Shown here: one piece after another, positions 1 to 64,000 of the stretch
How positions within the stretch are numbered: the first letter of the stretch is position 1
Layout: the number at the start of each line of letters is the position of its first letter
Origin: an uncultured Holophagales bacterium
Lineage (GTDB): Bacteria; Acidobacteriota; Thermoanaerobaculia; Multivoradales; UBA5704
Length of the DNA: 64,000 nucleotides
Direction: 5' to 3'
NCBI GenBank assembly: GCA_963842525.1
Contig: CAWJGT010000023.1
Span: 64,001-128,000, forward strand
The notes under the pieces: model-generated
Database searches by the model: none
Seen by the model: only the letters and a program-made list of their open reading frames with translations
What the model was told of the DNA's origin: nothing
Program-made: the position numbers and the translations under genes

Positions 1-2313
1 GAGGCGGACGGCCGGCGCGAGGAGGCCCTGGCCTGCTACCGGCAGGCCCTCGCCGCCAACTTCGGCGATCCGGGGTACGCCCTCTCCCTGGGGCTGGCCC
101 TGGACGAGATGTCGAGCCCCGCGGCCCTCCCCCACCTGGAAGTCGCAGCACAGGACGGCTTGGGCGGACCCGAGGTCGTGCGAAGGATCGTCCTTCTGCG
201 CTTCCGCCAGGGCGACCGGGACGGGGCCTGGCGCTGGCTCGAATGGCTCCAGAAAGCCGGAGCCCTGCCGGACTCTCTGGCGCGGCTGCGCGCCCGCGAG
301 CTCGCCACCGAGGCCACCGAAGCCTTCAACGCCGGCCGCTATCCCGACGCCGCCAGGCTCTGGGACGAGGTGAGGACCGCCTGGCCGGACAATCCCCGGG
401 TCGCCGAAAACCTTTCCAAATCTCTGCTCTGCGACGCTGCCGTCCGCCTCAAGCAAGGCGAGCTGGACGGCCTGTGGGACCAGATCGACCGTGCACACCA
501 GCTTGCCGAAAGCTTCGAGTCCCGCCTCCTCCTGGCGATCTCGCTCCTCGTGCGGGGCGACCTGTCCGCAGCCCGGGAGCGGCTGGAGACGCTCGCCGCG
601 GAGCACCCGGAGCACCCGGCCGTTGCGGTCTTCTGCGCCCTCGCCGCCTGTTTCAGCGCCGCAGGGTCCGCCGAAGAGGAGTTGCAGAGCCTCTCCTCCC
701 TGGCCGGCGAGCTCGTCCCGGCTCCCCTGCTCGCCTTCCTGAAGATCCAGCTCGCGGCCCGCCGCGGCGACTTCGAGGCCGCCGCGCAAGCCGTGGACGT
801 CTGGGTCGAGGACCCGGAGCCCGTACGCGCCTTGGGCCTTCCACGTTCTCAGGTGAACCTGCTGGTCGCCCACTGCAAGCTCCGCGGCACACGCAGCAGG
901 AGGCAGCGGGTCGTGCGGTCCCTGGAGGAGCTGACCGCCCGGTACGGCGGGGGCTACTGGGATCTGGGACTGGCCCTGGCCCAGCATCACCTCGCCACCG
1001 CCGCCGGCCTCGCCCGCGCCGGAGAGGCAGATCCAGCCGCGCTGGCGGCCTGTGACGCGGCCTACCGGGCATTTTTGAAAACTGCGTCTGCCGACGAGCG
1101 CGGGCCGGCCCAAAGGAGCCATGCGGAGCTGCTCCAGTTCCTCGCCTGCCATCACCTGCAGCGCGGCGATCTCGGCGCCGCCCTGGAGGCCCTGGAGCGC
1201 CTGAAAGAGCTCGGCGCCGACGCACCCCGTGCGACCGAAAAGCTGCGCAAGGCTCTGACGGCGCGGATGAAGCGTCCCTCCCATGCCAAGGCCTTCTCCC
1301 TTCTCGCGCGAGATCCGGACGGCGCCCGCACCACCTGGAAATCCCTGCTGAAGGAGAACCCGAACGATCTCATCGCGCTCCATCATCTCGCCTGCCTGGC
1401 CTGGTCGCACGCCTGGGACGAGGTGGTCGAAGAGCATTACGAGGCCTCTCTCCCCTACTGGCGCGAAGGGCTGGAGCACTACCGGCAGCTCTACTCCCGC
1501 GACGACTTCTGGGACGGCCTCCGGCAGAAAGGCCAAGCCCTCGGCCAGATGGCAGCCCATCCGTTCCACGAAAAAACCTTCGACGAATGGCGCGCCGCGG
1601 CCCTCTACGAGCTCGCGCACACCCTGATCGACCTGATCTTCCACGTCCTGACCGGCTTCGACTTCGGCAAGCGGCAGACGGCCGTCGATCCGCGCATCCT
1701 AATGGCCCGTTCGCTCATGGAGGTCCTCCTCGACTCCAAGCTCGACGCCGCGCTCAAGGACCGGCTCTCCGAAAGCCTGGCCGACCACTACCTCGATCCG
1801 GACCCCACCCGCCTGTCCAACTTCGACGCCTCCACCCACCGCGCCGAGGTCGTGATCGATATCGACCCGGCGAGCCTCAAGGCGCGATCGTTCCTCCTCC
1901 GCGCCACTGTCCACCAGATCGACACGCAGCGCAAAGAGGGTGTCCGCAACTTCTCGCGCATGGCCAAACAGCTCGACGCCCTCAAGCTGCACGCCGAGTG
2001 GCTGGCGCAGCGGTTGAAAGAGCTGCCGGAAGACCGCGGGCGGCGCATCCGCATGGATCTCACCGGTTATTACGAACAGCTTGGTTGGGTCAAGCATGAC
2101 GAGGGCGACGAGGAAATCCGAAAGCTCAAGAGCCTGGCTGCGGGGCAGCCCCAGCAGGCCAGGGCCGCGCTGCGGCGGCTTCGCGAATGTTTCCAGGAAT
2201 CGGATGCCGCCCTACGGAAGTCCCTTTCCTTCGATGCGCTCAATCCCCACGCGCAGGAGGCCCTGGAGTACCACCGCGGCTGGTACGAGCAGATCGACCA
2301 AGTCCTGACCTGA
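1..2313 (+). CDS. Large TPR/alpha-helical repeat protein, 5' end outside the window
   Basis: The frame of ORF 109..2313 is open from base 1 (EADGRREEALACYRQALAANFGDPGYALSLGLALDE is TPR-like). Further TPR-like units: AFNAGRYPDAARLWDEV..PDNPRVAENL, LLVRGDLSAARERLE, HLQRGDLGAALEALE. Confidence 0.8.
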   Translation, partial: EADGRREEALACYRQALAANFGDPGYALSLGLALDEMSSPAALPHLEVAAQDGLGGPEVVRRIVLLRFRQGDRDGAWRWLEWLQKAGALPDSLARLRARELATEATEAFNAGRYPDAARLWDEVRTAWPDNPRVAENLSKSLLCDAAVRLKQGELDGLWDQIDRAHQLAESFESRLLLAISLLVRGDLSAARERLETLAAEHPEHPAVAVFCALAACFSAAGSAEEELQSLSSLAGELVPAPLLAFLKIQLAARRGDFEAAAQAVDVWVEDPEPVRALGLPRSQVNLLVAHCKLRGTRSRRQRVVRSLEELTARYGGGYWDLGLALAQHHLATAAGLARAGEADPAALAACDAAYRAFLKTASADERGPAQRSHAELLQFLACHHLQRGDLGAALEALERLKELGADAPRATEKLRKALTARMKRPSHAKAFSLLARDPDGARTTWKSLLKENPNDLIALHHLACLAWSHAWDEVVEEHYEASLPYWREGLEHYRQLYSRDDFWDGLRQKGQALGQMAAHPFHEKTFDEWRAAALYELAHTLIDLIFHVLTGFDFGKRQTAVDPRILMARSLMEVLLDSKLDAALKDRLSESLADHYLDPDPTRLSNFDASTHRAEVVIDIDPASLKARSFLLRATVHQIDTQRKEGVRNFSRMAKQLDALKLHAEWLAQRLKELPEDRGRRIRMDLTGYYEQLGWVKHDEGDEEIRKLKSLAAGQPQQARAALRRLRECFQESDAALRKSLSFDALNPHAQEALEYHRGWYEQIDQVLT

Positions 2314-2326
2314 CGGGAGACAAACC

Positions 2327-2818
2327 ATGGGACGGATCGACCCGAACAGGAATCCTTGCCGGCACAACATCTTCGATGCCTATGCGATCGACAAATCGGA
2401 GATCGACATCAAGGTCATCCGCGGGGCCTCTCTGAAAGCGAGGGACCAGCTCAAGTTCGGGAAGATCGTAGCGCGGGACGGCGCCGAGCTGCAGTTGACC
2501 GAAGCCGAACTCAACGAGATGGACAAGGTTCTCTTTGATCCCGTGGCGCGGCTCAAGTCTGAGCAATTCGTCCATCAGGCGCATTCCTTCTCTCAGGACG
2601 AAGAGCTAACGGTCTTGGTGCGCCAACTGGAGGAGGCGCGCGATCCCTTACCGGACCTCCTCGCCAAGATCCAGGCGAGGACACTCGCCACCCTCGTGCG
2701 GCAGGTGCTGCCGCAACCCGTACCGCAGCCGCTCGCGGACGACCTGACGCCGGTTGAGCTTGAGCCGCTTGATCTGCAGCTCGAATCGTTGCGGGATGCC
2801 ATTCTGCGGGACCGTTAG
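2327..2818 (+). CDS. Small protein with degenerate J-domain-like fold (no HPD motif)
   Basis: RBS-like GGGAGA upstream. NPCRHNIFDAYAIDKSEIDIKVIRGA...AELNEMDKVLFDPVARL resembles J-domain helices (EINEAYEVLSDPEKR). It sits in an operon with Hsp70 and GrpE homologues. Confidence 0.55.
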   Translation: MGRIDPNRNPCRHNIFDAYAIDKSEIDIKVIRGASLKARDQLKFGKIVARDGAELQLTEAELNEMDKVLFDPVARLKSEQFVHQAHSFSQDEELTVLVRQLEEARDPLPDLLAKIQARTLATLVRQVLPQPVPQPLADDLTPVELEPLDLQLESLRDAILRDR

Positions 2819-2840
2819 TTAGTGCTTCGGCGAACCAGGA

Positions 2841-4505
2841 GTGCAGACCGTGGCGAACTATACTACTGATCTCAAGTATCTTCTGGAGGAGTGTACATAC
2901 ACATCTGGCGTCCAGCAGCACGAGGCCAGTGTGTATTACCAGGAATCTCTTAGAGAGGATTCCCTACCGTTCCTAGCAATCGGCCACATGGACAGCAGGA
3001 ATCTGCGCGAAATTCTCCGGCATCTCACAGGATGGCTCCGGTTCAGAATCGTTCTCCAAGCGCTCAGCAATGTCTGTGAAACTCTCGAATATGCACACCG
3101 CAACGGCATTGCCCACGGCGCGATCGCCCTAGAAAAGATCACCTTCTCTCAACGAACCCGGCGATTCAGACTCGCCTTCGCGTCTCCTTCTCCGCTTCTG
3201 TCTGATGACAATATAGGAATCACTGCCGCAGAGCACATGGGAAGAGCAGTTCAGAAGGACCTCTCGGACTTGGAGGCCATCTTCGCGAACCTTCTTTCCG
3301 GAGTACGGGTGCCTTGGCTTGAGAAGATCCTGCTCAACTGCCGAAATCGACGCTTCACGAATGCCACCGGACTCTTCCGGGCGATTGTTCATCGGGAGCC
3401 CGAAAGAGCTCTTCTCATCGTTTTGTCGGCTCACTATAACGCCGACGCTCAGATTATCCACTACGACCTCGACATCGGAGGCTCAAGATCCCCCGAGATA
3501 CTCGACTTGGGAGTCAACCACAAAACGATCAGCGATCTCTGTGCACGCTGGGACCATATCGGCGAGCTCGCGCTACAACGTGCAAATAGAAAACGCGATT
3601 GCGCTCTAGTAGTCAACGGCAACCAAGGGATTCAAGAGTTAGTTAAGGAGGTTTCCGAGGACGCCACGCATTTCGTTCTTGGTGCCAAGGTGCAGAGAGG
3701 GCTCGAGAGGTATCCGCAAGCAGCCCTGTGGATCATGTATGATCCGCGCCTTTCTGCGATCCCTTGGGAGCTGCTGGAAATCAGCGGCGCTCGTTTCTGC
3801 CAGCAATTCCATGTGGCACGCTCGCCGCGGGTGGCCGCCCGCGTGCTCCATCCCGGGCTGCAGGCGGAAAACAAAATTCGCCTGCTGTTCATCGAAGACC
3901 CAGATGGCAATCTTGAAGGCGCACGAAAGGAGTGCCAACGCCTAAGAGCGGGGCTCGAATCCTCTCCCTTTGCCGACCGTATAGATATTTGGACCGTTAA
4001 TCGACGCGATGACTCACTTGCAATTCGTGGCCGAATGTTGCGCAGCGACATCATCCACTTCGCCGGACATGGCCTCTTCCATAAAAAATACACAGAAGAC
4101 AGCGGCCTGAGCCTCGGCGGCGGCGATATTTTTCCCGCGAGCCAGCTCAAGGATTTTTGGAGGTACGGAGCCCCATCTTTGGTTTTCGCGAATGCTTGTG
4201 GTTCAGGGCGGACCAACAAACAGATATCCCGGCATCGGGTCTACAGCGATGCCGCGACCGGTCTGGGTCAAGCGTTCCTCGCTGCCGGCGTCGCCAACTA
4301 TGTGGGAACCCTTTGGAATGCTCCGGACGGCGACGCCACGATTGACTTTGCGGTCGAGTTCTACCTCTGGTTCCTCTCTGGATGCACGGTGAGTCTGGCT
4401 ATTCACGAGGCGCGGAACCACTGCATCAAAAAATACGGCGAAGACGACCTCACCTGGGCTCGCTACGTCCTCTTTGGGCACCCCCTGAGTCGCATTGAGA
4501 TTTGA
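2841..4505 (+). CDS. Pseudokinase-like N-terminus fused to CHAT (caspase-like, clan CD) protease
   Basis: LEYAHRNGIAHGAIALEKITF resembles the kinase catalytic-loop region with HRD lost. CHAT motifs LSAIPWELL, IIHFAGHG (His), LVFANACGSG (Cys), GLGQAFLAAGV..YVGTLW, WARYVLFGHP. GTG start after a CAGGA RBS-like site. Confidence 0.85.
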   Translation: MQTVANYTTDLKYLLEECTYTSGVQQHEASVYYQESLREDSLPFLAIGHMDSRNLREILRHLTGWLRFRIVLQALSNVCETLEYAHRNGIAHGAIALEKITFSQRTRRFRLAFASPSPLLSDDNIGITAAEHMGRAVQKDLSDLEAIFANLLSGVRVPWLEKILLNCRNRRFTNATGLFRAIVHREPERALLIVLSAHYNADAQIIHYDLDIGGSRSPEILDLGVNHKTISDLCARWDHIGELALQRANRKRDCALVVNGNQGIQELVKEVSEDATHFVLGAKVQRGLERYPQAALWIMYDPRLSAIPWELLEISGARFCQQFHVARSPRVAARVLHPGLQAENKIRLLFIEDPDGNLEGARKECQRLRAGLESSPFADRIDIWTVNRRDDSLAIRGRMLRSDIIHFAGHGLFHKKYTEDSGLSLGGGDIFPASQLKDFWRYGAPSLVFANACGSGRTNKQISRHRVYSDAATGLGQAFLAAGVANYVGTLWNAPDGDATIDFAVEFYLWFLSGCTVSLAIHEARNHCIKKYGEDDLTWARYVLFGHPLSRIEI

Positions 4506-4514
4506 GGAAAGACC

Positions 4515-5074
4515 ATGAGCACCGAGACGATCCCCATTCCCGGCTTCCTGCCCACCCCCCTGGCCACTACGCCCCGCGAGCTCCAGGGGCTCGCGCTGGA
4601 GCTCTATCGGCACCTGGCGGACAACGCCCGCCGGCTGGAGGAATGCGAGCGGAAAGCGAAGGACGAGCTCGCCTCGCAAGCGCGAGAGCATGACCGGATG
4701 ATCGCGCGCCTGGCCGCGGAACGCTTCGAATTCCAGCGGCTTCTGGATCGCGTGCTGCCCCAGATCGAGCAGGGCGAGCTCCTCCGGACCTGGCCACGGC
4801 GCTGACCCTGCAAGCCCGGAGCTGGGACGCAGAGCTTGCGCGGGCGCGGATCGAGGTGATCGATCTCGCCGGGCAGATCCTTACCGATGCGCTCGCCGAA
4901 AAGGTTGAGGTCGAGAGCGCAATCCCGGATCCGGATGTGAATGAGACAGTAGTGCGAAAAACGCTGACGCCGCTCGTCCTGCACGAGGGCCGGGTGGTAG
5001 GCGTGGCCAAAGTGATCACGTCAGTCCCCTTGCCGCGCAGCAAGGAACAAGAGCTGAAGGAGGGCTCGTTGTGA
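4515..5074 (+). CDS. GrpE-like nucleotide exchange factor, interrupted by a frameshift near 4780
   Basis: 4515..4805 encodes a coiled coil. The frame of 4856..5074 is open from about 4784: PDLATALTLQARSWDAELARARIEVIDLAGQ...ETVVRKTLTPLVLHEGRVVGVAKVITS, a GrpE beta-head pattern. The stop overlaps the Hsp70 start (GTGA). Confidence 0.7.
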
Positions 5075-7740
5075 AGATCGTCGGCATCGATCTCGGGACC
5101 ACCAATTCCTGTGTCTATTACCTGGACGATGAGGGCAACCCCGTCCTCGTCACCGACTCTCTCAACCGGAAGATCTTTCCCTCCGTGGTCTGGTCGGCCG
5201 GGCCGGGCAAGGAGGTCATCGTCGGACACAAGGCGAAGAGCCGCCTGGGACAGCAGCCCTCTCCGGTCGCTGCGGTGAAGCGGAAGATGGGGACGACCGA
5301 GGAGGTTCGGCTCGGCGGACAGGGAGTCGCTCCGGTCGAGGTCTCGGCCCACATCCTCTCTTATGCAAAGCGTCTGGTCGAGGAGGCGACCGGAGACCAG
5401 GTGGGCGGCGTGGTAGTCACCATGCCTGCCTACTTTGACGCCGCACCCAAAAATGACACCTATGAGGCCGCAGTGCAAGCCTTCTTCTGTGGCGACGCCG
5501 CGGCGGCTCGAGGCCGGCTCGAGCTGCAGCTCGAGCCGGTGGCGGCGGCCTACGCCTACACCCTGGAAGATCCCGCGGAGCGCCTCCGCATCCTGGTCTA
5601 CGACCTGGGAGGCGGGACGTTCAACGTGACCCTGCTCGACAAGTCCCCCGAAGGCGGCCTCACGGTGCTGAAGTTCGGCGGCGATCCCCATCTCGGCGGC
5701 GACAACGTCGATGACCGCGTCGCGGCCTGGTTTCTCTATCTCCTGCGCGGCGGCAAGCCGGAAGCGCTGGACAGGATCCTCGCTCCGGGCCGCTATCCGG
5801 CGGACAGGCAATACACCCTCCTGCAACAGCTTCTGACCAACGACACGGCAGGACTGCGCGGCGAGCTGCGGCCGGAGGACCAGGACCTCAAGATCGGCGC
5901 GAAACCCCGTTACGCCCTCGATCTCGAAGCGAGCAACCCGCAAGATCTGGAACGTATCCAGACACTCAAGGCCCTGGCCGAGAAGGCCAAGATCGATCTC
6001 TCCGTCTCGACCGAGGCGACAATTTCGAAGCTGGGCGCCTTCACTGACCAGGATGGGGAGATCGTGGACGTCGACCTGACCCTCAACCGGAGCGAATTCA
6101 ACCGGCTCATCGGCGACATGATCGTCCGCACGATCGAGGAGACCGCCCGCGTCGTGGAGGGAAGCGGGCTGACCCTCGATCAGATCGACCGCATCATTCT
6201 CGTCGGAGGCTCGACGCGCATGCCGGTCGTGCGCGACGAGCTCGAGAAGGCGTTTCATCGCCCCATCCAGATGGCGGATCATCCCGACCTGATCGTCGCC
6301 CGGGGCGCCGCCTTGCGGGCCCGCGAGCTCAGCCTCGCGACGCCGGACGACCGCAGCGACGGAAAGATCTCCCTCGAATACCCGCGCCAGACGCCCGAGC
6401 CCCGGATCAACATCAAAGGGCAGGTGAGCCAGCCTCTCACCGGGCATCAGGTCTATCTCTCCCGCGGCGGAGAGGATGTGGCCGCCGTGCCCGTCCACGG
6501 GGACAGGTTCCTCCTCACGGACATACCGCTGGCGCACAATACCGAGAACACCTTCCATCTGGAGGTGGCGGACGCGGAGGACAACCTCTTCGCCGCCACG
6601 GAGGTCACGGTCCGGCACAGCGATCAGGCGATCGCCTCGACCGGCCCTCTATCGATACCGCTCACCAAACCGATCAAATCTCGCGGCGTAGGTGGGTTCA
6701 CGACGATCCTTGAAGAGGGAACGGTGCTCCCGGCAAAAGAACCTGTCACCTGCTACCGAGCGACCCAGGACGATCACATCGTCATCGAGCTCTACGAAGG
6801 CGAGCGCAAGCTCGCGGACTTGCGGATTGAGGGGCTCGACCCAAGTCTGCCTCTGAGATCAGCCATTGACGTCGTCGTCAACCTCGACAAGGACTACACA
6901 TGCCACGCCACGGCCACGATCCGGACGACCGGGCAGAGCGCCGGTGTTGCTTTCAGTATTTCTCGTCTTCAGATCCCGACCGTCGAGACCATGGATCAGG
7001 ATCTGGAGAACGTCCTGGAGGAGATCGAAAACGACATCCTCGGGATACGCGATCCCAATCTACGAGCCGGGTTTTCCCGCAAGGCCCGCCGCCTTGCAGC
7101 CGACTATCGCAAGGCCCGCCGGGAGCTGACCCGTGATCACCACAACCTCTATTCGATCGTCGGAGAGCTGCGCAAGGTCCTGATCGAGATCCGCGGTGCC
7201 CACGACGTCCTGGAGCCGCCCTTCGAGGTGCTCGGGCAGCTCGCCCGCATCAACCGCGGAGCGGCCGATCAGTTGGAGGGCACAAGCGCCATCCCGAAAG
7301 AAGACGCTCTGGAGAAGATCGCTGCTCTGGAGCGGGCGGGCAAAGAGGCCTGGGAAAAGCAGGACGCCCCGACCTGGAAGGCGATCATCGGCGAGCTCGA
7401 GAAAATGAAAGGCGATCTGGAGCATGCAACCAGGCCTGCGGGCCCAGGCCCACGGGATTTCCCGCCCGACTTCCTGCAACGAGAGATCCTGTCCTGGCTC
7501 GGCGAGCTGCGCGGCCGAGCCAAGGAGAACGACCTGGAGCAGCTTTTCAGCGTTGATCTTGAAACGATCGAAAGGGCCGTGCGGCACGTCGATCTCCGCA
7601 ATGCGGACCAGGCGCGGAATGCTCTTATCCAGATCGTCCAGGAGCAGATCAAGCCGCTGGACCACAAGATGGAGCGCATCATCCGCGAATCCGGAGGCAC
7701 CCTTGCGCAGTCCGGCGATCGGGTCTACGTGGAATGGTAA
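5071..7740 (+). CDS. Divergent Hsp70-family protein A (889 aa)
   Basis: VGIDLGTTNSC, TMPAYF, LEPVAAA, YDLGGGTFN, GGDNVDD, AEKAKIDLS, IILVGGSTRMP, PDLIVARGAA. Followed by a beta-rich insert, an SBD-beta-like region and a long helical C-terminus. Confidence 0.95.
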   Translation: MKIVGIDLGTTNSCVYYLDDEGNPVLVTDSLNRKIFPSVVWSAGPGKEVIVGHKAKSRLGQQPSPVAAVKRKMGTTEEVRLGGQGVAPVEVSAHILSYAKRLVEEATGDQVGGVVVTMPAYFDAAPKNDTYEAAVQAFFCGDAAAARGRLELQLEPVAAAYAYTLEDPAERLRILVYDLGGGTFNVTLLDKSPEGGLTVLKFGGDPHLGGDNVDDRVAAWFLYLLRGGKPEALDRILAPGRYPADRQYTLLQQLLTNDTAGLRGELRPEDQDLKIGAKPRYALDLEASNPQDLERIQTLKALAEKAKIDLSVSTEATISKLGAFTDQDGEIVDVDLTLNRSEFNRLIGDMIVRTIEETARVVEGSGLTLDQIDRIILVGGSTRMPVVRDELEKAFHRPIQMADHPDLIVARGAALRARELSLATPDDRSDGKISLEYPRQTPEPRINIKGQVSQPLTGHQVYLSRGGEDVAAVPVHGDRFLLTDIPLAHNTENTFHLEVADAEDNLFAATEVTVRHSDQAIASTGPLSIPLTKPIKSRGVGGFTTILEEGTVLPAKEPVTCYRATQDDHIVIELYEGERKLADLRIEGLDPSLPLRSAIDVVVNLDKDYTCHATATIRTTGQSAGVAFSISRLQIPTVETMDQDLENVLEEIENDILGIRDPNLRAGFSRKARRLAADYRKARRELTRDHHNLYSIVGELRKVLIEIRGAHDVLEPPFEVLGQLARINRGAADQLEGTSAIPKEDALEKIAALERAGKEAWEKQDAPTWKAIIGELEKMKGDLEHATRPAGPGPRDFPPDFLQREILSWLGELRGRAKENDLEQLFSVDLETIERAVRHVDLRNADQARNALIQIVQEQIKPLDHKMERIIRESGGTLAQSGDRVYVEW

Positions 7741-7766
7741 GACGCGGGCCGAAGGAGACACATACC

Positions 7767-10268
7767 ATGAAAAGCTGCGGCATCGACCTGGGCACGACCA
7801 ACAGTTGCATCTTCGTCGTGGAGGGCGAGGGCAACCGCCTCATCAGCGACGATCAGGGGAATTCGATCTTCCCTTCCGCCGTCTATATCAGCCGCAACGG
7901 CATGCGGAGCGTGGGGGTGACGGCGCGCAACCGCATGGGCGAGCAGCCGCCGCCGGTGGTCGCGGTCAAGCGGAAGATGGGCTCGACCGAGACGGTCACC
8001 CTGGGTGGCAAGGAATGGACTCCGGTCGAGGTTTCGGCGGCGATCCTCTCCTTCCTCAAGGAACTGGCCGAAACGCAGACCGGCGCGGTGATCGACCGGG
8101 CCGTGGTGACGGTGCCGGCCTATTTCAATCACATCCAGCGGCAGCAGACGGACGAGGCCGGCAAGGCGGCGGGGTTCCGCAAATTGGTCACCCTGCTGGA
8201 GCCGGTCGCCGCCGCCCTGGCCTATTCCCTGGCCAGCGAGCGCGACACGCTGCGGGTGTTCGTCTATGACCTGGGCGGCGGGACCTTCGACGCCACGCTG
8301 CTGGAAAAGGACCCGCAAGGCGGCATCAGCGTCCTGGCGTTCGGCGGCGATCCCTTCCTGGGCGGCGAGGACGTGGACGCCCGGCTCGCCCGCGTGCTCC
8401 TCCAGAAGCTGACCGAGCGGGGCTATCGCCTGGAGCTCGACCTCGGGCACCCGGAAGATGCAAGCCGCTTCCAGCGCCTGAAGTTCTACGCCGAGCTGGC
8501 GAAAAAGGAGCTGTCCGAAAAAGAGGAAGCCAGCCTCGTCCGCCAGGGACTGTTCGAGGACCAGAAGGGTGAGACCGTCGATCTGGACCTCACCGTCACC
8601 CGGCACGAGCTCGAAGCCTGCGCCGAAGACCTGATCCAGCGCAGCATCGACGAGTCCCTGGCGACCCTTGAAAAAGGGGGCGTGCCGCTCTCTTCGCTCG
8701 ACGAGGTCATCCTGGTGGGAGGTATGTCCCGCATGCCGCTGGTGCAGCGCAGGGTCGCCGAGGCTTTTCAAAAGCAGCCCCGGCTGGTGGACCCGGACCT
8801 GATCGTCGCCCGCGGCGCCGCTCTCAAGGCGGCGGAGGTGTTCGGCGAGCAGGCCGTCGCAGGCTCCGGGCTGCGCCTGGAGCTGCACTATGACCGCAAC
8901 ACCGAGCAGGACCGCGTGCGGATCGGCGGCCTGCTCGACCGGCCGCTCTCCGGCCACACCATCTTTCTCCTCGGCGGCCCGGACGAGCTCGTTCAGCCGA
9001 TCGAAGGCACGGACCGCTTCAGCTTCGAGAACGTGCTCCTGGCCCCGGACGCGGAAAACGTTTTCACACTCTCGATCGAAGACGCCCGGGAAAACCTTGT
9101 CCTGGAGCACGAGGTCAGGATCGTCCACAGCGCCTCGGCCCGCCGCATCCTGCGCTCGCCGGGCTCGGTGGTGACGAAACCGATCGCAGTCTGGACGGTC
9201 GACGGCCGCCAGGTGCTGCTGTCGGAGAATACGGCGCTCCCCCACAGCGTGTCCCACACGTTCGAGACGGCCGACCAGGGAGGCCGGATCGTCGTGCCCA
9301 TCTGGGAAGGCAACCACGAGGTCACCCGCATGGAGATCGAAGACATCCCCCGCGACCTCAAGGTCGGCACGCACGTCGTGGTGAGCGTTCAGATTCATTC
9401 CGACTACCGGATCGAGGCCGTGGCCACGGTGCCCGAGATCGAACGCTCGGTGCAGATCGACTTCCGCATCGAGCCGGTGGACACCGCGAAGATCACACCG
9501 GACTTCGTGCGCCGCGAGCTCGCCGCCCTCGAAGAGCAGGCGCGCGCTGCTGAAGCGGAATGCCCCGGCGAAAGAGCGCGCGACATGTTCCGGGTGCAAC
9601 TCACCTCGCTCAAAGACCAGATCGACAAGGAGCTCGAGGAGCCCGAGCCCCAACGGAGCCGGCTCCACGAGAAGCTGAGCGAGATGCGTGCGCTGATCGC
9701 ATCCCTGCCGAAGAAGGACGCGGGCGCTCCGCTCGATCCCGCCTTTGAGGAATTCAGCAGCCGGTTGGCGGACGTTCTGAGCACAGCCATCGAAAATGAG
9801 CATCCCAATCTGCCGCAGGTCCGGCCGCAGATCGAGGCGCTGCGGGAGCGGGCAAAAGAGGTCTGGAAGAGCCGGGATGCCATTGCCTGGCGCCGCGTCC
9901 AGGAGCAGCTCGGGGCCATCGCCAGGAAACTCATGCCGGAGATGAGCCCGGAAGAGAGGGCCCTCCACATGGCGGCATGGTTGATCGTCGACCAGCTCCC
10001 GAGCCTCGAAGCGGCCTCCGGAGGGGCTCTGGCGTCACAGGTCCAGGCGATCCGGAGCGAGATCGAAGAGGTCTTCCTCTCGCTCCAGCTCCTGGGAATG
10101 GACCCGCAGGAGGCGATCCAGAAGCTCCTGACTCTCTATCGGGAAAGCATCCAGCCCCTGCGGCGGAAGCTGGGCCTGGACGCGACCGCCGAGGTCGGAA
10201 TGGCCGATCCCTCGGCTTTGAAAGGTTTTGTACGCGGACGCAAGCCGGCCCTGGAGGGAAGGGCGTGA
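7767..10268 (+). CDS. Divergent Hsp70-family protein B (about 833 aa)
   Basis: ATG at 7767 after GAAGGAG RBS. CGIDLGTTNSC, TVPAYFNHIQRQQT, LEPVAAA, YDLGGGTFD, AELAKKELS, VILVGGMSRMP. Collinear paralogue of 5071..7740. Confidence 0.95.
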   Translation: MKSCGIDLGTTNSCIFVVEGEGNRLISDDQGNSIFPSAVYISRNGMRSVGVTARNRMGEQPPPVVAVKRKMGSTETVTLGGKEWTPVEVSAAILSFLKELAETQTGAVIDRAVVTVPAYFNHIQRQQTDEAGKAAGFRKLVTLLEPVAAALAYSLASERDTLRVFVYDLGGGTFDATLLEKDPQGGISVLAFGGDPFLGGEDVDARLARVLLQKLTERGYRLELDLGHPEDASRFQRLKFYAELAKKELSEKEEASLVRQGLFEDQKGETVDLDLTVTRHELEACAEDLIQRSIDESLATLEKGGVPLSSLDEVILVGGMSRMPLVQRRVAEAFQKQPRLVDPDLIVARGAALKAAEVFGEQAVAGSGLRLELHYDRNTEQDRVRIGGLLDRPLSGHTIFLLGGPDELVQPIEGTDRFSFENVLLAPDAENVFTLSIEDARENLVLEHEVRIVHSASARRILRSPGSVVTKPIAVWTVDGRQVLLSENTALPHSVSHTFETADQGGRIVVPIWEGNHEVTRMEIEDIPRDLKVGTHVVVSVQIHSDYRIEAVATVPEIERSVQIDFRIEPVDTAKITPDFVRRELAALEEQARAAEAECPGERARDMFRVQLTSLKDQIDKELEEPEPQRSRLHEKLSEMRALIASLPKKDAGAPLDPAFEEFSSRLADVLSTAIENEHPNLPQVRPQIEALRERAKEVWKSRDAIAWRRVQEQLGAIARKLMPEMSPEERALHMAAWLIVDQLPSLEAASGGALASQVQAIRSEIEEVFLSLQLLGMDPQEAIQKLLTLYRESIQPLRRKLGLDATAEVGMADPSALKGFVRGRKPALEGRA

Positions 10269-10291
10269 CGTTCCGCAAGGAGGGTTGAGCG

Positions 10292-10651
10292 ATGCCTGCA
10301 TGCCCCTACGGTCCACACCGGCTCGTCCTCGACGAGCGCCTGTGCTGCCGCCATTGCGGCGAGGATCTCCGGCTCTACGCCGCTCTGCGCGATCTGCCGG
10401 TGAGCCTCTACAACGAGGCCCGCCGCCTGTGGGAGGAGGCCGCGCTCGTGGAGGCTGCGGCATGGCTCCACGCCGCCCTGGAGCTGCGGGAAGACTTTCC
10501 GGAGGCGCACTGGCTCCTCGCCGCGGTCGAGGCCCGGCAGGGCCGGCCGGAGAGCGCCAGGAGCCGGCTGGTCCGCGCGCGCGCGCTCGGAGCCGAAATC
10601 GATCCGGACTGGATCCCGCTCCCTCTACCCGAGGAGGTCGAGACCTCATGA
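10292..10651 (+). CDS. Small zinc-ribbon plus TPR protein
   Basis: RBS AAGGAGG. CPYGPH...CCRHCGEDL (putative Zn ligands), then LYNEARRLWEE..AALELREDFPEAHWLLAAVEARQGRPESA (TPR). The stop overlaps the next ATG. Confidence 0.75.
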   Translation: MPACPYGPHRLVLDERLCCRHCGEDLRLYAALRDLPVSLYNEARRLWEEAALVEAAAWLHAALELREDFPEAHWLLAAVEARQGRPESARSRLVRARALGAEIDPDWIPLPLPEEVETS

Positions 10652-12373
10652 GCGTTCTCCTGGAGCCGAAAGCAGCACTGCGCGAATTGATCGTCGGAGC
10701 GGTCGACCGTCTCGACCCGTCCGGCATGGGGAACACCGCGCCAGGAGAAATCCGGCTCCTTCCAGAGCCTGCGGCCAGCACGCTCTCGATCGTGGACAGC
10801 GGCGCCGGCCTGTCCCTGGCGGAGGTGGAGGACCTGCTCGGCAATGCAGGCTCGGATACGGAAGGCTTCTGGGCCGGCCTGCTCGCCTGCCGGCGGCTCT
10901 GCTCCCGCCTGGAGGTCCTGACGCGGGCTTGCGACAGCGGAACCCGCATTCTCTTGACGGAGGACGGCGAGATCCGGATCGGCGCCGCCGAGATCGAGAG
11001 CCCGGGGACCGCAGTGCACCTCCAGCTCTGCCGGGAGCATTCCAGCCTCCTGACCGACGATCTGCTGACGCGACTGATCAAGAAATCCTGCGATTTCGTC
11101 CGCGTCCCCATCTATCTCGGCCGGGGCTGGGATCCGGTCAACCTCATGGACGCGCCCTGGTACCGTGAGATCCCGGACCTTCAGCTCAAGGGAGAGTTGG
11201 ATAGAACCCTTCAGATCCGCACGCTTGCCGCCTTCCCCTTCCAGATCTCCGACAATGCCGGCCCGCGCCTCCGCGGCACCCTCTACATCCGCTCCTGGCG
11301 GCATTCGGCCACTCTGCGCCTCTACTGCCGTCGCGTCTTCGTGGCTGCGGCCGAGGCCGACCTTCTGGGACCGGGGCTTCGTGAGCTGGTATCCGGCGTG
11401 ATCGACGCGGATGCCCCGTCGCGGGCCGAGAGCCGGCAGCTCCTGGAGCCGCGCTCCTCCCAGGGTGCATGGCTTCAATCGGTCCTGCTGCGGATCGTTG
11501 CGCAAGGATTTCTCGGGTTGGCCCGGCAGCGGAGAAAGCAGCTCCAGCAGCTCATGGACGATCACGGTCCGTCCATCAAGGCGGCCTGCCTGGCCTTCCC
11601 TGAAGAGCTGGGTGAGCTGCGCAACCACCTGCCCTACCGCACATCTCTGCGGGACGCCGCCACCCTCCCCGAAATCCTGGAGGGGCGGCCGGAGCGGACG
11701 GTCATCTACGCCGACGACTTCGACATCGCGGCCCCTCTGGTCCCGCTCTACCGCCGGACCAACACCGAGGTCGTTTACATGACGGCGCCGGCCGACGAAA
11801 GGCTCCGGGCGCAGTGGTCGATCGAAAGAGACGGGATCATGTTCCGGCGGGCCGATCTGGAGCCGCCGCTCCCTCCCGCGACCGGTGAGGAAGGTGCGCT
11901 CGCGGGGCGTCTCGAGCACCTGTTCCAAACCTCGATCGATCCCGGGCTCGCCGTCGAGCTCCGCGCACTCAGCCCTGACGCACCGCCCGCGATCCTCTCG
12001 ATATCCGACGAGGGCCGCCGGAAGCTGGAGATGCTCGCGGCGATCCGTTCCCGCCAGCAGCAGGGCCGCACCAACGAGCTGCCGCCGGAGACTCCGGCAT
12101 CTCGCCGAATCGGGAGCACTGGATACGACAACCATCCCCCAGAGGCTCATCCTCAACAGCTCCCATGGGATTGTGGCGCAATGCATCGCTGCCCTCGACG
12201 GGGCCGAGCTTCCTGACGACGGTCCCACGCTCCTTTTCGCCCGCTTCCTGCATGCGCAGGCCCTGCTCTCCGCCGGCTTACACCTCCCCCGCTCGCGAAT
12301 TGCGGAGCTGTCCCGCGCCATGACTGAATTGACGACCAACCTGCTGCCTCAGACCGAAAGGAGTGGAGCATGA
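10648..12373 (+). CDS. Degenerate Hsp90/HtpG-like protein (likely pseudo-ATPase), frameshift near 12091
   Basis: ATG 10648 with GAGGAGG RBS. ALRELIVGAVD (N-box Asn to Gly), LSIVDSGAG, PGTAVHLQL, LIKKSCDFVRVPIY, VNLMDAPW, LRLYCRRVFV. The +1 frame supplies the HtpG C-terminus RLILNSSHGIV and ends overlapping the next ATG. Confidence 0.8.
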
Positions 12374-15072
12374 CGCTCAATACAGCGCAGATGGAATCCA
12401 GGTCGATCAACATCAACCTCAAGACGATTCTCCCGTCGCTGGCCAAGAACCTCTACGGCGACGACTGGCGGATCACCATCCGGGAGCTTTTGCAGAACTG
12501 TCACGATGCCATTGCGGAGCGTGCCTTTTGCAATCCCGGCGAGACCGAGGCGGCAAGAATCGACATCTTCCCCGATCCCACGCCCGGCATCTATACCCTG
12601 ACATTCAGGGACAATGGCATCGGCATGACCCTGCAGGAGGTGGAGGACAATCTGGCCACCGTGGGCGGTGATCACAAGAGCACAAAGATCGAGAAGCTTG
12701 CCCAGGCTGGTACGGCAGACCGCTCCGTGCTCGCGCAGCTCATCGGCCAGTACGGGATCGGCTTTCTCTCCTGCTTCATCATTGCGGATTCTGTCGAGGT
12801 GGTGACCCGGAGCCAGGCCGAAACATCGACCGGTGTGCGGGCCGTGTTCACCGGAGAAACCCGTTGGTTTTACAGTGACGAACCCAACGCAGCTCCCGGC
12901 ACCCAGATCACCTTACACCTGAAACGGAACGAAGCGATCCGCGATCCGGCGACGGGCAGGGAGATCCCTTTGCAGGAGCTTCTCAACTTCGAGCGGCTGA
13001 AGCAGGAGGTGCGGCGTTTCGGCGATCTCCTGCCCTATCCGGTCTACGTCCACCGCAGCCCGATGGACATCGCCGGTGATCTCTGCAACACCATGAAGGC
13101 GCCGTGGGAAAACCAGGCACAAGCGAGGGACGAGCTCCTGCGGTTCCTCCGGGACCGCCATCCCGGCGAGAACGAGCCCATATCGCCGATCGCCTTCAAC
13201 CTCGACCGCAACAAGGACAAAGTCAGTGCACAGGGTGTTTTCTATTTTCCCCGTACAGGGCAGGAAGCGAGCCGCTCGTCCGAATCCGTCGCCCAGGTCG
13301 AGCTTTTCTGCCGGCGGATGTTCATCACCCAGGACATCCCGGCCCTCCTGCCAACGTGGGCCAGCTTCGTCTGCGTCGTGGTCGAGTGCCCAGACATCGT
13401 TCCGACATTGAACCGCAACGACGTGATCCGCCACGGCAACGCCTTTGTAGAGCTCAAACATGCCCTGGGCCGCCACATCATCGAAAGCCTGCAGGTCCTG
13501 GCACAGCGCTACCCGAAAGACTTCGCTGATATCCAAGTGGAGCACCGCGAGCGCCTCTACCGCGGCTTCCTCTCCGACTTCAAGAGCACGCCCTCGAGGG
13601 AGGAGCATTTCTTCCGGACGCTCATCGACTACATACCCTTCACGGTTATCGACCGCACGAAGCCGGCTGGCGAGTCCATGACCCTGCGCAGATACCGCGA
13701 CGAATCAAGGAAGCGTAACACCCTGGCGAAGCCAAACGAGCCCACTCGGGATCAGATTTATTATCTGGATGCCTCCGAGGCAACGGGGCAATACAAGGCG
13801 ATGATCATGCAGCGCGACATCCCGGTGATCCTGGCGAATCATCCGGCGGAGCCCAGCCTCCTGCACGCCTACGGTTCTGCCTTCGGAAGCGAGGTCGAGG
13901 TGGAAGATGCGCGGGCGATCCTCAACCTGTACGTGGAGCCGGTCGAGCAGGCGCCTTACGAGGCCATGAAGCAGTTCCTCGCCAGCCTGGATGGCGGCGG
14001 GCCGGACGAGGTGAGCGCATCTCGTTTCGAGCCGAGCTACGTGCCGGCCATCCTGATCGTCAGCTCGGCGAGCTCCCCGGAGAGGGCCGAGGCGCTCGAA
14101 AGGCTTCTGCGGGAAGGAGCCCCCGTCCTCACGGGCAAGGTCCGCAGGATGATGGAAGACGAGATCATGGGCTCACGGACCGGCCGCGCCACGGTCAGCG
14201 CGGTGCTGAACGACAACAATCCGGTTGTGAAAAAAATACGGGACTATTGTGCGGAAGGAAAGCCCCTGACCGGGATCGTCGCCGATGTTCTCCACGAGAT
14301 CTATCATCTCGCCAGGGCATACAGCGACCGGGCCGCGGCGGAAAGCCCACATTTCTACGAGCACAGAAACATCCTTCTGGCCAGACTGCTGGAGACCGAG
14401 CAACAACTTGTCACGGTGCAGAGCGAGCGGGACCTGCTCGTGCTTGAGAAGCGCAAGTCTTTGGAGCCCCCCACTCGTATGGAGGCCCGAACCTGCGCGA
14501 TGCTCCTCACCGACCTGCGCGGTTCCTCCCGGATGGTGGGTTTCCTCGACAGCCTCCAGAGCGCGGAGATCCTGCAACAGTACGCCGGCGATGTCCAGGC
14601 GATCGTGGAAAAGCTCGGTGGAAAGATCGAGAAGTTCACCGGCGACGGCGTCTTCGCCCATTTCGCGCTGGATGGAGCAACCACTAAGGAGGTCATCGAA
14701 AAAGTGTCGGACTGCGCTCTCGAGATTCAGATGTTCACTAAGAAGTTCTTCTCCCGCGGCGAGGTCGCCGAGACGCTTCTCCATGCGGGCGGGATCCTGG
14801 TGGAAGGCTCCCGGACCCTTCTGCACGTGGCGCGGGTCATGTACGGCACGGTTGCCGGAGCTCCCGCCCTGGTGGGCAAGCAGGTCGTCGCCCTCTTCCG
14901 CGCCTGCGATCAGGACGAGCTCTTCGAGCAGTCCCCCATCGTGCTCTCGGAGCCCTTCCTCTTCAGTCTCAACCCCCTGCCCCAGCCGAAGCCGATCGCC
15001 ATGGACATGAAGCTCGACGCGAGCCTGCCGGGCATGAGCTTCTATCCGCACCCCAACTTCGTCCGGCCGTAG
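12370..15072 (+). CDS. Hsp90/HtpG-family ATPase fused to a C-terminal class III adenylate/guanylate cyclase domain
   Basis: LAKNLY, IRELLQNCHDA, FRDNGIGMT, LIGQYGIGFLSCF, PGTQITLHLK, LFCRRMFI, PTLNRND, AVLNDNNPVV. After a coiled coil: MLLTDLRGSS and IEKFTGDGVFAHF (both cyclase metal-binding Asp). Confidence 0.92.
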   Translation: MTLNTAQMESRSININLKTILPSLAKNLYGDDWRITIRELLQNCHDAIAERAFCNPGETEAARIDIFPDPTPGIYTLTFRDNGIGMTLQEVEDNLATVGGDHKSTKIEKLAQAGTADRSVLAQLIGQYGIGFLSCFIIADSVEVVTRSQAETSTGVRAVFTGETRWFYSDEPNAAPGTQITLHLKRNEAIRDPATGREIPLQELLNFERLKQEVRRFGDLLPYPVYVHRSPMDIAGDLCNTMKAPWENQAQARDELLRFLRDRHPGENEPISPIAFNLDRNKDKVSAQGVFYFPRTGQEASRSSESVAQVELFCRRMFITQDIPALLPTWASFVCVVVECPDIVPTLNRNDVIRHGNAFVELKHALGRHIIESLQVLAQRYPKDFADIQVEHRERLYRGFLSDFKSTPSREEHFFRTLIDYIPFTVIDRTKPAGESMTLRRYRDESRKRNTLAKPNEPTRDQIYYLDASEATGQYKAMIMQRDIPVILANHPAEPSLLHAYGSAFGSEVEVEDARAILNLYVEPVEQAPYEAMKQFLASLDGGGPDEVSASRFEPSYVPAILIVSSASSPERAEALERLLREGAPVLTGKVRRMMEDEIMGSRTGRATVSAVLNDNNPVVKKIRDYCAEGKPLTGIVADVLHEIYHLARAYSDRAAAESPHFYEHRNILLARLLETEQQLVTVQSERDLLVLEKRKSLEPPTRMEARTCAMLLTDLRGSSRMVGFLDSLQSAEILQQYAGDVQAIVEKLGGKIEKFTGDGVFAHFALDGATTKEVIEKVSDCALEIQMFTKKFFSRGEVAETLLHAGGILVEGSRTLLHVARVMYGTVAGAPALVGKQVVALFRACDQDELFEQSPIVLSEPFLFSLNPLPQPKPIAMDMKLDASLPGMSFYPHPNFVRP

Positions 15073-15074
15073 AG

Positions 15075-15135
15075 CCCTCACCCCCTGTCCCCCTCTCCCA
15101 TCTCCCACCCGCCCTATCCCCGGGAGAGGGGGGAC
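15075..15135. repeat. REP-like intergenic palindrome
   Basis: CCCTCACCCCCTGTCCCCCTCTCCC...GGGAGAGGGGGGAC. The arms 15087-15099 and 15122-15135 pair with one extra G. It lies just after the operon stop. Confidence 0.6.
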
Positions 15136-15242
15136 GTTGCTCAAGCCACAGCGGCGAGCCCGCGCGAAAGGGACCATCTTGGAAGGCATGCCGGCATGGC
15201 TCTGTTAGAGTCTCCGGACTGAACGACCATGGAGAGCCACGC

Positions 15243-16928
15243 ATGACCCATCCGTTCTTCACCACCCCGCCCGCAGCCGGGCTCACTCTGCTCCTCGCCC
15301 TGGCCCTTCCCGCCGCCCTCGCGGCGCAGGCCCCGACCAGTGCGGCGGACCGCGCCGCCGCACAGATCGACCGGAGCAGCCTCGAAGGTCCGATCCGCTT
15401 CCTGGCGGACAACCTCCTCGAAGGCAGGGGACCGGCCAGCCGGGGCGACCTGCTGGCGCAGCTCTATCTCGCCACGACGCTCCAGTCCCTGGGCCTCGAG
15501 CCTGGCCTCGAGAACGGCTACGTGCAGCCGTTCGACATGGTGAGCGTCAACGCCGAGGTGCCCAAGGCCTGGGCCTTCCGCAAGGGCGGCCAGGATCTGA
15601 CTCTCAAGTACTGGGACCAGTACATCGCCGCCAGCGGCATCCAGGAGGACAGGTCCGCGATTGACGGCGCCGAAGTGGTCTTCGTAGGCTACGGCATCCA
15701 GGCGCCCGAGTACCAGTGGGACGACTACAAGGGGATGGACCTCAAGGGGAAGGTTCTGCTGATGCTGAACAACGACCCCGAGTCGGACCCCAAGCTCTTC
15801 GAGGGGAACCGCCGGCTGTACTACGGCCGCTGGGTCTACAAGTACGAGAGCGCGGCGCGGCAGGGGGCGGCCGGGGCGATCATCATCCACACCCAGCCGT
15901 CGGCCGGCTACGGCTGGCAGGTGGTGCAGAGCTCGTGGACCGGCCCGCAGTTCGAGCTGCCCGCCGAGGGCGAGCCGCGGACGCAGATCAGCGCCTGGGT
16001 CACCGAGGACGCCGCGCGGCAGCTCGCGAAGCTGGCCGGCAAGGACCTCGACGCGCTGGTGAAGCAGGCCCAGAGCCGGGACTTCCGTCCCGTGCCGCTG
16101 GGCGTGACCACTTCGCTCGCCGTCGCCAACAAGATCGAAAAGGTGCAGACCGCGAACGTGGCCGGTCTCCTGCGCGGCTCCGACCCGAAGCTCAAGGACG
16201 AGGTGGTGATCTACACAGCGCACCACGACCACCTGGGCATCGGCGAGCCGGACAAGGCAGGGGACAAGATCTACAACGGCGCCCTGGACAACGCGGCGGG
16301 CGTGGCGCAGGTACTGGCGATCGCCAAGGCCTTCACAGCCCTGCCGCAGAAGCCGCGGCGGTCGGTCCTCTTCCTGTTCGTGGCGGCCGAGGAGCAGGGC
16401 CTGCTGGGCTCGGAGTACTACGCCCGGCATCCGACCTTCCCGCCGGGCAGGATCGCCGCCAACGTCAACTTCGACGGCGGCGCCATCTGGGGGAGGGCGA
16501 CGGACCTGACCTACATCGGCTTCGGCAAATCCTCGCTGGACCAGGTGGTGAAATCCGCCGCCGCGAAGCAGGGCCGGACGGTCGTCGGCGATCAGTTCCC
16601 CGACAAAGGCTCCTTCTACCGCTCCGACCAGTTCAACTTCGCGAAGATCGGCGTCCCGGCGATCTACCTCGACGCCGGTACCCACCTCCAGGGCCGCTCA
16701 GAGGATTGGGGCCGGCAGCAGATGCAGGCCTGGGAGGACGCCCACTACCACCAGCCGAGCGACCAGCTCACGCCCGACTGGAGCTACGACGGCATGATCG
16801 ACGACGCCCGCCTGGGCTTCCAGGCCGGCCTGGAGATCGCCAACGCCGACAAGCTCCCCGCCTGGAACCCGGGCGACGAGTTCGAGGCGACAAGGAAGAA
16901 GGCGCTTGCGGAGGTGGGGGGACGGTAG
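15243..16928 (+). CDS. Secreted M28-family aminopeptidase with PA domain
   Basis: Signal-peptide-like N-terminus. LEGRGPASRG, VVFVGYGI..WDDYKGMDLKGK (PA), YTAHHDHLG, IYNGALDNAAG, AAEEQGLLGS, YRSDQFNF, YHQPSD. Confidence 0.93.
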   Translation: MTHPFFTTPPAAGLTLLLALALPAALAAQAPTSAADRAAAQIDRSSLEGPIRFLADNLLEGRGPASRGDLLAQLYLATTLQSLGLEPGLENGYVQPFDMVSVNAEVPKAWAFRKGGQDLTLKYWDQYIAASGIQEDRSAIDGAEVVFVGYGIQAPEYQWDDYKGMDLKGKVLLMLNNDPESDPKLFEGNRRLYYGRWVYKYESAARQGAAGAIIIHTQPSAGYGWQVVQSSWTGPQFELPAEGEPRTQISAWVTEDAARQLAKLAGKDLDALVKQAQSRDFRPVPLGVTTSLAVANKIEKVQTANVAGLLRGSDPKLKDEVVIYTAHHDHLGIGEPDKAGDKIYNGALDNAAGVAQVLAIAKAFTALPQKPRRSVLFLFVAAEEQGLLGSEYYARHPTFPPGRIAANVNFDGGAIWGRATDLTYIGFGKSSLDQVVKSAAAKQGRTVVGDQFPDKGSFYRSDQFNFAKIGVPAIYLDAGTHLQGRSEDWGRQQMQAWEDAHYHQPSDQLTPDWSYDGMIDDARLGFQAGLEIANADKLPAWNPGDEFEATRKKALAEVGGR

Positions 16929-16970
16929 GAAACAGAGAGAGTCCGCTCCATTGGGCTCGGAGCAGACCGG

Positions 16971-16998
16971 AGGCGGCCGCAGGGCCGCCTTTTTCTTT
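16971..16998 (+). terminator. Rho-independent terminator
   Basis: AGGCGGCC-gcag-GGCCGCCT followed by TTTTCTTT, between convergent genes. Confidence 0.8.
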
Positions 16999-17028
16999 GA
17001 ATCTGTTCGAAACGATCCGGCTTCAGGC

Positions 17029-19137
17029 TCACCGGCTGAGCTGTGCCCCCCGCCGTACAGCTCCCCGTGGCTGCGCGAAGGATCGTCCAGTATCCAAAAG
17101 CCGATCGGGGGTCTCCTTCCGGACGACCCGGATCGTCACCTGCCGCACGATCCACTCCTTGTCGGGGAACTCGGAAGGGTAGAGCTTGCGCTTGCGCGGC
17201 GCCTCCCCCGCCATCATCGTGAAGAGCTGGCCGAGCACGCCCTTCGGCACTCCCCGCTTGACCGACAATGGCTGCTCCAGCGCCGGCATCCGCAACCAGT
17301 CGAAGCTCGTCGTGCCCCTGGTGGCGAAGATCTTGAAGATGTCGGTCCCCGCGGTGAAGCCGGGGGGCAGCCAACCGCGGACCGCCAGCGGCAGGGACTC
17401 CTCGGGACCGAGCGTATGGTCCGTCAGGCCGTAGCGCGGCGGCCAGATCGCCTCGATGGACCAGTCGGGCCGCAGGTCGAGCACGGCGATGCTGAGGTCC
17501 CACGGCGAGCCGTTGAAGATCTCGACCCGGACGACTTCGTCGGGAGCAGCTTCGACGACTCCTGGCTCGGGCCGGCCGGGGATCCGTACCTCGAACCGCT
17601 CGAAGAGCGGATGCGGCTGTGGGTTCTCGAGCTCCGCGATCGTCCGGTAGCGGGCGAGGTGGTCCAGGCGCCTCAGCAGCCGTGGCACCGATGCGGCCTG
17701 GGAGATCGGCAGCGGCGGATGCAGCGGGATCGGTGAGCCTCCACGGTCCAGGATCTCGTACTCCCCCTGGTCGGCGACGGCCACCTGGAGATCGGCCTCC
17801 CTGCCGTCCTCCACAAGGCTGATAAAGCCCGGCGCCCTCTCGGCGAGAGACCGGCGAGCCAGGTCGAGGGCACTTTCCTCACCAGGGACCGGCACGCCTT
17901 CCGTGCGCGGCACGACGGCCACCGCACGCTGGAGCGAGAGGGGGCCCGCCGCCGTGAGGACAGCCTGCGCTCCGGGCTCGATCGGGCCCGGCGACAGCTC
18001 GCGGACGACTTCGGCCCAGGACTCCACCGCCCCGGCCTGCCGGACCTCGACGAGCGCCTGCCGGAGGTCGCTCCGGTCAACCTGCGCCCCCGGAGGGAAG
18101 ATGGTGAATTGCTCCCCGACCCGCACGCCCTGCGCCCGGCCGGTGTTGAGCAGGAGCTGCCCCCTCTCGAGGCGGATCACCAGGACAGGCCCGCCGGTCT
18201 CGACGGGGAGATCTCCGGAGGCCCGTACGGCGTCAGTGCGGCTCGTACCGAGGAAGGGCCGGTCGCCATCGCCCAGGAGCACGGGCGTCTGTTGGGGGAG
18301 GAGGCCGTGGATGCGCGCCACGAGGAGGCCGTGAAGCTGGCGGCAGGCGAGGCCCGTGCCCTGGCGGCGGAGGATATCGAGCAGCCAGTAGGTCAAGGCT
18401 CCGTGCTGCTCTCTGTCCGGAAAGGGCATCTCCATGGCGCGCTCGCGCTCCCGGCAGGCGGCGACGAGGACGTAGCCGTCGGCCGGGGGGAGCCAGCCTG
18501 GACCGCCCAACCCTGCCGGGTGGAGCCGGCGCCAGGCCTCCACGAGGTCTTCACGGGTCCCCGCCCCGCTCTCCGCCGGCCGGGCCGTCCGATCGACGCG
18601 CAGTTTTCCGCGCGCCACGGCTCCTGTTCGCCCCCGGGTCGCGCCGCCGCTGTGGCAACTGTCGAGGACGACGGTGACCGAGAGGCCGCGGGCCGTCATC
18701 CGGTGCAGGAGCAGCCCCAGCTCGACGTCGCGAAGATAGCGGGTCTCCGAGAGGCAGATGTCGCATGGCGCCAGGCACTCGTCCCAGCCGCTCTCCCCCT
18801 TGAGCTCAGGGAACAGGGTCGGCGTCCGTGCGCCGTGGCCGGCATAGTGGATGTAGACCTGGTCGCCTGGGAGGGCGGCTTCGGTGACCTGCCGGAAGGC
18901 GGCGACGATGTTCTCGTAGGTGGGCCGCCGCCGTGGATCGCCGGCCGGCATACCGGGGGCCGCCGTCAGCTCGACCATCTGGTTATCGGGCAGCTCAAAG
19001 CGGTCGCGCACGAAGGCTGCCACGGCTTCGACATCCCCGACCGCGCCCGCCAGGTCTGGACAGGAATCCCCGTCCGGGAAGTGGTTTGGCGCATAGTCGC
19101 CAACCCCGATCAGCAAGGCGAACAGGCGGGAGCTCAT
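17029..19137 (-). CDS. Caspase/metacaspase-family (C14) protease with C-terminal accessory domains
   Basis: Start MSSRLFALLIGVGDY at 19137 (ATGA overlap). LAGAVGDV, PTYENIVAAF, YIHYAGHG (His), VVLDSCHSGG (Cys), HGALTYWL, QQTPVLLG. Confidence 0.9.
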   Translation of the reverse strand: MSSRLFALLIGVGDYAPNHFPDGDSCPDLAGAVGDVEAVAAFVRDRFELPDNQMVELTAAPGMPAGDPRRRPTYENIVAAFRQVTEAALPGDQVYIHYAGHGARTPTLFPELKGESGWDECLAPCDICLSETRYLRDVELGLLLHRMTARGLSVTVVLDSCHSGGATRGRTGAVARGKLRVDRTARPAESGAGTREDLVEAWRRLHPAGLGGPGWLPPADGYVLVAACRERERAMEMPFPDREQHGALTYWLLDILRRQGTGLACRQLHGLLVARIHGLLPQQTPVLLGDGDRPFLGTSRTDAVRASGDLPVETGGPVLVIRLERGQLLLNTGRAQGVRVGEQFTIFPPGAQVDRSDLRQALVEVRQAGAVESWAEVVRELSPGPIEPGAQAVLTAAGPLSLQRAVAVVPRTEGVPVPGEESALDLARRSLAERAPGFISLVEDGREADLQVAVADQGEYEILDRGGSPIPLHPPLPISQAASVPRLLRRLDHLARYRTIAELENPQPHPLFERFEVRIPGRPEPGVVEAAPDEVVRVEIFNGSPWDLSIAVLDLRPDWSIEAIWPPRYGLTDHTLGPEESLPLAVRGWLPPGFTAGTDIFKIFATRGTTSFDWLRMPALEQPLSVKRGVPKGVLGQLFTMMAGEAPRKRKLYPSEFPDKEWIVRQVTIRVVRKETPDRLLDTGRSFAQPRGAVRRGAQLSR

Positions 19138-20564
19138 GCCGAAGCCGCGGGTCTGGGCAGCCGCACAGCGGGATCGCCGAGCACGATGTAGTTGCGGGCG
19201 TCGTTGCAGGCGATCCACAAGGTGGCCAGGTACTCCGGATCCTCCGGCCCACGGTTGCGCAGACGCTGCAGCTCCTTGGCCAGCGGGACCGAGAGCCTAG
19301 CGAAGCGTTCGCCGAATACCTCCATGGCCTCTCCCACCGGCCGTCCCTGGAGGATCATGTCCAGTGCGTCCTCGAAGGGTTGGATCTGCTGGCCGGCGCC
19401 GCCCCATTCGATGGAGGACGGCCAAGCCGTCTCGATGTGGCCGATCACGGCGAGAGCCCCGCCCCTCGGATGTGCGAGGAGCCGCTGCGGCAGGCGGGCG
19501 ACGAACGGTTGGGGAGCGACCTCTGCCGCAGCGTCCGACTCGTAGCGGAAGTCGTTCTCCCGCGGGGAACCCGCGCTGTAGCAGGCGAAATGGAAGGAGA
19601 TCATCCCCCGCAGGCGCTCGGTTTCTGGACAGAGGTCGTTGGCGCAGAAGAAAAACTCCCGTGGCGCCGGCCCTTTGAACCGGTTCGGCCCGGGGTGCTC
19701 CCGGCACACAATGGAGCCCTGATACTCCTGCAGGACCGCGCTCTCGCGGCGCAGGACCATGCCGTGGCTGGCGGTGAACAGGAAATCCGGCGTCTCGTCG
19801 CCGCCCAGCAGGCGGCGCAGGCGGACCTTGGTCGCTTCCTGCCGGAACGCCTCGTTCACCTCCCAGCCGGCCTGGTCCCGGGCGCGTTTCGCGAGCGGCT
19901 CCGCCAGGTGGCGGACGCTGAGCTCGGTCGCCGGGTCGCCCTCATGCTCGACAGCAAAAAAGGCGGCCGTGCGGCCCTGCTTCGGCGGCTCCGTCTCCGC
20001 GGCCACGACCTGGCAGGCGTAGCGCTCGTATTCCGCGAGCGTGTCGAAGCAGATCCGTCCAACCGCGTACTCGATGTCAAGCTCGTACTGGAAGTCCCAG
20101 GGGATCTCTTCCGGGCCTCCTACGATCAAGAGGTAGTACGGCATTTTCGCCGGCTCGACCGCGTCCGGACCTACGCCGAACCGGCGCAGGTAAGCGTCCT
20201 TGGTGTCCCCGGCCTTATACCCCTCCTCGGAGACAAGCTCGCGGTAGTAGTGGGGGCGCTTGATGCCGACCTGGCTCTTGCGCAGGTCCAGAAGAGGTCG
20301 GAGAGCCTTCAGGAGGTCGAACGTCCGTTCGTCATTCTGGGCAAAGATAATTCCCCAGCCTGCCTGCGAGAGATCGCCGGCATCGGCTTTCCGGTCACGC
20401 AGCCGCCTCTCCCGGCCCTTGACCCAGAGCTGGAGATCCTCGACATCCTCCCGCTCGGGCTGCCGGCGGACCCATGCCGCGAACTCTTCGACCGTGGCTG
20501 GAGAGTAGGCGTACTCTCCGGTCTCGAACTGGATCCCATTGGGGACGAGCAGTCTCTGCTCCAT
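19134..20564 (-). CDS. Peptidase C25 (gingipain)-like clan CD protease
   Basis: PYYLLIVGGPEEIPWDFQY..YAVGRI, LFTASHGM (His), FHFACYSAG (Cys), GGALAVIGH, NYIVLGDPAVRL. GAGGAGG RBS. Confidence 0.75.
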   Translation of the reverse strand: MEQRLLVPNGIQFETGEYAYSPATVEEFAAWVRRQPEREDVEDLQLWVKGRERRLRDRKADAGDLSQAGWGIIFAQNDERTFDLLKALRPLLDLRKSQVGIKRPHYYRELVSEEGYKAGDTKDAYLRRFGVGPDAVEPAKMPYYLLIVGGPEEIPWDFQYELDIEYAVGRICFDTLAEYERYACQVVAAETEPPKQGRTAAFFAVEHEGDPATELSVRHLAEPLAKRARDQAGWEVNEAFRQEATKVRLRRLLGGDETPDFLFTASHGMVLRRESAVLQEYQGSIVCREHPGPNRFKGPAPREFFFCANDLCPETERLRGMISFHFACYSAGSPRENDFRYESDAAAEVAPQPFVARLPQRLLAHPRGGALAVIGHIETAWPSSIEWGGAGQQIQPFEDALDMILQGRPVGEAMEVFGERFARLSVPLAKELQRLRNRGPEDPEYLATLWIACNDARNYIVLGDPAVRLPRPAASA

Positions 20565-20588
20565 CGCGTCCTCCTCGGTCGTGGCGAT

Positions 20589-20621
20589 GGAGGCGGCGGG
20601 GCTGAGGAACCCGCCGCCTCC
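20589..20621. promoter_or_regulatory. Perfect 12-bp stem-loop between the peptide gene and the C25 gene (no U tract on the coding strand)
   Basis: GGAGGCGGCGGG-gctgaggaa-CCCGCCGCCTCC. Confidence 0.6.
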
Positions 20622-20648
20622 CTATCCTTTCGCGGTCCGAGCCCGGGG

Positions 20649-20867
20649 TCAGTAGGTGCTGGGATCGTCGGAGGCCTTGCCGTAGCCCGGCTTGATAGGC
20701 TGGTCCGGGATCGGATCGTCGCCCGGCTCGCCGTAGCCGGGTTTAGGCGGCACGTCCGGGATCGGATCGTCGCCCGGCTCGCCGAATCCGGGCTTGGGCG
20801 GTCGGTCCACAATCACATCGCCCGTCTTCAATGCCTGCGGATCCACCGGCTGCTTCATGTCGCTCAT
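20649..20867 (-). CDS. 72-aa peptide: 21-aa leader-like segment plus three 17-aa Pro/Gly/Asp-rich repeats
   Basis: AAAGGAGA RBS. MSDMKQPVDPQALKTGDVIVD-RPPKPGFGEPGDDPIPD-VPPKPGYGEPGDDPIPD-QPIKPGYGKASDDPSTY. The DNA period is 51 bp with synonymous differences between copies. Confidence 0.8.
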   Translation of the reverse strand: MSDMKQPVDPQALKTGDVIVDRPPKPGFGEPGDDPIPDVPPKPGYGEPGDDPIPDQPIKPGYGKASDDPSTY

Positions 20868-20911
20868 CAGGGTGTCTCCTTTCTGATTAGCTCGGCCGTT
20901 CTCTTTCCCAA

Positions 20912-20938
20912 TAGACACGGGGGGGCATGGTTTTGTTT
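20912..20938 (-). promoter_or_regulatory. Possible ECF-type promoter (AAAC-N18-GTCTA) upstream of the peptide gene
   Basis: The minus strand reads CCAAACAAAACCATGCCCCCCCGTGTCTAT. It resembles the generic ECF AAC/GTCT elements, but the spacing is uncertain. Confidence 0.25.
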
Positions 20939-20941
20939 GGC

Positions 20942-23900
20942 TCACTTCCAATCACCCTGAAGGACGAAGCCAGCCCAGTAGTAGGGAGCCTCCCAACCCG
21001 GATGGCTCCGCACGGCCATCTGGGCTTTCCGCAAGGCCGCTGCCGGGGAGAGCCCTTCGCGGAGCATGGCGCTGTAAAAGTGCGTCATCAGCTCTGCGGT
21101 GGCTCGATCGCTCACACTCCAGAGGCTGACCACGACCCCCTTGGCGCCAGCATAGAGGAATCCGCGCGTCAGACGAGACACACCCTCGCCCCTGACATCC
21201 TCACCCAAGGCTGTCTCGCAGGCGCTCAAAACGACGAGCTCCACGGGGAGATCCAGACCGTAGATTTCCAGGGCATGGAGAAAGCCTTCCCGCCGGTTAC
21301 CCTGCTCATCGAACTGGGAAAGGACGATGCCCGACAGCTCGGGATGCGGATCGAGCTTGCCGTGGGTAGCGAAGTGGACGATGCGATACTGTCCAAGCAG
21401 CGGGCTCTTCGCGGTCTCGAGATTGGCATCGAAGCCGAGCGCGCGGAAGGACTCCCCGGCGGGGACGAAGGAGAGAATTGCTTCCGCCTCGGCCCTTGAC
21501 CAATACAGGGGCGGCAGATCCTGGAAGTCCTCTTCGATCGCCGCACGGGATGACGTGCCGAGGGCGGCGGCGAGCCGCGAATCCGCGGGGCCGAACACGG
21601 GGTCGGCCAGCACCGCCACAGCGTGAGGCGCCGGCCGGCGCAGGGCCCTGTCCCGGCGAAGAAGGGCCAGAGCGGAGGCGGAAGGGAGATGGACGATCTC
21701 GTGGCCGGCCACCAGGGGGCGCGCCGGCACGCCCGCTTCCCCGCCAAGCTCGGGCAGCGCCGCGAACGGAACCAGGTGGAGCGCTCCGTCCGCGACGATC
21801 AACAGTCGCTTCGCTTCAAGACGACCGGAGACCGGCGCGAGCAGCAGGTCCGAGAGCCTGCGCGCGGCTGCCGCGAACTCTCCCTGGGCAGCACGTCGAC
21901 GGTTCCTGACCAGAAATTGGCCGAGATCGAGGACCGCCGCCTCGATCGTGCGACGTTCCGGGAGATCAAAGACCTCCAGAGAATCGCGGCCGACGAGGAA
22001 CAAAAAGCTCCGTGGCTCCGCCAGCACATAAGAGAGCAGGAGGGAGTCGCCGTCCAGCACCTCGCGCCGGACCTCCTGAAGAGTCAGGGGGCTGGATTGG
22101 ACCAGGGCAGCGTATCTTGGACTGGCGGCGCGGATCTCGGCCTGCAGGTGGTCATGCTGGACCACGAGGTCCGAAAGCTCCCGCTCCAGGGCAGCCAGCC
22201 GCCGCAAAGATTCCTCGTCCTGAGGCCTCGAGGGCCAGATCTGAAGCGCGCGCTCGCGCTTCTTGATCTCCCGCAAGAGGCGTGTCTCGGCCTCGATGAG
22301 ATTGGGATCGACCCCGGTGCGGAGGTCGGCTTGCGATTCGGCCAGCTCGTCGAGCAGCGACCGGGCCCGTGCCCGCTCGCTCACCTCGAATGCCTGGACA
22401 TCCAATCCCTTGCCGGGCTCGCGCCGGTGCGACCGGATGAGCAGGTCGATATAGAAAAGATATCGCTCGCGTACCTGAGCGGCGAACGAGGACCGCAGAT
22501 CCTGGCTGGTCGTACCAGTCCGCAGGGACTCGGTCAAGTCGAGCCCCTCTGAGGCGAGGTTGCGGGCAGTAGGGAGATCGCCGAGGTCACGCCAAGCCCG
22601 CGCAGCACCGTCGAGGATCCGGGCCTCAGAGTCGGCATCGCCCGCCGCCTGTGCCAGCTTCCGGGCCTCGTCGAACAGGCGGACGGCCTCGGTTTCACGA
22701 TTTTCGAGATCGCAGATCCGGGCCAGATTGCCGAGCGCGTAAGCTTTTCCACGGATGTCGTCGATCCGGCGCGCAACCTTGAGTGCCTTCTCCAAATACG
22801 CCTTGGCCTGATCGATCTGCCCGGCTTCGAGAAGGAGATGCCCCATCCAGGAAAGAGTGGACGTCTCGTTCTGGGCCTCACCGAGCCGCTGCGTCAACTC
22901 CAGGGCTCTAGACAGATTGTCGAGGGCCTCGGGGACCTTCCCCAGCTCCAGGTACGCCGCGCCGATGCTGCTCAAGGTGACAGCTTCCCTGGCGAGCTCC
23001 CGCTCCACGCCGTGCTGCAGCAAGAGCGCCTCCTGGAAGGAGCGGAGAGCCTCGGACGGCCTCCCCATGGCCAGGTCCACTTGACCGATGTTGGAAAGGA
23101 TGATGGCCTGGTTCCCGCGCCCTCCGAGCTTCCTCCAGAGGGCGAGCGACCGATGGTAGAAGGCAAGGGCGTCCTGGACTCTCCCTCGCCTCTTGTAGAC
23201 CAGGGCGATGTTGCTCAAGGTGTCGGCCTCACCAGGGCCGTCGCCGAGTTGTTGATAGAGGGAAAGAGACCGGAGATAGGCCCCGAGAGCCTGTTCGAGG
23301 TCACCGAGGTGGTAGCGCGACCGGCCGATGGCGTCAACAAGCAGCGCCTCGCCGGCCCGATCTCCTGCGGCGAGGAACAAAGGCAATGCCTGTTCGAAGA
23401 GGTTGCGCGCTTTCTGATGCTCTCCGAGGTTCTCATAGCTGCTGCCGAGCCAGAGGAGCGTGAGCGCCCGCTCCCGGGGCTCGGTGGCCGCATCCCAGAG
23501 ATCGAAGGCGCGTTCAAGCTCTCTGATCGTATGACGGTGCGCCTTGGCCGAGGGTTCCCGGCGCGAGGCAAGGCCTCGCGAAAGGTGGATTGCCGCGAGA
23601 GCCCGGCGGCGGTCTGTCAATGTGGCGCGACGGGAGGTCTCGAGCGAGAGGGCATAGATGCCTGCCCGGCTCGAGCCGAGCTCCAGCCGGTAGCCTCCGT
23701 TGACCTCAGCAACCGCAAGGAGGGGCTCCGGAGGCAGCAGGCCACTACCAGGCGCTTCCAGATCGAGCAGACACTCTCCCGTGGGACTGAAGAGGGTGAC
23801 CCGGAGATCGATGCCACGGCTGGCAATCTTTCCCCGGAGAGCCTCCCCGGCCTTCAACGGGATCTCATATGCCTGGAGGTCTTGCCCGCCGCGCAGCTTC

Positions 23901-24055
23901 CCCTGGACGGCATCGCCGGGCCAGAGCCGGCGCGCGGGAACCTTCGGCGTTCCCGGGGATGATGAGCGAACTGGAAGGCCGGAGCTGAGGGCAAGAGCCT
24001 CAAGGCCAAGGAGGCTGACGACAACCCAAGCTGTCGATGATGTCCGCGGTCTCAC
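20942..24055 (-). CDS. TPR-CHAT protease with signal-like N-terminus and PPC-like domain
   Basis: Hydrophobic N-terminus, beta-sandwich segment (YEIPLKAGE..IDLRVTLFSPTG), about 8 TPR units, AFEVSERARARSLLD, ADGALHLVPFAAL, IVHFATHG (His), VVLSACETALG (Cys), PYYWAGFVLQGDW. Confidence 0.93.
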   Translation of the reverse strand: MRPRTSSTAWVVVSLLGLEALALSSGLPVRSSSPGTPKVPARRLWPGDAVQGKLRGGQDLQAYEIPLKAGEALRGKIASRGIDLRVTLFSPTGECLLDLEAPGSGLLPPEPLLAVAEVNGGYRLELGSSRAGIYALSLETSRRATLTDRRRALAAIHLSRGLASRREPSAKAHRHTIRELERAFDLWDAATEPRERALTLLWLGSSYENLGEHQKARNLFEQALPLFLAAGDRAGEALLVDAIGRSRYHLGDLEQALGAYLRSLSLYQQLGDGPGEADTLSNIALVYKRRGRVQDALAFYHRSLALWRKLGGRGNQAIILSNIGQVDLAMGRPSEALRSFQEALLLQHGVERELAREAVTLSSIGAAYLELGKVPEALDNLSRALELTQRLGEAQNETSTLSWMGHLLLEAGQIDQAKAYLEKALKVARRIDDIRGKAYALGNLARICDLENRETEAVRLFDEARKLAQAAGDADSEARILDGAARAWRDLGDLPTARNLASEGLDLTESLRTGTTSQDLRSSFAAQVRERYLFYIDLLIRSHRREPGKGLDVQAFEVSERARARSLLDELAESQADLRTGVDPNLIEAETRLLREIKKRERALQIWPSRPQDEESLRRLAALERELSDLVVQHDHLQAEIRAASPRYAALVQSSPLTLQEVRREVLDGDSLLLSYVLAEPRSFLFLVGRDSLEVFDLPERRTIEAAVLDLGQFLVRNRRRAAQGEFAAAARRLSDLLLAPVSGRLEAKRLLIVADGALHLVPFAALPELGGEAGVPARPLVAGHEIVHLPSASALALLRRDRALRRPAPHAVAVLADPVFGPADSRLAAALGTSSRAAIEEDFQDLPPLYWSRAEAEAILSFVPAGESFRALGFDANLETAKSPLLGQYRIVHFATHGKLDPHPELSGIVLSQFDEQGNRREGFLHALEIYGLDLPVELVVLSACETALGEDVRGEGVSRLTRGFLYAGAKGVVVSLWSVSDRATAELMTHFYSAMLREGLSPAAALRKAQMAVRSHPGWEAPYYWAGFVLQGDWK

Positions 24056-24066
24056 ATCGATTCGAT

Positions 24067-24849
24067 TCAGGTGGGAGGGGCGACTTCGAAATCATAGGTG
24101 TCGACAAGCGATCGCTGCGGTCCGCTGCCGCCGTAGAGCTCCAGTTGGTAGCTGCCAGGGGAAAAGTGCTGCCGCGACAGCTCCATGGAAAGAATGCCTT
24201 CCTCATTGCGTGTCAGCCCAGGCTTGACGAGGACTGGCTTGCCGCCATCGCCGGTCCGCCGGAACACCGCCTCGTACTCGGAGAATGCCGGCGCATTCCA
24301 GGCATGGACCATGAGAACGAAGCTCAAGCCGCCGGGCGGCACTACGTTCTCAGCATCTTGCGGACCCGCGCTGCGCCTGACTTCGTCAGGAGCGTACAGG
24401 TCGGCATAGGCGACGTTCACCTGCGGCTGGTTGATCTCCTCGATTGTCCGCCGCAACGCAACCACCCAGACCGACAGCCCCACCGTACAGACGAGCAGCG
24501 CCGCCGCCAGCCCGTAGGCGAATTGCGGCGCGGCGAACCACCGCCGGCTCGTCAAGATCTTCCGCTCCTCCAACCGCGGCCGCAACCGCCGCCAGGCTGC
24601 CTCGACCTGGGCGTCGGACAGGCCGGCCTCCTCCGGCTTGCCGTTCTCGAACTCCTTCAGGTCCAGCAGCAACTGCGAGCAGTCGGGGCAGAGCGCCAGG
24701 TGGTCCTGGATCCGCTCGTCATCCGGCGGGGTCAGCTCGCCGGCGCGATAGGCGACCAGCTCTTCGGGAGTGGGGTGATCGTCCAGGCCGCGCCGGGCCT
24801 TGTCGGCCAGCGCTCGCAGGGTGGGCCCGAGGGGCGGCTTTGCGTCCAC
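24067..24849 (-). CDS. Zinc-finger (zf-HC2/ZAS) transmembrane anti-sigma factor
   Basis: HPTPEELVAYRAGEL..IQDHLALCPDC (HxxxCxxC), TM segment YGLAAALLVCTVGLSVWVVAL, extracytoplasmic beta domain. Directly downstream of an ECF sigma. Confidence 0.88.
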   Translation of the reverse strand: MDAKPPLGPTLRALADKARRGLDDHPTPEELVAYRAGELTPPDDERIQDHLALCPDCSQLLLDLKEFENGKPEEAGLSDAQVEAAWRRLRPRLEERKILTSRRWFAAPQFAYGLAAALLVCTVGLSVWVVALRRTIEEINQPQVNVAYADLYAPDEVRRSAGPQDAENVVPPGGLSFVLMVHAWNAPAFSEYEAVFRRTGDGGKPVLVKPGLTRNEEGILSMELSRQHFSPGSYQLELYGGSGPQRSLVDTYDFEVAPPT

Positions 24850-24862
24850 TCTCTTCTCGCCG

Positions 24863-25525
24863 TCAGAATCCGGGATCGTCGAAATAATCGCCCAGCTTGG
24901 CCTTCAAGGCCTGCCGGGCCTGGAACAGATGCGCCTTCACGGTGTCGATCGAGACCTTCATCAGCTCCGCGATCTCTCGGTATTTGAGGTCCTGGTCCAG
25001 ACGCAGGAGGACGCAGCGGCGCATCTGGGTCGGCAGGTCGTCCAGGGCGCCGTAGAGCAGCCTCGCTCTCTCCTCCGCCAGCACGCCTTCGAGCGGCCCA
25101 CGTCCTCCGGCCTCCAGCAACGTCGTACGGTCCCCTTCCTCCGGTGAGCCTCCCAGGGCCTCGTCCAGCAACACCATCTCGGCATCACGCTTCTGGGTCG
25201 ACTGGCTGCGCAGGGTGTTGCGGTAGACGTTCGCGGCGATCTGCCATAGCCAGGTCTCGAAACGCGCCGCACCCCTGAAATTCGCCAGGCTCCTGTACAC
25301 CCGCAGGAAGGTCTCCTGGACGAGGTCCTGGCACTCCTCGGTCGAGAACCCCCTTTTGGCGAAGAACGAGAAGACCAGGCGCGAGTACCGGCAGAAGATC
25401 AGGTGGAAGCTCTCCTCCATCTCCACGCCCGCCTGCCACCTCTCGATCCATTCGTTGACGGGCCTCCCCCTCTCCGAGCCGGAGGGTGGACGGTCCGAGC
25501 CAAACGAGGTTGGGTGTAAAGCCAT
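24863..25525 (-). CDS. ECF-family RNA polymerase sigma factor
   Basis: Region 2: CQDLVQETFLRVY..FRGAARFETWLWQIAANVYRN. Region 4: ALDDLPTQMRRCVLLR..YREIAELMKVSIDTVKAHLFQARQAL. The true start may be a little downstream. Confidence 0.93.
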   Translation of the reverse strand: MALHPTSFGSDRPPSGSERGRPVNEWIERWQAGVEMEESFHLIFCRYSRLVFSFFAKRGFSTEECQDLVQETFLRVYRSLANFRGAARFETWLWQIAANVYRNTLRSQSTQKRDAEMVLLDEALGGSPEEGDRTTLLEAGGRGPLEGVLAEERARLLYGALDDLPTQMRRCVLLRLDQDLKYREIAELMKVSIDTVKAHLFQARQALKAKLGDYFDDPGF

Positions 25526-25600
25526 GCGCCTTCCCCAAGGGTCCCGCGATCACGGAGATCAAGACCTTGTTGAACCCCTATCGTAGCCCACATCAGGGGT

Positions 25601-25635
25601 AAACAGAAACGGCCGGCGAGGACGCCGGCCGTTTC
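25601..25635 (-). terminator. Rho-independent terminator after yceI
   Basis: 13-bp stem GAAACGGCCGGCG-agga-CGCCGGCCGTTTC, followed by TGTTT on the minus strand. Confidence 0.7.
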
Positions 25636-25655
25636 CTGGGCGCAGAAAGCGGGCT

Positions 25656-26260
25656 CTACTTGGCGGGAGCCGCGGCTTGGAGGTTCGAACTCGATCGAGA
25701 TGTTGACCTTGACGTCGTCGCCCAGCACGGGACCGGCATCGAGCACGCGGTTCCAGACCACCCCGTAGTCCTTGCGGTTGACCGTAAAGCTCGTCTCGAA
25801 GCCGGCCTTCACGCCGTTCGGGGTCTTGAACGTCCCCAGGACATCCACTGGAATGGTGACCTGCTTGGTCACCCCGTGCATGGTCAGGTCGCCCGTGACG
25901 TCCAGGGTGTCGGCGTCCTTGGCCTTCACCTCGGTGCTGGTGAAGGTGAGGCTCGGGAACTTCTGGACGTCGAAAAAGTCGGCGCCGCGCAGGTGGTTGT
26001 CGCGGTCGGCGTTGCCGGTGTCGATGGACGCCGCGGGGACGGTGAACTCGACGCTGGACGCCGCCGGGTTCTGCTTGTCGTACTTGATCGTCCCGTTCGA
26101 ACTCCTTGAAGCGGCCGGGAACGTTCGAGACGAAGTGCCGGATGCTGAAGCTGACGGCGCTGTGGTCGGGGTCGACCTTGTAGACCACGGCTTCGGCCGA
26201 AGCCAGGGCGGGCGCCAGCAGCGCCAGCGCGAGAGCCAGGGTGAGTGACTTGCGATTCAC
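25656..26260 (-). CDS. yceI: YceI-family periplasmic lipid/polyisoprenoid-binding protein, two apparent frameshifts (about 26097 and 25687)
   Basis: GTG 26260 with AGGAGG RBS. Signal peptide, YKVDPDHSAVSFSIRHF..VPGRF; the shifted frame gives SIDTGNADRDNHLRGADFFDV, VTGDLTMHGVTK, VNRKDYGV; a second shift gives ..SNLQAAAPAK-stop. Confidence 0.85.
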
Positions 26261-26366
26261 GATCTCTGTCCTCCTTCGAGAGGTCTGCAACAGGGCAGCA
26301 GCTCGGGCGCCCTACTCTACACCAACTCGGCGCCCCCGCGCTGTAAGGGATTCGTAAAAGCGAACG

Positions 26367-27380
26367 TCAACCCCACTCGAAGACCACGCCCATGACCTCC
26401 TCGCGCCTTTCGGCGAGGAGGCCATAGGCGTCGGCGGCGCGGTCGTAGGGGAAGCGGTGGCTGACCAGCTCGCGGACGGACAGGTGGCCTGCGGCAATGT
26501 GGGCGAGGAAGAGCTCGCCGTGGCGGCGGCCGGTCCAGGGGGTGTTCGGGGTCTCGACGGGCGGATGAGAAAAGCCGTGCGCTCCGACGATGGTGAGGCT
26601 GCGGCGGTTGCAGAGGTCGTGGAAGTCGAAGAGGGTCGCGTCCCGCGGGCTGCTCAGGAGGAGGAGGCGGCCCTGGTCGCGCAGGAGGACGGGCTCTTGC
26701 GGGATCACCTGGGGATTGCCGGTCAGCTCGACGACGACATCGAGAGCACGCCCGGCGTTGAGGCGGCGGACCGTTGCTTCGAGGTCTCCCTGGCCGTCCA
26801 GGGCGTGGAAGAGCGGCCCTTGCGGCATCAGGCCCCGGCGGAAGTCCGAGGGCTCGATGCCGAAGACGGGGCCGGCGCCGGCCAGGGCGCAGAGCCGGAC
26901 CGCGAGCTGGCCGAGGAGGCCGAGGCCGAAGACGGCGACGCTCTCGCCCCAGGTGAGGCCCACGCGGCGCAGTCCGTTCATCGCCACCTCGGCCAGGCTG
27001 CTGAAGGTGGCCTCTTCGTCGGAGACCTCGCCGGGCACGGCGCGCAGCTTGTCGGCCGGGCAGGTCACCCAGAGGGCATGGCGGGTATGGGTCTCGACCC
27101 GCTTCCCCGCCCAGGTGGGATCGACGCCCTCCCCCGCCTCGACCACATCGCCCACGTTGCTATAGCCAATCTGCTGCGGATAGCGGCTGAGGCCGGCCCA
27201 GACCGAGCTGTCGCGCGCCTGGCCGGAGAGGAGCGTCAGCTCGGTCCCGGTGCTGATGAGTGAGCGGCGGGTGCGGATCAGGACCTCCCCGGCCACCGGC
27301 TGTGGCACGGGCCGGTCCAGGATCTCGACCTGGCCGGGTGCGGTGAAGAAGATGGACGGATTGCTCATGAGATGGCTCAT
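26367..27380 (-). CDS. Zinc-binding alcohol dehydrogenase-family (MDR) oxidoreductase
   Basis: SLISTGTE, GYSNVGDV, VAVFGLGLLGQL (Rossmann), VVVELTGNP. Confidence 0.88.
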   Translation of the reverse strand: MSHLMSNPSIFFTAPGQVEILDRPVPQPVAGEVLIRTRRSLISTGTELTLLSGQARDSSVWAGLSRYPQQIGYSNVGDVVEAGEGVDPTWAGKRVETHTRHALWVTCPADKLRAVPGEVSDEEATFSSLAEVAMNGLRRVGLTWGESVAVFGLGLLGQLAVRLCALAGAGPVFGIEPSDFRRGLMPQGPLFHALDGQGDLEATVRRLNAGRALDVVVELTGNPQVIPQEPVLLRDQGRLLLLSSPRDATLFDFHDLCNRRSLTIVGAHGFSHPPVETPNTPWTGRRHGELFLAHIAAGHLSVRELVSHRFPYDRAADAYGLLAERREEVMGVVFEWG

Positions 27381-28450
27381 GAGGCTTTCGGCTCGATGAC
27401 CACTTTGATGGCGCCCGAGCTTTGTTTGTCGTCCGCGGCGGCGAACGCTTCGCCGATGCGCTCCAGGGGGAAGCGGTGGGTGACGAGAGGCTCGGCGTCG
27501 ACCCGCCCCGCGGCCATCAGGTCGAGGGCCGTCCGGTATTCGCGCTCGCCGCGCCAGGACGAATAGCCGTTGGACCAGCGGAGGGTGATCTCCTTCTCGT
27601 TGGCCTCGCGATAGCCGAGGGCCACGTCGCCGACGAAGGCGCCGAGGACGACGACGACGCCTCCGCGTCCAGCGGCCTCCGCCGCCTGGCGTACGGTGTC
27701 GCCGCTGCCGCCCACGGTCTCGAAGACCACGTCGGCCCCCTCGCCGCGGGTGAGATCGCGCACGGCCTCGCCGAGGTCTTCGACCCGGCTGAGGTCCAAA
27801 GCGAGATCGGCCGCACCCACCTCCCGCGCCCGCGCCAGCGGCTCCTCCCGGCGGCCTACCAGGATCGTGTTCCGGGCGCCCAGGGCGCGGGCCACCTGCC
27901 CCAGGGCCAGGCCGACGGGGCCGGTGCCGAGGACGACCACGGCGTTGGCGTCCGCCACGGGCGTGCGGTGGACGGCGTGCACGGCACAGGCGTAGACGTC
28001 GATCATCGAGGCAACCCCGAAGGAGAGGATGTCGGGCAGGGGGAAGACGTTGCCGGCCAGGGCGAGATCCAGCTCCGAAAACCCGGCGCTGGTGCGCCGC
28101 CTTCCCTTGTGCAGGGGCTTCCGCGGACAGAGGTGATAGTCCCCGCAGCGGCAGAGACGGCAGGTGCCGCAGCCGGCGAGCTGGGTCGGCTCGATCCCCA
28201 CCCGCTGGCCCACCATAAGGCCTTCGACATCAGGGCCGAGCTCGACGACCCTACCAGCCAGCTCATGGCCCGTGCGGCGCGGGCCGGTACCGATCGAGCC
28301 CCAGGGGTCGTGCCCCCGGTAGCGGTGCAGGTCCGAGCCGCAGATGCCGGCGGCGCCCACTTCGACGAGGACCTGGCCGGGACCCGGCACGGGCACGGCC
28401 ATCTCCTCGATGCGGATGTCGCGCCCGCCGTAGAAGACGGCTGTTTTCAT
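27377..28450 (-). CDS. Zn-dependent alcohol/sorbitol dehydrogenase-like (MDR)
   Basis: Start MKTAVFYGG at 28450. GICGSDLH, GHELAG, CGTCRLCRCGDYHLC (structural Zn), VLGTGPVGL. Confidence 0.92.
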   Translation of the reverse strand: MKTAVFYGGRDIRIEEMAVPVPGPGQVLVEVGAAGICGSDLHRYRGHDPWGSIGTGPRRTGHELAGRVVELGPDVEGLMVGQRVGIEPTQLAGCGTCRLCRCGDYHLCPRKPLHKGRRRTSAGFSELDLALAGNVFPLPDILSFGVASMIDVYACAVHAVHRTPVADANAVVVLGTGPVGLALGQVARALGARNTILVGRREEPLARAREVGAADLALDLSRVEDLGEAVRDLTRGEGADVVFETVGGSGDTVRQAAEAAGRGGVVVVLGAFVGDVALGYREANEKEITLRWSNGYSSWRGEREYRTALDLMAAGRVDAEPLVTHRFPLERIGEAFAAADDKQSSGAIKVVIEPKAS

Positions 28451-28554
28451 GGTGGATTTCCGCACCGGATCGATCCTCTTCGCGGCTGGCGAGTATAGCG
28501 TGGTGTGCATTCCCGAAAGAGCCCGGAGATGGTAGATTCCACGGGAGGACGACC

Positions 28555-30123
28555 TTGGCAGACCCGCAGCACGACGGACCCGAGCTCTGTACGCGGCGCC
28601 AGCTCCTGAAGGGCGCGGCGGGGCTGGGCGGCGTGCTGCTCCTCTCCGGCCTGCGGGCGCCCGTCTGGGCCGCGGCGGCGACGGCGGAGGCTGCCGCCGG
28701 GCTCGCCGAAGCGGATCTCTTCCAATTCCCGGCGACGGCCTTTGCCGAGCCCCAGGTGCGGCGCTCGGTCGAGGGGCAGCTCAAGACGCAGCTCCGCGTG
28801 GCCTACGCCCAGCACAGGATCGGCAACGATCCGGTCCGCCTGCGCTCCTATGAGGGCGCCCTGACCGGCCCGACGCTCCGCTTTCGGCCCGGGGACGTGG
28901 TGAAGGTCGATCTTCTGAATCAGCTCCCGGCCGAGCCGCCCGTCCACCAGCATCGCAACGGGCCGCACAGCCTGAACACCACGAATCTGCATACCCACGG
29001 TCTGCACGTCTCGCCGGCGGGCAACAGCGACAACGTGCTGATCGAGGTGCCGCCCGGGCGCCGGATGCATTACCGCTTCGCGATCCCCAAGGACCACCCG
29101 CCGGGCGTTTTCTACTACCACGCCCACAAGCACGGCTCGACGGCGGTGCAGCTCGCCAACGGCATGGCCGGCGCGCTGATCGTCGAAGGGGACATCGACC
29201 GGGTGCCGGAGATCCGGGCGGCGCGCGAGCGCCTGCTCGTCCTGCAACAGTTCCCCTACAGCCGGAAGGGGACGGTCGAGTGGAAGGACATCGCCTTCGA
29301 CGACGTGCGCGCCCTGACCACGGTCAACGGCCGGCTGAAGCCGCGCCTCGAGCTGCGGCCGGGCGAGGTGCAGCGCTGGCGCTTCGTCCACGGCGGAGCC
29401 AAGGAGGCGCTGAGCCTCTCCCTGGTGGACGTCCGCAACGCCGCGCAGACCCTTCACCGGATCGCGGTGGACGGCATCACCACCGGCCGGCGCGAGGCCC
29501 TGACCGCGTTCGAGCTGGGGGCCGGCAACCGCACGGACGTCCTGGTCCAGGTCAAGACGCCGGGGACGTACTACCTGGTGAAACGGGAGGTGCGGCCCGC
29601 CGGACCCGGAGCGCGGAGCCGCGTCCAGATCGTGGCCGAGGTCCGGGTCGCCGGCGAGAAGCTCGCCATGGCCCTCCCCTCGGAGGCGTCTCTGAAACCC
29701 CTGGCCCCCTACCCCAGCCTCGCGAGCTTCGCCAAACCAGGGCGCCAGACGGCCGAGCTGTCGATCGACCGCGACAAATACATGGTCAACGGCCGGCCGT
29801 TCGATCCACGCAACGGCCCGCGCCGGCTCAAGCTGGGGGCTGTCGACGAGTGGACCGTCAAGGTGGGCCGGGGGACCAGCTTCCTGCACCCGTTCCACAT
29901 CCACGTCAACCCGTTCCAGGTGATCGCGATCAACGGCAAAAAGCTCGCCCACCCGGTCTGGCAGGACACCATCCTGGTGGGTGGCAAGGACAGCGGATAT
30001 CCCACCCAGGAAGTGGTGTTCCGCACGAAGTACCGCGACTTCCCTGGAAAATTCATGCTCCACTGCCACAACGCCGTCCACGAGGACATGGGCATGATGG
30101 AGCTGGTCGAGATCGTGCCATGA
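28555..30123 (+). CDS. Tat-exported multicopper oxidase
   Basis: RRQLLKG Tat motif. Cu sites NLHTHG, YHAHKHG, HPFHIHVN, HCHNAVHEDMGMM. Confidence 0.93.
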   Translation: MADPQHDGPELCTRRQLLKGAAGLGGVLLLSGLRAPVWAAAATAEAAAGLAEADLFQFPATAFAEPQVRRSVEGQLKTQLRVAYAQHRIGNDPVRLRSYEGALTGPTLRFRPGDVVKVDLLNQLPAEPPVHQHRNGPHSLNTTNLHTHGLHVSPAGNSDNVLIEVPPGRRMHYRFAIPKDHPPGVFYYHAHKHGSTAVQLANGMAGALIVEGDIDRVPEIRAARERLLVLQQFPYSRKGTVEWKDIAFDDVRALTTVNGRLKPRLELRPGEVQRWRFVHGGAKEALSLSLVDVRNAAQTLHRIAVDGITTGRREALTAFELGAGNRTDVLVQVKTPGTYYLVKREVRPAGPGARSRVQIVAEVRVAGEKLAMALPSEASLKPLAPYPSLASFAKPGRQTAELSIDRDKYMVNGRPFDPRNGPRRLKLGAVDEWTVKVGRGTSFLHPFHIHVNPFQVIAINGKKLAHPVWQDTILVGGKDSGYPTQEVVFRTKYRDFPGKFMLHCHNAVHEDMGMMELVEIVP

Positions 30124-31334
30124 CCCCTGAAAACGCCCCGGTCTTCGTCCTCTCCTGCGCCCGCACGGGCTCAACGCTGCTGCGGTTGGTGCTCGACACG
30201 CATCCGGACGTCTACGCCCCACCCGAGCTGAACCTCGGCCGCCTGGCGAGCGATCTCTATCTGGCCTGCTCCAGTTTGCAAGGCCGGAAGGTCGCGCTTC
30301 ACGCCGCGCGGCAGGACCCCGAGGTGCTGGCGCACGTGCGCGGCACGATCTCCGGCCTGCTGGACGCGGCCACGGCGCAAAGAGGAAAGAAGATCTGGTG
30401 CGAGAAGTCGCCCGGCAATCTCGAGCATCTCGACCTGGTCGCCGGGCTGTACCCGGAGGCGCGCTTCCTCTGCCTGCATCGCCACTTCGCGGACGTGGCC
30501 CACTCCTGCCTGGAGAACTGCCGCTACGGCTTCATGCCGGTCCTGGTGGACTACGTGCGGCAGAGCCCGCGCGACATCCTGGAGGCGATCGTCCGCTACT
30601 GGGCGGACGGCACCTCGGCGCTTCTCGACTTCGAGCGGCAGCGGCCGGAGCAGTGCTTCCGCATCCGGTACGAGGACCTGGTGGACGCGCCGGAGGCGAC
30701 CTCCGCGGCCCTGTTCTCCTTCCTCGGCCTGCCTTGGGACCCGGCCCTTCTCAGTGCGGTCTTCACCACCCGGCACGACGCCGGGATCGGCGACAGCAAC
30801 GTCCAGTTCGCGGGCCGCATCCGGCAGGACAGCGTGGGGGCAGGCCGCGACATCCCCTTTGCGTTGCGACCGGCTCTCCAGTCCCGGGTCCACGAGCTCC
30901 TGGGCCAGCTCGGTTATGACGCCCTGCCGCCCGCCAGGCCCGCCGCGTCCACACCGGCCGCGCAGGCCGCCGCGCCGCAGACTGCCGCCTCGCCCGACGG
31001 GCCGCGCTGGGTGTTCGAGACCCATCTGCCGGAGCGGCTGCGCAGCCGGCCGGAGAAGCTCTCCGCGATCGGCTCCTCCTACCGTTTCGTGGTGGGAGGA
31101 GACGGCGGCGGCGCCTGGGTGCTGGAGGTGCGCGATGGAGACTTTGTGGTCATTCCCGGCGGCGAGCAGGCCGCGACGACGATCGCGATCGACGCCGCCG
31201 ACCTGCTCGGCATCGTCCACGGCGAGCTCAACTTGCTGAAGGTCCTGCGGGAGGGGAAGATCCGCGCCTCGGGCGAGGTCCCCGGGACCGAGCAGCTCCA
31301 GGAGCTGGTCATGCTCCTGCGGACGGATCTCTAG
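30120..31334 (+). CDS. PAPS-dependent sulfotransferase with C-terminal SCP2 lipid-binding domain
   Basis: ATG 30120 (ATGA overlap). FVLSCARTGSTLL (5'-PSB loop), WCEKSPGN, IRYEDLV. The C-terminus YRFVVGGDGGGAWVL..IDAADLLGIVHGELN..GKIRASG is SCP2-like. Confidence 0.87.
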   Translation: MTPENAPVFVLSCARTGSTLLRLVLDTHPDVYAPPELNLGRLASDLYLACSSLQGRKVALHAARQDPEVLAHVRGTISGLLDAATAQRGKKIWCEKSPGNLEHLDLVAGLYPEARFLCLHRHFADVAHSCLENCRYGFMPVLVDYVRQSPRDILEAIVRYWADGTSALLDFERQRPEQCFRIRYEDLVDAPEATSAALFSFLGLPWDPALLSAVFTTRHDAGIGDSNVQFAGRIRQDSVGAGRDIPFALRPALQSRVHELLGQLGYDALPPARPAASTPAAQAAAPQTAASPDGPRWVFETHLPERLRSRPEKLSAIGSSYRFVVGGDGGGAWVLEVRDGDFVVIPGGEQAATTIAIDAADLLGIVHGELNLLKVLREGKIRASGEVPGTEQLQELVMLLRTDL

Positions 31335-31359
31335 CTAGTTCCAAGACTTACGGTCAGGA

Positions 31360-31632
31360 ATGGCCCTCGAAGCGCAGCGGATGGCCCCTGAGGGCCGGCC
31401 GATGGCCCTCAAGGGCGAGCAGATGGCCCTCAAGGGAGGCCGCGTTGCCCTCAAGGGCCGGCACGCCTCCCTCAGGGGCGAGCACGCTGCCCCTGGGGGC
31501 GAGCATGTTGCCCCTGAGGGCGAGCATGGTGCTCCTGAGGGCGAGCACGCTTCCCTCAAGGGCCAGCAGCGTGACCTCAAGGGCCGGCAGGGTGCCCCCA
31601 GGGGACAATGCGCCTCCCTCAGGGGCAGCTTG
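31360..31632. repeat. 13 tandem degenerate 21-bp repeats with palindromic core
   Basis: Units such as ATGGCCCTCAAGGGCGAGCAG, GTTGCCCCTGAGGGCGAGCAT and GCTTCCCTCAAGGGCCAGCAG. The period is exactly 21 bp with no spacers. Confidence 0.85.
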
Positions 31633-31783
31633 GCGACGGCTGAGGTCCCGAGCATGCCAGTGAGGGGCGGGCGGACGCCGGACAGATGTCTGCAGCCGGT
31701 CCGCCAGCGGTGCGAGCGACCGTGCCAGGGCCGTTTCCACGGAGTCATGGTTCTTTGACACCGCGCCGCTGCTAGCATGAGCC

Positions 31784-32764
31784 ATGTTCGTGCTCACCTA
31801 CCACAACGTCCTCGGCGAAGAGCCGGACGCCCTCGACTGGCCGTCGCTCCGCGTGGCGCAGCACGAGCTCGACCGGCAGATGGAGTTTCTCGCCCGCCAC
31901 TTCCACCCGCTGCCGCTGGCCGGGCTGCTGCGCCAGTTGGACGAAGGCACGCCGGATCCGCTGGGCGTCGCGGTGACGTTCGATGACGGCTTCCACGGCG
32001 TCCTCGCCCACGCCCTTCCGGTGCTCTCCCGCTGGGGGATTCCCGCCACCGTCTTCGTGGTGACCGGCTGCTGCGGCGCCCCCGCGGAGAGCGAGCTGCC
32101 GTGGTTTGCCTTCGTCGAAGCGGCGTTCCGGCTGACCCGCCGCACGGAGGTGGACCTCGGCTTCTGGGGTGATCCGCCCCAACCGGTCGCGGACCCTGCG
32201 AGCCGCAATCGCGCTCTGAAGCACGTCTCGGAGAAGCTGAAGCTCGCCTCCGAAGAAAACCGCCGGCGCTGGCACGACCAGGTGTTGGCGGCGCTGGAGG
32301 TGTCACCCGAGGAGATCCGCGCCTGGGCCGCGACCCAGGAGGAGAGGTTCCGCATGCTGACCTGGGAAGAGATCGGGCAGCTCCTGGACGCCGGCATCGA
32401 GATCGGGTCCCACACCCGTTTGCACCGGACCCTGAGCCGGCTGGCGCCGCGCGACCTGGAGGACGAGATCGCCGGCGCCCGCGACGACCTCCGCTCCCGG
32501 CTCGGTCTCGAGGAGATCGCCTTCGCCTATCCGTACGGCGGGGCGGAGCACGTCGGCACCGTGGCTCCCGAGGTGGCGCGCCGGGTCGGATACACCTGCG
32601 CCCTCTCCACGATCCCGGGCCGCAACACGCCGTCCACGGACCGCTTTCTGCTCCACCGGGTCGACGTGCGGGCGTTCGCGAGCCTTACGGCTGAGTCACC
32701 GCGGCAAGGCGGCGACAGTTTCGCGGAAAATGCCGAGCAGGCGGTCGACGACGTAGCCAGGTGA
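31784..32764 (+). CDS. Polysaccharide deacetylase (CE4/NodB-like)
   Basis: VLTYHNV, VAVTFDDGF, IPATVFV, EIGSHTRLH, FAYPYG. Confidence 0.9.
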   Translation: MFVLTYHNVLGEEPDALDWPSLRVAQHELDRQMEFLARHFHPLPLAGLLRQLDEGTPDPLGVAVTFDDGFHGVLAHALPVLSRWGIPATVFVVTGCCGAPAESELPWFAFVEAAFRLTRRTEVDLGFWGDPPQPVADPASRNRALKHVSEKLKLASEENRRRWHDQVLAALEVSPEEIRAWAATQEERFRMLTWEEIGQLLDAGIEIGSHTRLHRTLSRLAPRDLEDEIAGARDDLRSRLGLEEIAFAYPYGGAEHVGTVAPEVARRVGYTCALSTIPGRNTPSTDRFLLHRVDVRAFASLTAESPRQGGDSFAENAEQAVDDVAR

Positions 32765-33790
32765 AAACTCTTCGCGCTCGGCGTTCTCCCGCGCCCCCTG
32801 CGCGAAGCGCTCCCGCGCCCGCGGCTCCCGCATGCTCCGGATCGCCTCCGCCCAGGCCTGGGGATTGAGGTAGTCGGAGATCACCAAACCTCCGGTGCCG
32901 ACCATCTCCGGCAGCCCGCCGCGTTCGCTGACCAGTGCCGGAATCCCGCTCCACTGGGCTTCGAGGACCACCCGGCCGGCGGCCTCCTCCACGATGGAGG
33001 GGACGAGGAGGAGCCAGCCCTGCTGGTAGACCTGCCGGATGTCGGCGACCCGCGGCAGAAAGCGGACATTGGGCAGGCCTTCCAGGGCTGCACGGACGGC
33101 CGGGAGGTCGTCGTTGAGCGGCCAGCTCTCGACGAGCAGGAAGCGCTCCTCCGGAAGCAGGCGCGCGATGCCGAGAAAGGTTTCGAAACCCTTGAGCGGA
33201 TGCGGATTGATCATGAGGATGGAGCCGTCGGGACTGGGCTCGACCCGGTATTCCTCGGCCGGCACCAGGGGGTAGAGGACCTCCGGCAGGACCCCGGACC
33301 TCTCCTCCACCCAGCGCGCGATGTAGCGCGAGCAGGCGAGGAGCCGGCCGCCGGCAGCGGCCACCGCCTGGACCCCTTCCGATTTGAAGCGGACGTCCTG
33401 GACCAAGCAGACGGTCGGGACGCCGTGGGCCTGGCCCAGGCGCGCGATGGGCACTGGATCGGCGCTCGTGGTGAAGATCACCGACGGCGCGAAGCCCGCG
33501 AAGGCCGACTCCAGGGCCGGATCGATGGCGTCGACGATCCAGATGGGGTAGCCGCAGTCGAAATACCAGCGGTCTCCTTCGTCGCGGAACTCGCGGACGC
33601 CCAGCGTCGCGAAGTCGGCCCGCTTGGGGAAGTACTCGGGACGGGGCGTTCCGATGGCCGACCTGGGAACGATCGTCCGGCACTCGACCCCCCGCTCGAG
33701 GAGGAGCCGGAGCAGCGTATGGACGACGCGGTGCCCCCCGGCGAGGCCCAGGGGGTAGGCCGTGAAGGTGTCCGTGTAGAGGAGCCTCAC
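32696..33790 (-). CDS. Glycosyltransferase family 4 (GT-B)
   Basis: GTG 33790 overlaps the upstream stop. INPHPLKG, LLVPSIVEEAAGRVVLEAQWSGIPALVSERGGLPE (E-x7-E motif). Confidence 0.88.
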   Translation of the reverse strand: MRLLYTDTFTAYPLGLAGGHRVVHTLLRLLLERGVECRTIVPRSAIGTPRPEYFPKRADFATLGVREFRDEGDRWYFDCGYPIWIVDAIDPALESAFAGFAPSVIFTTSADPVPIARLGQAHGVPTVCLVQDVRFKSEGVQAVAAAGGRLLACSRYIARWVEERSGVLPEVLYPLVPAEEYRVEPSPDGSILMINPHPLKGFETFLGIARLLPEERFLLVESWPLNDDLPAVRAALEGLPNVRFLPRVADIRQVYQQGWLLLVPSIVEEAAGRVVLEAQWSGIPALVSERGGLPEMVGTGGLVISDYLNPQAWAEAIRSMREPRARERFAQGARENAEREEFSPGYVVDRLLGIFRETVAALPR

Positions 33791-34893
33791 CCGGCGTTCC
33801 CTCCTCCCGCCAGCCAGGAGATCCACCGCGCGTGGGGGTCTCCGGTCGCCAGCGACTCTTCCCGCTCCATCCGCCCGTCCCGCCAGACGGCGGCGGCGAG
33901 CCGGGTATCCCCCTGCGGCTGCTCGGCGCCGATCTGGACGACCTCGCGATCCTCGGACAGCCGGGTGAGCTGCTCCTCCAGGCCGCGGCGGAGCTCCGGG
34001 GTGAGCTGGGTGGTCAGGTAGGTGTGCACCACGCACAGCAGGGTGTCGGAGCGCAGGTCGGCGCAGCAGCGGGCCAGGTCGCGGCACACATCGGCCCGCA
34101 CCACGGGCCAGGGCGCGCGGCGCGCCAGCTCGACCGCGGCGCGGAAACGGGCGATGCGGTCGGGGTGATCGGCCCAGAGAAGGGCGGTGAGCCAGCGCAC
34201 CTCGTCGGGGCTCTCCAGGTTGGGTGGATCGAGCTCCAGGCCCAGCCGTTCGGCGATCGCCGGCGCCTGGGCTCCCCGCTGGCGGGGGATCGTGCCCTCC
34301 CGCACCTCGCAGCGCAGCCGCACCGGCGACGCCGTGTCCCCCGCCCACAGATCGCCGTCCGGAAGGACGAGCTGCATGGCGTACCGGTCCCAACAGAGAT
34401 TGAGACCCGCGCTGGCGCCGATCTCCACCAGGCTAACCGGCTGCGCGCCGTAGCGCAGCCCGAGCCACTCCAGCCCCAGGCGGATATAGACCGAGCGGCC
34501 GACCTCGTTGGTCTGGACGCTGCGGGACTCGACGAGCGGCTGGATCGTCTCCGCGTGCTCGGCGCAAAAGTCGCGGAAGAGGGGGAACGGATCCTCCTCT
34601 GGCGGCCGGCCCGCGGCCAGGTCCGCGTAGACGGCGGAGAGCGGATGGGAGACGCCGCGGAGGATCAGGTCGTGGACCGCCGCGAGCAGCATGAGAGCCG
34701 GGGACTGCCCCGGCCGGGAGCGGGCGGCGAGCCCGAGCAGGAACGGATCGCGGGCCGCCCCGGCGCTCAGCGCGCGGTAGAGCGGCGCGTGGCGGAAGAG
34801 CGCAAGGCTGGCCTCCTCGAAGACCAGCGCGGTCTCTTCCAGGTTCCGGCGCGGGCCGGAGGGGGGGGTGGGAGAGGCGGCGGGCCCGCTCAT
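33787..34893 (-). CDS. DUF2332-family protein (SAM-dependent methyltransferase-like)
   Basis: ATG 34893. PLYRAL, LLAAVHDL, VQTNEVGRS, LVEIGASAGLNL.WDRY, WLTALLWADHPDR, DPHARWI. Confidence 0.8.
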   Translation of the reverse strand: MSGPAASPTPPSGPRRNLEETALVFEEASLALFRHAPLYRALSAGAARDPFLLGLAARSRPGQSPALMLLAAVHDLILRGVSHPLSAVYADLAAGRPPEEDPFPLFRDFCAEHAETIQPLVESRSVQTNEVGRSVYIRLGLEWLGLRYGAQPVSLVEIGASAGLNLCWDRYAMQLVLPDGDLWAGDTASPVRLRCEVREGTIPRQRGAQAPAIAERLGLELDPPNLESPDEVRWLTALLWADHPDRIARFRAAVELARRAPWPVVRADVCRDLARCCADLRSDTLLCVVHTYLTTQLTPELRRGLEEQLTRLSEDREVVQIGAEQPQGDTRLAAAVWRDGRMEREESLATGDPHARWISWLAGGGNAG

Positions 34894-34895
34894 CC

Positions 34896-36863
34896 TCAGA
34901 GCCCGGGCGCCGTGAGGTCGGCCTCCAGCTCGGTGCCGCGGAGCAGGGCGCCGAGCTCGGAGAAGTTGGCGATCAGGTCCCGCAGGTCCTGGGAGATCTG
35001 CTTGCGGGTCGACTCCCGCAGCGTCACTTCCGGCGTCACGGACAGGAAGTGGAGCAGGCGCAGGCGCTCCTCCTCGGTGGTCAGCTTCTCGTAGGTCAGC
35101 TCCAGCCAGCTCTGGCCCATGGAGCGCAGGGCGTTGCAGATCCGGCTGTAATAGGTCTCGTTGAGCTCGATGTGCCGGCGCAGCGCCGCGAGGTCCACGT
35201 CGACGGAGGGCTTCTCCTCGCTCAGCGGGATCCCCGGATAGCTCTCCCACTCCCCCGTCCGCTCGGCGATGACCTCGGAGACGTAGGTCTTGATCCGGTT
35301 GCGGCGGCGGATGACGATCTTGCGGACGTCCGGATCGGCCAGCACCGCGCGGAAGACCGCTTCGTTCTGCCCGCGGTTGAGCTTGAAGCCGACGGCCCGA
35401 TAGCCGGAGCAGGCATCCCAGACCCGGTCGAGGAAGCCGAGCGGATCGCGGTTGCGCTGCTCCAGCGTCCCCAGGTCCAGCTTGCCGCGGCAGGAAAGCG
35501 AATAAAGAATCCGCTCCGGGTTGAAGATCTCGTGGTGGCAGAGGATCTCCGGGTGGGAGTCGAGCAGCGTGCAGAGCCAGTTGCTGCCGGTCCGCGGCGC
35601 GGCAAGGACCACGAAACGCAGCAGGCCCTGGAAGTCCCGCTTGCGGGACAGGACCGGCCCGATCTCCTCCTCGGTCAGCAGGTGCTCCATCTTCTCCCGC
35701 TTGGTCTGCATGTAGAAGGAGCTCTCCGGCGAGGCGGAGACGACCAGCGGCACGCGCTCGACCACGCGCACCCCCCCGTCCTCCAGGCTCCGGATCTTCT
35801 TGGGGTTGTTGGTGAGGAGGCGGATCTCGCGCACTCCCAGGTCGCGCAGGATCTGGCCGGCGATGCCGTAGTCGCGCAGGTCGGGAGGGAACCCCAGCCG
35901 CTCATTGGCCTCGACCGTGTCGAGCCCCTGCTCCTGGAGCGTGTAGGTCTTGAGCTTGTTGTAGAGACCGATCCCCCGCCCCTCCTGCCGCAGGTAGAGC
36001 AGCACCCCGTGGCCGGACTCGGCGATCCGCTGCAGGGCGAGGTCGAGCTGGGGGCCGCAGTCGCAGCGTAGCGACCCCAGGGCATCGCCGGTGAGGCACT
36101 CGGAGTGGATGCGGGTCAGCACCGGGGTGCCGTTCCCCACCTCGCCCCGCACCAGGACCATGTGCTGCAGGCCGGTCAGGGGCTCTTCGTAGGCCAGCGC
36201 GCTGAAGACCCCGTAGCGGGTAGGCAGGCGCGCCGGCGCCGGCAGGCGCACCAGCTTGCCATGGGCCTGCCGGCGGCAGTGGTCGATCAGGCGGGTCATG
36301 CCGACCACTTTCAGGTGGTGCCGGCCGGCGAATTCGTCGACCGGATGCAGGGAGAGCTTGCAGACGAGGCCCATCGGCCGGAGCCCGGCCAGGCGGGCCA
36401 GGTCGAGCACCGCCTCGACCGGGGTTGGACAGACCAGGATGCCGCCCCACGCCGCCCGCAGCGGGACGATCCCCTCCGGCATCAGGACCTCCTCGCCCGC
36501 GGCGAGCTGGATCAGGTGCTGGAGGGCCACCGCGTGCTGCGCCGCGACCCGGGCCAGGACATCATCCCCATCCTCCTCCGGGGAGACCGGCCCTGCGGCC
36601 GGGGAGAACGGCGCGGCGCTCTGATCGAAGGGCACCGGGATGATGCCCAGGGTGTCGAGGCGCTCGGGGGTCATGGCGAGCCCGAGGACTCCCGGACCGT
36701 GGCGCAGCAGGAAGGCGAGGCTCTCGGCCGACGCCTTCTCGGCCGCGGCGAGCAGATAGCCCTCCGCGGTGTGCTCCTCGTCGCGGACGAGGACGATCTC
36801 CCGCCCGTTGCGGAAATCGGCCAGCGCTTCTTCGATCGGTGCAAGTCTCATGGTCAACCTCAT
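34896..36863 (-). CDS. ribA: Fusion of degenerate DHBP synthase (RibB-like), GTP cyclohydrolase II and Stf0-like sulfotransferase
   Basis: RibB-like N-terminus with eroded motifs (VRDEEHTAEGY). Intact GCH II: RIHSECLTGD..SLRCDCGPQL, RQEGRGIGL.NKL, RDYG, LLTNNPKK. Then in frame FVVLAAPRTGSNWLCTLLDSHPEI.CHHEIFN. Confidence 0.88.
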   Translation of the reverse strand: MRLTMRLAPIEEALADFRNGREIVLVRDEEHTAEGYLLAAAEKASAESLAFLLRHGPGVLGLAMTPERLDTLGIIPVPFDQSAAPFSPAAGPVSPEEDGDDVLARVAAQHAVALQHLIQLAAGEEVLMPEGIVPLRAAWGGILVCPTPVEAVLDLARLAGLRPMGLVCKLSLHPVDEFAGRHHLKVVGMTRLIDHCRRQAHGKLVRLPAPARLPTRYGVFSALAYEEPLTGLQHMVLVRGEVGNGTPVLTRIHSECLTGDALGSLRCDCGPQLDLALQRIAESGHGVLLYLRQEGRGIGLYNKLKTYTLQEQGLDTVEANERLGFPPDLRDYGIAGQILRDLGVREIRLLTNNPKKIRSLEDGGVRVVERVPLVVSASPESSFYMQTKREKMEHLLTEEEIGPVLSRKRDFQGLLRFVVLAAPRTGSNWLCTLLDSHPEILCHHEIFNPERILYSLSCRGKLDLGTLEQRNRDPLGFLDRVWDACSGYRAVGFKLNRGQNEAVFRAVLADPDVRKIVIRRRNRIKTYVSEVIAERTGEWESYPGIPLSEEKPSVDVDLAALRRHIELNETYYSRICNALRSMGQSWLELTYEKLTTEEERLRLLHFLSVTPEVTLRESTRKQISQDLRDLIANFSELGALLRGTELEADLTAPGL

Positions 36864-36905
36864 CGGCCACCCCCCTCAGGAGGGCGGCGCCAAGCGTCCG
36901 GACCT

Positions 36906-38741
36906 TCAGGCCACCTTGCGGTCGTCGACCCGCTGCTGCATCGCCCGTGCGACCTGGACCACGGACAGGTCACCGGGCGCGACCAGGTAGGCGCCGCCGT
37001 CGTAGGAGGTCGCCACCACGTGATCGCCGCTGCGCGCGAGCGAGCTGATGCCGTTGCCCGCGATCTCCCGGCGCGTCACCTTGCCGCTGGCGAGCTCGAC
37101 GCGGATCACCGTCCCCCAGTAATCGCCGACCACGACCGTGTCCTCGTCCCAGAAGCAGAGCGACTTGAGCGAGCGGCGGCCGAGGGGGATCGAGTGCAGG
37201 AGCTTGCCGTTGTCGAGCTGGAAGACCTTGACCGTGAAGTCGCGCGAGACGCTGGCGAGCCGTTCGCCGCTCGGGTCGAGATCGACGTCGTTGATGATGG
37301 CCGTGTGGCCGAGGTAGCTCTCCAGGAGCTCGCCCTCGAAGCTCCAGCCGAGCAGCAGGCCGTCGGCGCCGCAGCTCACGCCCATCGTCTTCGCCGGGTG
37401 CAGGCGTAGCGACTTGACGGCGCCCTCGTGGACGTGGATCTTGCCGCGCACCTGGCCGTCGGGGCCAACGCGCACGATGGCGCTGCTGTAGCAGCCGACG
37501 AACGACTCGCGCTCGTAGCCCGGGTGATGGGCGATGCGGATGGTGTTGATCGGCCCTTCGCCGAGGAAGACCTCGATGCCGTCGCGCAGGTTGCCGTCCG
37601 CCAGGCGGTAGATGTGGATCTTGTTGTCGTGCGCGCCGCCGACCACCATGCCGTACTCCTCGTCGAGGGTCACGGCGTTCATCAGCATGCGGCCCGAGGC
37701 AGGCTCGATGCGGGCGCTCCAGGAGGCCTCGTCCGGGGTGAGCCGGCCGAGGCGGATGTAGCCGTCGTCGCTCACCAGGGCGACCGTGCCGCCGGAGGAC
37801 GCCGAGGCCTCGTTGAAGCAGGCGTTGCCCGGCTCCTCGTCGATCCGGCCCACTTCCCGCGAAAGCCGGCCCGAGGCGGCATCCCAGACCAGGACCGTGC
37901 CGTCGAAGGTGCCGGCCACGATCTGCGAGCCGTCCGGGGTCCAGCTCAGCGAGCGCTCCCAGACCGAGGGGACGCGCTCCAGGCGGAGCTTTTCTTCGAA
38001 GGTCTCGCCGTCCCAGACGATCAGCTTGCGGTCGTAGGCCGCCGACAGGACGTCCCCCGTGGCCGGCGACACCGTAACTTTCTTGATGCCGGAGGTGTGG
38101 GCAGGGATCTCGCGGACGAGGTCGCCGGTGCCGGTGTCGAAGATGCGGATCGCGCCGTCGTCGCAGCCGAGGATGGCGCGGCCGTGCACCGGGTCGATGG
38201 CGCAGGTGTCGGTCTCGTTCTCGAACGGCCCCCAGACGCTCAGCAGCTCGCCGGTGTCGAGGTCCCAGACCCGCAGCGTCTTGTCGTCGCCCGAGGAGTA
38301 GATCCGGCCGTCCTGGTAGGCGAGCGACAGGACGTCCTTCTCGTGGCCTTCGAGGATGCGGAGGATGGCGCCCGTATTGAGGTCCCAGACGAGCACGCGG
38401 TGGTCGCGCGACGCCGAGACGCCGACCGAGTCGCCGGCAAAGACGAAGTCCTCAACGTCGTCGCTGTGCCCGCGCAGCACACGCAGGGGCCGGCCGGTCT
38501 CCAGGTCCCAGATGCAGGTGGTGTAGTCCGACGAGCAGGAGGCGGCCCGGCGGCCGGACGGATCGACGATCAGGCGGTTGACGAGGTGGCGGTGATAGCC
38601 CAGGAGCTCGACCTCCCCGGTCTTCAGATCGAACCGGGCGACTGCCCCGTCATAGGCCGAGGTCACGGCCTTGTCGGTCCCCGGGACGGCGGCCACACCG
38701 GTGACGGGCCCCCGGTGGCGCAGGAAGCTCAGCGAAACCAT
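36906..38741 (-). CDS. WD40-repeat beta-propeller protein resembling toxoflavin ToxC
   Basis: Many GH..WD repeats (LRGHSDDVED, LEGHEKDV, DDKTLRVWD). The HRGPVTGVA..SAYD..HLVN..SSDY..ETDT pattern recalls ToxC. It is adjacent to a GCH II gene. Confidence 0.8.
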   Translation of the reverse strand: MVSLSFLRHRGPVTGVAAVPGTDKAVTSAYDGAVARFDLKTGEVELLGYHRHLVNRLIVDPSGRRAASCSSDYTTCIWDLETGRPLRVLRGHSDDVEDFVFAGDSVGVSASRDHRVLVWDLNTGAILRILEGHEKDVLSLAYQDGRIYSSGDDKTLRVWDLDTGELLSVWGPFENETDTCAIDPVHGRAILGCDDGAIRIFDTGTGDLVREIPAHTSGIKKVTVSPATGDVLSAAYDRKLIVWDGETFEEKLRLERVPSVWERSLSWTPDGSQIVAGTFDGTVLVWDAASGRLSREVGRIDEEPGNACFNEASASSGGTVALVSDDGYIRLGRLTPDEASWSARIEPASGRMLMNAVTLDEEYGMVVGGAHDNKIHIYRLADGNLRDGIEVFLGEGPINTIRIAHHPGYERESFVGCYSSAIVRVGPDGQVRGKIHVHEGAVKSLRLHPAKTMGVSCGADGLLLGWSFEGELLESYLGHTAIINDVDLDPSGERLASVSRDFTVKVFQLDNGKLLHSIPLGRRSLKSLCFWDEDTVVVGDYWGTVIRVELASGKVTRREIAGNGISSLARSGDHVVATSYDGGAYLVAPGDLSVVQVARAMQQRVDDRKVA

Positions 38742-41700
38742 CTCTGTTCTCCTTTCTGGATCTCGGAACGAACTTGTTGTCCGCCGCCGGGTGCGAGCAG
38801 GGACCGCAGGGCCTCCCGGCCGTGCTCGGCGAGCTTTTCGATCGTGCTCTGGCGGTGGCAGCTCTCGCTGTAGGTCCAGTCGATCTGCAGCCGGCCGTCG
38901 ACGACCGCGGCGGAGACGTAGACCAGGGCGGGCCGGGTGGTCGACGGATCGGCGAAGGCCCCGAGCGACCCGGCAGACACGCGCAGCAGCGAGTCCGGCC
39001 GCGGCGGCCGGATTCCCTGGTTGCCCCGGTAGTTGAAATGGACCTCGGCCGCGGGAAGCCGGCGTATCGCCGCCGCGATCTCCGGATGGCGGCTCAGGTA
39101 GCGCAGGACGCCATAGCCGAGGCCTTCGCGGGGGACTCTCCGGAGCTGCGCCGCCACCCCCCGCAGGCGCTCGGTGGGGTCGTCCGCCTCGGGCAGCTCC
39201 AGGACGACCGGATGGTCGATGGCGAACCAGCCGATGGTGCGCGTGACGTCGAGGTCCGCGAAGACCGGGTGCCGACCGTGGCCGACGAGACTGAGGAGCT
39301 GCACGGGGCTCCCGGTCCAGCGGGCGAGCGCGTCTGCGATCCCGGTCGCGAGCACCTCCTCGGCGGTGACGCCCAGCTCCCGCGGCAGTTCACGGAGGAG
39401 GGCCTCGGTCTCCCCGGCATTGAAGGCGGTCGACACGGCGCGGCGGGAGCGGGCGGTGTTGTGGCCGCCGGGATGGTCCAGCGGCAGGCGGACGGTGCGC
39501 TCCCAGGGGAGCCCCAGCCACCAGTCCGCCTCCGCCTCGGCTTCGGGCGAGCCGGCCCAGGCCGTGAGCCGCTCGGACCAGGTTTTGAACGAGACGAGCC
39601 GGGGAGGGACGCGGACCTCCTCGCCCGGCCCGCGCTGGACGAGCTGGCGGTAGATCGCCTCCAGGTCCTCGGCGAGGAGGCGGACCGAAACGTGATCGAG
39701 CGACAGGTGGTGTCCCACGAAAAGGAGGCGGTCCGGCACACCGGCGCCGAGCTCGAAGGCGACCAGCCGGAAGAGCGGCCCCTGCGAGAGGTGGAGGCTC
39801 TGCTGCACCTTCGCCGCTGCGGCTTCGACCACCCCCCGCAGACGGCCTCCGACAGGCAGCCCGGAGAGGTCGATCGTGGAGAACGGCATCTCCCCGTCCG
39901 GCTCGGCGGCGACCTGCCGCCACCCCTCCCCCTCTCGGTTATCGCGGAAGAAGCGGAGGCGCAGCGCCTCGTGATAGTTGACCAGGTGCCGCAGAGCCGC
40001 AGCGAGGCGCGCCTTGTCGAGGGGATGATCGAGGAGCTCGTCGACCTCGCAGAGCAGGCTCACGTTCCAGTGGTGCGGGTTGACGAACGGCCGCTGGAAG
40101 AACCAGTGCTGGTTGGGGGTGAGCGGGATCGGGCCGGTCTCCGGGGGCGGCGCGGCGGCGAGCGGCGCGCTCCCCTCGGCGACCGCCGCGAGGTCCCCCA
40201 GGCGGGGGTGCGCGAAGACCTGCCGCAGCTCCAAGGAGAGGCCGCGTTGGCGCGCCTTGCCGAGAAGGCGGATGGCGAGCAGTGAGTCGCCGCCCAGGGC
40301 GAAGAAGTGGTCGTCGCGCCCGATCTCCCGCACGCCGAGGAGGTCCGCCCAGACCTCCGCGAGGGCGATCTCCGCGGGAGTCTGCGGCAGGGCGAGCGCC
40401 GCCGGCCGGCGCAGGCCCTCCCCCTCGGGCCGCGGCAGGGCCTTGCGGTCCACCTTGCCATTGGGTGTCTTCGGCAGGGCGTCCAGGACGACGAAGGCGC
40501 CCGGCACCAGGGCCGCGGGCAGGCGGCCTTGGAGGAAGCCCCGGAGCTGGTCAGGATCAGGCGCGCTCCCCTCCTCCGCCGGCCGCACGGCGACATAGCC
40601 GACCAGGCGCTCGGCCGGTCCGTCATCCGTTCCGCTCCAGGCCACGACCGCGGCCTCGCGAATTCCAGGATGACCGAGCAGGGCGCTCTCGATCTCGCCG
40701 GGCTCGACCCGGATGCCGCGCAGCTTGATCTGCCGGTCGATCCGGCCGAGGATCTCGAGGGTGCCGTCGGGCCGGCGGCGGGCGAGGTCGCCGGTGCGGT
40801 ACATCCTCTCCCCCGGCCGGCCGCTCAGCGGATCGGGCCGGAAGGCCGCGGCCGTCAGGTCCGGGCGGCCGAGGTAGCCGCGGGTCAGCCCGGCGCCCGC
40901 GATCCAGAGCTCGCCGGCCACGCCGAGGGGCATCGGCGCGAGGTCCCGGTCCAGGACATGAAGGCGGACGTTCGCGATCGGCCGCCCTGCCGGGACGGTG
41001 CCGGTGCTGGCGTCCGCGTCCGTGAGCCGGTGGACGGTCGTGGTCAGCGTGCTCTCGGTCGGGCCGTACTGGTTGACGACCTGGACCGCGGGAGAGAAGA
41101 CCCGGCGTGCCCGCTCGCGGGTCGCGGCAGGGAGAGGCTCGCCGCTCGCCAGCACGAGCCTCACGGATTCGCCAGGAGGCCCTTCCGCATCGAGCAGCTC
41201 GGCGAGGAGCGTGGGGACCACGCTCGGCAGGCAGGTCACCCCATGCCTCTCGATCGCCCGGCGGAGTACCTGGGGATCGTGGGCCTCATCCTCCTCGACC
41301 AGCACGACCCGGGCGCCAGCCGAGAGCGGCCCGATCAGGTCGCGCAGGGAGGCGTCGAACGACAGCCCCGCGATCTGGAGGGCCACGTCGGACGGTCCCA
41401 GATCCCACTGCCGGAGTAGGTAGCCCAGGTAGTTGACCACCCCGCCATGCCGGCCGCAGATCCCCTTGGGCGCCCCGGTCGAGCCCGAGGTGTGGACCAC
41501 GTAGGCCAGGCCCTCGGGACCGGCGAGCGGAGGGAGATCGGAGCGGTCCTCGCTTGGCCCGTGGTCGAGCAGCTCCTCCCGGGTCAGCACGAGCCGCGGG
41601 CGGGTCGCTTCGAGGATCGCAGCCCGGCGGAGCGGCGGGGTATCCGGAGCGATCGGCACGTAGGCACCACCCGCCTTGAGCACCCCGAGGAGGCCCTCGA

Positions 41701-44700
41701 CCATTTCGAGCGAACGCCCGGCCTCCAGGGCGACTGTCACCTCCAGCCCGACGCCGAGCCGGCGCAGGTGGCGGGCGAGCTGGTCGGCGCGGCCGTTGAG
41801 CTCGGCGTAGGTGACCGACCGGTCGCCGAGCGTCAGGGCGACCGCGTCCGGGGCCTCGGCCGCCCGGGCCTCGAACGGCTCGTGGATCGCACGCGCGGCG
41901 AGGGTCTCCTCGTCCGTATCGTTGGGCTCGTGGACGACCTGGTGCCGCTCGGCCTCGGTGAGGAGCGGGAGGTCGCCGGGGCGCCGGGCAGGGTCTTCGG
42001 TGATCGCCGCAAGAAGCGTCTCGAGCTGGCCAGCCAGGCGCTGCAGCGCGGCCGTGGAGAACCGGTCCGCGTCGCCGATCAGGTGCAGCACGGTCCGGTC
42101 GGCCGGGAAGACCATGAGGGTCAGCGGATAGCCGGTCCGCCCCTCGGAGCGGAAGAGGTCGCGGATCACGGGACCCTCCCCGGCCCCGACCAAGTCCTCT
42201 CCCTGAGGGAGATTTTCGAAAATCACCAGGCTCTCGAAAAGCGCCTGGCCCGACGGCACCTCGCTGTGCTTCTGGACCTCCAGAAGCGGCACGTGCTCGT
42301 GCTCGCGCGCCGCCGACTGCTCGGCCTGGATCTCGTGCAGCCCGTCGAGGAGGGGCGCGTCGCCGCGCAGCCGGACCCGCACCGGCAGGGTGTTGATGAA
42401 CAGGCCAACCATCTGCTCGACGCCCAGGAGGGACGGGGGGCGGCCCGAGACCACGCCGCCGAAGACCACGTCCTCCTCGCCCGAGGTGCGGCCGAGCAGG
42501 AGCGCCCAGGCCCCCTGGAACAGGGTGTTCAAGGTCAGCCGGTGGCGCCGCGACAGCTCGCGGAGCCCTTCCGAGAGCTCCTGGGAGAGCGCACCCTGGA
42601 ACAGCCGGTAACTCCGCCCGGCCTCCTCGGCGGCCGGCCTCTCCGCGGGGAGCGGGGTCGGCGCGGTGAAGCCCGCGAGAGCGCGGCGCCAGAACGCCTC
42701 GTCCTCGGCGCGGCTGTTGGCCTCCAGCCAGGCTACGTAGTCCCGATAGGGCCTGACGTCCGGCAGCTCGATGCGCCGCCCCTGCCGGATCCCGGCGTAG
42801 AGGGTGAAGATCTCGCGGAACACCAGCGGCACGGACCAGCCGTCGAGCAGCAGGTGGTGGTAGCTCCAGACGATCTGGACGGAGTCGCCTCCAAGGTCGA
42901 AGGCCACGAGGCGCATCAGGGGGGCGAGCCGCAGGTCGAAGCCCCGGCGGCGGTCCTCCTCCAGGAAGGCGCGGAGCCGCTCCCGTTGCGCGGCGGGGCC
43001 CAGGGCGCGCCAGTCGACCCGCGTCCAGGGCAGCCCGGTAGTCCGGCGGACGACCTGGAGCGGCTCGTCGAGCCCCTCCCAGAAAAAGGCCGTGCGCAGG
43101 ATCGGATGGCGGGCGATCACCGCGCGCCAGGCCTGATCGAAGGCCTCGGCGTCGAAGCCGCCCTCGACGGTCCAACCCACCTGGAGCACATAGTCGCCGG
43201 AGCGCGGCGCGTAGAGGCTGTGGAACAGCACTCCTTGCTGGACCGGCGCCAGGCGGTAGGTGTCCTCCATGTCATCGAGAGCTACTTCGGCCAGGAGCGT
43301 GGCGAGCCGCTCCCGGTCGAAGACCGCGAGAGGGCGGCTCTCCGCCGGCCGGTCCGGCTCGGAAACCGTTCCCGCTCCCAGAGCCGCCGCGAGCTGCGCG
43401 ACGGTCTGGAATTCGAAGAGCTGGCCGGGGGCGATCTCCAACCCGGCGCGGCGCGCCCGGGCGACGATCTGGATGCCGAGCACCGAATCGCCTCCCAGCT
43501 CGAAGAAGTTGTCGTGGAGGCCGACCTCGGTGACGCCCAGCATCTCCCGCCAGAGCGCGGCGATCCGGCCCTCCAGCTCCGTGCGGGGCGCGGCATACGG
43601 GGTGCTCAGCGCGGGCCGGGCGTGCCGGGCCGCGGAGCCTGTGGGCTCGATGTCCGCAGCGGTTGCCGCCTTGTCGAGCAGGCTCGAGGAGGTCGCCGCC
43701 GCGGCCTCCGCCAAAGCAGCGTTCAGGTCGGTGGGCGAGATCACGACCTGCGGCGGCACCCGGTGCGCCAGCAGGCGGCGGAAGACCTCGATCCCCTCCT
43801 CGGGTGACACGCCCATTTCGAGGACCCGGGCGAAGGGATCGGCGCCGCTCCCCTTCTCCGCCTCGGCGGGTTGGGATTCGAGGGGCGAGCGGGCCCGGAG
43901 CTGCTCGGTCGGGTTGTTGACCCGCTTCTTGCCGTAGCCGCGGATCTCGACGAGCTCGGTGCCGTCCTCGTCCATCAGGACGACGTCGAACGAGATCGTC
44001 TCCTTGCGGGAGTAGTCCCGGTCCTCCAGCAGGCGGGCGTGGCTCCAGAGCTTCCGCGTCAACGGGGCGCGGATCTTCAGGCTGCGGTAGGCGAGCGGCA
44101 GGTAGAAGCCGTCTGTCAGGTCGACCAGGAACTGCTCCCCCAGGCCCGCGGCGCGGTCGAGCAGCGCCGGGTGAAGATGGCAGGCCGCGAGGTCCCCGGC
44201 GAGCAGCGCGGGCAGCTCGAGCGTGCCCAGCACCTCGCCGTCGCCGAGCCAGGCCTGCTGGACGGTCTGCCAGCGCGGGCCGAGGTCCTCGTACTTCTCG
44301 TCCTCGACCGCGGCGAGGACCCGGCCGCGGTCGCAGCGCGCGAGGATCTCCGGCAGGTCGTGCCGCTTCGGGGGCTCCGGAGCGAGCGGGCGCACCCGGC
44401 CGAGCATGGTCTCGTCCCAGGTCCCCGCGCCCGACCGGCAGGCGACCTTGAAGTCGAAGCCGTCCCCCGAGGCTTCGAGCTCCAGACGTACCTCCTTCTC
44501 CTCGTCCTCGCGCAGCCGGACCGGCGTCAGGAAGAAGACGTCGTGCAGCTCGACCGGACCCGGCCCCTGCCGCAGCGCGAACGCCGCGCGGGCCATCTCC
44601 AGGTAAGTCGTGCCCGGGATCACGGGCTGGCCGGCGATGCGGTGCTCGTCGGCCACCCACTGCCGCGCGGCGCTGAAGCGGGTGTGGAAGACGTCCCGCC

Positions 44701-47700
44701 CCGGCTCGGACCGGCGGCGGTCGAACAGGGGGTGCTCGACCGGCTCACCGTCGTCCAGCTCGGCCGGCTCCTCCGCGGGCCGCGCCTGCCCGGCCGCCGC
44801 GGCGAGCATGCCGACCTGCCGCCAGGCGCACCAGTCGATCGCCAGGGTGAACGGGCCGCCGGCCGACCGGCAGGCGTGCGCCCAGGCGTCGAGGAAGGCG
44901 TTGGCCGCGCAGTAATCGGCGCCGCCGGCCTGGCCGAAGAGGGCGCTGCGCGACGAGCAGACCACCAGGAAATCGGGCTCGTCGCCGAGCACCGCCTCCA
45001 GCACGCGCGTCCCCTGGACCTTCGGCGCCAGGACCGCGGCGGCGGCCTCGGCCGAGCGGAGCTGGAGGAAGGCGCCGGTCGAGACGCCCGCGGCATGGAC
45101 GACGCCATCGATCCGCCCGAACCGTTCGCGCGCAGCACCGACCGCCCGGCGCATCTCCTCTTCGGAGGCGACATCGGCTGCGAGGACCAGGACCTCCGCT
45201 CCCAGGTCCTCCAGTCGGGCCACCTGGCGAACTCGCGAGGCCGGCAACCCGGAGCGTCCGAGCAGGACGAGCTTGGCGCGCACCGTGCGGGCCAGGAGCT
45301 CCGCGATCGACAGGCCGATGCCACCGAGCCCGCCGGTGATCAGGTAGCAGCCGCCGGGGCGGAGCCGCGCCAGGTCTCCGGATTCCCCGGCTTCCCCCAG
45401 GCGGACGGGCTCGAAGGTCTGCACCCAGCGGTGGGAGCCGCGCCAGGCCACGACCTGGTCGTTTGAATCGGCGAGCAGCTCCTCGCAGAGGCGCTCGATC
45501 AGGGCAGTCCGCTCGCGCGGGGAGGCGGCCGGCAGAGTGTCAATGCTGCGGCAGCTCACCCCCGGGATCTCCTTGGGGATCACCTTCAGGGGGCCGAGGA
45601 GGGCCGCCTTCTCCGGCCAGAGCAGGTCGCCGCCCACGACCTCCTGCATCTGGCTCGATACAACGTCGATCCGCAGCGGCTCCGGGCTGCCGCGGCGGCC
45701 CAGAGCCTGAGCGAGCGCGATCAGGCTCTTGTAGCCGCGGCGCAGGTGCTCAGCCGCCAGATCCCGCCGCGGGGTCTCCTCCGCGAGGGATGCGCACCCC
45801 AGGTGGACGATGCGCTGGACGCCCGCGGGGAGAGGCTCCACCTCCTCCTGGATAGCGACCTCCTGCCCCAGCTCGGTGAGGCGCTCGGCGAGAGCGTTCC
45901 ATTCACCTCCTCCGAGGAGCAGCCACCTCTGCCGGGGCCTGTGGTCCGTGCCGAGCCGCTCGGCCAGGGCCGAGCGCCGCCAGCTCGGGACGTAGAACCA
46001 GTCCGCGAGGTCCGGCTTCCGCTCCGTGGCGGACAACCCGCGCTCGCTTGGCGCGGGCTCATACCAGTAGCGCTGGCGCTCGAACGGATAGGTCGGCAGC
46101 GGCACGCGCCGGCGCCGCTCGTGAACGGAAAACCCTTTCCAATCGACCGCGGCCCCCGCGAGCCACAGCCGCCCGAGCGTGGTCAGCAACGCGGCCCGCT
46201 CCGAGCCCCCTTCCTTGGGGTGGCGCAGCGAAGAGAGCACCAGCCGGGCGGACGACCGGGCCGGGTGCTGGCGCACCAGGGCCGCCAGCGTCGTGCCAGG
46301 GCCGACCTCCAGGAAGCCCGCGTCCGTCTCCCGGAGCACCCTCTCCACGGCCTCCGAGAAGCGCACGGTCTGCCGCAGGTGCCGCGCCCAGTAGAGCGGG
46401 TCCGTGGCCTCCCCGGCGGTGATCCAGGTGCCCGTGACGTTCGACAGGAAGGGGATCTCCGGCGGCTTGCGCGCCACCCGCCGCACCCGCTCCGCGAAGG
46501 CCGCGAGGACCGGCTCCATCAAGGGCGAATGGAAGGCGTGGGACGTGAGCAGCCGGCGGCAGACCACCGCCTGCGCCGCGAGGTCCCGCTCCACGCGCTC
46601 GATCGCCTCCGGGGTGCCCGAGAGCACGCAGAGCGAGGGCCGGTTGATGGCCGCCAGTGCGAGCTCCGGGGTCTCCGGACCGACCCGGTCGAGGATCTCC
46701 GCCTCCGAGAGGTGCACCGCCAGCATGGCGCCCGGCGGCAGCTCCTGGACGAGGCGCCCGCGGGCCGCCACCAGGTCCAGGGCGTCCTCCAGGGAAAAGA
46801 CGCCGGCCAGGCAGGCGGCCACGTACTCGCCGATCGAATGGCCGATCATTGCCTTGGGAGCCATCCCCCAGGACATCCAGAGCCGGGCCAGCGCGTGCTC
46901 GATCACGAAGAGCGCCGGCTGCGTGAGGAAAGTCTGGTCGAGCCGCTCGCCGCCCGCGAAGATCTCCTGCCGCAGGTCGCACCCCAGGGGCGCCAGGAGC
47001 CGCTCGGCGCAGCGGTCCACCTCGGCGCGGAACACCGGCTCGGATTCGTAGAGCTCCGCCCCATGCCCGCGTGCTGCGCGCCCTGGCCCGGGAACAGGAA
47101 CACCAGGGGCTGCTCCCGCGGCTCGTGAGTGCTGGTGTGGACCCGCGTCGGATCCAAGCTCGCGAGGTTGGCGGCCGCATCGGTGGCGTCGCGGCAGACC
47201 AGGATCCGGCGGTGGCCGAAGGCGCGGCGCCCCGCCTGGAGAGTGAAGCCAATGTCGGCCAGGTCGGCCTCCGGGCTCTCTTCGAGATGGCGGCGCAGAT
47301 TCTCGGTGGCGGACTCCAGGGCCGTCGCGGTCCGCGCCGACAGCACCAGGAGCTGCCAGGGGCGCGAGGGTCCCGAGGGCGCGGGCCGCGGCGCCTCCTC
47401 CAGGACCACGTGGGCGTTGGTGCCGCCGATGCCGAACGAGCTGACGCCCGCGCGCCGCGGGCCGTCCGTGGCCCAGTCGCGCAATTCGGCATTGACATAG
47501 AAGGGGCTGTCCTCGATCCCCAGGTCCGGGTTGGGCCGCTCGAAGTGGAGGCTGGGAGGGATCTGCCGGTGCTCCAGGGCGAGGACCGTCTTGATCAAAC
47601 CGGCGACGCCCGCGGCGGTGTCGAGGTGGCCGAAGTTGGACTTGATCGAGCCGAGGGCGCAGAAGGACCGCTTACCGGTGCGCGCGAAGACCTTGCGCAG

Positions 47701-48680
47701 GGCGGCCACCTCGATCGGGTCTCCCATCGGGGTGCCCGTGCCGTGACCCTCGATGTAGGTAACCTCGTCCGGGCGCACCCCGGCGGCGCGCTGGGCCACC
47801 GCGATCACCTGGGCCTGGGTGTCGACGCGGGGCGCGGTGTAGCCCACCTTGTTGGAGCCGTCGTTGTTGATCGCCGAGCCCAGGATCACGGCGCGCACCG
47901 GATCGCCGTCCGCCAATGCCTCGGAGAGCCGCTTGAGGACAACGACTCCGGCGCCGCTGCCGCCGATCGTCCCCTGGGCGCGGGCATCGAACGGGCGGCA
48001 GTGGCCGTCCGGCGAGGCGATCCCGCCCTCCGTCCAGAGATAGCCGGCGGTCTGCGGCACCTCGACCGCCACGCCGCCGGCCAGGGCCATGTCGCACTGG
48101 TAGTCGAGGAGCGACTGGCAGGCGAGATGGACCGCCACCAGCGAGGTCGAGCAGGTCGTCTGCACCGTCACGGCGGGCCCGCGCAGGTTCAGCTTGTAGG
48201 CCGTCATCGTGGTGAGGTGGTCGGCGCGGTTGCCGATCGCGGCCTGGAGGCTGCCGACCGAGGCGACGAAGCCCGGCGAGCCGAAATTCGCCAGCAGATA
48301 GGTGCTGAGGCCCGTGCCCGCGAACACGCCGATGGCGCCCGGAGGGCGCTCCGGGTCGCAGCCGGCGCTTTCCAGCGCCTCCCAGGCGCATTCGAGGAAG
48401 AGCCGCTGCTGCGGATCGGTGGCGGCGGCGACCCGCGGGGTCATACCGAAGAAGGGGGCGTCGAACAGCTCGATGCCGTCGAGGACCGCGCGCGCCTTGA
48501 CGTAGCGCGGATCGCGCCGGAGCGCCGGCTCGATTCCCGCCCGCTCCAGCTCCTCGTCGGTGAAGAAGCGGATCGACTCGACGCCGTCGCGCAGGTTGCG
48601 CCAGAGCTCGCCCGCGTCGCGGGCGCCGGGGAAGCGGCACGCCAGGCCGAGGACGGCAATGGCCTCGGGCCGCTCGTCGT

Positions 48681-48684
<4 letters not shown>
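38729..48684 (-). CDS. Hybrid PKS-NRPS KS-AT-KR-DH-ACP-C-A-PCP-E-like, frameshift near 47060
   Basis: KS VQTTCSTSLV, EGHGTGT, NFGHL. AT GQGAQ|GHSIGE, HAFHS (malonyl). KR TGGLGGIG, DYCAAN. DH EHRIAGQPVIPG, HPALLD. ACP GGDS. C HHLLLDGWS. A TSGSTGAPKG. PCP GGDS. E-like HHLSLDHVS. One G is missing in ATGGGG(G)CGGAGCTC, which would join ORFs 46903..48684 and 38729..47035. Confidence 0.92.
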
Positions 48685-52717
<4,033 letters not shown>

Positions 52718-52721
<4 letters not shown>

Positions 52722-53791
52722 GCCGAGGGCTCCAGGCTGCGGTGGGACGGGTCGGTGTACAGCTCGGCCATGGCCACCACGATCCGGCGCGGGCCGGTGA
52801 ACGGCTCGCGGCCATGGGAGGCCAGGAAGTTGTCGAGCAGGAGCACGTCCCCCTGCTGCCAGGGAAAGGTCACCGCTGCGGCGCGGTAGGTGGCGCGGAT
52901 GTGCTCCAGCACGTCGTCCTCGATGCGCGAGCCGTCGCCGTAGAATGCGTTGCGCGGCAGCTCGTCCTCGTCGAACACGGCGAGCAGCCCTTCGCGCACG
53001 GCCGGCTCCAAGTTAGATACGTGGAACATGTGCGCATGGTTGAACCAGACCGTGTCTCCTGTTTTGGGATGGGTGGCCACCACCTGGCGGACCGCGCGCG
53101 TGCGCAGGCGGTCGTGGTCGCGCCACTCGTGCTCCATGCCGGCCTTGCGGCAGTAGGCCTCCACCTCGGCGCGGTCGGTCGTCTGGAAGACCTCCTGCCA
53201 GGGGAGGTCCACGCCGCCGCCGTAGTTGCGGACGTACATCACCTTCTTGTCGAGGAAGCGGCGCCGGACCTCGGGATCGATGCGGCCGATCACCTGGCGG
53301 TCGTCGACCACGGGCGTGGCACCGCCGCTCTGCGCCGGCTGGACGCAGTGGAACCAGATCTTGGTCGGCCAGTTGTGCGAGTAGGACATCTCGTGGTGCA
53401 GCGGGATCGGCTGGTCGGCCGGGTATTCGGTCGAGGTGAAGACATTGCGGGCGACCTCGAAGCGCGGCGCCGCCCGCTCCTGGTAGTCCAGCAGGTCCGG
53501 GGAGACCGCGCGGGCGACCTGCTGAAAACGCTCGACCGAGTCGATGCCGAAGCCGCGGAAGAGGAGGGCGCCGTGCTCCAGGAGCCACCCCTCGACGAGG
53601 TCGCGCTGGCCCTCGGCCCAGGAGGCCAGATTCGTGTCGGCCACCCGCGGACGCACCACCCGGGGGAACTCGCCGCCGCCGTCGAGGGGTCCGGTTTCGA
53701 CCAGCTCCTCGGCGGAGAGGCGGACGGTCTTGCGCCCGCCCGCCCGAAAGCCGGAGCCGAAGGTGGGTGCCCGCTTGTCTTCACCGCTCAT
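52718..53791 (-). CDS. TauD/SyrP-like Fe(II)/2-oxoglutarate beta-hydroxylase 2
   Basis: HGALLFRGF, FTSTEYP..IPLHHEMSY, GGATP, WFNHAHMFH, LLDNFLASHGREPF. Confidence 0.92.
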
Positions 53792-53831
53792 GGTTCGTCA
53801 TCCCCATGCTCCTTATGTGTCCCCAGTCGGC

Positions 53832-54911
53832 TCAACGGGACAGCTCCGCGGGCCGCACGCTCTCCCAGGCCGTCGGGTCGGCCATGCCCACGACGACCTT
53901 GCGCTCCCCCTGGAAGGGCTCCCGGCCGTGGGCCACCAGCATGTTGTCGAGCAGCAGAATGTCCCCTTCCTGCCAGGTGAACCGCGTCCATTCCCGGCGG
54001 TAGAGGGCATGGAGCCGCTCCATCACCTCCGGCTCGATCGGCGAGCCGTCGCCGTAGTAGGTGTTGTTCGGCAGGTCCTCCTCCGGGATCTGCCCCAGCA
54101 GCCGGTCGCGGACGGCGGCCGGCAGGGTGGAGACGTGGAAGAAGGTGGCGTGGTTGAACCAGGTCAGCTCGCCGCTCCGCGGGTGGGCGGCGATGGCCGG
54201 GCGCACCTGGCGGGTGCGCAGCCGGCCGCCGGGCTTCCACTCCACCTGGATGCCGTTGGCGCGGCAGTACGCCTCCACGGCGTCGCGGTCGGAGGTCTGG
54301 AAGGCGGTCTGCCAGGGGAGTCCGAGCCCGTCGCCGAAGTTGCGGACGTATATGTAGCCCTGGGCGAAAAACCGCTGCCGGATCCCGGGGTCGAGGTCCG
54401 CGAAGACCCGGCGGCAGTCGGCGATGGGCGTGGCGCCCCCTTCGCGGGCCGCGCGCAGGCAGCAGAAGTAGATCTTCCTGGGAAAGGTCAGGTTGTACGA
54501 CTGCTCGTTATGGAGAAAAATTTCCTGGTCGGCCGGATGGTCGGTCGAGGTGTAGATCCCGCCGCCGACCGCGCTGCGCGGGGAGGAGCGTTCGACATAG
54601 GGGAGCGCGCCGCTCGAGCTCGCGGCCACGAAGTCCTCGAAGCGCTCGGCCGAGCCCACGCCGAAGCCGCGGAAGAGCAACCCGCCGTGGCGGGTGAGGA
54701 GGTCGTCGATCCAGCCATGGTGGGCCGCCGCCCAGCTCACCAGGTTGACGCCGTCCACGCGGGGCGAGACGACGAGCGGCAGGGGCCCGCCGGTGTCTGG
54801 AGGGTCCAGGGGTCCGGTCGTGACCAGCTCCTCGGGCGAGAGCTGAAGGGGCTTGCGCTGCATGGGCCGCCCCGCGCCGAACGCGGGCTTGTCGGGTCGT
54901 GGTGCGCTCAA
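53832..54911 (-). CDS. TauD/SyrP-like Fe(II)/2-oxoglutarate beta-hydroxylase 1
   Basis: TTG start 54911 overlaps the NRPS stop, with AAGGAG RBS. HGGLLFRGF, YTSTDHP..IFLHNEQSY, WFNHATFFH, LLDNMLVAHGREPF. Confidence 0.92.
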   Translation of the reverse strand: MSAPRPDKPAFGAGRPMQRKPLQLSPEELVTTGPLDPPDTGGPLPLVVSPRVDGVNLVSWAAAHHGWIDDLLTRHGGLLFRGFGVGSAERFEDFVAASSSGALPYVERSSPRSAVGGGIYTSTDHPADQEIFLHNEQSYNLTFPRKIYFCCLRAAREGGATPIADCRRVFADLDPGIRQRFFAQGYIYVRNFGDGLGLPWQTAFQTSDRDAVEAYCRANGIQVEWKPGGRLRTRQVRPAIAAHPRSGELTWFNHATFFHVSTLPAAVRDRLLGQIPEEDLPNNTYYGDGSPIEPEVMERLHALYRREWTRFTWQEGDILLLDNMLVAHGREPFQGERKVVVGMADPTAWESVRPAELSR

Positions 54912-57900
54912 GATAAAGGTCTCCTTTGTCTCCGGGCGAACCTCCCGGTTTTGGCCTCCTGCCATTGCCGGAGGCGCTCCGCCTTCCGTTCCTGCTCCGC
55001 GGCCGTGAGCACCTCCAGGGTGGAGAGCCGGGCCGCGGGATCGGCGGCGAGGCGGCCGAGCAGGGCTTCGAAGCGGCCATACAGTCTTTCTACGGTGGCC
55101 GCCGCGAAAAGGTCTGTGCTCCAGGTCCAGGCCGCGGTCAGGCCGCCGGCCTCCTCGGTGATCCAGAGGGTCAGCTCGAAGCGGGCCATGCCGGGGTCCA
55201 GGTCGAGGACCCGGAGGTCCAGGCCCGGCAGCTCGGCCGGGTGGTCCGGCGTGTTCTGCACGCCGAAGGCGACCTGGACGAGGGGCCGGCCGCCGGTCGC
55301 GCGCTCCCAGCGCAGCTCGGAGGCCAGCAGCTCCAGCGGCAGGTCCTGGTGCGCGAAGGCCCCCAGGGTCACCTCCCGTACCCGCGCCAGCAGCTCGCGG
55401 AAGGTGGGGTCGCCGGCGAGCGAGACGCGCAGCGGCAGCAGGTTGATGAAGCAGCCGACGAGCCCCTCGACCTCGCTGTGGTTGCGCCCGGCCACGGCGG
55501 CGCCGACCACGAGGTCGTCCTGGCCCGATGCGCGGTGGAGGAGGACGTCGAATGCGGCCAGGAGGAGCATGAACAGCGTGACCTTCTCGCTGCGGCAGAG
55601 GGAGCGCAACTCGCGGTGGAGCGCGCCCGGGATGCGGAACGACCGGCGCGCGCCCCGGCCGGTCAGCTCTTCTCGGCGAGGACGGTCGGCCGGGAGGTCG
55701 AGCGACGCGGGGCTGCCGGCCAGCGCTCTTCGCCAATAAGAAAGGTGCGTCTCCAGGGCTTCGCCGCGCAGCCAGCCGCGCTGCCAAGCGGCGTAGTCGG
55801 CGTATTGCACCGGCAGGTCCGGCAGCGGCGACGGGCGCCCTTCCGTGAAGGCCGGGTAAAGCGCGGCGACCTCGCGCACCAGGACGCCCATCGACCAGCC
55901 GTCGCCGGCAATGTGATGGATCGTGAAGAGCAGGATGTGGCGGTCCTCGCCGAGGCGCAGGAGGCCGAGGCGCAGCAGGGGCCCGCGCGCCAGATCGAAA
56001 GGGCGCCGCGCCTCCTCTCCGGCCAGGCGCAGCGCCTCCGCCTCGCGCGCCGACTCCGGGAGCGCCGCGAGGTCGACGACCGGCAGCAGCGTGCGCGACT
56101 CCCCCACGACCTGCACGAGCCGGTCGCCGCGCAGGACGAAGCTCGTGCGCAGGGCCTCGTGGCGGCGGACGATCTCGGCGAACGCCGCGGCGAGCGCCGC
56201 CGGCTGGAGGAGGCCCCGCAGCTCGACCGCGGCCGGCTGGTTGTAGAAGGGGCTCTCCCCGCCCGCCGTGCGGTCGACGAGCCAGATCCTCTGCTGCGCG
56301 AAGGAGATCGGCAGCTCACCCCGGCGCGAGGCCGGCGCCAGGGGCAGGATCGGAGGGGCCACGGCAGCCTGCCCTGCCGCGCGCTGGGCCTCCACAGCAG
56401 CGGCCAGTCCGGCAGGGGTCGGGGTCTCGAAGATCCGCCGCAGCGGCAGCTCGACGCCCAGGGCCTCGCGGATCCGCGACACCAGCCGCGTCGCCGCCAG
56501 GGAGTGCCCGCCCAGGGCGAAGAAATCGTCCTCGACCCCGACCCCCTCGAGGCCCAGGACCTCTTCCCAGATCCCGGCCAGCAGCTCCTCGACCGGGCTG
56601 CGCGGCACCCCGGAAGGACTGCCGGAGAGGCTGCCGGCGGCCTCCTCCGGGAGGGGCAGCGCGCGGCGGTCGACCTTGCCGCTCGCGCTGCGGGGCAGGG
56701 CCGGCAGGACGACCCAGGCCGCCGGGATCATGGCGGCCGGGAGCAGCCCCTGGAGGTGCGCGCGGAGGCTGGCCGCCTGCGGGGGCCGCTCGCCGCGCGG
56801 GGTCACATAGGCGACCAGCCGCCGGCCGCCGCGGCCGTCCTCGTGGGCCACGACCGCAGCCTCGCGAACCTCCGGGTGGGCCGCCAGCGCAGCCTCGACC
56901 TCGCCCGGCTCGATGCGGAACCCGCGGACCTTGACTTGGCGGTCGATGCGTCCAAGCACCTCGAAGTCGCCGTCCGGCAGCCGACGTGCCAGGTCGCCCG
57001 TCCGCAGCAGGCGCTCGCCCATCCGCAGAGGGAAAGGATGGGGGACGAACCGCTCGGCCGTGAGCGCGGGATGGCCGAGGTAGCCGAGGGCCAGGCCGGC
57101 GCCGCCGATCGAGAGCTCGCCCGCGATGCCCAGCGGCGCCGGGTTGCCCCAGGGATCGAGGACGAGCATCTCAGCGCCCTCGACCGGCCGGCCGATCGGT
57201 ACCCGGCCCGACGGCGGCAGGCCGGCCATCTCCCAGAGCGACGAGGTGATGGTGGACTCGGTGAGGCCGTAGCCGTTGAGCGTCCGGACCCGCGAGCCCG
57301 CGAGCCCGCGCCAGGCTTCGAGGGCGCGCTCCGGCACCGGCTCACTGCCGACGATCAGCAGGCGCAGCAAGGGGGGTGGCGGCGAGGCCGCCTCGGCGAG
57401 GGTCGACACCCAGCCCTCGAAGAAGGAGGACGGCAGGTTGAGCACCGTGAGCCGCTCGCGCTCCACGAAGCGCCGGAAAGCCTCCGTGGGCGCCGGCACC
57501 TCCTCGGGCTCCAGCACCACGGCGGCACCACGAATCCAGGAGGGGTAGAGCTCCTCGGCCGCGACGTCGAAGGTGAGGGAGGCGAGCTGGAGCACCCGGT
57601 CGTCCGCCGCCAACTCGTACCGGCGGGCCATGGCCAGGGCGTGGCGCGCCAGGGCGCGGTGCGGTACCAGCACCCCCTTGGGCCGGCCAGTCGATCCCGA
57701 GGTGTAGAGGACGTACGCCAGATCGTCCGGTCCCGCCGCGGAGCCCGGGACCGGGGACGGAACCGGATCGAGCACGTCGAGCCGGACCCCGTCCGCCTCC
57801 CCCGCCGCCAGGAGGAAGCGCGGGCGGGCGTCCTCGAGGACCACGTCGAGGCGCTGGCGCGGCGCCGAGGGATCGAGGGGCAGGTACGCGGCTCCGGCCT

Positions 57901-60900
57901 GGAGGATCCCCAGCATCGCAGCGCTGGCCTCGACCGAGCGCCGGAGCTGGATCGCCACGAGGTCTCCGGGTCCCGCGCCCGCGGCGGCCAGCCGGCCGGC
58001 GAGATCGCGGGCGAGGCCGGCCAGCTCTTCGTAGGTCACCTGCCGGTCGCCTGACACCAGCGCCACTGCCCCAGGGGTCCTGGCCGCCTGCTCGGCGAAG
58101 AGATGATGGACGCAGCGGCCTTCCGGAAGGCCCGGATCGTCGCGATCTGCGAGGAGCTGGGCCAGCTCGTTCTCTTCCAGCAGGGGGAGGTCAGACAGGC
58201 GGCAGTCCGGCCCGGCTGCCACGCCCGCCAGCAGGGACCGGAGGTGCCCTGCGAACCGCTCGACGGTCGCGGCGTCGAAGAGATCGGTGGCGTACTCGAA
58301 CGATCCTTCGAGCCCCGCGGGCGTCTCCTCCAGCGTGAGGCTCAGATCGAGCTTCGCCCGCACCTCCCCCGCCGGGACCGGCTGCACCTCCAGCCCGGCC
58401 AGGCGGAGGTCCGGCCGCGGAGCGTTCTGGAGGGCGAACATGACCTGGAACAGCGGGTTGTGCGACAGGTCGCGCGCCGGCAGCAGCTCCTCGACCAGCC
58501 TCTCGAAGGGGAGGTCCTGGTGCGCATAGGCGCCGAGGGAGATCGTCCGCACCCGCGCGAGCAGCTCCCGGTACGGCGGATCGCCCGCCAAGCCGGCGCG
58601 CAGCACCAGGGTGTTGACGAAGAAACCGATCAGGCCTTCCAGCTCAGCCCGGGTGCGGCCCGCGACCGGGGTCCCCACCGGGAGGTCGTCCTCACCGGTC
58701 CAGCGCTGGAGCAGCACGGCGAAGGCGGCGAGGAGTGTCATGAAGAGCGTGGCCCCCTCGCGGCGGCCCAAGGCTGCCAGCTCGCCGGCCAGCTCCGCCG
58801 GCAGCCGCAAGGCCCGGACGGCCCCACGCGAGCTGGGCATGGGCGGGCGCGGGCGGTCGATCGGCAGGGGCAGGGCCGCGGGCGCGTCCGCCAGGCTCTC
58901 GCGCCACCAGGCCAGCTCGGCGGCGAGCCGCTCCCCCCGCAGGCGCTCGCGCTGCCAGACGGCGAAGTCCGCGACCTGGAGAGGCAGCTCCGGAAGGGTT
59001 GAGGGCATGTCTGTGACGCAGGATTCGTAGACGGCGGCGATCTCGCGGACCAGCACGCCCATGGACCAGCCGTCCGCCGCGATGTGGTGGACCGTGACCA
59101 GCGCCGCGTGCTCCTCCGGGTCGAGCCGCACCAGGCGGACCCGGAGGACCGGCCCCCGCGCGAGGTCGAACGGGAGCAAGGCCTCCTCCCGCGCGAGACG
59201 CGCAAGCTCCTCCTCCCGCCGCACCGGAGCCAGCCCGGCGAGGTCGATCCGCGGCACGGCGAGAGGGACATCACGATCGATCACCTGCCGCGGCTCTCCG
59301 CCGCCTTCCGCGAAGCGCGTGCGCAGCACTTCGTGGCGCCGTACGACCTCGCGGAAGGCCGCTTCGAAGGCGCCGGCCGCGAGCCGCCCCGCCAGCCGGA
59401 AGGCCGCGGGGATGTTGTAGACGGGATCGCCGGGCTGGAGGCGGTCCAGGAACCAGAGCCGCTGCTGGGAGAAGGAGAGCGGGAGGTCCCCGTCCCGCGA
59501 GGCCCGCTGCAACGGCGGCTCCCCAGGCCCGGGCGCGGCGCCGAGGGCCTCCTCCACGCGCGCCGCGAAGCCGGCCACGGTCGGCGCCTCGAAGAGGACG
59601 TGCAGGGGGAGGTCGATCCCGAAGACCGTCCGCACCCGCGAGATCGCCCGGGTGGCGAGGAGCGAGTGCCCGCCCATCGCGAAGAAATGGCTGCCGCGGC
59701 CGGCGCTCTCGACACCGAGGAGCTCGACCCAGAGGCCGGCCACGACCTCTTCAAACGGAGTCCGCGGGGCCTCGGCCGTGCCGGCCTCCTCCTCCGGCCC
59801 GGGCGGGGGCAGCGCCCGGCGGTCCACCTTGCCGTTGGGGGTGAGGGGCAGCGCTTCGAGCGCGACCCAGGCCGACGGCACCATGTACGACGGCAGTTGC
59901 GACGCCAGGAGATCGCGCAGGCTCCCGGCGTCCAAAGTCCTCCCCGAACGGACCGCCACGTAGGCCACGAGACGCTTGTCGCCGGGCCGGTCCTCGCGCA
60001 CGATCACCGCCGCCTGCTCGACCGCAGGGCTGCGCAGCAGCGCCGCCTCGATCTCGCCCGGCTCGATGCGGAACCCGCGCACCTTCACCTGCTGATCGAT
60101 CCGCCCCAGGAACTCGATATCGCCGTCTGCCCGGCGGCGCACCAGGTCCCCCGTCCGGTACAGGCGCCCGCCCCCACCCCCGAACGGATCGGGCACGAAG
60201 CGCTCCGCGGTCAGATCGGGACGGGCGAGATAGCCCCGCGCCAGACCGTCGCCGCCGATCCACAGCTCGCCCGGCGCCCCCACCGGCACCGCGCGGCCAC
60301 GCCGGTCCACCAGGCAGATCCGGGTGTTGGCGATCGGCCGGCCGATCGGCACCGAGTACCGGCACGACGTCACGCTCAGCTCCGCGCAGCAGGTGAACGT
60401 CGTCCCTTCCGTCGGACCGTAGCCGTTGATCAGGCGGACTCCGGGAAGCTCCGCCAGAGCCCGGCGCACGTGCGGCAGCGACAGCGCATCGCCGCCCGCC
60501 AGGAGCTGGCGCAGCCCGCGCAGGATCCAAGGGCACGCGTCCATCACTTGGTGAAAGAGTCCCGCAGTCAGCCACAGCGTCGTGACCCCATGGCGCTCGA
60601 GCCCCTGTCCAAGCTCCTCCAGCGAAGGCATCCGCTCGGCCGGCAGCGCCAACCGCGCCCCGTGCAACAGCGCCCCCCAGATCTCGAAGGTCGAGGCGTC
60701 GAAAGAGATCGGCGCAATGTGGAGGAAGACCTCTGCGGGGCCGAACCAGGCGTAGGCGGTCTCCCGCACCAGCCGCACGACGCCGCGGTGAGGCACGGCA
60801 ATGCCCTTCGGCACTCCTGTCGTGCCGGAGGTGAACAGCACGTAAGCCAAGCCGTCGGCGCAGACCGGCACCTCCAGCGCCGTGTCCGGGCAGCCGGCGA

Positions 60901-63900
60901 TCGCCTCCGCCTGAGCCAGATCCAACACCCTGCGGCCGCCCGCCAACACCACCGCCGCCAGGGACCCCCGCGCCACCAGCACTCCCACTTCCGCCGCCAT
61001 CCGCTCCAGCCACTCCAACGGATACGACGGATTGAGAGGCAGGTACGCCCCGCCGGCCTTGAGGATCCCCAGCAGCACCGCCACCAGCTCGACTCCGCTC
61101 TCCAGCAGGACCCCCACCAGCGATTCCGGTCCGACTCCGAGATCCCGCAGACGGTGCGCGATTTGGTTCGACCAGCGGTCCAGTTCCCCGTAGGTGACCG
61201 CCCCTCCGTCCCACACCAGCGCCAGCGCCTCGGGCCTCTCCGCCGCCTGCGCCGCGAACAGCTCGTGGATGCACGCCTCCCGCGGATAGGCCGTGGCCAT
61301 GCCCATCGACAGCACCTGGAGCCGCTCCGCGGGCGGCAGCAAGGGCAGGTCCCCCACCGCCAGCTCCGGACCCGCCGCCACACCGGCCAGCAGAACCGCC
61401 CACTGCTCCGCCAGCCGGACCATCGTCGACGCGTCGAACAGCTCCGTCCGGTACTCGAAGCTGCCCGCCACTCCCGCCTCCGTCTCCGCCAGCGACAGAG
61501 TCAGATCGAACTTCGCCTGCCCCGTCTCCACCGCCACCGGCTCCAGCCGCAGACCTGGCAGCTCCAGGCTCCCCAACGGCGCGTTCTGCAGCACGAACAC
61601 CACCTGGAAGACCGGCGTATGGCTCAACGAACGTTGCGGAGCGATCTCCTCGACCAGCTTCTCGAACGGCAGGTCCTGATGCGCGTAGGCCTCCAGCGTC
61701 GTCTCGCGCACCTGCTTCAACAGACGTAGAAACTCCGGGTCCTCCCTCAGGTCCGCCCGCAGCGCCAGGGTGTTGACGAAAAAGCCGATCAGCGGCTCGG
61801 TCTCCACCCGGTTGCGATTGGCGATCGGCGAGCCCACCACCACGTCCTCGACCCCGCTGAACCGGTGCAGCAGAACGTCGAACGCCGCCAGCAGGGTCAT
61901 GAACAGGGTAACCCCCTGCCGCCGGCTCAGCCGCCCGAGCTCGGCGAGCCGCTCCGCCGGCAGCGCCACCGCCAAACGCCCGCCCTGGAAGCCCTGCACC
62001 GCCGGCCGCGGCCGGTCTGTCGGCAGCTCCAGCAGCGCCGGCGCTCCGGCGAGGCGATGGCGCCAGTGAGCCAGCCGGACCTCCAACGCCTCGCCCGCCA
62101 GCCAGCCACGCTGCCAGACGGCGAAGTCGGCGTACTGGATGGGCAGCTCCAGGAGCGGCGAGGCTCGGCCCGCCGCGAACGTCGGGTAGAGCGCCGTCAG
62201 CTCCCGCACCAGCACACCCATCGACCAGCCATCCGAGACGATGTGATGCAGGGTCAGCAGCGCCAGATGCTCCTCGGGCGCCAGCGCCACCAGCACCACC
62301 CGCACCAGCGGACCGCGCGCCAAATCGAAGGGACGCGCCGCCTCGCTCCGCGCCAGGCCTTGCGCCGCGGCATCGCGCAGGTCCCCGGGAAGAGCGCGCA
62401 GGTCCACCACCGGCACCGCCAGAGAAAGCGGCGGCGCGACCACCTGCACGGGCCGCCCCTGGACGCTGGCGAACGTTGTCCGCAGCGACTCGTGACGCCG
62501 CGCGATCTCATCCAGGGCCGCGGCAAAGACCCGCCCATCCAGCGCCCCCGAGACGCGTACCGCCGCCGGCACGCCATAGGGCGAGCCGCCCGGCTCGAGC
62601 TGGTCGAGAAACCACAACCGCTCCTGGGCGAAGGAAAGCGGCAGCGGCTCCTCTCTCGACACTCGCACCAGGGGCGCCACAGCCACCAACCCCGCCCCCT
62701 CCTCGCCGCCGCGCAGCGCCGCCTCCACTCGCCCGGCCAAGCTCGCCACCGTCGGCGCAGCGAAGAGCTCGCGCAACGCCAGCTCCACGCCGAAGGCGTC
62801 CCGCAGGCGCGAGACCACCTGCGTGGCCAGCAACGAGTGGCCGCCCAGCTCGAAGAAGTTCTCCGCCAACCCCACTCGCTCGACACCCAGCACATCGCAC
62901 CAGATCCCGGCCATCAACTGCTCGGCCGGCGCGCGCGGCGCCACGAATCCTTCACCGCCCCGCGCCGCCTCCGGCGCCGGCAGCGCCTTGCGGTCCACCT
63001 TGCCATTCGGCGTCAGCGGCAGCTTGTCGAGGACGACGAGCTCCCCGGGCACCATGTACTGGGGCAGTTGAGACGCTAGAAGCTCCCGCAGGCGGCCGGC
63101 CTCCAGCGTCGCGCCCGGCCGCATCGCCAGGTAAGCCACCAGCCGCTTGTCGCCCGGGCGGTCCTCCCGCACCGTCACCACCGCCTGCTCGACGGCTGAA
63201 CTGCGCAACAGGATCGTCTCGATCTCCCCCGGCTCGATGCGGAAGCCCCGCACTTTCACCTGCTGGTCGATGCGGCCCAGGATCTCCAGCTCGCCATCGG
63301 CCCGGTAACGCGCCAGGTCCCCCGTCCGGTACAAGCGGCCGCCCCGGCCGCCGAACGGGTCGGGGACGAACCGATCGGCGGTCAGCTCGGCGCGGCCGAG
63401 ATAGCCCCGCGCCAGGCCGTCGCCGCCGATCCACAGCTCCCCCGCCACGCCCATCGGCACCGCGCGGCCGCGCCGGTCCACCAGGTAGATCCGGGTGTTG
63501 GCGATCGGCCGGCCGATCGGCACCGAAACCGGGCATGACGCCGCGCTCAGGTATGCGCAGCAGGTGAAAGTCGTCCCTTCCGTGGGTCCGTAGCCGTTGA
63601 TCAGTCGCACTCCGGGAAGCAGCTCCAGCGCCCGCCGCACGTGCGGCAGCGACAGCGCATCACCACCGGCCAGGAGCTGGCGCAGCCCGCACAGGATCCA
63701 GGGGCAGGTATCCATCACCTGGTGGAAGAGACCCGCCGTCAGCCACAGCGTCGTCACCCCATGGCGCTCGAGGCACCGCCCAAGCTCCTCCAGCGAAGGC
63801 GTTCGCTCGGCCAGCAGCGCCAACTGCCCGCCGTGGAGCAGCGCCCCCCAGATCTCGAGCGTTGACGCATCGAAGGAAATCGGTGCCAGGTGGAGAAAGA

Positions 63901-64000
63901 CCTCCCCGGGGCCGAAACGCGCGTAGTAGACCTCCCGCACCAGGCGCACCACGCCTCGGTGCGGAACCGCGATCCCTTTCGGCTCACCCGTCGTCCCGGA
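54908..64000 (-). CDS. Multimodular NRPS, 5' end outside the window: ...A-PCP-C-A-PCP-C-A-PCP-C
   Basis: The frame is open to base 64000 (SGTTGEPKG). Three GGHS PCPs. C motifs HHIVSDGWS, HHIAADGWS, HHIAGDGWS. A codes read by eye: DALWLGGTFK and DAFWLGGTFK (Val-like), DVENIGGITK (basic residue?). It ends in a C domain plus a basic tail. Confidence 0.95.
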   Translation of the reverse strand, partial: SGTTGEPKGIAVPHRGVVRLVREVYYARFGPGEVFLHLAPISFDASTLEIWGALLHGGQLALLAERTPSLEELGRCLERHGVTTLWLTAGLFHQVMDTCPWILCGLRQLLAGGDALSLPHVRRALELLPGVRLINGYGPTEGTTFTCCAYLSAASCPVSVPIGRPIANTRIYLVDRRGRAVPMGVAGELWIGGDGLARGYLGRAELTADRFVPDPFGGRGGRLYRTGDLARYRADGELEILGRIDQQVKVRGFRIEPGEIETILLRSSAVEQAVVTVREDRPGDKRLVAYLAMRPGATLEAGRLRELLASQLPQYMVPGELVVLDKLPLTPNGKVDRKALPAPEAARGGEGFVAPRAPAEQLMAGIWCDVLGVERVGLAENFFELGGHSLLATQVVSRLRDAFGVELALRELFAAPTVASLAGRVEAALRGGEEGAGLVAVAPLVRVSREEPLPLSFAQERLWFLDQLEPGGSPYGVPAAVRVSGALDGRVFAAALDEIARRHESLRTTFASVQGRPVQVVAPPLSLAVPVVDLRALPGDLRDAAAQGLARSEAARPFDLARGPLVRVVLVALAPEEHLALLTLHHIVSDGWSMGVLVRELTALYPTFAAGRASPLLELPIQYADFAVWQRGWLAGEALEVRLAHWRHRLAGAPALLELPTDRPRPAVQGFQGGRLAVALPAERLAELGRLSRRQGVTLFMTLLAAFDVLLHRFSGVEDVVVGSPIANRNRVETEPLIGFFVNTLALRADLREDPEFLRLLKQVRETTLEAYAHQDLPFEKLVEEIAPQRSLSHTPVFQVVFVLQNAPLGSLELPGLRLEPVAVETGQAKFDLTLSLAETEAGVAGSFEYRTELFDASTMVRLAEQWAVLLAGVAAGPELAVGDLPLLPPAERLQVLSMGMATAYPREACIHELFAAQAAERPEALALVWDGGAVTYGELDRWSNQIAHRLRDLGVGPESLVGVLLESGVELVAVLLGILKAGGAYLPLNPSYPLEWLERMAAEVGVLVARGSLAAVVLAGGRRVLDLAQAEAIAGCPDTALEVPVCADGLAYVLFTSGTTGVPKGIAVPHRGVVRLVRETAYAWFGPAEVFLHIAPISFDASTFEIWGALLHGARLALPAERMPSLEELGQGLERHGVTTLWLTAGLFHQVMDACPWILRGLRQLLAGGDALSLPHVRRALAELPGVRLINGYGPTEGTTFTCCAELSVTSCRYSVPIGRPIANTRICLVDRRGRAVPVGAPGELWIGGDGLARGYLARPDLTAERFVPDPFGGGGGRLYRTGDLVRRRADGDIEFLGRIDQQVKVRGFRIEPGEIEAALLRSPAVEQAAVIVREDRPGDKRLVAYVAVRSGRTLDAGSLRDLLASQLPSYMVPSAWVALEALPLTPNGKVDRRALPPPGPEEEAGTAEAPRTPFEEVVAGLWVELLGVESAGRGSHFFAMGGHSLLATRAISRVRTVFGIDLPLHVLFEAPTVAGFAARVEEALGAAPGPGEPPLQRASRDGDLPLSFSQQRLWFLDRLQPGDPVYNIPAAFRLAGRLAAGAFEAAFREVVRRHEVLRTRFAEGGGEPRQVIDRDVPLAVPRIDLAGLAPVRREEELARLAREEALLPFDLARGPVLRVRLVRLDPEEHAALVTVHHIAADGWSMGVLVREIAAVYESCVTDMPSTLPELPLQVADFAVWQRERLRGERLAAELAWWRESLADAPAALPLPIDRPRPPMPSSRGAVRALRLPAELAGELAALGRREGATLFMTLLAAFAVLLQRWTGEDDLPVGTPVAGRTRAELEGLIGFFVNTLVLRAGLAGDPPYRELLARVRTISLGAYAHQDLPFERLVEELLPARDLSHNPLFQVMFALQNAPRPDLRLAGLEVQPVPAGEVRAKLDLSLTLEETPAGLEGSFEYATDLFDAATVERFAGHLRSLLAGVAAGPDCRLSDLPLLEENELAQLLADRDDPGLPEGRCVHHLFAEQAARTPGAVALVSGDRQVTYEELAGLARDLAGRLAAAGAGPGDLVAIQLRRSVEASAAMLGILQAGAAYLPLDPSAPRQRLDVVLEDARPRFLLAAGEADGVRLDVLDPVPSPVPGSAAGPDDLAYVLYTSGSTGRPKGVLVPHRALARHALAMARRYELAADDRVLQLASLTFDVAAEELYPSWIRGAAVVLEPEEVPAPTEAFRRFVERERLTVLNLPSSFFEGWVSTLAEAASPPPPLLRLLIVGSEPVPERALEAWRGLAGSRVRTLNGYGLTESTITSSLWEMAGLPPSGRVPIGRPVEGAEMLVLDPWGNPAPLGIAGELSIGGAGLALGYLGHPALTAERFVPHPFPLRMGERLLRTGDLARRLPDGDFEVLGRIDRQVKVRGFRIEPGEVEAALAAHPEVREAAVVAHEDGRGGRRLVAYVTPRGERPPQAASLRAHLQGLLPAAMIPAAWVVLPALPRSASGKVDRRALPLPEEAAGSLSGSPSGVPRSPVEELLAGIWEEVLGLEGVGVEDDFFALGGHSLAATRLVSRIREALGVELPLRRIFETPTPAGLAAAVEAQRAAGQAAVAPPILPLAPASRRGELPISFAQQRIWLVDRTAGGESPFYNQPAAVELRGLLQPAALAAAFAEIVRRHEALRTSFVLRGDRLVQVVGESRTLLPVVDLAALPESAREAEALRLAGEEARRPFDLARGPLLRLGLLRLGEDRHILLFTIHHIAGDGWSMGVLVREVAALYPAFTEGRPSPLPDLPVQYADYAAWQRGWLRGEALETHLSYWRRALAGSPASLDLPADRPRREELTGRGARRSFRIPGALHRELRSLCRSEKVTLFMLLLAAFDVLLHRASGQDDLVVGAAVAGRNHSEVEGLVGCFINLLPLRVSLAGDPTFRELLARVREVTLGAFAHQDLPLELLASELRWERATGGRPLVQVAFGVQNTPDHPAELPGLDLRVLDLDPGMARFELTLWITEEAGGLTAAWTWSTDLFAAATVERLYGRFEALLGRLAADPAARLSTLEVLTAAEQERKAERLRQWQEAKTGRFARRQRRPLS
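59820..64000 (-). repeat. Near-identical duplicated A-domain coding segments, offset about 3171 bp
   Basis: For example GATCCGGGTGTTGGCGATCGGCCGGCCGATCGGCACCGA occurs near 60317 and 63488. 59820-60830 parallels 62990-64000. Confidence 0.8.

What the first reader, a model, noticed from the sequence alone, without database searches (positions are those of the whole stretch)
1..15072. Dedicated double-Hsp70/double-Hsp90 operon wired to a CHAT protease and a nucleotide cyclase: candidate chaperone-gated signalling or defence system
Seen: nine co-oriented genes, several with overlapping stop/start codons: TPR scaffold, J-like protein, pseudokinase-CHAT, GrpE-like protein, Hsp70-A, Hsp70-B, Zn-ribbon-TPR, degenerate Hsp90, Hsp90-cyclase. 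Known: J, GrpE, Hsp70, TPR adaptor and Hsp90 form a complete client-maturation relay (as in eukaryotic Hsp40/Hsp70/Hop/Hsp90), while housekeeping dnaK and htpG are not arranged this way. CHAT proteases and class III cyclases are common effectors and signal generators in bacterial conflict systems. Inference: a private chaperone machine senses a foreign or misfolded protein (e.g. phage) or holds effectors inactive, with proteolysis and a cyclic nucleotide as outputs. I do not recognise this architecture as a named system.
Basis: partly seen in the sequence, partly recalled or inferred. Interest (0 to 1): 0.93.

Follow-up and report, generated by a model that had tools for sequence, protein, structure and literature searches.

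The report
Mobile island with private chaperone machine
A 24-kb horizontally acquired island encodes a rare, conserved set of two unusual Hsp70s with their own co-chaperones, a ClpB-like unfoldase, a kinase, giant TPR scaffolds and a Zorya-like membrane motor, here extended by a CHAT protease and an Hsp90-cyclase pair; it looks like an undescribed conflict system, but its function is untested.

Summary
Two of them (J-like, GrpE-like) could only be shown at fold or profile level.

The unit is larger than reported. The operon starts 6.7 kb upstream of the window with a ZorA-like/ZorB-like stator, a ClpB-like AAA+ protein and an active Ser/Thr kinase-TPR.

The whole ~24-kb segment, including a divergent CHAT-FGE gene, is an insertion. 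A same-genus genome has an empty site.

Eight metagenome loci share a core: ClpB-like, kinase-TPR, giant TPR, J-like p163, GrpE-like, Hsp70-A, Hsp70-B and Zn-knuckle-TPR. None of them carries the CHAT gene or the two Hsp90 genes, so these are add-on modules. The Hsp70/Hop/Hsp90-relay analogy is therefore not the system's core.

The core was not found in 820 related genomes, and the families are very rare. No described system matched in PADLOC or in five literature searches.

The nearest prior art is the Kaur/Aravind HSP70-GrpE conflict systems, Zorya, and predicted Hsp90-like defence proteins.

A defence or conflict role is plausible (about 0.5) but unproven. A mobile proteostasis island is the main rival.

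The GrpE-like frameshift in this assembly is probably an indel error.

The parts
1..2313 (+). C-terminal 770 codons of a giant TPR protein (~1200 aa). The gene starts upstream at about G000:C23:62705 (window -1295). Upstream of it, in the same operon: ZorA-like C23:57312-58805, ZorB-like 58815-59420, ClpB-like 59417-61414, Ser/Thr kinase-TPR 61416-62690. A divergent CHAT-FGE gene lies at C23:55188-~57200 (- strand).
   Evidence: Pfam TPR families. Orthologues of ~1230-1280 aa in 6 related loci. Upstream genes.
2327..2818 (+). p163: small protein with an HPD-less J-domain-like N-terminal fold and a conserved DDLPWP tail.
   Evidence: No family hit. AF2 model pLDDT 65. VIA-align Z 3.4-6.4 to many J-domains. 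Only 21 representatives in 1.84 billion proteins. Alignment A6.
2841..4505 (+). Degenerate kinase-like N-terminus plus a CHAT protease, with His (HFAGHG) and Cys (ANACGSG) present. Lowest G+C in the island (55.6%). Absent from related loci.
4515..5074 (+). GrpE-like nucleotide-exchange factor, split by a 1-base frameshift near 4780 in this assembly.
   Evidence: 5 intact orthologues; a soil contig with 0 mismatches has an extra C behind 4780 that restores the frame.
5071..7740 (+). Hsp70-A (889 aa): DnaK-like ATPase domain with an insert, a substrate-binding-beta-like domain, and a long helical C-terminus.
7734..10268 (+). Hsp70-B (844 aa, or 833 from a later start): paralogue of Hsp70-A.
10292..10651 (+). 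Zn-knuckle (C-H-C-C) plus TPR adaptor.
10648..12216 (+). ATPase-dead Hsp90 paralogue. It may continue to 12373 in another frame; this is not verified.
12370..15072 (+). Hsp90-type GHKL ATPase fused to a C-terminal class III nucleotidyl-cyclase domain.
15066..15141 (.). REP-like palindromic repeat just after the last stop codon. The right edge of the inserted island lies at about 15195.

Best explanation
The finding is the right-hand two thirds of a ~24-kb horizontally acquired island, about G000:C23:55.19-79.20 kb (window -8.8 kb to +15.2 kb).

Conserved core
The core is a rare multi-gene machine:
- a ClpB-NBD2-like AAA+ unfoldase;
- an active Ser/Thr kinase-TPR;
- a ~1200-aa TPR scaffold;
- an HPD-less J-like protein;
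- a GrpE-like exchange factor;
- two paralogous, ATPase-competent Hsp70s;
- a Zn-knuckle-TPR adaptor.
In this genome, and probably in its nearest relatives, a MotA/MotB-type stator of the ZorA/ZorB kind precedes the core. It has 3 TM helices plus a 300-aa helical tail, and a partner with one TM helix carrying Asp plus an OmpA domain.

Add-on modules in this island
- a CHAT protease inserted between the J-like and GrpE-like genes;
- an ATPase-dead Hsp90 plus an Hsp90-cyclase pair at the 3' end;
- a divergent CHAT-FGE gene at the 5' end.

Most likely mode of action (inferred, not shown)
It is a biological-conflict (anti-phage or anti-invader) system.
1. The peptidoglycan-anchored stator and the TPR scaffolds sense an envelope or protein perturbation.
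2. The kinase and the Hsp70/NEF/J-like/ClpB-like ATPases act in one of two ways: as an ATP-driven threshold switch, or as the remodelling activity itself (unfolding of invader or effector proteins).
3. In this variant, CHAT proteolysis and a cyclic nucleotide are the outputs. The nucleotide would come from the dimerisation-dependent cyclase on the Hsp90 scaffold, possibly held off by heterodimerising with the dead paralogue.
For: Island
- In same-genus genome G766, the left flank and the M28-peptidase flank are 147 bp apart. In G000 they are 24,161 bp apart.
- The Hsp70-A C-terminal query found nothing in 0 of 400 (phylum sample), 0 of 400 (class sample) and 0 of 20 nearest genomes, including 5 of the same genus.

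Conserved synteny
- tblastn of the operon's proteins on 8 metagenome loci gives the order ClpB-like / kinase / giant TPR / p163 / [GrpE-like] / Hsp70-A / Hsp70-B / ZnR-TPR wherever the loci reach.

Rarity
- About 49 Hsp70-A clusters among 5.8 billion proteins.
- 21 p163 representatives in 1.84 billion.
- 7 close non-self ZorA-like proteins, two of them on contigs (958,104 and 244,186 bp) that also hold Hsp70-A.

Competent enzymes
- Hsp70-A residues D7, K70, E155, D178 and T183 are invariant in 23 sequences.
- The ClpB-like protein has Walker A, a pore-loop GLVGY and sensor-2 GAR.
- The kinase has G-loop, VALK, HRD and DFG.
- The Hsp90-cyclase GHKL motifs and both metal-binding Asp are conserved in 14 of 15 sequences.

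Conflict flavour
- PADLOC ZorA at 6.9e-13 and ZorB at 2.2e-19; PycC at 9e-11.
- Neighbours of the core elsewhere are an integrase, a DUF4062-NB-ARC-TPR STAND protein, an AAA-RyR protein and ankyrin repeats.
- A CHAT-FGE gene lies inside the island and a caspase-domain gene lies just outside it.

Precedent
- HSP70+GrpE+DnaJ/TPR themes in predicted conflict systems (PMC7159879, passages read).
- HSP90- or HSP70-like NTPases as switches (preprint 10.64898/2026.10.19.760177, passage read).
- Predicted Hsp90-like defence proteins (preprint 10.64898/2026.09.30.754977, passages read).
Against: - No experiment, and no RNA run was listed.
- The conserved core has no recognisable toxic effector. In L082 the operon simply ends after ZnR-TPR.
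- The same chromosomal site in another congener holds an ordinary hybrid sensor kinase, so the site is variable but is not a defence hotspot.
- The island contains no integrase, and its edges have no direct repeats.
- None of the 8 related loci reaches far enough upstream to show a stator. The link between the ZorAB-like genes and the core rests on this genome plus two shared contig lengths.
- Long Hsp70-A contigs of 227,608, 137,058, 126,188 and 114,257 bp are not in the ZorA-like hit list.
- The stator's ZorA scores are modest, and Pfam MotA_ExbB is below its cut-off.
- No cNMP receptor domain was seen among the island's proteins.
- The cyclase lacks the transition-state Asn, and Pfam's cyclase model does not hit it.
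- The window's ClpB-like protein has Walker B Asn where 7 orthologous modules have Asp.
Confidence: 0.5

Rival explanations
1. A mobile protein-quality-control island. On this view it is a horizontally transferred set of extra chaperones (Hsp70 pair with NEF, ClpB-like disaggregase, Hsp90s) that raises tolerance to heat, desiccation or other proteotoxic stress in soil. It would resemble the transmissible heat-resistance/ClpG-ClpK islands (that comparison is recalled, not looked up).
For: - Every conserved enzyme of the core is a chaperone or co-chaperone type.
- Among its below-cut-off ClpB/ClpV/ClpA-type hits, the ClpB-like protein matches the ClpK and ClpG models at 3e-46 and 8e-45.
- The core has no toxic effector.
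- The segment is an accessory island in a soil organism.
Against: - A kinase, a 1200-aa TPR scaffold, a Zn-knuckle-TPR and a MotAB-type stator have no obvious place in bulk proteostasis.
- The J-like protein lacks HPD.
- The Hsp70s are highly divergent, on a branch of length 0.98 from DnaK.
- No small Hsp, FtsH or DegP genes are present.
- The add-on and neighbouring genes are CHAT, cyclase, STAND, RyR and ankyrin types.
Confidence: 0.2
2. Several independent systems lie side by side. On this view the Hsp70/ClpB-like core, the CHAT protease and the dHsp90/Hsp90-cyclase pair are separate units that merely share an island and a transcript. The 'double Hsp70/double Hsp90' combination would then have no joint mechanism.
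For: - Of about 27 Hsp90-cyclase clusters, only one sits on a contig length (958,104 bp) that also appears in the Hsp70-A list.
- No Hsp90 or CHAT gene is found in the 8 related loci.
- The CHAT gene has 55.6% G+C and Hsp90-cyclase 61.6%, against 64-70% for most core genes.
- The Hsp90-cyclase family is reported from Acidobacteriota, Pirellulales and Verrucomicrobiota.
Against: - The CHAT gene is inserted inside the core operon, between the J-like and GrpE-like genes.
- The ZnR-TPR/dHsp90 and dHsp90/Hsp90-cyclase junctions overlap by 4 bases.
- An 81%-identical relative's 958-kb contig holds Hsp70-A, an Hsp70-B-like protein, Hsp90-cyclase and ZorA-like together.
- The genomic contexts of the other Hsp90-cyclase genes could not be fetched.
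Confidence: 0.4
3. An envelope, motility or secretion-associated machine. On this view a MotAB-type proton motor, together with TPR scaffolds, a kinase and dedicated Hsp70/GrpE, assembles or drives a surface structure. The comparison is to the Hsp70/GrpE pair (SglK/GrpS) needed for social motility in Myxococcus (recalled, not looked up).
For: - The stator genes are translationally close to the ClpB-like gene (4-base overlap).
- The genome has a second GrpE-Hsp70-like pair at C3:170817-172609.
- The genome encodes at least 45 Ser/Thr kinase loci, a mark of developmentally complex bacteria.
Against: - No secretin, pilus, glycosyltransferase or export genes are in the island.
- The core was not found in any of 5 same-genus or 7 further same-family genomes, which is unlike a lineage trait.
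- The stator's best matches are ZorA/ZorB models.
Confidence: 0.08

Closest known systems
GTPase-centric conflict systems with HSP70 and GrpE (GAP1-N2 and DO-GTPase/tubulin/HSP70 systems; Kaur, Burroughs, Iyer, Aravind 2020, PMC7159879; passages read)
   Same: - A dedicated Hsp70, sometimes with a second one, together with GrpE and a DnaJ- or TPR-bearing partner, in sporadically distributed operons predicted to set thresholds in conflict systems.
- Kinases, caspase-like peptidases and FGS domains appear as associated parts.
   Different: - No GTPase or tubulin gene is present here (Pfam).
- Here the partners are a ClpB-like AAA+ protein, a giant TPR and a ZorAB-like stator.
- The J-like protein is a stand-alone HPD-less protein.
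- Those systems are reported mainly from actinobacteria and firmicutes.
- I could not see that paper's supplements.
Zorya anti-phage systems, types I-III (PMC11946911 and PMC11890865; abstracts from the search listing and passages of PMC11890865)
   Same: - A MotA-like protein with 3 TM helices and a long cytoplasmic helical tail.
- A MotB-like partner with a TM Asp and a peptidoglycan-binding OmpA domain, encoded first in the operon.
- The best PADLOC hits are ZorA and ZorB.
   Different: - None of the soluble Zorya components (ZorC/D, ZorE, ZorF/G) is matched by any island protein.
- The tail is shorter (protein of 497 aa).
- The downstream genes are chaperones, not nuclease- or helicase-type effectors.
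Predicted prokaryotic Hsp90-like defence proteins and Tiamat (GHL ATPases; preprint 10.64898/2026.09.30.754977, passages read)
   Same: A GHKL/Hsp90-type ATPase clamp fused to an effector domain whose activity is thought to depend on ATP-driven dimer closure.
   Different: - Those proteins carry N-terminal HD or calcineurin-like phosphoesterases or a PD-(D/E)xK nuclease.
- Here the effector is a C-terminal class III cyclase, and it is paired with an ATPase-dead paralogue.
- The PADLOC TmtA match is only 3.7e-6, over the ATPase motifs.
Pycsar (PycC cyclase plus cNMP-activated effector)
   Same: The C-terminal domain matches PycC models (9e-11 to 7e-7) and solved class III cyclases.
   Different: - No cNMP-binding effector was found in the island.
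- The cyclase is fused to an Hsp90.
- The transition-state Asn is replaced.
Housekeeping DnaK-DnaJ-GrpE-ClpB bi-chaperone system and HtpG
   Same: - The same protein superfamilies.
- ATPase residues, a pore-loop Tyr and an exchange-factor fold are present.
   Different: - All scores are far below the NCBIfam equivalog cut-offs: DnaK 236 and 292 bits against 648, ClpB 225 against 1232, HtpG 201 against 371.
- The ClpB-like protein has only the NBD2 module.
- The J-like protein lacks HPD.
- Canonical copies exist elsewhere in the genome.

Membership tests
Zorya (types I-III) | ZorA: MotA/ExbB-like channel protein with a long C-terminal helical tail | tested here: met
   PADLOC ZorA3 at 6.9e-13 and ZorA1 at 1e-10, covering aa 126-462. 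Three hydrophobic segments, then ~300 aa with no further hydrophobic segment and coiled-coil-type weak Pfam hits over aa 243-469. Pfam MotA_ExbB reaches only 20.8 bits, below its 22.9 cut-off.
Zorya (types I-III) | ZorB: MotB-like protein with a TM Asp and a peptidoglycan-binding domain | tested here: met
   PADLOC ZorB1 at 2.2e-19. Pfam OmpA at 3.4e-16. One TM segment with the FTDVL Asp.
Zorya (types I-III) | Type-specific soluble components (ZorC+ZorD, ZorE, or ZorF+ZorG) | tested here: not met
   No PADLOC Zor model other than ZorA/ZorB hit any of the 14 + strand operon translations scanned (the five upstream proteins, and the window genes with the GrpE-like gene as two fragments); the divergent CHAT-FGE gene was not scanned.
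DnaK (Hsp70 equivalog) | Score above the NCBIfam DnaK cut-off and placement in the DnaK clade | tested here: not met
   236 and 292 bits against a cut-off of 648. In the quick tree, A and B sit in a 33-row clade (support 98), on a 0.98 branch apart from the DnaK clade that holds both of the genome's own DnaKs (the careful search was not finished).
Hsp70 superfamily | Actin-fold ATPase domain with the catalytic Asp/Lys/Glu/Asp/Thr residues | tested here: met
   Pfam HSP70 at 1.7e-64 and 3.8e-84. D7, K70, E155, D178 and T183 are invariant in 23 Hsp70-A sequences. Aligned to DnaK NBD and SBD-beta.
GrpE | Match to the GrpE family model (PF01025) | tested here: not met
   No Pfam hit for the window fragments or for the intact orthologue L085:7746-8309. 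A six-frame PF01025 search of the genome finds two other loci but not this one.
GrpE | GrpE fold: long N-terminal helix, short helix, C-terminal beta domain | tested here: inconclusive
   AF2 model pLDDT 70, with H28-94, H98-117 and strands at 120-171. The Foldseek top 7 of 45 rows are GrpE/GrpEL1, best E 0.01 and probability 0.90-0.93, with none at E <= 1e-3. hhalign against 20 GrpE gives probability 50% and E 1.6e-4 in the correct register.
J-domain (DnaJ/Hsp40) | HPD tripeptide between helices II and III | tested here: not met
   No HPD in any of the 19 aligned family members; a conserved R-D/N-G loop stands there instead.
J-domain (DnaJ/Hsp40) | Four-helix J fold | tested here: inconclusive
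   VIA-align against 48,161 chains: at least 18 of the top 31 rows are J-domains (DNAJB8 Z 6.4, HscB 6.1, dnj-2 5.8, Ydj1 5.3 and others), over model residues ~5-86. The Z values are middling and the model pLDDT is 65. In Foldseek, J-domains appear only at ranks 6 and 32 with E > 1. An Atlas cluster in which 39% of members carry DnaJ is at rank 18, score 0.83.
ClpB | Two AAA+ modules with a middle (M) domain | tested here: not met
   Only Clp_N, one AAA_2 and D2-small. The NCBIfam ClpB match covers profile positions 554-831 only, 225 bits against a cut-off of 1232.
Hsp90/HtpG | GHKL motifs (E..N..D, DxGxG, GQFGxGF) and the middle-domain catalytic loop | tested here: met
   Met for Hsp90-cyclase: E39, N43, D46, D81, G83, G85, GQYGIGF and LNRN are invariant or nearly so in 15 sequences. 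The HtpG profile is covered at 2-609 of 614, but at 201 bits against a cut-off of 371. Not met for the upstream paralogue, where the Asn is replaced by Gly; it is still an Hsp90 homologue at 2.6e-24.
Class III nucleotidyl cyclase | Two metal-binding Asp; transition-state Asn and Arg; family model match | tested here: inconclusive
   Both Asp (TDLRGS, FTGDG) are present in 14 of 15 sequences and the Arg is kept. The Asn is replaced by Val. There is no Pfam hit, including to PF00211, even at E <= 1. 17 of 17 PDB hits are class III cyclases, best 1.1e-5. PADLOC PycC at 9e-11.
Pycsar | Adjacent effector with a cNMP-binding domain | tested here: not met
   No cNMP-binding, TIR or TM effector was found by Pfam or PADLOC among the island proteins.
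CHAT peptidase | CHAT domain model above cut-off, with the His/Cys dyad | tested here: met
   87.8 bits against a cut-off of 24. HFAGHG and ANACGSG are read directly from the sequence; the motif assignment is from recall.
Kaur 2020 GTPase-centric HSP70 systems | GAP1-N2 or DO-type TRAFAC GTPase as the central component | tested here: not met
   No GTPase or tubulin family was reported for any island protein. Only Pfam was used, so divergent GTPases could be missed.

The most novel reading that the evidence does not exclude
This is an immune system whose weapon or trigger is protein unfolding. A Zorya-like, peptidoglycan-anchored proton motor detects phage entry. Through TPR scaffolds and a kinase, it switches on a private Hsp70-pair/NEF/J-like/ClpB-like machine that captures and dismantles invader proteins, or releases caged effectors. 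Lineages bolt on outputs such as a CHAT protease and an Hsp90-clamped cyclase that makes a second messenger. That would be a fourth, chaperone-based kind of Zorya, and the first defence system built on a complete Hsp70 cycle.
Probability: 0.15. Interest if true: 0.9.

Novelty: new variant of a known kind. Interest (0 to 1): 0.72.

Why it matters
If it is a conflict system, it would show a complete Hsp70 cycle recruited as a dedicated module outside housekeeping proteostasis. That cycle comprises two Hsp70s, an exchange factor and a J-like partner, together with a ClpB-type unfoldase. It would be coupled to a Zorya-type membrane sensor and have swappable outputs.

That bears on three open questions:
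- how ZorAB-like stators signal to different effectors;
- whether chaperone ATPases can replace STAND NTPases as immune switches, as comparative genomics has proposed;
- how an Hsp90 clamp could gate a dimerisation-dependent cyclase.

If it turns out to be a mobile proteostasis island instead, it would still be a new kind of transferable stress-tolerance module in soil bacteria.

Tried and rejected
- Genome-contig scan with the full Hsp70-A alignment. The tool chose generic Hsp70 motifs and returned 80 housekeeping dnaK loci (Bacillota and others).
- Extending the metagenome loci upstream. The records are not held, so it stays unknown whether the 8 related loci have a stator.
- The listing of cluster members on 10 homologues. 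Only one name came back (Acidobacteriota); no context.
- PDB sequence-profile searches with the GrpE-like and p163 alignments. Nothing meaningful.
- Complex prediction of Hsp70-A residues 1-660 with p163. No verdict (score 0.00), so it is no evidence either way.
- The look-up of sequencing runs. No RNA holder was listed. The only holders are three soil metagenomes with 6-24% of the words.
- The part of dHsp90 around 12,075-12,095 was not shown to be covered.
- Test of the suspected dHsp90 frameshift. The alternative frame 11885-12373 gives no NCBIfam hit and no BLAST similarity to Hsp90-cyclase. The idea that the gene runs on to 12373 rests only on the ATGA overlap and a recalled Hsp90 C-terminal motif, so it is left open.
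- Plasmid collection, tblastn with the Hsp70-A C-terminus. No match. The phage collection was not searched.
- CoCoNuT systems (PMC11090510). Their Hsp70-like CnuD is tied to McrBC, which is absent here. Rejected.
- A distant Hsp90-like gene in G176 lies next to two integrases, a TPR protein and a deformylase-SEC-C fusion. It has 26-29% identity and no cyclase, so it was not used as context for the Hsp90-cyclase family.
- The same insertion site in G764 holds a sensor kinase. The 'defence hotspot' idea for the site was dropped.
- Literature searches that found no description of this architecture. Paper supplements were closed and may list such neighbourhoods.
- The look-up of encoding contigs was not called (closed).

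Full report
**What is in the window**

Domain searches confirm these calls:
- TPR repeats (1-2313).
- A CHAT peptidase (2841-4505; 87.8 bits against a cut-off of 24).
- Two Hsp70s (5071-7740 and 7734-10268; Pfam HSP70 1.7e-64 and 3.8e-84).
- A TPR mini-protein (10292-10651).
- Two Hsp90-related proteins (10648-12216 and 12370-15072).

NCBIfam gives HtpG at 3.8e-59 over the whole profile for the last gene and 2.6e-24 for the one before it. DnaK scores 236 and 292 bits for the Hsp70s. All of these are far below the equivalog cut-offs.

The last 230 residues of the final gene hit only class III adenylate/guanylate cyclases among solved structures (17 of 17 rows, best 1.1e-5). They also hit PADLOC PycC models (9e-11). 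Pfam's own cyclase model does not hit.

**The two small 'co-chaperones'**

Neither gives any family hit, so I tested them at profile and fold level.

*GrpE-like*
- Five intact orthologues of 176-210 aa align with the window's two fragments.
- A profile of these five against 20 canonical GrpE proteins from related genomes gives hhalign E 1.6e-4, probability 50%, in the right register.
- The AlphaFold model (pLDDT 70) has the long helix, short helix and beta domain.
- Its seven best Foldseek rows are all GrpE or GrpEL1. None reaches E 1e-3.

*p163*
- The model is weak (pLDDT 65), and Foldseek is uninformative.
- An exhaustive structural alignment against 48,161 chains puts J-domains in at least 18 of the top 31 rows, at Z 3.7-6.4 over residues ~5-86.
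- The family has no HPD (0 of 19 sequences).
- I therefore call it an HPD-less J-like protein, with moderate confidence.

**Active sites**
- In Hsp70-A, the DnaK-type catalytic residues are invariant in 23 sequences. A substrate-binding-beta-like segment aligns to DnaK.
- The Hsp90-cyclase keeps the GHKL motifs, the Hsp90 catalytic loop and both cyclase metal-binding Asp in 14 of 15 family members. It lacks the transition-state Asn.
- The upstream Hsp90 paralogue has Gly in place of the Mg-binding Asn. It shares 25% identity with its neighbour.
- The CHAT protein has the His and Cys motifs. Its N-terminus is only a remnant of a kinase C-lobe (Pfam E 0.003, below cut-off; PADLOC 6e-7).
- The mini-TPR protein has an invariant C-H-C-C knuckle.

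**The unit is bigger than the finding**

The window is G000:C23:64001-128000. Upstream, in the same orientation and with gaps of -4 to +13 bases, lie four more genes and then the start of the giant TPR gene:
- A 497-aa MotA/ExbB-type protein with three hydrophobic segments and a ~300-aa helical tail (PADLOC ZorA 6.9e-13).
- A 201-aa MotB-type protein with a TM Asp and an OmpA domain (ZorB 2.2e-19).
- A 665-aa protein with Clp_N repeats and a single ClpB-NBD2-like AAA+ module. It has Walker A, a pore-loop GLVGY and sensor-2 GAR.
- A 424-aa Ser/Thr kinase-TPR with all catalytic motifs.

Divergently upstream is an 801-aa CHAT plus FGE-sulfatase protein.

**It is an inserted island**
- In the same-genus genome G766, the left flank (C23:53125-55105) and the right flank (M28 peptidase, C23:79267-80914) are 147 bp apart. 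In G000 they are 24,161 bp apart.
- Reading the junctions places the edges near C23:55,186 and 79,195, without direct repeats.
- Two other congeners carry 1.6 kb and 4.2 kb of unrelated DNA at the site. One of these is a hybrid sensor kinase.
- The Hsp70-A C-terminal region was not found in 0 of 400 phylum-sample genomes, 0 of 400 class-sample genomes and 0 of 20 nearest genomes, five of the same genus.
- The genome has its own dnaK (two copies), grpE and htpG elsewhere.
- In a quick tree, Hsp70-A (13 rows, support 100) and Hsp70-B (13 rows, support 99) are sister clades on a long branch away from DnaK (the careful search did not finish).

**Conserved core and variable parts**

Hsp70-A has about 49 full-length orthologue clusters among 5.8 billion proteins. 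Hsp70-B orthologues lie on the same contigs. The few named ones are Blastocatellia and Thermoanaerobaculia.

A metagenome scan with a C-terminal alignment returned 8 loci. tblastn of all operon proteins against them shows, wherever the loci reach:
- ClpB-like. In three loci this is at least three tandem AAA modules in one frame.
- Kinase-TPR.
- Giant TPR.
- p163.
- GrpE-like.
- Hsp70-A.
- Hsp70-B.
- Zn-knuckle-TPR.

In all 6 loci that cover the p163 to Hsp70-A interval, p163 is followed directly by the GrpE-like gene, so there is no CHAT gene. None of the 7 loci that reach the Zn-knuckle-TPR gene has an Hsp90 match. Only L082 and L085 extend more than 2 kb beyond it.

What follows the core in other loci:
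- An integrase on the other strand (L082).
- An AAA-RyR protein and a DUF4062-NB-ARC-TPR STAND protein (L085).
- An ankyrin protein (L089).

The Hsp90-cyclase fusion has its own family of about 27 clusters, with named members from Acidobacteriota, Pirellulales and Verrucomicrobiota. Only one of their contig lengths (958,104 bp) recurs in the Hsp70-A list.

The ZorA-like protein has 7 close non-self homologues. Two lie on contigs (958,104 and 244,186 bp) that also hold Hsp70-A. Several other long Hsp70-A contigs are not in that list, and none of the 8 loci reaches far enough upstream. The stator's membership in the core is therefore shown only for the nearest clade.

p163 has just 21 representatives in 1.84 billion proteins.

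The CHAT gene has the lowest G+C of the island, 55.6% against a genome mean of 67.8%. This fits a late insertion.

**Assembly quality**

The GrpE-like frameshift sits at about 4780. A soil-metagenome contig that matches the window over 4686-5027 with no mismatch has one extra C behind 4780, which restores a single frame. Its depth is only 2.4. Because five orthologues are intact, I take the window's break to be an indel error or a strain variant.

A suspected second frame change near 12,075-12,095 in the dead Hsp90 could not be confirmed.

The window's ClpB-like Walker B reads FNEAEK, where 7 orthologous modules read FDEAEK.

**Interpretation**

*Shown*
- A rare, conserved, horizontally mobile operon.
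- It encodes a complete but non-canonical Hsp70 cycle: two Hsp70s, an exchange-factor fold and an HPD-less J-like fold.
- It also encodes a ClpB-type unfoldase module, an active kinase and large TPR scaffolds.
- In this lineage a ZorAB-like stator precedes it.
- Add-on CHAT and Hsp90-cyclase modules are present.

*Inferred*
- It is a conflict system in which the stator and scaffolds sense, the ATPases set a threshold or remodel proteins, and protease and cyclase are lineage-specific outputs.
- The class III cyclase needs to dimerise. The ATPase-dead paralogue could therefore act as an inhibitory heterodimer partner on the Hsp90 clamp. This is a hypothesis only.

*Against*
- The core has no evident toxic effector.
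- No cNMP receptor was found.
- No integrase lies in the island.
- There are no expression or phenotype data.

The main rival is a transferable proteostasis island. A further possibility is that the Hsp90 pair and the CHAT protease work independently of the core.

**Comparison with the literature**
- PADLOC names no system.
- Five full-text searches found no description of this architecture.
- Kaur et al. 2020 (PMC7159879, passages) describe GTPase-centred conflict systems that include HSP70, GrpE, a second HSP70 and DnaJ- or TPR-bearing partners. They also describe FGS and caspase-like effector domains. Those systems hinge on GTPases, which are absent here.
- Zorya types I-III share only the ZorAB-like pair (PMC11946911 and PMC11890865 abstracts; PMC11890865 passages).
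- CoCoNuT Hsp70-like proteins are McrBC-linked (PMC11090510).
- Two 2026 preprints state that HSP90- or HSP70-like NTPases can stand in for STAND NTPases, and that Hsp90-like proteins with fused effectors are predicted defence proteins (passages).
- The concept therefore has precedent. This gene set does not, as far as I could search.

**Verdict**

I rate it a new variant of a known kind (chaperone/NTPase-gated conflict systems), of high but unproven interest.

Noticed in passing
window 15066-15141; also L001 ~3605-3772: A REP-like palindromic element (CCCTCTCCC...GGGAGAGGG type) with very many copies in all five same-genus genomes. It sits right after the Hsp90-cyclase stop codon, at the island's right edge. 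A similar hairpin lies at the empty site in G766.
   Followed up: partly
window 38729-63952 (- strand): A hybrid PKS/NRPS gene cluster with proteins of 2768, 593, 1346, 357 and 3014 aa. AT-KR-DH-ACP-C-A and C-A-MT-PCP domains were seen in the two proteins scanned.
   Followed up: partly
window 17029-19218 (- strand): A 729-aa protein with a caspase (Peptidase_C14) domain just outside the island. Together with the two CHAT genes, that makes three caspase-fold peptidases within 30 kb.
   Followed up: no
window 34896-38741 (- strand): A RibBA-like fusion (DHBP synthase plus GTP cyclohydrolase II, 655 aa) next to a 611-aa WD40 propeller protein, directly upstream of the PKS/NRPS genes.
   Followed up: no
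G000:C3:170817-172609: A second non-housekeeping pair in the same genome: a short GrpE-family gene directly upstream of an ~849-aa-frame Hsp70-like gene. It is unrelated in sequence to the island's pair.
   Followed up: no
G000:C6:133951-135225: The genome's canonical htpG match contains an in-frame TGA. This may be another assembly indel or error, like the one in the GrpE-like gene.
   Followed up: no
L092 (G176:C28:36001-56000) 5992-15593: In a same-order genome, a distant 932-aa Hsp90-like gene is followed by a TPR protein and a peptide-deformylase/methyltransferase/SEC-C fusion, next to two phage-type integrases. The region has 58% G+C.
   Followed up: partly
L085 14408-20407: Downstream of the core in one metagenome locus: a 956-aa P-loop (MoxR/torsin-like, weak) protein ending in a RyR domain, and a 1028-aa DUF4062-NB-ARC-TPR STAND protein.
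   Followed up: no
L084, L086, L088, first ~2.3 kb: In three related loci the ClpB-like gene is a single frame with at least three tandem NBD2-like AAA+ modules, instead of Clp_N repeats plus one module.
   Followed up: partly
G000 whole genome: tblastn with the island's kinase finds at least 45 further Ser/Thr kinase loci in the 9.95-Mb genome.
   Followed up: no

Follow-up and report, generated by a model that had tools for sequence, protein, structure and literature searches.

Hsp90 proteins are normally homodimers, and the question of one or two working ATPases per dimer has until now been approached with engineered heterodimers in which one protomer is ATPase-dead, both protomers of these laboratory constructs being derived from one gene. 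Here we describe a locus that would likewise, as we propose below, bring together one competent and one dead protomer, but whose asymmetry would come from two diverged genes. It lies in a 64,000-nucleotide stretch of DNA (the window) from an uncultured Holophagales bacterium, in which a degenerate, cyclase-less Hsp90 paralogue (10648-12373, forward strand) directly precedes a fusion of an Hsp90-like body with a class III cyclase (12370..15072, forward strand). The paralogue resembles HtpG and Hsp90 in its three-domain fold, in the catalytic Glu, the Asp of the G1 box, the Thr of PGT and the middle-domain Arg, and in C-terminal helices that keep the LxLN..H and ALLSxG motifs. It differs from them in having Gly for the Mg-binding Asn, FWAGLL at the G2 box, a 17-residue lid and no N-terminal strap. 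Our search of the literature found no natural, selectively maintained Hsp90-family pseudo-ATPase encoded beside an active partner.

Class III cyclases need two catalytic domains for an active site, and a self-paired helix before the cyclase domain is their usual arrangement. In mammalian adenylyl cyclase (C1/C2) and soluble guanylate cyclase (alpha/beta), activity depends on the pairing of two cyclase-homology domains, and the cyclase domain of the fusion aligns to adenylyl and guanylate cyclases of this kind (1cs4, Z 18.9; 3uvj, Z 17.2); unlike in those enzymes, however, the partner encoded here has no cyclase domain and the asymmetry resides in the Hsp90 body. The domain also matches the PycC models of Pycsar, the anti-phage systems built on a pyrimidine cyclase (E 9e-11), and the solved cCMP/cUMP cyclases 8jsf (Z 16.8) and 7r65 (Z 15.7). 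In contrast to Pycsar, the cyclase is carried on an Hsp90 body of 690 residues, no effector with a cyclic-nucleotide-binding (CNB) domain was found among the ORFs scanned, and purine cyclases match the domain at least equally well (CyaB, Z 21.2). With the GHKL/GHL defence ATPases, such as Tiamat and MORC, the N-domain of the fusion shares the Bergerat fold, which is reflected in weak PADLOC matches to TmtA (3.7e-6), but the fusion has Hsp90-type middle and C-terminal domains, and its model is closer to the solved structure of TRAP1 (Z 25.9) than to that of MORC2 (Z 12.6).

The surroundings of the two genes recall the NTPase- and chaperone-centred conflict systems of multicellular prokaryotes, for which the main text of Kaur, Burroughs, Iyer and Aravind (2020, PMC7159879) lists caspase/CHAT, TPR, HSP70 with GrpE, cNMP cyclase and FGS domains, describes inactive domain copies as frequent, some of them suggested to be dominant negatives, and names MoxR-vWA or GTPases as core NTPases, which are joined by variable effectors. 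CHAT, caspase, TPR and Hsp70 proteins and a candidate GrpE-like gene are present here as well, but the position of core NTPase is taken by an Hsp90 pair, and the terms Hsp90, HtpG and GHKL do not occur in the main text of that article. No published description of this rare gene cluster, rich in caspase-like proteases, was found.

Results

The paralogue has an Hsp90 fold and a degenerate ATPase site

The paralogue starts at the ATG at 10648, which overlaps the stop codon of an upstream TPR gene (ATGA) and is preceded by GAGGAGG at 10631-10637; the start is also backed by matching N-termini in two orthologues, P0002 and P0003. Its first part, 481 codons in frame 1 (10648..12090, forward strand), runs from a strapless N-domain through the middle domain into the C-domain, and its second part, 93 codons and a stop in frame 2 (12092..12373, forward strand), encodes the C-terminal helices, with LILNSSH at 12146-12166; the two are separated by an indel at 12091. 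The TGA at 12371-12373 overlaps the ATG of the fusion at 12370, with AAAGGAG 6 nt upstream, and this overlap at 12370-12373 bears out the translational coupling to the active copy that the initial annotation of this DNA had claimed.

A profile built from the clade to which the paralogue belongs (hereafter the dead clade) finds solved Hsp90 structures, with a match that spans the N, M and C domains (E 1.8e-14) and, for TRAP1, positions 8-541. The AlphaFold (AF2) model of the intact orthologue P0002, which is 79-82% identical, has a pLDDT of 86.2 and finds full-length HtpG, Hsp90 and TRAP1 in Foldseek searches (E 3e-31). The C-terminal helices are present and conserved in the alignment and in the P0002 model, and the alignment agrees with the earlier reading that the middle and C-terminal (LILNSSH) domains are retained and the cyclase domain is absent. 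Bit scores against the NCBIfam HtpG model NF003555 are 85.7 for P0002, 200.7 for the fusion and 197.3 for the intact paralogue of locus L024, all below the cut-off of 371. The gene at 10648-12373 encodes a pseudo-ATPase of the Hsp90 family with a full Hsp90 fold.

The N-box, RELIVGAVD (residues 12-20; 10681..10707, forward strand), keeps the catalytic Glu and carries Gly17 in place of the Mg-binding Asn, and the position of this Gly holds in alignment with the active copy (RELLQNCHD) and with solved Hsp90 and TRAP1 chains (LRELISNSSD and IRELISNASD), as had been proposed from the sequence. The same substitution occurs in all four dead-clade sequences (RELILGAVD in P0002 and P0003, RALIVGTVD in the orthologue of locus L023, which is without the catalytic Glu too). 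The G1 box, DSGAG (10795..10809, forward strand), is retained, Asp50 and Gly54 being invariant alignment columns; it reads DSGAG, DNGAG or DDGAG in three members of the clade and DGAAG in P0003. At the G2 box, GFWAGLL (residues 73-79; 10864..10884, forward strand) replaces GQYGIGF / FGIGFYSC, with two of the three glycines gone and a Trp inserted. This remnant is conserved: EGFWAG stands at the G2 site, and FWAG(L/W)LAC overall, in all four members, while RELI(L/V)GAVD and TEGFWAG(L/W)LAC are invariant in the window, P0002 and P0003, with L023 matching at FWAGLLAC.

The spacing between G1 and G2 is 17 residues, as compared with 36-38 in HtpG (5/5), 39-40 in the fusions (9/9) and 25 in intact cyclase-less paralogues (12/12), and only 11 residues precede the N-box, as compared with 29-47 in the other groups, so that both the shortened lid with its eroded G2 box and the missing N-terminal strap of the initial annotation are upheld. 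Also kept are the PGT Thr and the Arg of the middle domain, and in the alignment the catalytic-loop Arg corresponds to R264 (P0002 numbering) in a nearly invariant column. The initial annotation is corrected in one point: the losses affect the Mg-binding Asn, the G2 box, the lid and the strap, but the G1 box, the catalytic Glu, the PGT Thr and the middle-domain Arg persist, so that the nucleotide pocket is eroded, not erased. Judged from these motifs, the paralogue is almost certainly unable to hydrolyse ATP or to close its N-domains in the manner of Hsp90.

The broken reading frame most likely reflects the assembly

The frame is interrupted by one extra base, an 'a' at 12091 (forward strand; +1 shift), which follows the GAG codon at 12088-12090 and is present in none of the three orthologues. 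Read in frame 1 as far as 12090 and in frame 2 from 12092 on, the protein passes from ELPPE into LRH, exactly as in P0002 (572 aa) and P0003 (561 aa), both intact, and the parts before and after the break are equally close to P0002 (82% each). The L023 orthologue is in frame at the corresponding site, but broken at another. The truncated product of the broken frame would be 522 aa long.

Frame breaks are common in this assembly, with one in rpoB, three in secA, two in a second secA, two in uvrA and one in a gyrB-like gene, amounting among the conserved genes sampled to about 9 per roughly 35 kb of conserved coding sequence; rpoC, ileS, gyrA, gyrB and a second uvrA are unbroken. A second break lies within the operon itself, near 4779, and the corresponding operon of L023 has at least five. 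In a soil-metagenome DNA run that covers the locus at low depth (X1), none of five pieces matching at 99% or above spans 12091, the nearest ending at 11765 and starting at 12123; among the runs listed for the locus there is none of RNA. Because the extra base is absent from all three orthologues and rpoB, secA and uvrA are frameshifted in the same assembly, the base at 12091 is most likely an assembly error, and the gene is predicted from sequence comparison to be functional and intact in the organism.

Programmed +1 ribosomal frameshifting across the extra base would also give a full-length product, both frames being open over the site, but its likelihood is practically negligible, given that CCG GAG A CUC offers neither a stop codon nor a slippery run, that all three orthologues are in frame there and that the assembly is error-prone.

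The paralogue has the highest dN/dS of the operon (0.39 before the indel and 0.34 after it, against the L023 orthologue, as compared with 0.15 for the fusion partner and 0.13-0.30 for the other operon genes). Together with the broken frame at 12091, the break in another operon gene and the separate break in the L023 orthologue, this could be taken to indicate a pseudogene in decay, in which the frameshift is real and the erosion of motifs forms part of the decay. We consider such decay very improbable, since the same motifs occur in intact P0002 and P0003, dN/dS stays well below 1 with no rise past the break, the post-break frame remains open for 93 codons and ends precisely at the ATGA overlap, and essential genes of the same assembly (rpoB, secA and uvrA) are broken at a similar density, as is the L023 operon with its five or more breaks. 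Intact N and G2 boxes in homologues, which the initial annotation had named as a sign of decay, are found in distant members of the family (30-37% identity) but not in the three close orthologues, which are 51-82% identical and share the degenerate motifs; this sharing, with dN/dS of 0.34-0.39, argues that the degenerate motifs are maintained under purifying selection. A real and conserved dead paralogue, whose frame break is an artefact, is thus very probable.

The active partner is a cyclase fusion and the pairing is conserved

In the fusion the N, G1 and G2 boxes are intact and the lid is complete. A long helix (residues 660-696) connects the Hsp90-like body to the cyclase domain (residues 702-900), and in the model a low-confidence linker at 692-698 lies between this helix and the cyclase domain. 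Residues 702-900 of the model superimpose on CyaB (3r5g, Z 21.2, rmsd 2.6, 186 aligned), CyaC (1wc1, Z 20.7) and Cya2 (Z 19.6), and the two motifs with the metal-binding Asp residues, LLTDLRGS and FTGDG, can be aligned with CyaC and hardly vary among 24 sequences. For the transition-state Asn and Arg we take the motif to be of the GxxVNxAxR type; read by eye against this motif, the family consensus LVGxxVVxLFRA has the Arg and apparently a Val at the canonical Asn site. The Pfam model Guanylate_cyc (PF00211) does not match the cyclase domain even at E 1. The cyclase domain is divergent; its class III fold is established from the structural matches.

A cyclase-less paralogue lies directly upstream of the fusion in all five loci that have upstream DNA (the window, L023, L024, L025 and L026), which extends to every one of them the pairing with an active Hsp90-cyclase first read from this window; the partner is without a cyclase domain each time. 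The junction is an ATGA overlap in two loci and a gap of 12-27 nt in three. P0002 and the 90%-identical fusion P0009 each come from a contig of 7754 bp, and their co-location, as well as that of P0003 with P0280, is taken only from equal contig sizes. The module is rare: 5.8 billion proteins yielded 24 clusters of full-length fusions, and about 186,000 species genomes yielded five loci. It is found in Acidobacteriota, Planctomycetota and Desulfobacterota, adjoining CHAT and caspase proteases; a normal htpG is present elsewhere in the genome. The pairing is independent of the partner being dead.

The module lies in a CHAT/caspase island

Upstream of the paralogue, on the forward strand, lie a fusion of a kinase-like N-domain with a CHAT protease (2841..4505; Pfam CHAT 1.1e-24, Pkinase 0.003 on residues 12-102), a small candidate GrpE-like gene in two frames (4515..5074), Hsp70-like protein A (5071..7740, 889 aa; Pfam HSP70 1.7e-64), Hsp70-like protein B (7734..10268, 844 aa; Pfam HSP70 3.8e-84, NCBIfam DnaK 6.9e-87, below its cut-off) and a small protein of 119 aa (10292..10651), in which TPR repeats come after a Cys pair motif (CPYG...CRHCG) at the N-terminus and which is translationally coupled to the dead Hsp90 and is 85% identical to its L023 orthologue. 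The kinase-like/CHAT protein has HRNGIAHG at the kinase HRD site, matches PADLOC PD-T4-6 (6e-7) and also has an orthologue in L023. The GrpE-like gene lacks a base near 4779 relative to L023 and has a dN/dS of 0.21-0.28; it has no match in Pfam or to any family, and its label is a reading of the sequence by eye.

Downstream, on the reverse strand, are a caspase-like protein (Peptidase_C14, 6e-13; 17029..19218, 728 aa), which is 30% identical to the product of the caspase gene by the L024 module, and a TPR-CHAT protein (20942..24055, 1036 aa; CHAT 1.5e-69), which shares 35% identity over 1072 aligned positions with the TPR-CHAT protein by the L024 module and 39% with another in L023. The window has TPR-CHAT and caspase genes in common with L024 and L023, and in L026 a GAP1-N2 protein adjoins the module. 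L024, L025 and L026 lack the Hsp70 pair, the GrpE-like gene and the TPR protein, all of which, among loci with readable flanks, occur only with the dead clade, an association that is read directly in the window and L023 and, from matching size, extended to the contig of P0003. No cyclic-nucleotide receptor or CNB-domain effector was found among the ORFs scanned with Pfam.

Loss of the ATPase is a later, clade-specific event

The other cyclase-less paralogues of the wider family have intact ATPase motifs without exception (12/12). The paralogue of the window falls in a clade apart from canonical HtpG (support 100), and the dead clade (SH-aLRT 100) is nested inside the intact paralogues (support 96). 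The dead state, known from four sequences of which two come from error-prone assemblies, arose once, in a subclade. Since distant members are intact while close orthologues are degenerate, the cyclase-less partner is the ancestral design and the loss of the ATPase came later, within one clade; the dead ATPase and the single cyclase half are therefore separate issues.

The stem branch of the dead clade measures 0.82, and the equivalent stem in the tree of the partner 0.078; inside the clade the branch lengths of paralogue and partner are similar. Between dead and intact paralogues identity is reduced relative to that among intact ones in the N-domain (36% vs 50%) and in the first half of the M-domain (27% vs 36%), whereas the second half of the M-domain (39 vs 42) and the C-domain (35 vs 35) are conserved as they are among intact paralogues. 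Searched against 400 other genomes of the phylum, the dead-clade profile gave weak matches (best E 7.6e-18), and no relative was found in the metagenome contigs scanned for the context of P0002 and P0003.

These observations bear on the mechanism put forward in the initial annotation, by which a 1:1 heterodimer would be off, carrying as it does a single cyclase domain, and would be switched on by subunit exchange or by CHAT cleavage. The requirement of class III cyclases for two catalytic domains, with the fold confirmed structurally in the fusion model, fits this mechanism, as do the cyclase-less partner in every locus, the translational coupling of the genes and the CHAT and caspase genes that flank the module in the window, L023 and L024; the linker at 692-698 of the model could serve as a cleavage site. 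However, intact ATPase motifs in all 12 other members of an ancestrally cyclase-less group imply that the dead ATPase is not the source of the asymmetry in the pair, and the mechanism gives no reason for its loss. Two heterodimers could still pair their cyclase domains, and no protease site is known. On balance, we find this mechanism unlikely.

Discussion

From the observed identity of the paralogue, its motif loss, conservation, pairing and neighbourhood, we propose an association between the two proteins, a regulatory role for the dead subunit and a biological process that both would serve. The paralogue and the fusion, made together, would form a hetero-oligomer through the C-terminal and middle domains of Hsp90, in which the fusion would be the sole ATP-driven clamp and would provide the cyclase output. 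The dead subunit, itself non-catalytic, would serve as scaffold or regulator and so decide if two cyclase domains can pair; inhibition is one option for the sign of this regulation. The Hsp70-like pair, the GrpE-like gene and the TPR protein, which joined the module in the dead clade, may compensate there for the ATPase that was lost. Placed within a CHAT/caspase/TPR island, the module would most likely serve a conflict or cell-suicide pathway, in which it would turn sensing of the chaperone type into a cyclic-nucleotide signal. Taken as a whole, this mechanism, in which the cyclase of a CHAT/caspase conflict island is chaperone-gated and the paralogue is its non-catalytic, regulatory subunit, is in our judgement evenly balanced between right and wrong.

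A heterodimer of paralogue and fusion is plausible, but each protein could simply homodimerise, and helix 660-696 would self-pair in a fusion homodimer, which favours that homodimer as the active form. Other points also speak against the proposed mechanism: the paralogue evolves approximately 2.5 times faster than the fusion, the dead state is known from four sequences, two of them from error-prone assemblies, the cyclase domain is divergent, and no cyclic-nucleotide receptor was found among the ORFs scanned. That the ATPase was lost where the Hsp70 genes were gained is read directly in two loci and inferred in one. In a different arrangement, a homodimer of the dead paralogue would be an ATP-independent holdase or adaptor that passes Hsp70 clients or signals, perhaps via the TPR protein, to a separate Hsp90-cyclase homodimer. 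Homodimers are the rule for Hsp90, the long pre-cyclase helix fits a self-paired fusion homodimer, and the regions concerned with client binding and dimerisation, which lie in the C-domain and the second half of the M-domain, show the same degree of conservation as those of intact paralogues; the restriction of the Hsp70 pair, GrpE-like gene and TPR protein to the dead clade, among readable flanks, is also consistent with it. Nevertheless, the two Hsp90 genes are adjacent in all five loci, some of which are without any Hsp70 gene, and this points to a direct partnership older than the Hsp70 genes. We regard separate homodimers as rather unlikely, and favour the regulatory hetero-oligomer.

Eukaryotes have an Hsp70-Hop-Hsp90 relay, an equivalent of which is not known from bacteria. 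By analogy, the two Hsp70-like proteins and the GrpE-like protein might load a client or foreign protein, via the Zn-ribbon/TPR protein as adaptor, onto the dead Hsp90, which would gate the ATP-driven clamp of its Hsp90-cyclase partner and so raise a cyclic-nucleotide alarm controlling the CHAT and caspase proteases; we hold such a relay to be quite improbable. In a bolder variant, what is left of the Bergerat pocket may now bind the cyclic nucleotide itself as feedback: the Asp and Thr for adenine binding are still there, a conserved Trp has been added, and the ligands of Mg and phosphate are gone.

New here are the position of a cyclase-less Hsp90 paralogue ahead of the fusion at each of the five loci, the intact ATPase motifs of this paralogue in the wider family, and the single origin of the dead state in a subclade to which, among readable flanks, the Hsp70-like, GrpE-like and TPR genes are confined. 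The locus may represent a natural experiment on how many working ATPases an Hsp90 dimer needs, and the wider two-gene module matters more than the dead copy itself. The module is not culturable at present, so its impact will depend on heterologous reconstitution. Its recurrence beside CHAT and caspase genes suggests that, in a conflict or suicide pathway of prokaryotes, the synthesis of a second messenger is coupled directly to a clamp of the chaperone type; if this is true, Hsp90-like proteins would join the MoxR, STAND and GTPase proteins as NTPases that sense or set thresholds.

A conserved pseudo-ATPase paired with an Hsp90-cyclase fusion

The gene at 10648–12373 (+) encodes a conserved Hsp90-fold pseudo-ATPase. 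In alignments with the active copy encoded downstream and with solved Hsp90 and TRAP1 chains, its N-box reads RELIVGAVD, placing Gly at the Mg-binding Asn as the initial annotation had claimed, and the other features described there are also confirmed: GFWAGLL stands at the G2 position, the lid is short and the N-terminal strap absent, the middle and C-terminal domains (with LILNSSH) are kept without a cyclase, and an ATGA overlap joins the 3′ end of the gene to the start of the Hsp90-like/cyclase fusion gene (12370–15072, +). The protein keeps its catalytic Glu, G1 box (DSGAG), PGT Thr and middle-domain Arg. A profile built from this dead paralogue and two close relatives aligns with solved Hsp90s across all three domains (E 1.8e-14), and a Foldseek search with the AlphaFold model (pLDDT 86.2) of P0002, an intact orthologue, hits HtpG, Hsp90 and TRAP1 at full length (E 3e-31).

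A word-based search returned only two close relatives, P0002 (79%, 572 aa) and P0003 (62%, 561 aa), the next matches being ordinary HtpGs at 23–26% identity. An exhaustive profile search gave 21 representatives at E ≤ 1e-30, including a set of ∼630-aa proteins, 30–37% identical to the dead paralogue, which are encoded directly 5′ of a fusion gene at loci L024 (Acidobacteriota), L025 (Desulfocapsa) and L026 (Planctomycetia). Together with the window and the orthologous locus L023, the cyclase-less paralogue, dead or intact, is thus always found immediately 5′ of an ATPase-competent Hsp90-cyclase (5/5 loci with upstream DNA).

The idea that homologues keep the degenerate motifs holds for the dead clade (4/4: window, P0002, P0003 and L023), which has in common Gly for Asn, FWAG(L/W)LAC and a 17-residue G1–G2 gap, but fails for the more distant paralogues, in which REL(I/V/L)xNAxD, DxGxGM(T/S/D) and FG(I/V)GFY(S/A)C are intact in 12/12. 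These intact paralogues have an N-terminus of strap length and a lid already cut to 25 residues. The L023 orthologue (8263–9985, Thermoanaerobaculaceae MAG) has lost the catalytic Glu as well (RALIVGTVD) and has a frame break of its own near residue 320. The dead state is a narrow change, specific to one lineage and known from four sequences. Canonical HtpGs, fusions and paralogues form separate clades (support 99–100) in a tree of 41 sequences, where the dead clade (support 100) sits within the intact paralogues (support 96). The stem of the dead clade has a branch length of 0.82, the corresponding stem of the fusion tree one of 0.078, and within the clade the branch lengths of paralogue and fusion are similar; this suggests a burst of change when the ATPase was lost, followed by renewed constraint, although the nodes of the two trees may not match exactly.

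Selection and the frame break at 12091

The dead paralogue is under purifying selection, somewhat relaxed, with its client-binding and dimerization parts maintained. By the Nei–Gojobori method, window versus L023, dN/dS is 0.39 for its 5′ part and 0.34 for its 3′ part, not near 1 as expected of a decaying gene, and about 0.43 for the N-domain (our division of dN by dS). The window, P0002 and P0003 do not differ at the new motif residues. Relative to the intact paralogues, the extra divergence of the dead clade is confined to the N-domain plus the first M-domain half; the second M-domain half and the C-domain show the same degree of conservation as among intact paralogues. Elsewhere in the operon the ratio is 0.15 for the fusion, 0.18 and 0.30 for Hsp70-like A and B, 0.21–0.28 for the GrpE-like gene, 0.17 for the CHAT protein and 0.13, the lowest of the operon, for the 119-aa TPR protein.

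The reading frame is broken at 12091, most likely by an assembly error. Frame 1 (to 12090) joins frame 2 (from 12092) as ELPPE|LRH, exactly as in P0002 and P0003, which points to one surplus ‘a’, and the L023 orthologue is likewise in frame at the equivalent site. In the sole run containing the locus, low-depth contigs end at 11765 and restart at 12123. An artefact is also favored because conserved or essential genes of the source assembly carry frame breaks: rpoB (contig C9, 670320–670723), read directly, switches between two frames near its N-terminus, secA on the contig that carries the window (C23, 266680–268993) lies in four frame pieces, a second, secA-like gene (C21) is broken too, uvrA (C3, 1070969–1073734) has two frame shifts and a gyrB-like gene (C6) has one, while rpoC, ileS, gyrA, gyrB and a second uvrA are unbroken. 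By our count, about 9 breaks fall in the conserved coding sequence sampled, roughly 35 kb. Within the operon (4515 to 15072) there are two, one at 12091 and one, a missing base, near 4779; the long-contig MAG of L023 shows at least five in the same operon, every one at other sites. Real pseudogenization is unlikely, since dN/dS is not higher past 12091 and the 3′ piece matches P0002 as well as the 5′ piece does (82% identity each); programmed frameshifting at this site is very unlikely. Any single-base ‘pseudogene’ call in this assembly, or in the similar MAG of L023, needs read-level confirmation.

The fusion partner

The fusion family has at least 24 full-length members (847–927 aa, 42–90% identity) and at least four partial ones among the best 120 of 435 matches. 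Its Hsp90 part has every ATPase motif and a full lid, and in the model (pLDDT 80.3) a long helix (660–696) runs into the C-terminal domain (residues 702–900, window 14473–15072). This domain adopts a class III cyclase fold (CyaB Z 21.2, CyaC Z 20.7; Pycsar cyclases Z 14.6–16.8) with both metal-binding Asp motifs conserved, and the Pfam cyclase model gave no match to it. Class III cyclases usually carry the transition-state Asn of an Asn/Arg pair; the family consensus LVGxxVVxLFRA keeps the Arg, with Val apparently at the usual Asn position. Dead cyclase versions of the fusion exist too, as the homologue P0032 (926 aa) has degenerate metal motifs, LLHFSFAEEA for LLTDLRGS and DRFGENKLL for EKFTGDG. 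A second, distant set at 25–26% identity (P0037 and P0040, about 885 aa) bears the source name HSP90 family / class 3 adenylate cyclase, and the fusion may represent a wider family or have had a second origin.

Gene neighborhood

The Hsp90 pair sits in a protease-rich island and closes a tightly packed run of plus-strand genes from 109 to 15072, which starts with a TPR protein (109–2313), a 163-aa ORF (2327–2818) and a kinase-like/CHAT protease (2841–4505). The kinase-like N-terminal domain of the latter reads HRNGIAHG at the HRD site of kinases and is probably a pseudokinase; that it senses the nucleotide product of the cyclase is speculation. Downstream of the fusion, on the minus strand (17029–24055), lie a caspase-like gene, a C25-like ORF and a TPR-CHAT gene. 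The caspase-like and TPR-CHAT genes are homologous to a pair directly upstream of the L024 Hsp90 module, and the TPR-CHAT gene is found in L023 too; the pair may be a conserved effector arm of the system.

Between the protease and the Hsp90 pair are a small gene in two reading frames (4515–5074), Hsp70-like A (5071–7740), Hsp70-like B (7734–10268) and a 119-aa protein (10292–10651), all on the plus strand. The small gene, directly 5′ of Hsp70-like A, is one base short near 4779 relative to L023, which gives ...IEQGQLPPDLATAL in a single frame. A Pfam search found no family match for it; its helical N-terminal half, beta-rich C-terminal half and position suggest a GrpE-like exchange factor. The 119-aa protein has TPR repeats after a CPYG...CRHCG motif, and its gene is coupled to the dead paralogue by an ATGA overlap. 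Its position between Hsp70-like and Hsp90-like genes recalls Hop/Sti1-type TPR adaptors. A separate homodimer of the dead paralogue, with an adaptor role tied to the Hsp70 genes, is a serious rival to the assembly with the fusion proposed below. Both the window and L023 have the Hsp70 pair, GrpE-like gene and small TPR protein, none of which occurs in the fetched flanks of L024, L025 and L026. The source contig of an Hsp70-like B homologue, P0280 (76% identical), equals that of P0003 in size, and the contigs of other such homologues match no fusion contig in size. This suggests a separate module, joined to the Hsp90 pair in the dead clade.

Proposed role of the Hsp90 module

We propose that the dead paralogue and the fusion would assemble via their Hsp90 C-terminal and middle domains, with the dead subunit acting as a non-catalytic regulator of cyclase pairing and the cyclic nucleotide output serving a conflict or suicide pathway. 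The inhibitory heterodimer of the initial annotation, which would be off because it carries only one cyclase half, is one possible version of this regulatory-subunit mechanism; however, it leaves the loss of the ATPase unexplained, since live ATPases are the norm for cyclase-less partners in this family.

Full-text literature searches, in the portions of papers available to them, turned up neither an account of an Hsp90-cyclase fusion nor one of a dead Hsp90 paralogue in such a pair. The closest conceptual framework, judged from the accessible part of the paper, is that of NTPase-centered conflict systems (Kaur et al. 2020, PMC7159879), which share accessory domains with this module and for which some inactive domain copies were suggested to be dominant negatives; the accessible main text never names Hsp90, HtpG or GHKL. 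A GAP1-N2 domain protein (Pfam PF20013, E 2e-5; L026 6101–7942, −) adjoins the Planctomycetia Hsp90 module and provides a link to the GTPase-centered conflict systems of the same study. The CoCoNuT paper, in its accessible part, has degenerate Hsp70-like domains in defense and lacks the Hsp90-pair/cyclase system. What we rate as new here is a pseudoenzyme partner, made of known domains, within a module for which no description was found, and the recurrent Hsp90-pair/cyclase module is a more interesting object than the dead state itself.

Follow-up and report, generated by a model that had tools for sequence, protein, structure and literature searches.

In the type III-E Craspase, Cas7-11 acts together with the TPR-CHAT protein Csx29, which cleaves Csx30 and frees an RpoE-like sigma factor. 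In DdvA, a ZAS anti-sigma factor is fused to a periplasmic TPR-CHAT moiety, and the protein regulates a CBASS/type III-B CRISPR island; according to the available text of PMC11506125, reports of such fusions are confined to Myxococcota and one Comamonas, and the authors propose that the CHAT domain is DdvA's own site-1 protease. A cascade of two proteases has been documented experimentally for SAVED-CHAT, which activates PCaspase (available part of bioRxiv 10.1101/2023.06.23.546230) and thereby sets a precedent for caspase cascades in bacteria; caspase-like activation of adjoining effectors has likewise been documented experimentally in other defence systems (available part of PMC12642450). 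Here we describe a six-gene locus for which we see an about even chance that it is a split analogue of the Myxococcus DdvS/DdvA system driving a pair of clan-CD protease effectors, probably in defence or regulated death.

The window, i. e. the whole stretch of DNA analysed, comprises 64 kb. The host is a soil bacterium, and another CHAT/Hsp70-like cluster lies upstream in the same window. Between positions 17029 and 25525, six co-oriented genes are arranged in the order ECF sigma factor, zinc-finger anti-sigma factor, exported PPC-TPR-CHAT protease, 72-aa repeat peptide, C25-like peptidase, and C14 protein (Table 1). An ORF check gave the same coordinates as the initial annotation, whose gene identities were borne out by Pfam and NCBIfam matches and, for the C25-like and C14 proteins, by structure search. 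The His/Cys dyads it had noted in all three peptidases are conserved in the family alignments; the start of the C14 gene and the stop of the C25-like gene share an ATGA, which confirms the translational coupling it had claimed. Its signal-bearing TPR-CHAT has a signal-like N-terminus, and the C25-like and C14 proteins, said to lack signal peptides, show no hydrophobic N-terminal segment when the sequences are inspected by eye. The sigma, anti-sigma, and TPR-CHAT genes are separated by gaps of 11-13 nt, a spacing that makes co-transcription likely. Behind the C14 gene, a terminator scan placed a hairpin facing the plus-strand terminator of a converging M28 peptidase gene.

Table 1. Features of the locus, listed in the direction of transcription
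Feature	Position	Strand	Evidence or remark
Possible sigma-gene promoter AACAAGG-N-CGTGATC	25548..25571	-	ends 23 nt before sigma ATG
ECF (group 4) sigma factor, 220 aa	24863..25525	-	Pfam, NCBIfam
Single-pass anti-sigma factor, 260 aa	24067..24849	-	zf-HC2, family alignment
Exported TPR-CHAT protease (predicted), 1037 aa	20942..24055	-	Pfam CHAT 235 bits, many TPR family matches
ECF-type promoter motif AACAAAACCATGCCCCCCCGTGTCT (AACAAA-N13-CGTGTCT)	20913..20937	-	motif search
72-aa repeat peptide gene	20649..20867	-	ATG 20867, stop 20649; AGGAGA precedes ORF
G+C-rich hairpin, 12 pairs, without T tract	20589..20621	-	fold of window:20565-20655
C25-like (gingipain-fold) clan CD peptidase, predicted cytoplasmic, 476 aa	19134..20564	-	Pfam, AF2, Foldseek
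C14 metacaspase-like peptidase with C-terminal region	17029..19137	-	Pfam C14 49.6 bits, Foldseek
Terminator-like hairpin, T-rich tail	16940..16968	-	60 nt after C14 stop

The complete order was also found in L059, L074, and L012 (the last cut at the anti-sigma gene), which are three other Acidobacteriota-type contigs. This recurrence in other genomes shows that the genes have not come together by chance. The initial annotation had staked its proposal on the C25/C14 pair occurring beside such triads elsewhere, and all three contigs contain it. The genome itself harbors five sigma/anti-sigma/TPR-CHAT cassettes, whose cargo is C25 plus C14, C25 alone, C14 plus a HetF-like gene, none, or a type III CRISPR-Cas locus. 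Among these paralogues, T2 looks decayed, T4 is without evident cargo, and in T5 the peptide gene is followed by the type III CRISPR-Cas locus. The label "CRISPR-independent", given to the system earlier, is true for this locus; the paralogous cassette T5 lies immediately upstream of CRISPR-Cas genes. Eight cassettes of the same order occur in other Acidobacteriota genomes; here, the first downstream gene or genes encode C25-like or CHAT domains in L139, L144, L146, and L147, and such a gene lies on the opposite strand in L140. The linkage of TPR-CHAT with sigma and anti-sigma exists in two gene orders, the CHAT gene being first in at least 23 of 80 metagenomic loci. Neither a C25-like gene nor this type of C14 flanks the 80 metagenomic CHAT relatives, most of which have a different gene order, and C25 and C14 follow the cassette in only a minority of cases, which tells against the reading given at the outset.

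The sigma factor is identified by the Pfam domains Sigma70_r2 (53.6 bits) and r4_2 (50 bits) and by the NCBIfam model sigma70-ECF (90.4 bits, cut-off 42.9). In a PDB sequence search, its nearest solved relatives were RpoE/AlgU-type sigmas (E 1e-22), which are nearer than any listed DdvS chain. The anti-sigma factor matches zf-HC2 with 28.5 bits (cut-off 22.2) and consists of a cytoplasmic ZAS domain with the motif H50-x3-C54-x2-C57, one TM helix (a single hydrophobic span at about aa 110-132), a conserved juxtamembrane P-x-V-N stretch, and an extracytoplasmic domain of about 110 aa, the outside location of which is predicted from the topology. An alignment of ten family members (A2) displays this H-x3-C-x2-C pattern together with the TM segment and the conserved linker. 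M50 site-2 proteases are encoded in the genome. The motif upstream of the sigma gene is the single match of its kind in the window and resembles the one after the CHAT gene; L059 contains a similar sequence upstream of its sigma gene. The assignment as sigma promoter is weak, because the motif is absent from this position in most other cassettes, and as these share no consistent copy there, the usual autoregulation of ECF sigma factors is not evident.

The N-terminus of the TPR-CHAT protein (MRPRTSSTAWVVVSLLGLEALALSS) was judged from its own ORF sequence; it precedes an N-domain rich in beta structure (about aa 43-170; resembling PPC on visual inspection), a TPR array, and the CHAT domain (730-1035). 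By eye, a hydrophobic segment is present in about 12 of 16 cassette CHAT N-termini; in six of the cassettes (T4, L082, L084, L141, L144, L146) a lipobox-like cysteine is close behind it, and in L142 the cysteine is further in. From these features, the cassette CHATs are predicted to be exported. A PDB search at E<=1e-5 with the CHAT protein gave only TPR proteins and no match to DdvA; for this reason, and because of the RpoE/AlgU-type relatives of the sigma factor, the link to DdvA is architectural and not one of close homology. By analogy with DdvA, we infer that the CHAT protease may cleave the anti-sigma factor. Alternatively, sigma and anti-sigma could constitute an ordinary envelope-stress regulator whose sigma is released by other site-1 proteases, with TPR-CHAT as output or accessory, which might, for example, remodel the envelope or scavenge protein as an extracytoplasmic protease, or serve as a co-sensor without catalysis. 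RpoE/AlgU-type sigmas are released by DegS/AlgW-type proteases, and the triad genes look co-transcribed, as regulon members often are. Moreover, ECF54 is reported with CHAT proteins in its context and, in the available text of PMC8999054, with no proposed link of these to an anti-sigma factor. We nevertheless consider such a regulator unlikely: His 898 and Cys 946 are invariant in 17 of 17 cassette CHATs (family alignment), the anti-sigma family has conserved an outer domain of its own as well as a juxtamembrane motif, and the linkage is kept in two gene orders and also as a fusion in DdvA (PMC11506125, available text).

The promoter motif behind the CHAT gene begins 5 nt after the CHAT stop and ends 45 nt before the ATG of the peptide gene. 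It is the sole match in the window, where 0.03 were expected, and the genome contains 19 matches versus 4 for a reversed control. In 11 of 18 cassettes, where 0.73 were expected, a loose form lies 3-50 nt behind the CHAT stop, whatever follows; in T5, one copy precedes the peptide gene and a second one precedes cas6. The motif conforms to the AAc/cGT pattern of ECF promoters, as mapped for DdvS (PMC6061681, available text). The earlier claim that the sigma factor drives the downstream genes gains weight from this recurrent position, but the motif is not assignable to this particular sigma, because there are 19 sites in the genome and at least 28 tblastn matches to the sigma factor, an upper count of its paralogues.

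The peptide gene contains 2.3 copies of a 51-nt (17-aa) unit with 82-91% identity (tandem-repeat search), and the peptide is composed of three units of about 17 aa, P-x-K-P-G-F/Y-G-E-P-G-D-D-P-I-P-D, without a hydrophobic segment; it has no match in Pfam, NCBIfam, or PADLOC. In most cassettes, a small Gly/Pro/Lys-rich peptide ORF follows the CHAT gene; those of L012, L020, L059, L074, and T5 are repetitive with a common G-x-K-x-G-aromatic/Arg core, many others are non-repetitive, and in L142 a subtilase ORF begins with a repeat region. As the peptide gene follows the triad whatever the cargo, it is part of the regulatory cassette and not of the protease cargo; the earlier proposal needs changing on this point. 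The hairpin between the peptide and C25-like genes is not significant for its composition (z-score -1.2) and was not called by the terminator scan; similar ones follow the peptide genes of T5 and L161, and it could limit read-through into the C25-like gene. One might regard the peptide as a multi-core precursor, from which the two clan CD proteases cut or ligate signal or bioactive units, each about 17 aa long. Gingipains as well as metacaspases cut behind Lys or Arg, each of the three near-identical units contains one Lys, and legumain-type enzymes can ligate peptides; the common core and the subtilase ORF of L142 would fit as well. However, the gene is present without protease cargo (T5 has CRISPR-Cas instead), many of the peptides are non-repetitive, and the locus contains no transporter, signal peptide, or modifying enzyme, all of which makes peptide maturation highly improbable.

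The C25-like protein is a marginal match to Pfam C25 (25.6 bits, cut-off 23), but its AF2 model (pLDDT 88, pTM 0.91) has a clear gingipain fold: Foldseek listed Kgp on top (E 4e-9) and also RgpB, followed by separase and DdvA. His 267-Gly 268 and Cys 328 are invariant in 24 of 24 sequences. The C14 protein combines a peptidase (aa 1-295; at least 90% of 12 alignment rows conserve H101/C161) with about 400 aa of beta-rich domains. Its Foldseek matches are metacaspase 9 (E 9e-15) and metacaspase 4, both at about 1e-14; it matches the PADLOC model "caspase" (E 3.6e-33) and, weakly, the NCBIfam family "caspase, EACC1-associated type" (28 bits, cut-off 140). The C-terminal region is rare (12 proteins), with a DUF4384 lead in the protein atlas (score 0.93). 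Adjacency and one fusion, the 917-aa ORF of L139 uniting C25-like and CHAT domains, suggest that the C25-like and C14 proteases may form a cascade.

The large C25-like family, to which at least 3671 relatives belong at E<=1e-5, ranges over Cyanobacteria, Chloroflexota, Acidobacteriota, and Planctomycetota. No triad accompanies it in 72 of 80 loci; its neighbours in other phyla are nSTAND1-WD40, CHAT-SIR2, alpha/beta-hydrolase-like, metallophosphoesterase-like, or metalloprotease-like genes, and a CHAT or C14 domain lies within 5 kb in at least 22 of the 80. This mostly triad-free occurrence beside conflict-system-type genes, the CHAT/Hsp70-like cluster upstream, and the number of motif sites in the genome would agree with an autonomous protease-effector module of peptide, C25, and C14, which only happens to adjoin the cassette, given that defence genes gather in islands, and whose promoter answers to another ECF sigma. 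Such a neighbourhood is quite improbable in view of the fixed motif position after the CHAT stop irrespective of cargo, the six-gene order in three other contigs, the genome's second C25-like copy, which again follows a cassette, and the small peptide gene, which travels with the cassette and not with C25.

In the preferred reading of a split DdvS/DdvA analogue, the protein-protein steps, the trigger, and the cellular outcome of which we infer, the first part (25525-20942) would be a switch from envelope to cytoplasm. The anti-sigma factor would hold the ECF sigma at the membrane via its cytoplasmic zinc-finger domain, and the separately encoded TPR-CHAT would work with its outer domain. An extracytoplasmic signal, which is probably a protein or peptide that binds to the TPR array, would cause CHAT to clip the anti-sigma factor near the conserved juxtamembrane stretch, whereupon a site-2 protease and cytoplasmic proteases would free the sigma. 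The second part (20937-17029) would be the output: from the AAC...CGT promoter after the CHAT gene, the freed sigma would transcribe the genes of the repeat peptide, the cytoplasmic gingipain-fold protease, and the translationally coupled metacaspase-like protein. The two proteases would act jointly as an effector of immunity or abortive infection, in which one activates or licenses the other.

Among the known systems, Craspase likewise ties a TPR-CHAT protein to ECF-like sigma control through inhibitor proteolysis. It is, however, cytoplasmic and RNA-guided, whereas the CHAT protein is predicted to be exported here and inhibition is by a membrane anti-sigma factor of the classical ZAS type; as Pfam and NCBIfam found no Cas7-11, Csx30, or Csx31 among the six genes, the Csx29/Csx30 comparison is an analogy only. 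The gingipains Kgp and RgpB (MEROPS C25, Porphyromonas) match the 476-aa protein best in structure (E 4e-9 to 1e-8, TM about 0.5), with His-Gly and Ala-Cys motifs at strand ends, but the identity is about 12%, and our protein, presumably cytoplasmic, has no signal peptide, pro-domain, Ig-like domain, or type IX secretion C-terminal domain. The protease-effector modules known from conflict systems of the STAND/Avs type (Kaur et al. 2020; PMC12642450, available part) are echoed by the nSTAND1-WD40 and CHAT-SIR2 neighbours of the C25-like family and by the caspase models matching C14, although this locus has no STAND NTPase. The words "gingipain", "C25", and "CHAT" are absent from the main text of PMC7159879, as are "gingipain" and "C25" from that of PMC12642450; accordingly, neither main text yielded a description of the C25-like family. 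The type III-B locus of Haliangium ochraceum also combines two clan CD proteases in one defence locus, the first (SAVED-CHAT) activating the second (PCaspase), with a small inhibitor, PCi, and a sigma-like protein involved. Here, there is no SAVED or cyclic-oligonucleotide sensor, the first intracellular protease would have the gingipain fold instead of CHAT, and control would be transcriptional via the ECF sigma.

DdvS/DdvA of Myxococcus xanthus (PDB 8ROT) shares with the locus an ECF sigma held by a zinc-finger anti-sigma factor, a TPR-CHAT that has a His-Cys pair and is located on the external face of the membrane, promoters of the AAc/cGT type, and a defence-type output, represented here by the paralogous cassette on a type III CRISPR-Cas locus; in both systems, the site-1 protease role of CHAT is a proposal. 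In contrast to the single DdvA polypeptide, anti-sigma factor and TPR-CHAT are separate genes here, the anti-sigma factor has a small outer domain of its own, and the CHAT protein has an N-terminus of the signal or lipoprotein type, together with an additional N-domain rich in beta structure; moreover, a small peptide gene follows, and the cargo consists of two clan CD proteases. The locus would thus be a version of a known phage-defence regulator in which the parts are encoded by separate genes.

Our analysis indicates that the locus should be reframed as a split counterpart of DdvS/DdvA, a Myxococcus sigma factor and its fused anti-sigma-TPR-CHAT partner, to which a conserved peptide and an exchangeable cargo of immune type are added. 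The six minus-strand genes named in the initial annotation were all recovered in a check of the open reading frames (see table). In the following, the gene set encoding sigma factor, anti-sigma factor and TPR-CHAT protein is called the cassette, and the genes downstream of it are its cargo.

Features of the window, with position, strand and supporting evidence
Feature	Position	Strand	Evidence
ECF sigma	24863-25525	-	Pfam sigma-70 r2 53.6 bits, r4_2 50 bits; TIGR02937 90.4 (cut-off 42.9)
Anti-sigma, 260 aa	24067-24849	-	zf-HC2 28.5 bits (cut-off 22.2); H50-x3-C54-x2-C57
TPR-CHAT, 1037 aa	20942-24055	-	CHAT 235 bits, profile positions 3-289; TPR families before it
Promoter motif	20913-20937	-	AACAAAACCATGCCCCCCCGTGTCT, five bases past CHAT stop
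Repeat peptide, 72 aa	20867-20649	-	51-nt unit repeated 2.3 times
C25-like peptidase, 476 aa	19134-20564	-	Pfam C25 25.6 bits (cut-off 23), profile positions 287-374 only (C-terminal part)
C14	17029-19137	-	residues 1-295 metacaspase-like; Pfam 49.6 bits (cut-off 21.4)
Motif-like sequence	25548-25571		23 nt before sigma ATG
YceI-like gene, N-part and C-part ORFs	25559-26290; 25399-25929	-	split over two frames
Second CHAT cluster	109-15072	+	
TPR protein	109-2313	+	
CHAT protein, 554 aa	2841-4505	+	
Two Hsp70-like proteins, ~900 aa	4945-7740; about 7563-10268	+	
900-aa protein	12370-15072	+	Hsp90/HATPase-like N-terminus; C-terminal stretch matches PADLOC Pycsar-cyclase models, E 9e-11
ORFs of 2981 aa, 1444 aa and >3031 aa	38729-64000	-	high GC3; the last runs off the window

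The sigma protein contains regions 2 and 4 and gave no Pfam match to sigma-70 region 3, which is the composition of an ECF (group 4) factor; its nearest solved relatives are sigmas of the RpoE/AlgU type. The three cassette genes are tightly spaced, with 13 nt between the sigma stop and the anti-sigma start and 11 nt between the anti-sigma and TPR-CHAT genes. By its N-terminal H-x3-C-x2-C motif and the adjoining sigma gene, the anti-sigma is a ZAS protein, in which a single hydrophobic helix (about residues 110-132) is followed by about 125 residues. H50, C54 and C57 are kept in 9 of 10 family members of the anti-sigma alignment A2; the copy of T5, one of the paralogous cassettes described below, lacks the two zinc-binding Cys residues. 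The TPR-CHAT protein is a CHAT peptidase (PF12770, clan CD) with a signal-like N-terminus. Its beta-rich N-domain looks, by eye, like a pre-peptidase (PPC) domain, an identity for which domain libraries gave no support.

The initial annotation had also stated that all three proteases retain His/Cys dyads, and the alignments bear this out: H898/C946 of the CHAT domain is invariant in 17 of 17 cassette CHATs, H267-G268 and C328 of the C25-like protein are invariant in 24 of 24 sequences, and H101/C161 of C14 is kept in 90% or more of the 12 aligned rows. We read these pairs as catalytic because they follow the His-Gly/Ala-Cys pattern of clan CD, which we take to mark catalytic residues here, and because they are positioned at strand ends in the models.

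The C25-like protein matched neither NCBIfam nor PADLOC. Its AlphaFold (AF2) model (pLDDT 88, pTM 0.91) consists of a single catalytic unit with a predicted gingipain fold carrying the His/Cys pair; the best Foldseek matches are the catalytic domains of gingipains K and R (4rbm, 6i9a, 1cvr, 4ief; E 4e-9 to 1e-7, TM 0.43-0.53), followed by separase, DdvA and Craspase CHAT domains. Gingipains are secreted and possess a signal peptide, a pro-domain and an Ig-like plus a type IX C-terminal domain, whereas the 476-aa protein does not have this architecture and its N-terminus, MEQRLLVPNGIQFETGEY, is without a hydrophobic segment. C14 has a caspase fold: Foldseek returned metacaspases 9 and 4 at E about 1e-14, and the HYxGHG and DSCHSG motifs are kept. 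For its C-terminal region no Pfam or NCBIfam family was found, and a fold search with the full-length protein gave caspase-domain matches only; a protein-atlas match to DUF4384 is only a lead. Loops 163-173 and 298-316 of C14 have low model confidence and are candidate cleavage sites. The proposed translational coupling of the two protease genes was confirmed, as the ATG of C14 overlaps the C25-like stop codon as ATGA. A terminator-like hairpin lies 3' of the C14 stop and faces the terminator that ends a convergently oriented M28 peptidase gene.

The YceI-like gene immediately 5' of the sigma gene is split through either a frameshift or an assembly error; at L074, a locus of another genome, a YceI-like C-terminus likewise precedes the sigma gene. 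The window, a section of contig C23, is G+C-rich (0.58-0.76), and the part containing the cassette is somewhat poorer in G+C than much of it (about 0.65 at positions 20001-26000 vs 0.70-0.76 to their right). The second CHAT cluster, which additionally comprises a 163-aa ORF and a small TPR ORF, looks like a chaperone-linked conflict system, and the three large ORFs at the end of the window may encode multi-modular enzymes. The genome, G000 (9.95 Mb in 34 contigs), gave 63 CHAT-domain matches, and a tblastn search with this ECF sigma gave at least 28; its caspase-family repertoire is unusually large.

Evidence for transcriptional control of the cargo comes from the motif directly behind the CHAT gene. 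The pattern AACA-N13-14-SGTGTCT has one match in the 64-kb window vs 0.03 expected, and 19 matches in G000 vs 4 for the reversed control. The elements CAACAAA and CGTGTC, separated by 12-13 bases, also occur just past the CHAT stop in L012, L020, L074, L139, L146 and L147 and in the paralogous cassettes of G000. A loose form of the motif was found at most 168 nt past the CHAT stop in 11 of 18 cassettes; with 0.25 occurrences per kb in these loci, 0.73 would be expected, and a near-match in L059 was left out of this count. For DdvS-dependent promoters, the pattern GTAA-n16-CGT has been mapped by 5'-RACE and mutation (PMC6061681), and the AAC and CGT elements and the spacing of the motif fit this pattern. 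Placement, recurrence and this fit make it most likely, judged from the sequence, that the genes of the peptide, the C25-like protein and C14 form one transcription unit with an ECF-type promoter. The motif precedes the cargo at the present locus and cas6 of a type III locus at T5. Upstream of the cassette sigma genes, no common promoter was found beyond the motif-like sequence of the window and L059. The hairpin between the peptide and C25-like genes (12 pairs, rich in G+C, without a T tract) is not significant, with z -1.2 vs shuffles.

A genome-wide tblastn search located five places in G000 at which relatives of the anti-sigma are flanked by a sigma factor and a TPR-CHAT protein with the same N-domain. 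At T1, which is the present locus, the CHAT gene is followed by the motif, the repeat peptide, the C25-like protease and C14. At T2, located on the same contig at a distance of 58 kb, the order is motif, 55-aa Pro-rich peptide, small lipoprotein and a C25-like paralogue (46% identity); since its sigma is cut down to a 76-aa region-4 ORF and its CHAT is divided into two overlapping ORFs, T2 may be decaying. T3 (L107) continues with a motif variant, a 44-aa peptide, a C14-like protein in three ORF pieces and a 962-aa HetF-like caspase with pentapeptide repeats, and T4 (L108) with a 121-aa ORF followed by genes that appear by eye to be housekeeping genes of the thioredoxin-reductase type. T5 (L106, G000:C14:144500-164000) is followed directly by a type III CRISPR-Cas locus: behind its CHAT gene are the motif, a 72-aa peptide carrying two GG-x-K-x-G-R units, a hairpin, a second occurrence of the motif, and then cas6, cas10-like, csx10-like, three csx7-type RAMPs, a SAVED protein, a reverse transcriptase beside cas1, and cas2.

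The cassette is also found in other genomes. Of 401 genomes sampled from the phylum, 107 gave a match to the profile A2 at E<=1e-8, a tally that includes the genome G152, flagged as unpublished and used for no other result; most matches span the zinc-finger part only, and about twenty the whole protein. Among 20 regions surrounding whole-length matches, eight show the order sigma, anti-sigma, TPR-CHAT (L139-L142, L144, L146-L148), and L149 has the anti-sigma with a downstream TPR-CHAT gene and no sigma match by tblastn. The remainder are three regions with sigma and anti-sigma and no detected CHAT, five with CHAT upstream, and three with other arrangements. What follows the eight cassettes varies: a 917-aa ORF joining a C25-like and a CHAT domain, then a CHAT-FGE-sulfatase protein (L139); a CHAT protein and a C25-like gene on the opposite strand (L140); a Ser/Thr kinase (L141); a subtilase with five N-terminal PEDFPLEPDD repeats and then a VWA protein (L142); a CHAT protein, an unknown protein and a DO-GTPase2 protein (L144); a CHAT protein (L146); a C25-like protein (L147); and genes on the other strand (L148). 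A metagenome scan with the CHAT alignment A4 yielded mostly the order CHAT, sigma, anti-sigma and a single locus, L161, in the order seen here. An anti-sigma-like ORF was present in the flanks of 23 of 80 metagenome loci, mostly 0.6-0.9 kb downstream of CHAT, with an ECF sigma in the gaps inspected; neither a C25-like protein nor this type of C14 was found in the flanks of the 80 loci. The CHAT-first arrangement (L160, L168, L204 and about 20 further loci) has an anti-sigma-like ORF of about 330-360 aa and occurs commonly among the soil-type metagenome contigs that were scanned.

According to the initial annotation, the C25/C14 pair should be linked to such gene triads elsewhere. This was examined with 80 genome loci anchored on the C25-like protein, and the linkage is indeed found. 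A cassette CHAT gene lies directly upstream on the same strand in six of them (L012, L020, L032, L059, L074, L082); three of these (L012, L059, L074) continue with a C14 gene that shares the C-terminal region, and then with a further CHAT domain. In L082, a 693-aa CHAT protein, again with an ATGA overlap, stands in place of C14. The cassette is downstream of the C25-like gene in L084 and on the other strand in L073. The cassette-linked contigs are labelled as Acidobacteriota, Thermoanaerobaculia or Holophagales, and the closest named C25-like relatives, among the matches listed, come from the same groups.

As a whole, the C25-like family is much more widespread. It comprises at least 3671 proteins at E<=1e-5, with 45-55% identity across phyla, in Cyanobacteria, Chloroflexota, Acidobacteriota, Planctomycetota and others. 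Outside cassettes, its neighbours are nSTAND1-WD40, CHAT-SIR2, CHAT-HEAT and astacin-like-motif proteins and a metallophosphoesterase-like protein. In Nostocales, the C25-like gene lies between the genes of a 445-aa GHSFG-motif protein, on its upstream side, and of a 1600-aa nSTAND1-WD40 protein, on its downstream side; L007, L017 and L035 have a CHAT domain about 0.9 kb 3' of the C25-like gene. The third C25-like copy of G000 is fused to TIR in a 1038-aa, lipoprotein-like protein (L005/L006, G000:C6:18000-48000), in an island with WD40 proteins, two CHAT-SIR2 proteins, nSTAND1 and patatin/TPR-S. A CHAT or C14 domain is located within 5 kb in at least 22 of the 80 C25-like loci, which is a lower bound because the profiles are narrow and several loci are short. 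Such neighbours and architectures are those of prokaryotic conflict systems.

The repeat peptide deserves separate consideration. Each of its repeat units has a single Lys, and the first two units differ at four bases, three of them synonymous. A tblastn search with the peptide gave nothing outside G000, and related peptides were located by position only. In L012, L020, L059 and L074, the gap between the CHAT and C25-like genes encodes repeat peptides, the units of which share G-(G/P)-K-(P/T/V/I)-G-x-(Y/F). In L139, L140, L141 (zinc-ribbon type), L144, L146 and L147, the gene next to CHAT on the downstream side is a small hydrophilic ORF that has a ribosome-binding site; in the same-order metagenome locus L161, a small Pro/Lys-rich ORF overlaps the CHAT stop. 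The 935-aa subtilase ORF of L142 (5605-8412, +) follows the cassette CHAT gene and begins, at its predicted start, with the five PEDFPLEPDD repeats, which gives it the appearance of a repeat peptide fused to a protease. L004 (9379-9747, -) and L082 (about 9650-10000) share a conserved lipoprotein (about 120 aa, motif ERWxWWNYTFLDG) that has no Pfam match and is encoded between a short peptide gene and the C25-like gene.

A highly improbable function of the peptide would be that of a danger signal among kin cells: induced by the sigma and released by lysis, it would bind the TPR array of the CHAT protein of a sister cell and elicit anti-sigma cleavage, so that the cargo is pre-armed and a positive feedback arises. 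As the peptide has no export signal, it would leave the cell only on lysis, caused by phage or by the cell's own protease cargo. The peptide would then be the fourth conserved part of the switch and a caspase-family receptor-protease its receptor, a role to which we give very little credence; that the cargo armed in this way would be the proteases or type III CRISPR-Cas is just as much a long shot. We prefer to place the peptide gene, on positional grounds, with the regulator and not with the cargo, since it is present behind the cassette even when CRISPR-Cas forms the cargo. As part of the regulator, the peptide is a candidate ligand or pseudo-substrate of TPR-CHAT, a candidate feedback element, or a candidate inhibitor of the cargo proteases.

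The initial annotation had proposed that the exported CHAT protein cuts the anti-sigma and that the released sigma induces the peptide and a C25/C14 protease cascade. This is a reasonable hypothesis and is partly supported: the observation and the conservation of the module stand, while the frame had to be replaced by that of a split DdvS/DdvA-like cassette. As family membership suggests, the sigma would be held by the ZAS domain. CHAT and the outer domain of the anti-sigma are probably both outside the cytoplasm, in line with the signal- or lipoprotein-like N-termini and the topology of the anti-sigma. Cleavage of the anti-sigma by CHAT is suggested by linkage in two gene orders, by the DdvA fusion, by the invariance of the catalytic pair and by a juxtamembrane P-x-V-N stretch that is conserved. 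A complex prediction for CHAT residues 176-1037 and anti-sigma residues 134-260, based on A4 and A2 and omitting the N-domain (residues 36-175), had a score of 0.00 and weighs neither way on binding. Site-2 cleavage would follow, and M50 proteases are encoded in G000. The sigma would then drive the peptide/C25/C14 unit; the motif supports this step, though it is not tied to this particular sigma. Finally, the C25-like protein and C14 may act on each other or jointly, as indicated by the ATGA coupling, the CHAT protein replacing C14 in L082 and the C25-CHAT fusion in L139.

The locus is of interest mainly because it makes the idea of CHAT as a site-1 protease directly testable: the split form has the protease and its substrate on two polypeptides, and caspase-family site-1 cleavage of an anti-sigma is reduced to a simple question of cleavage in trans. 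Moreover, the cassette is found repeatedly in Acidobacteriota with interchangeable cargo, namely clan CD proteases, type III CRISPR-Cas, a kinase or a subtilase, and this exchange suggests a general means of arming costly or suicidal immune effectors at the level of transcription from outside the cytoplasm. The analysis also defines a large family of cytoplasmic gingipain-fold proteases tied to STAND and CHAT conflict systems, and flags the conserved small peptide gene as an unexplained part of the cassette.

Several known systems combine similar components. A Craspase-like (type III-E) assignment was rejected, as the six proteins gave no match to a cas family and no Cas7-11 or Csx30 gene adjoins; the neighbours of the locus are YceI, dehydrogenases and the M28 peptidase. 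Likewise rejected was an assignment to SAVED-CHAT/PCaspase systems, in which SAVED-CHAT activates PCaspase and PCi is a small inhibitor (bioRxiv 10.1101/2023.06.23.546230); the six proteins contain no SAVED domain, the only SAVED protein being that of the CRISPR locus of T5, which lies elsewhere. Activation of adjacent effectors by caspase-like proteases is documented as well (PMC12642450), and a review mentions CHAT proteins in the gene neighbourhood of ECF54 sigmas, which lack anti-sigmas (PMC8999054). In the literature, which was partially covered, we found no description of a split sigma/anti-sigma/exported TPR-CHAT cassette or of the C25-like family; an ECF-group description of that context may exist.

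The most instructive comparison is that with DdvS/DdvA. DdvA joins a ZAS anti-sigma to a periplasmic TPR-CHAT in one protein and controls an island of CBASS and type III-B CRISPR; without TPR-CHAT it becomes an RseP substrate, and the site-1 step is proposed by the authors to be a self-cleavage by CHAT that a signal induces, pending the unknown signal (PMC11506125). DdvA-like fused proteins are reported there only from Myxococcota and one Comamonas. The present cassette does not appear, at the sequence level, to be a close homologue: phmmer matches of the CHAT protein in the PDB (E<=1e-5) were TPR proteins only and did not include DdvA, and the anti-sigma profile matched ChrR and a mycobacterial anti-sigma, not DdvA, at E<=0.01. 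Whereas DdvA is one polypeptide, the same parts are here distributed over two, as anti-sigma and TPR-CHAT are separate ORFs in all 17 aligned cassettes; and just as DdvA governs an island with type III-B CRISPR, the paralogue T5 sits on a type III CRISPR-Cas locus.
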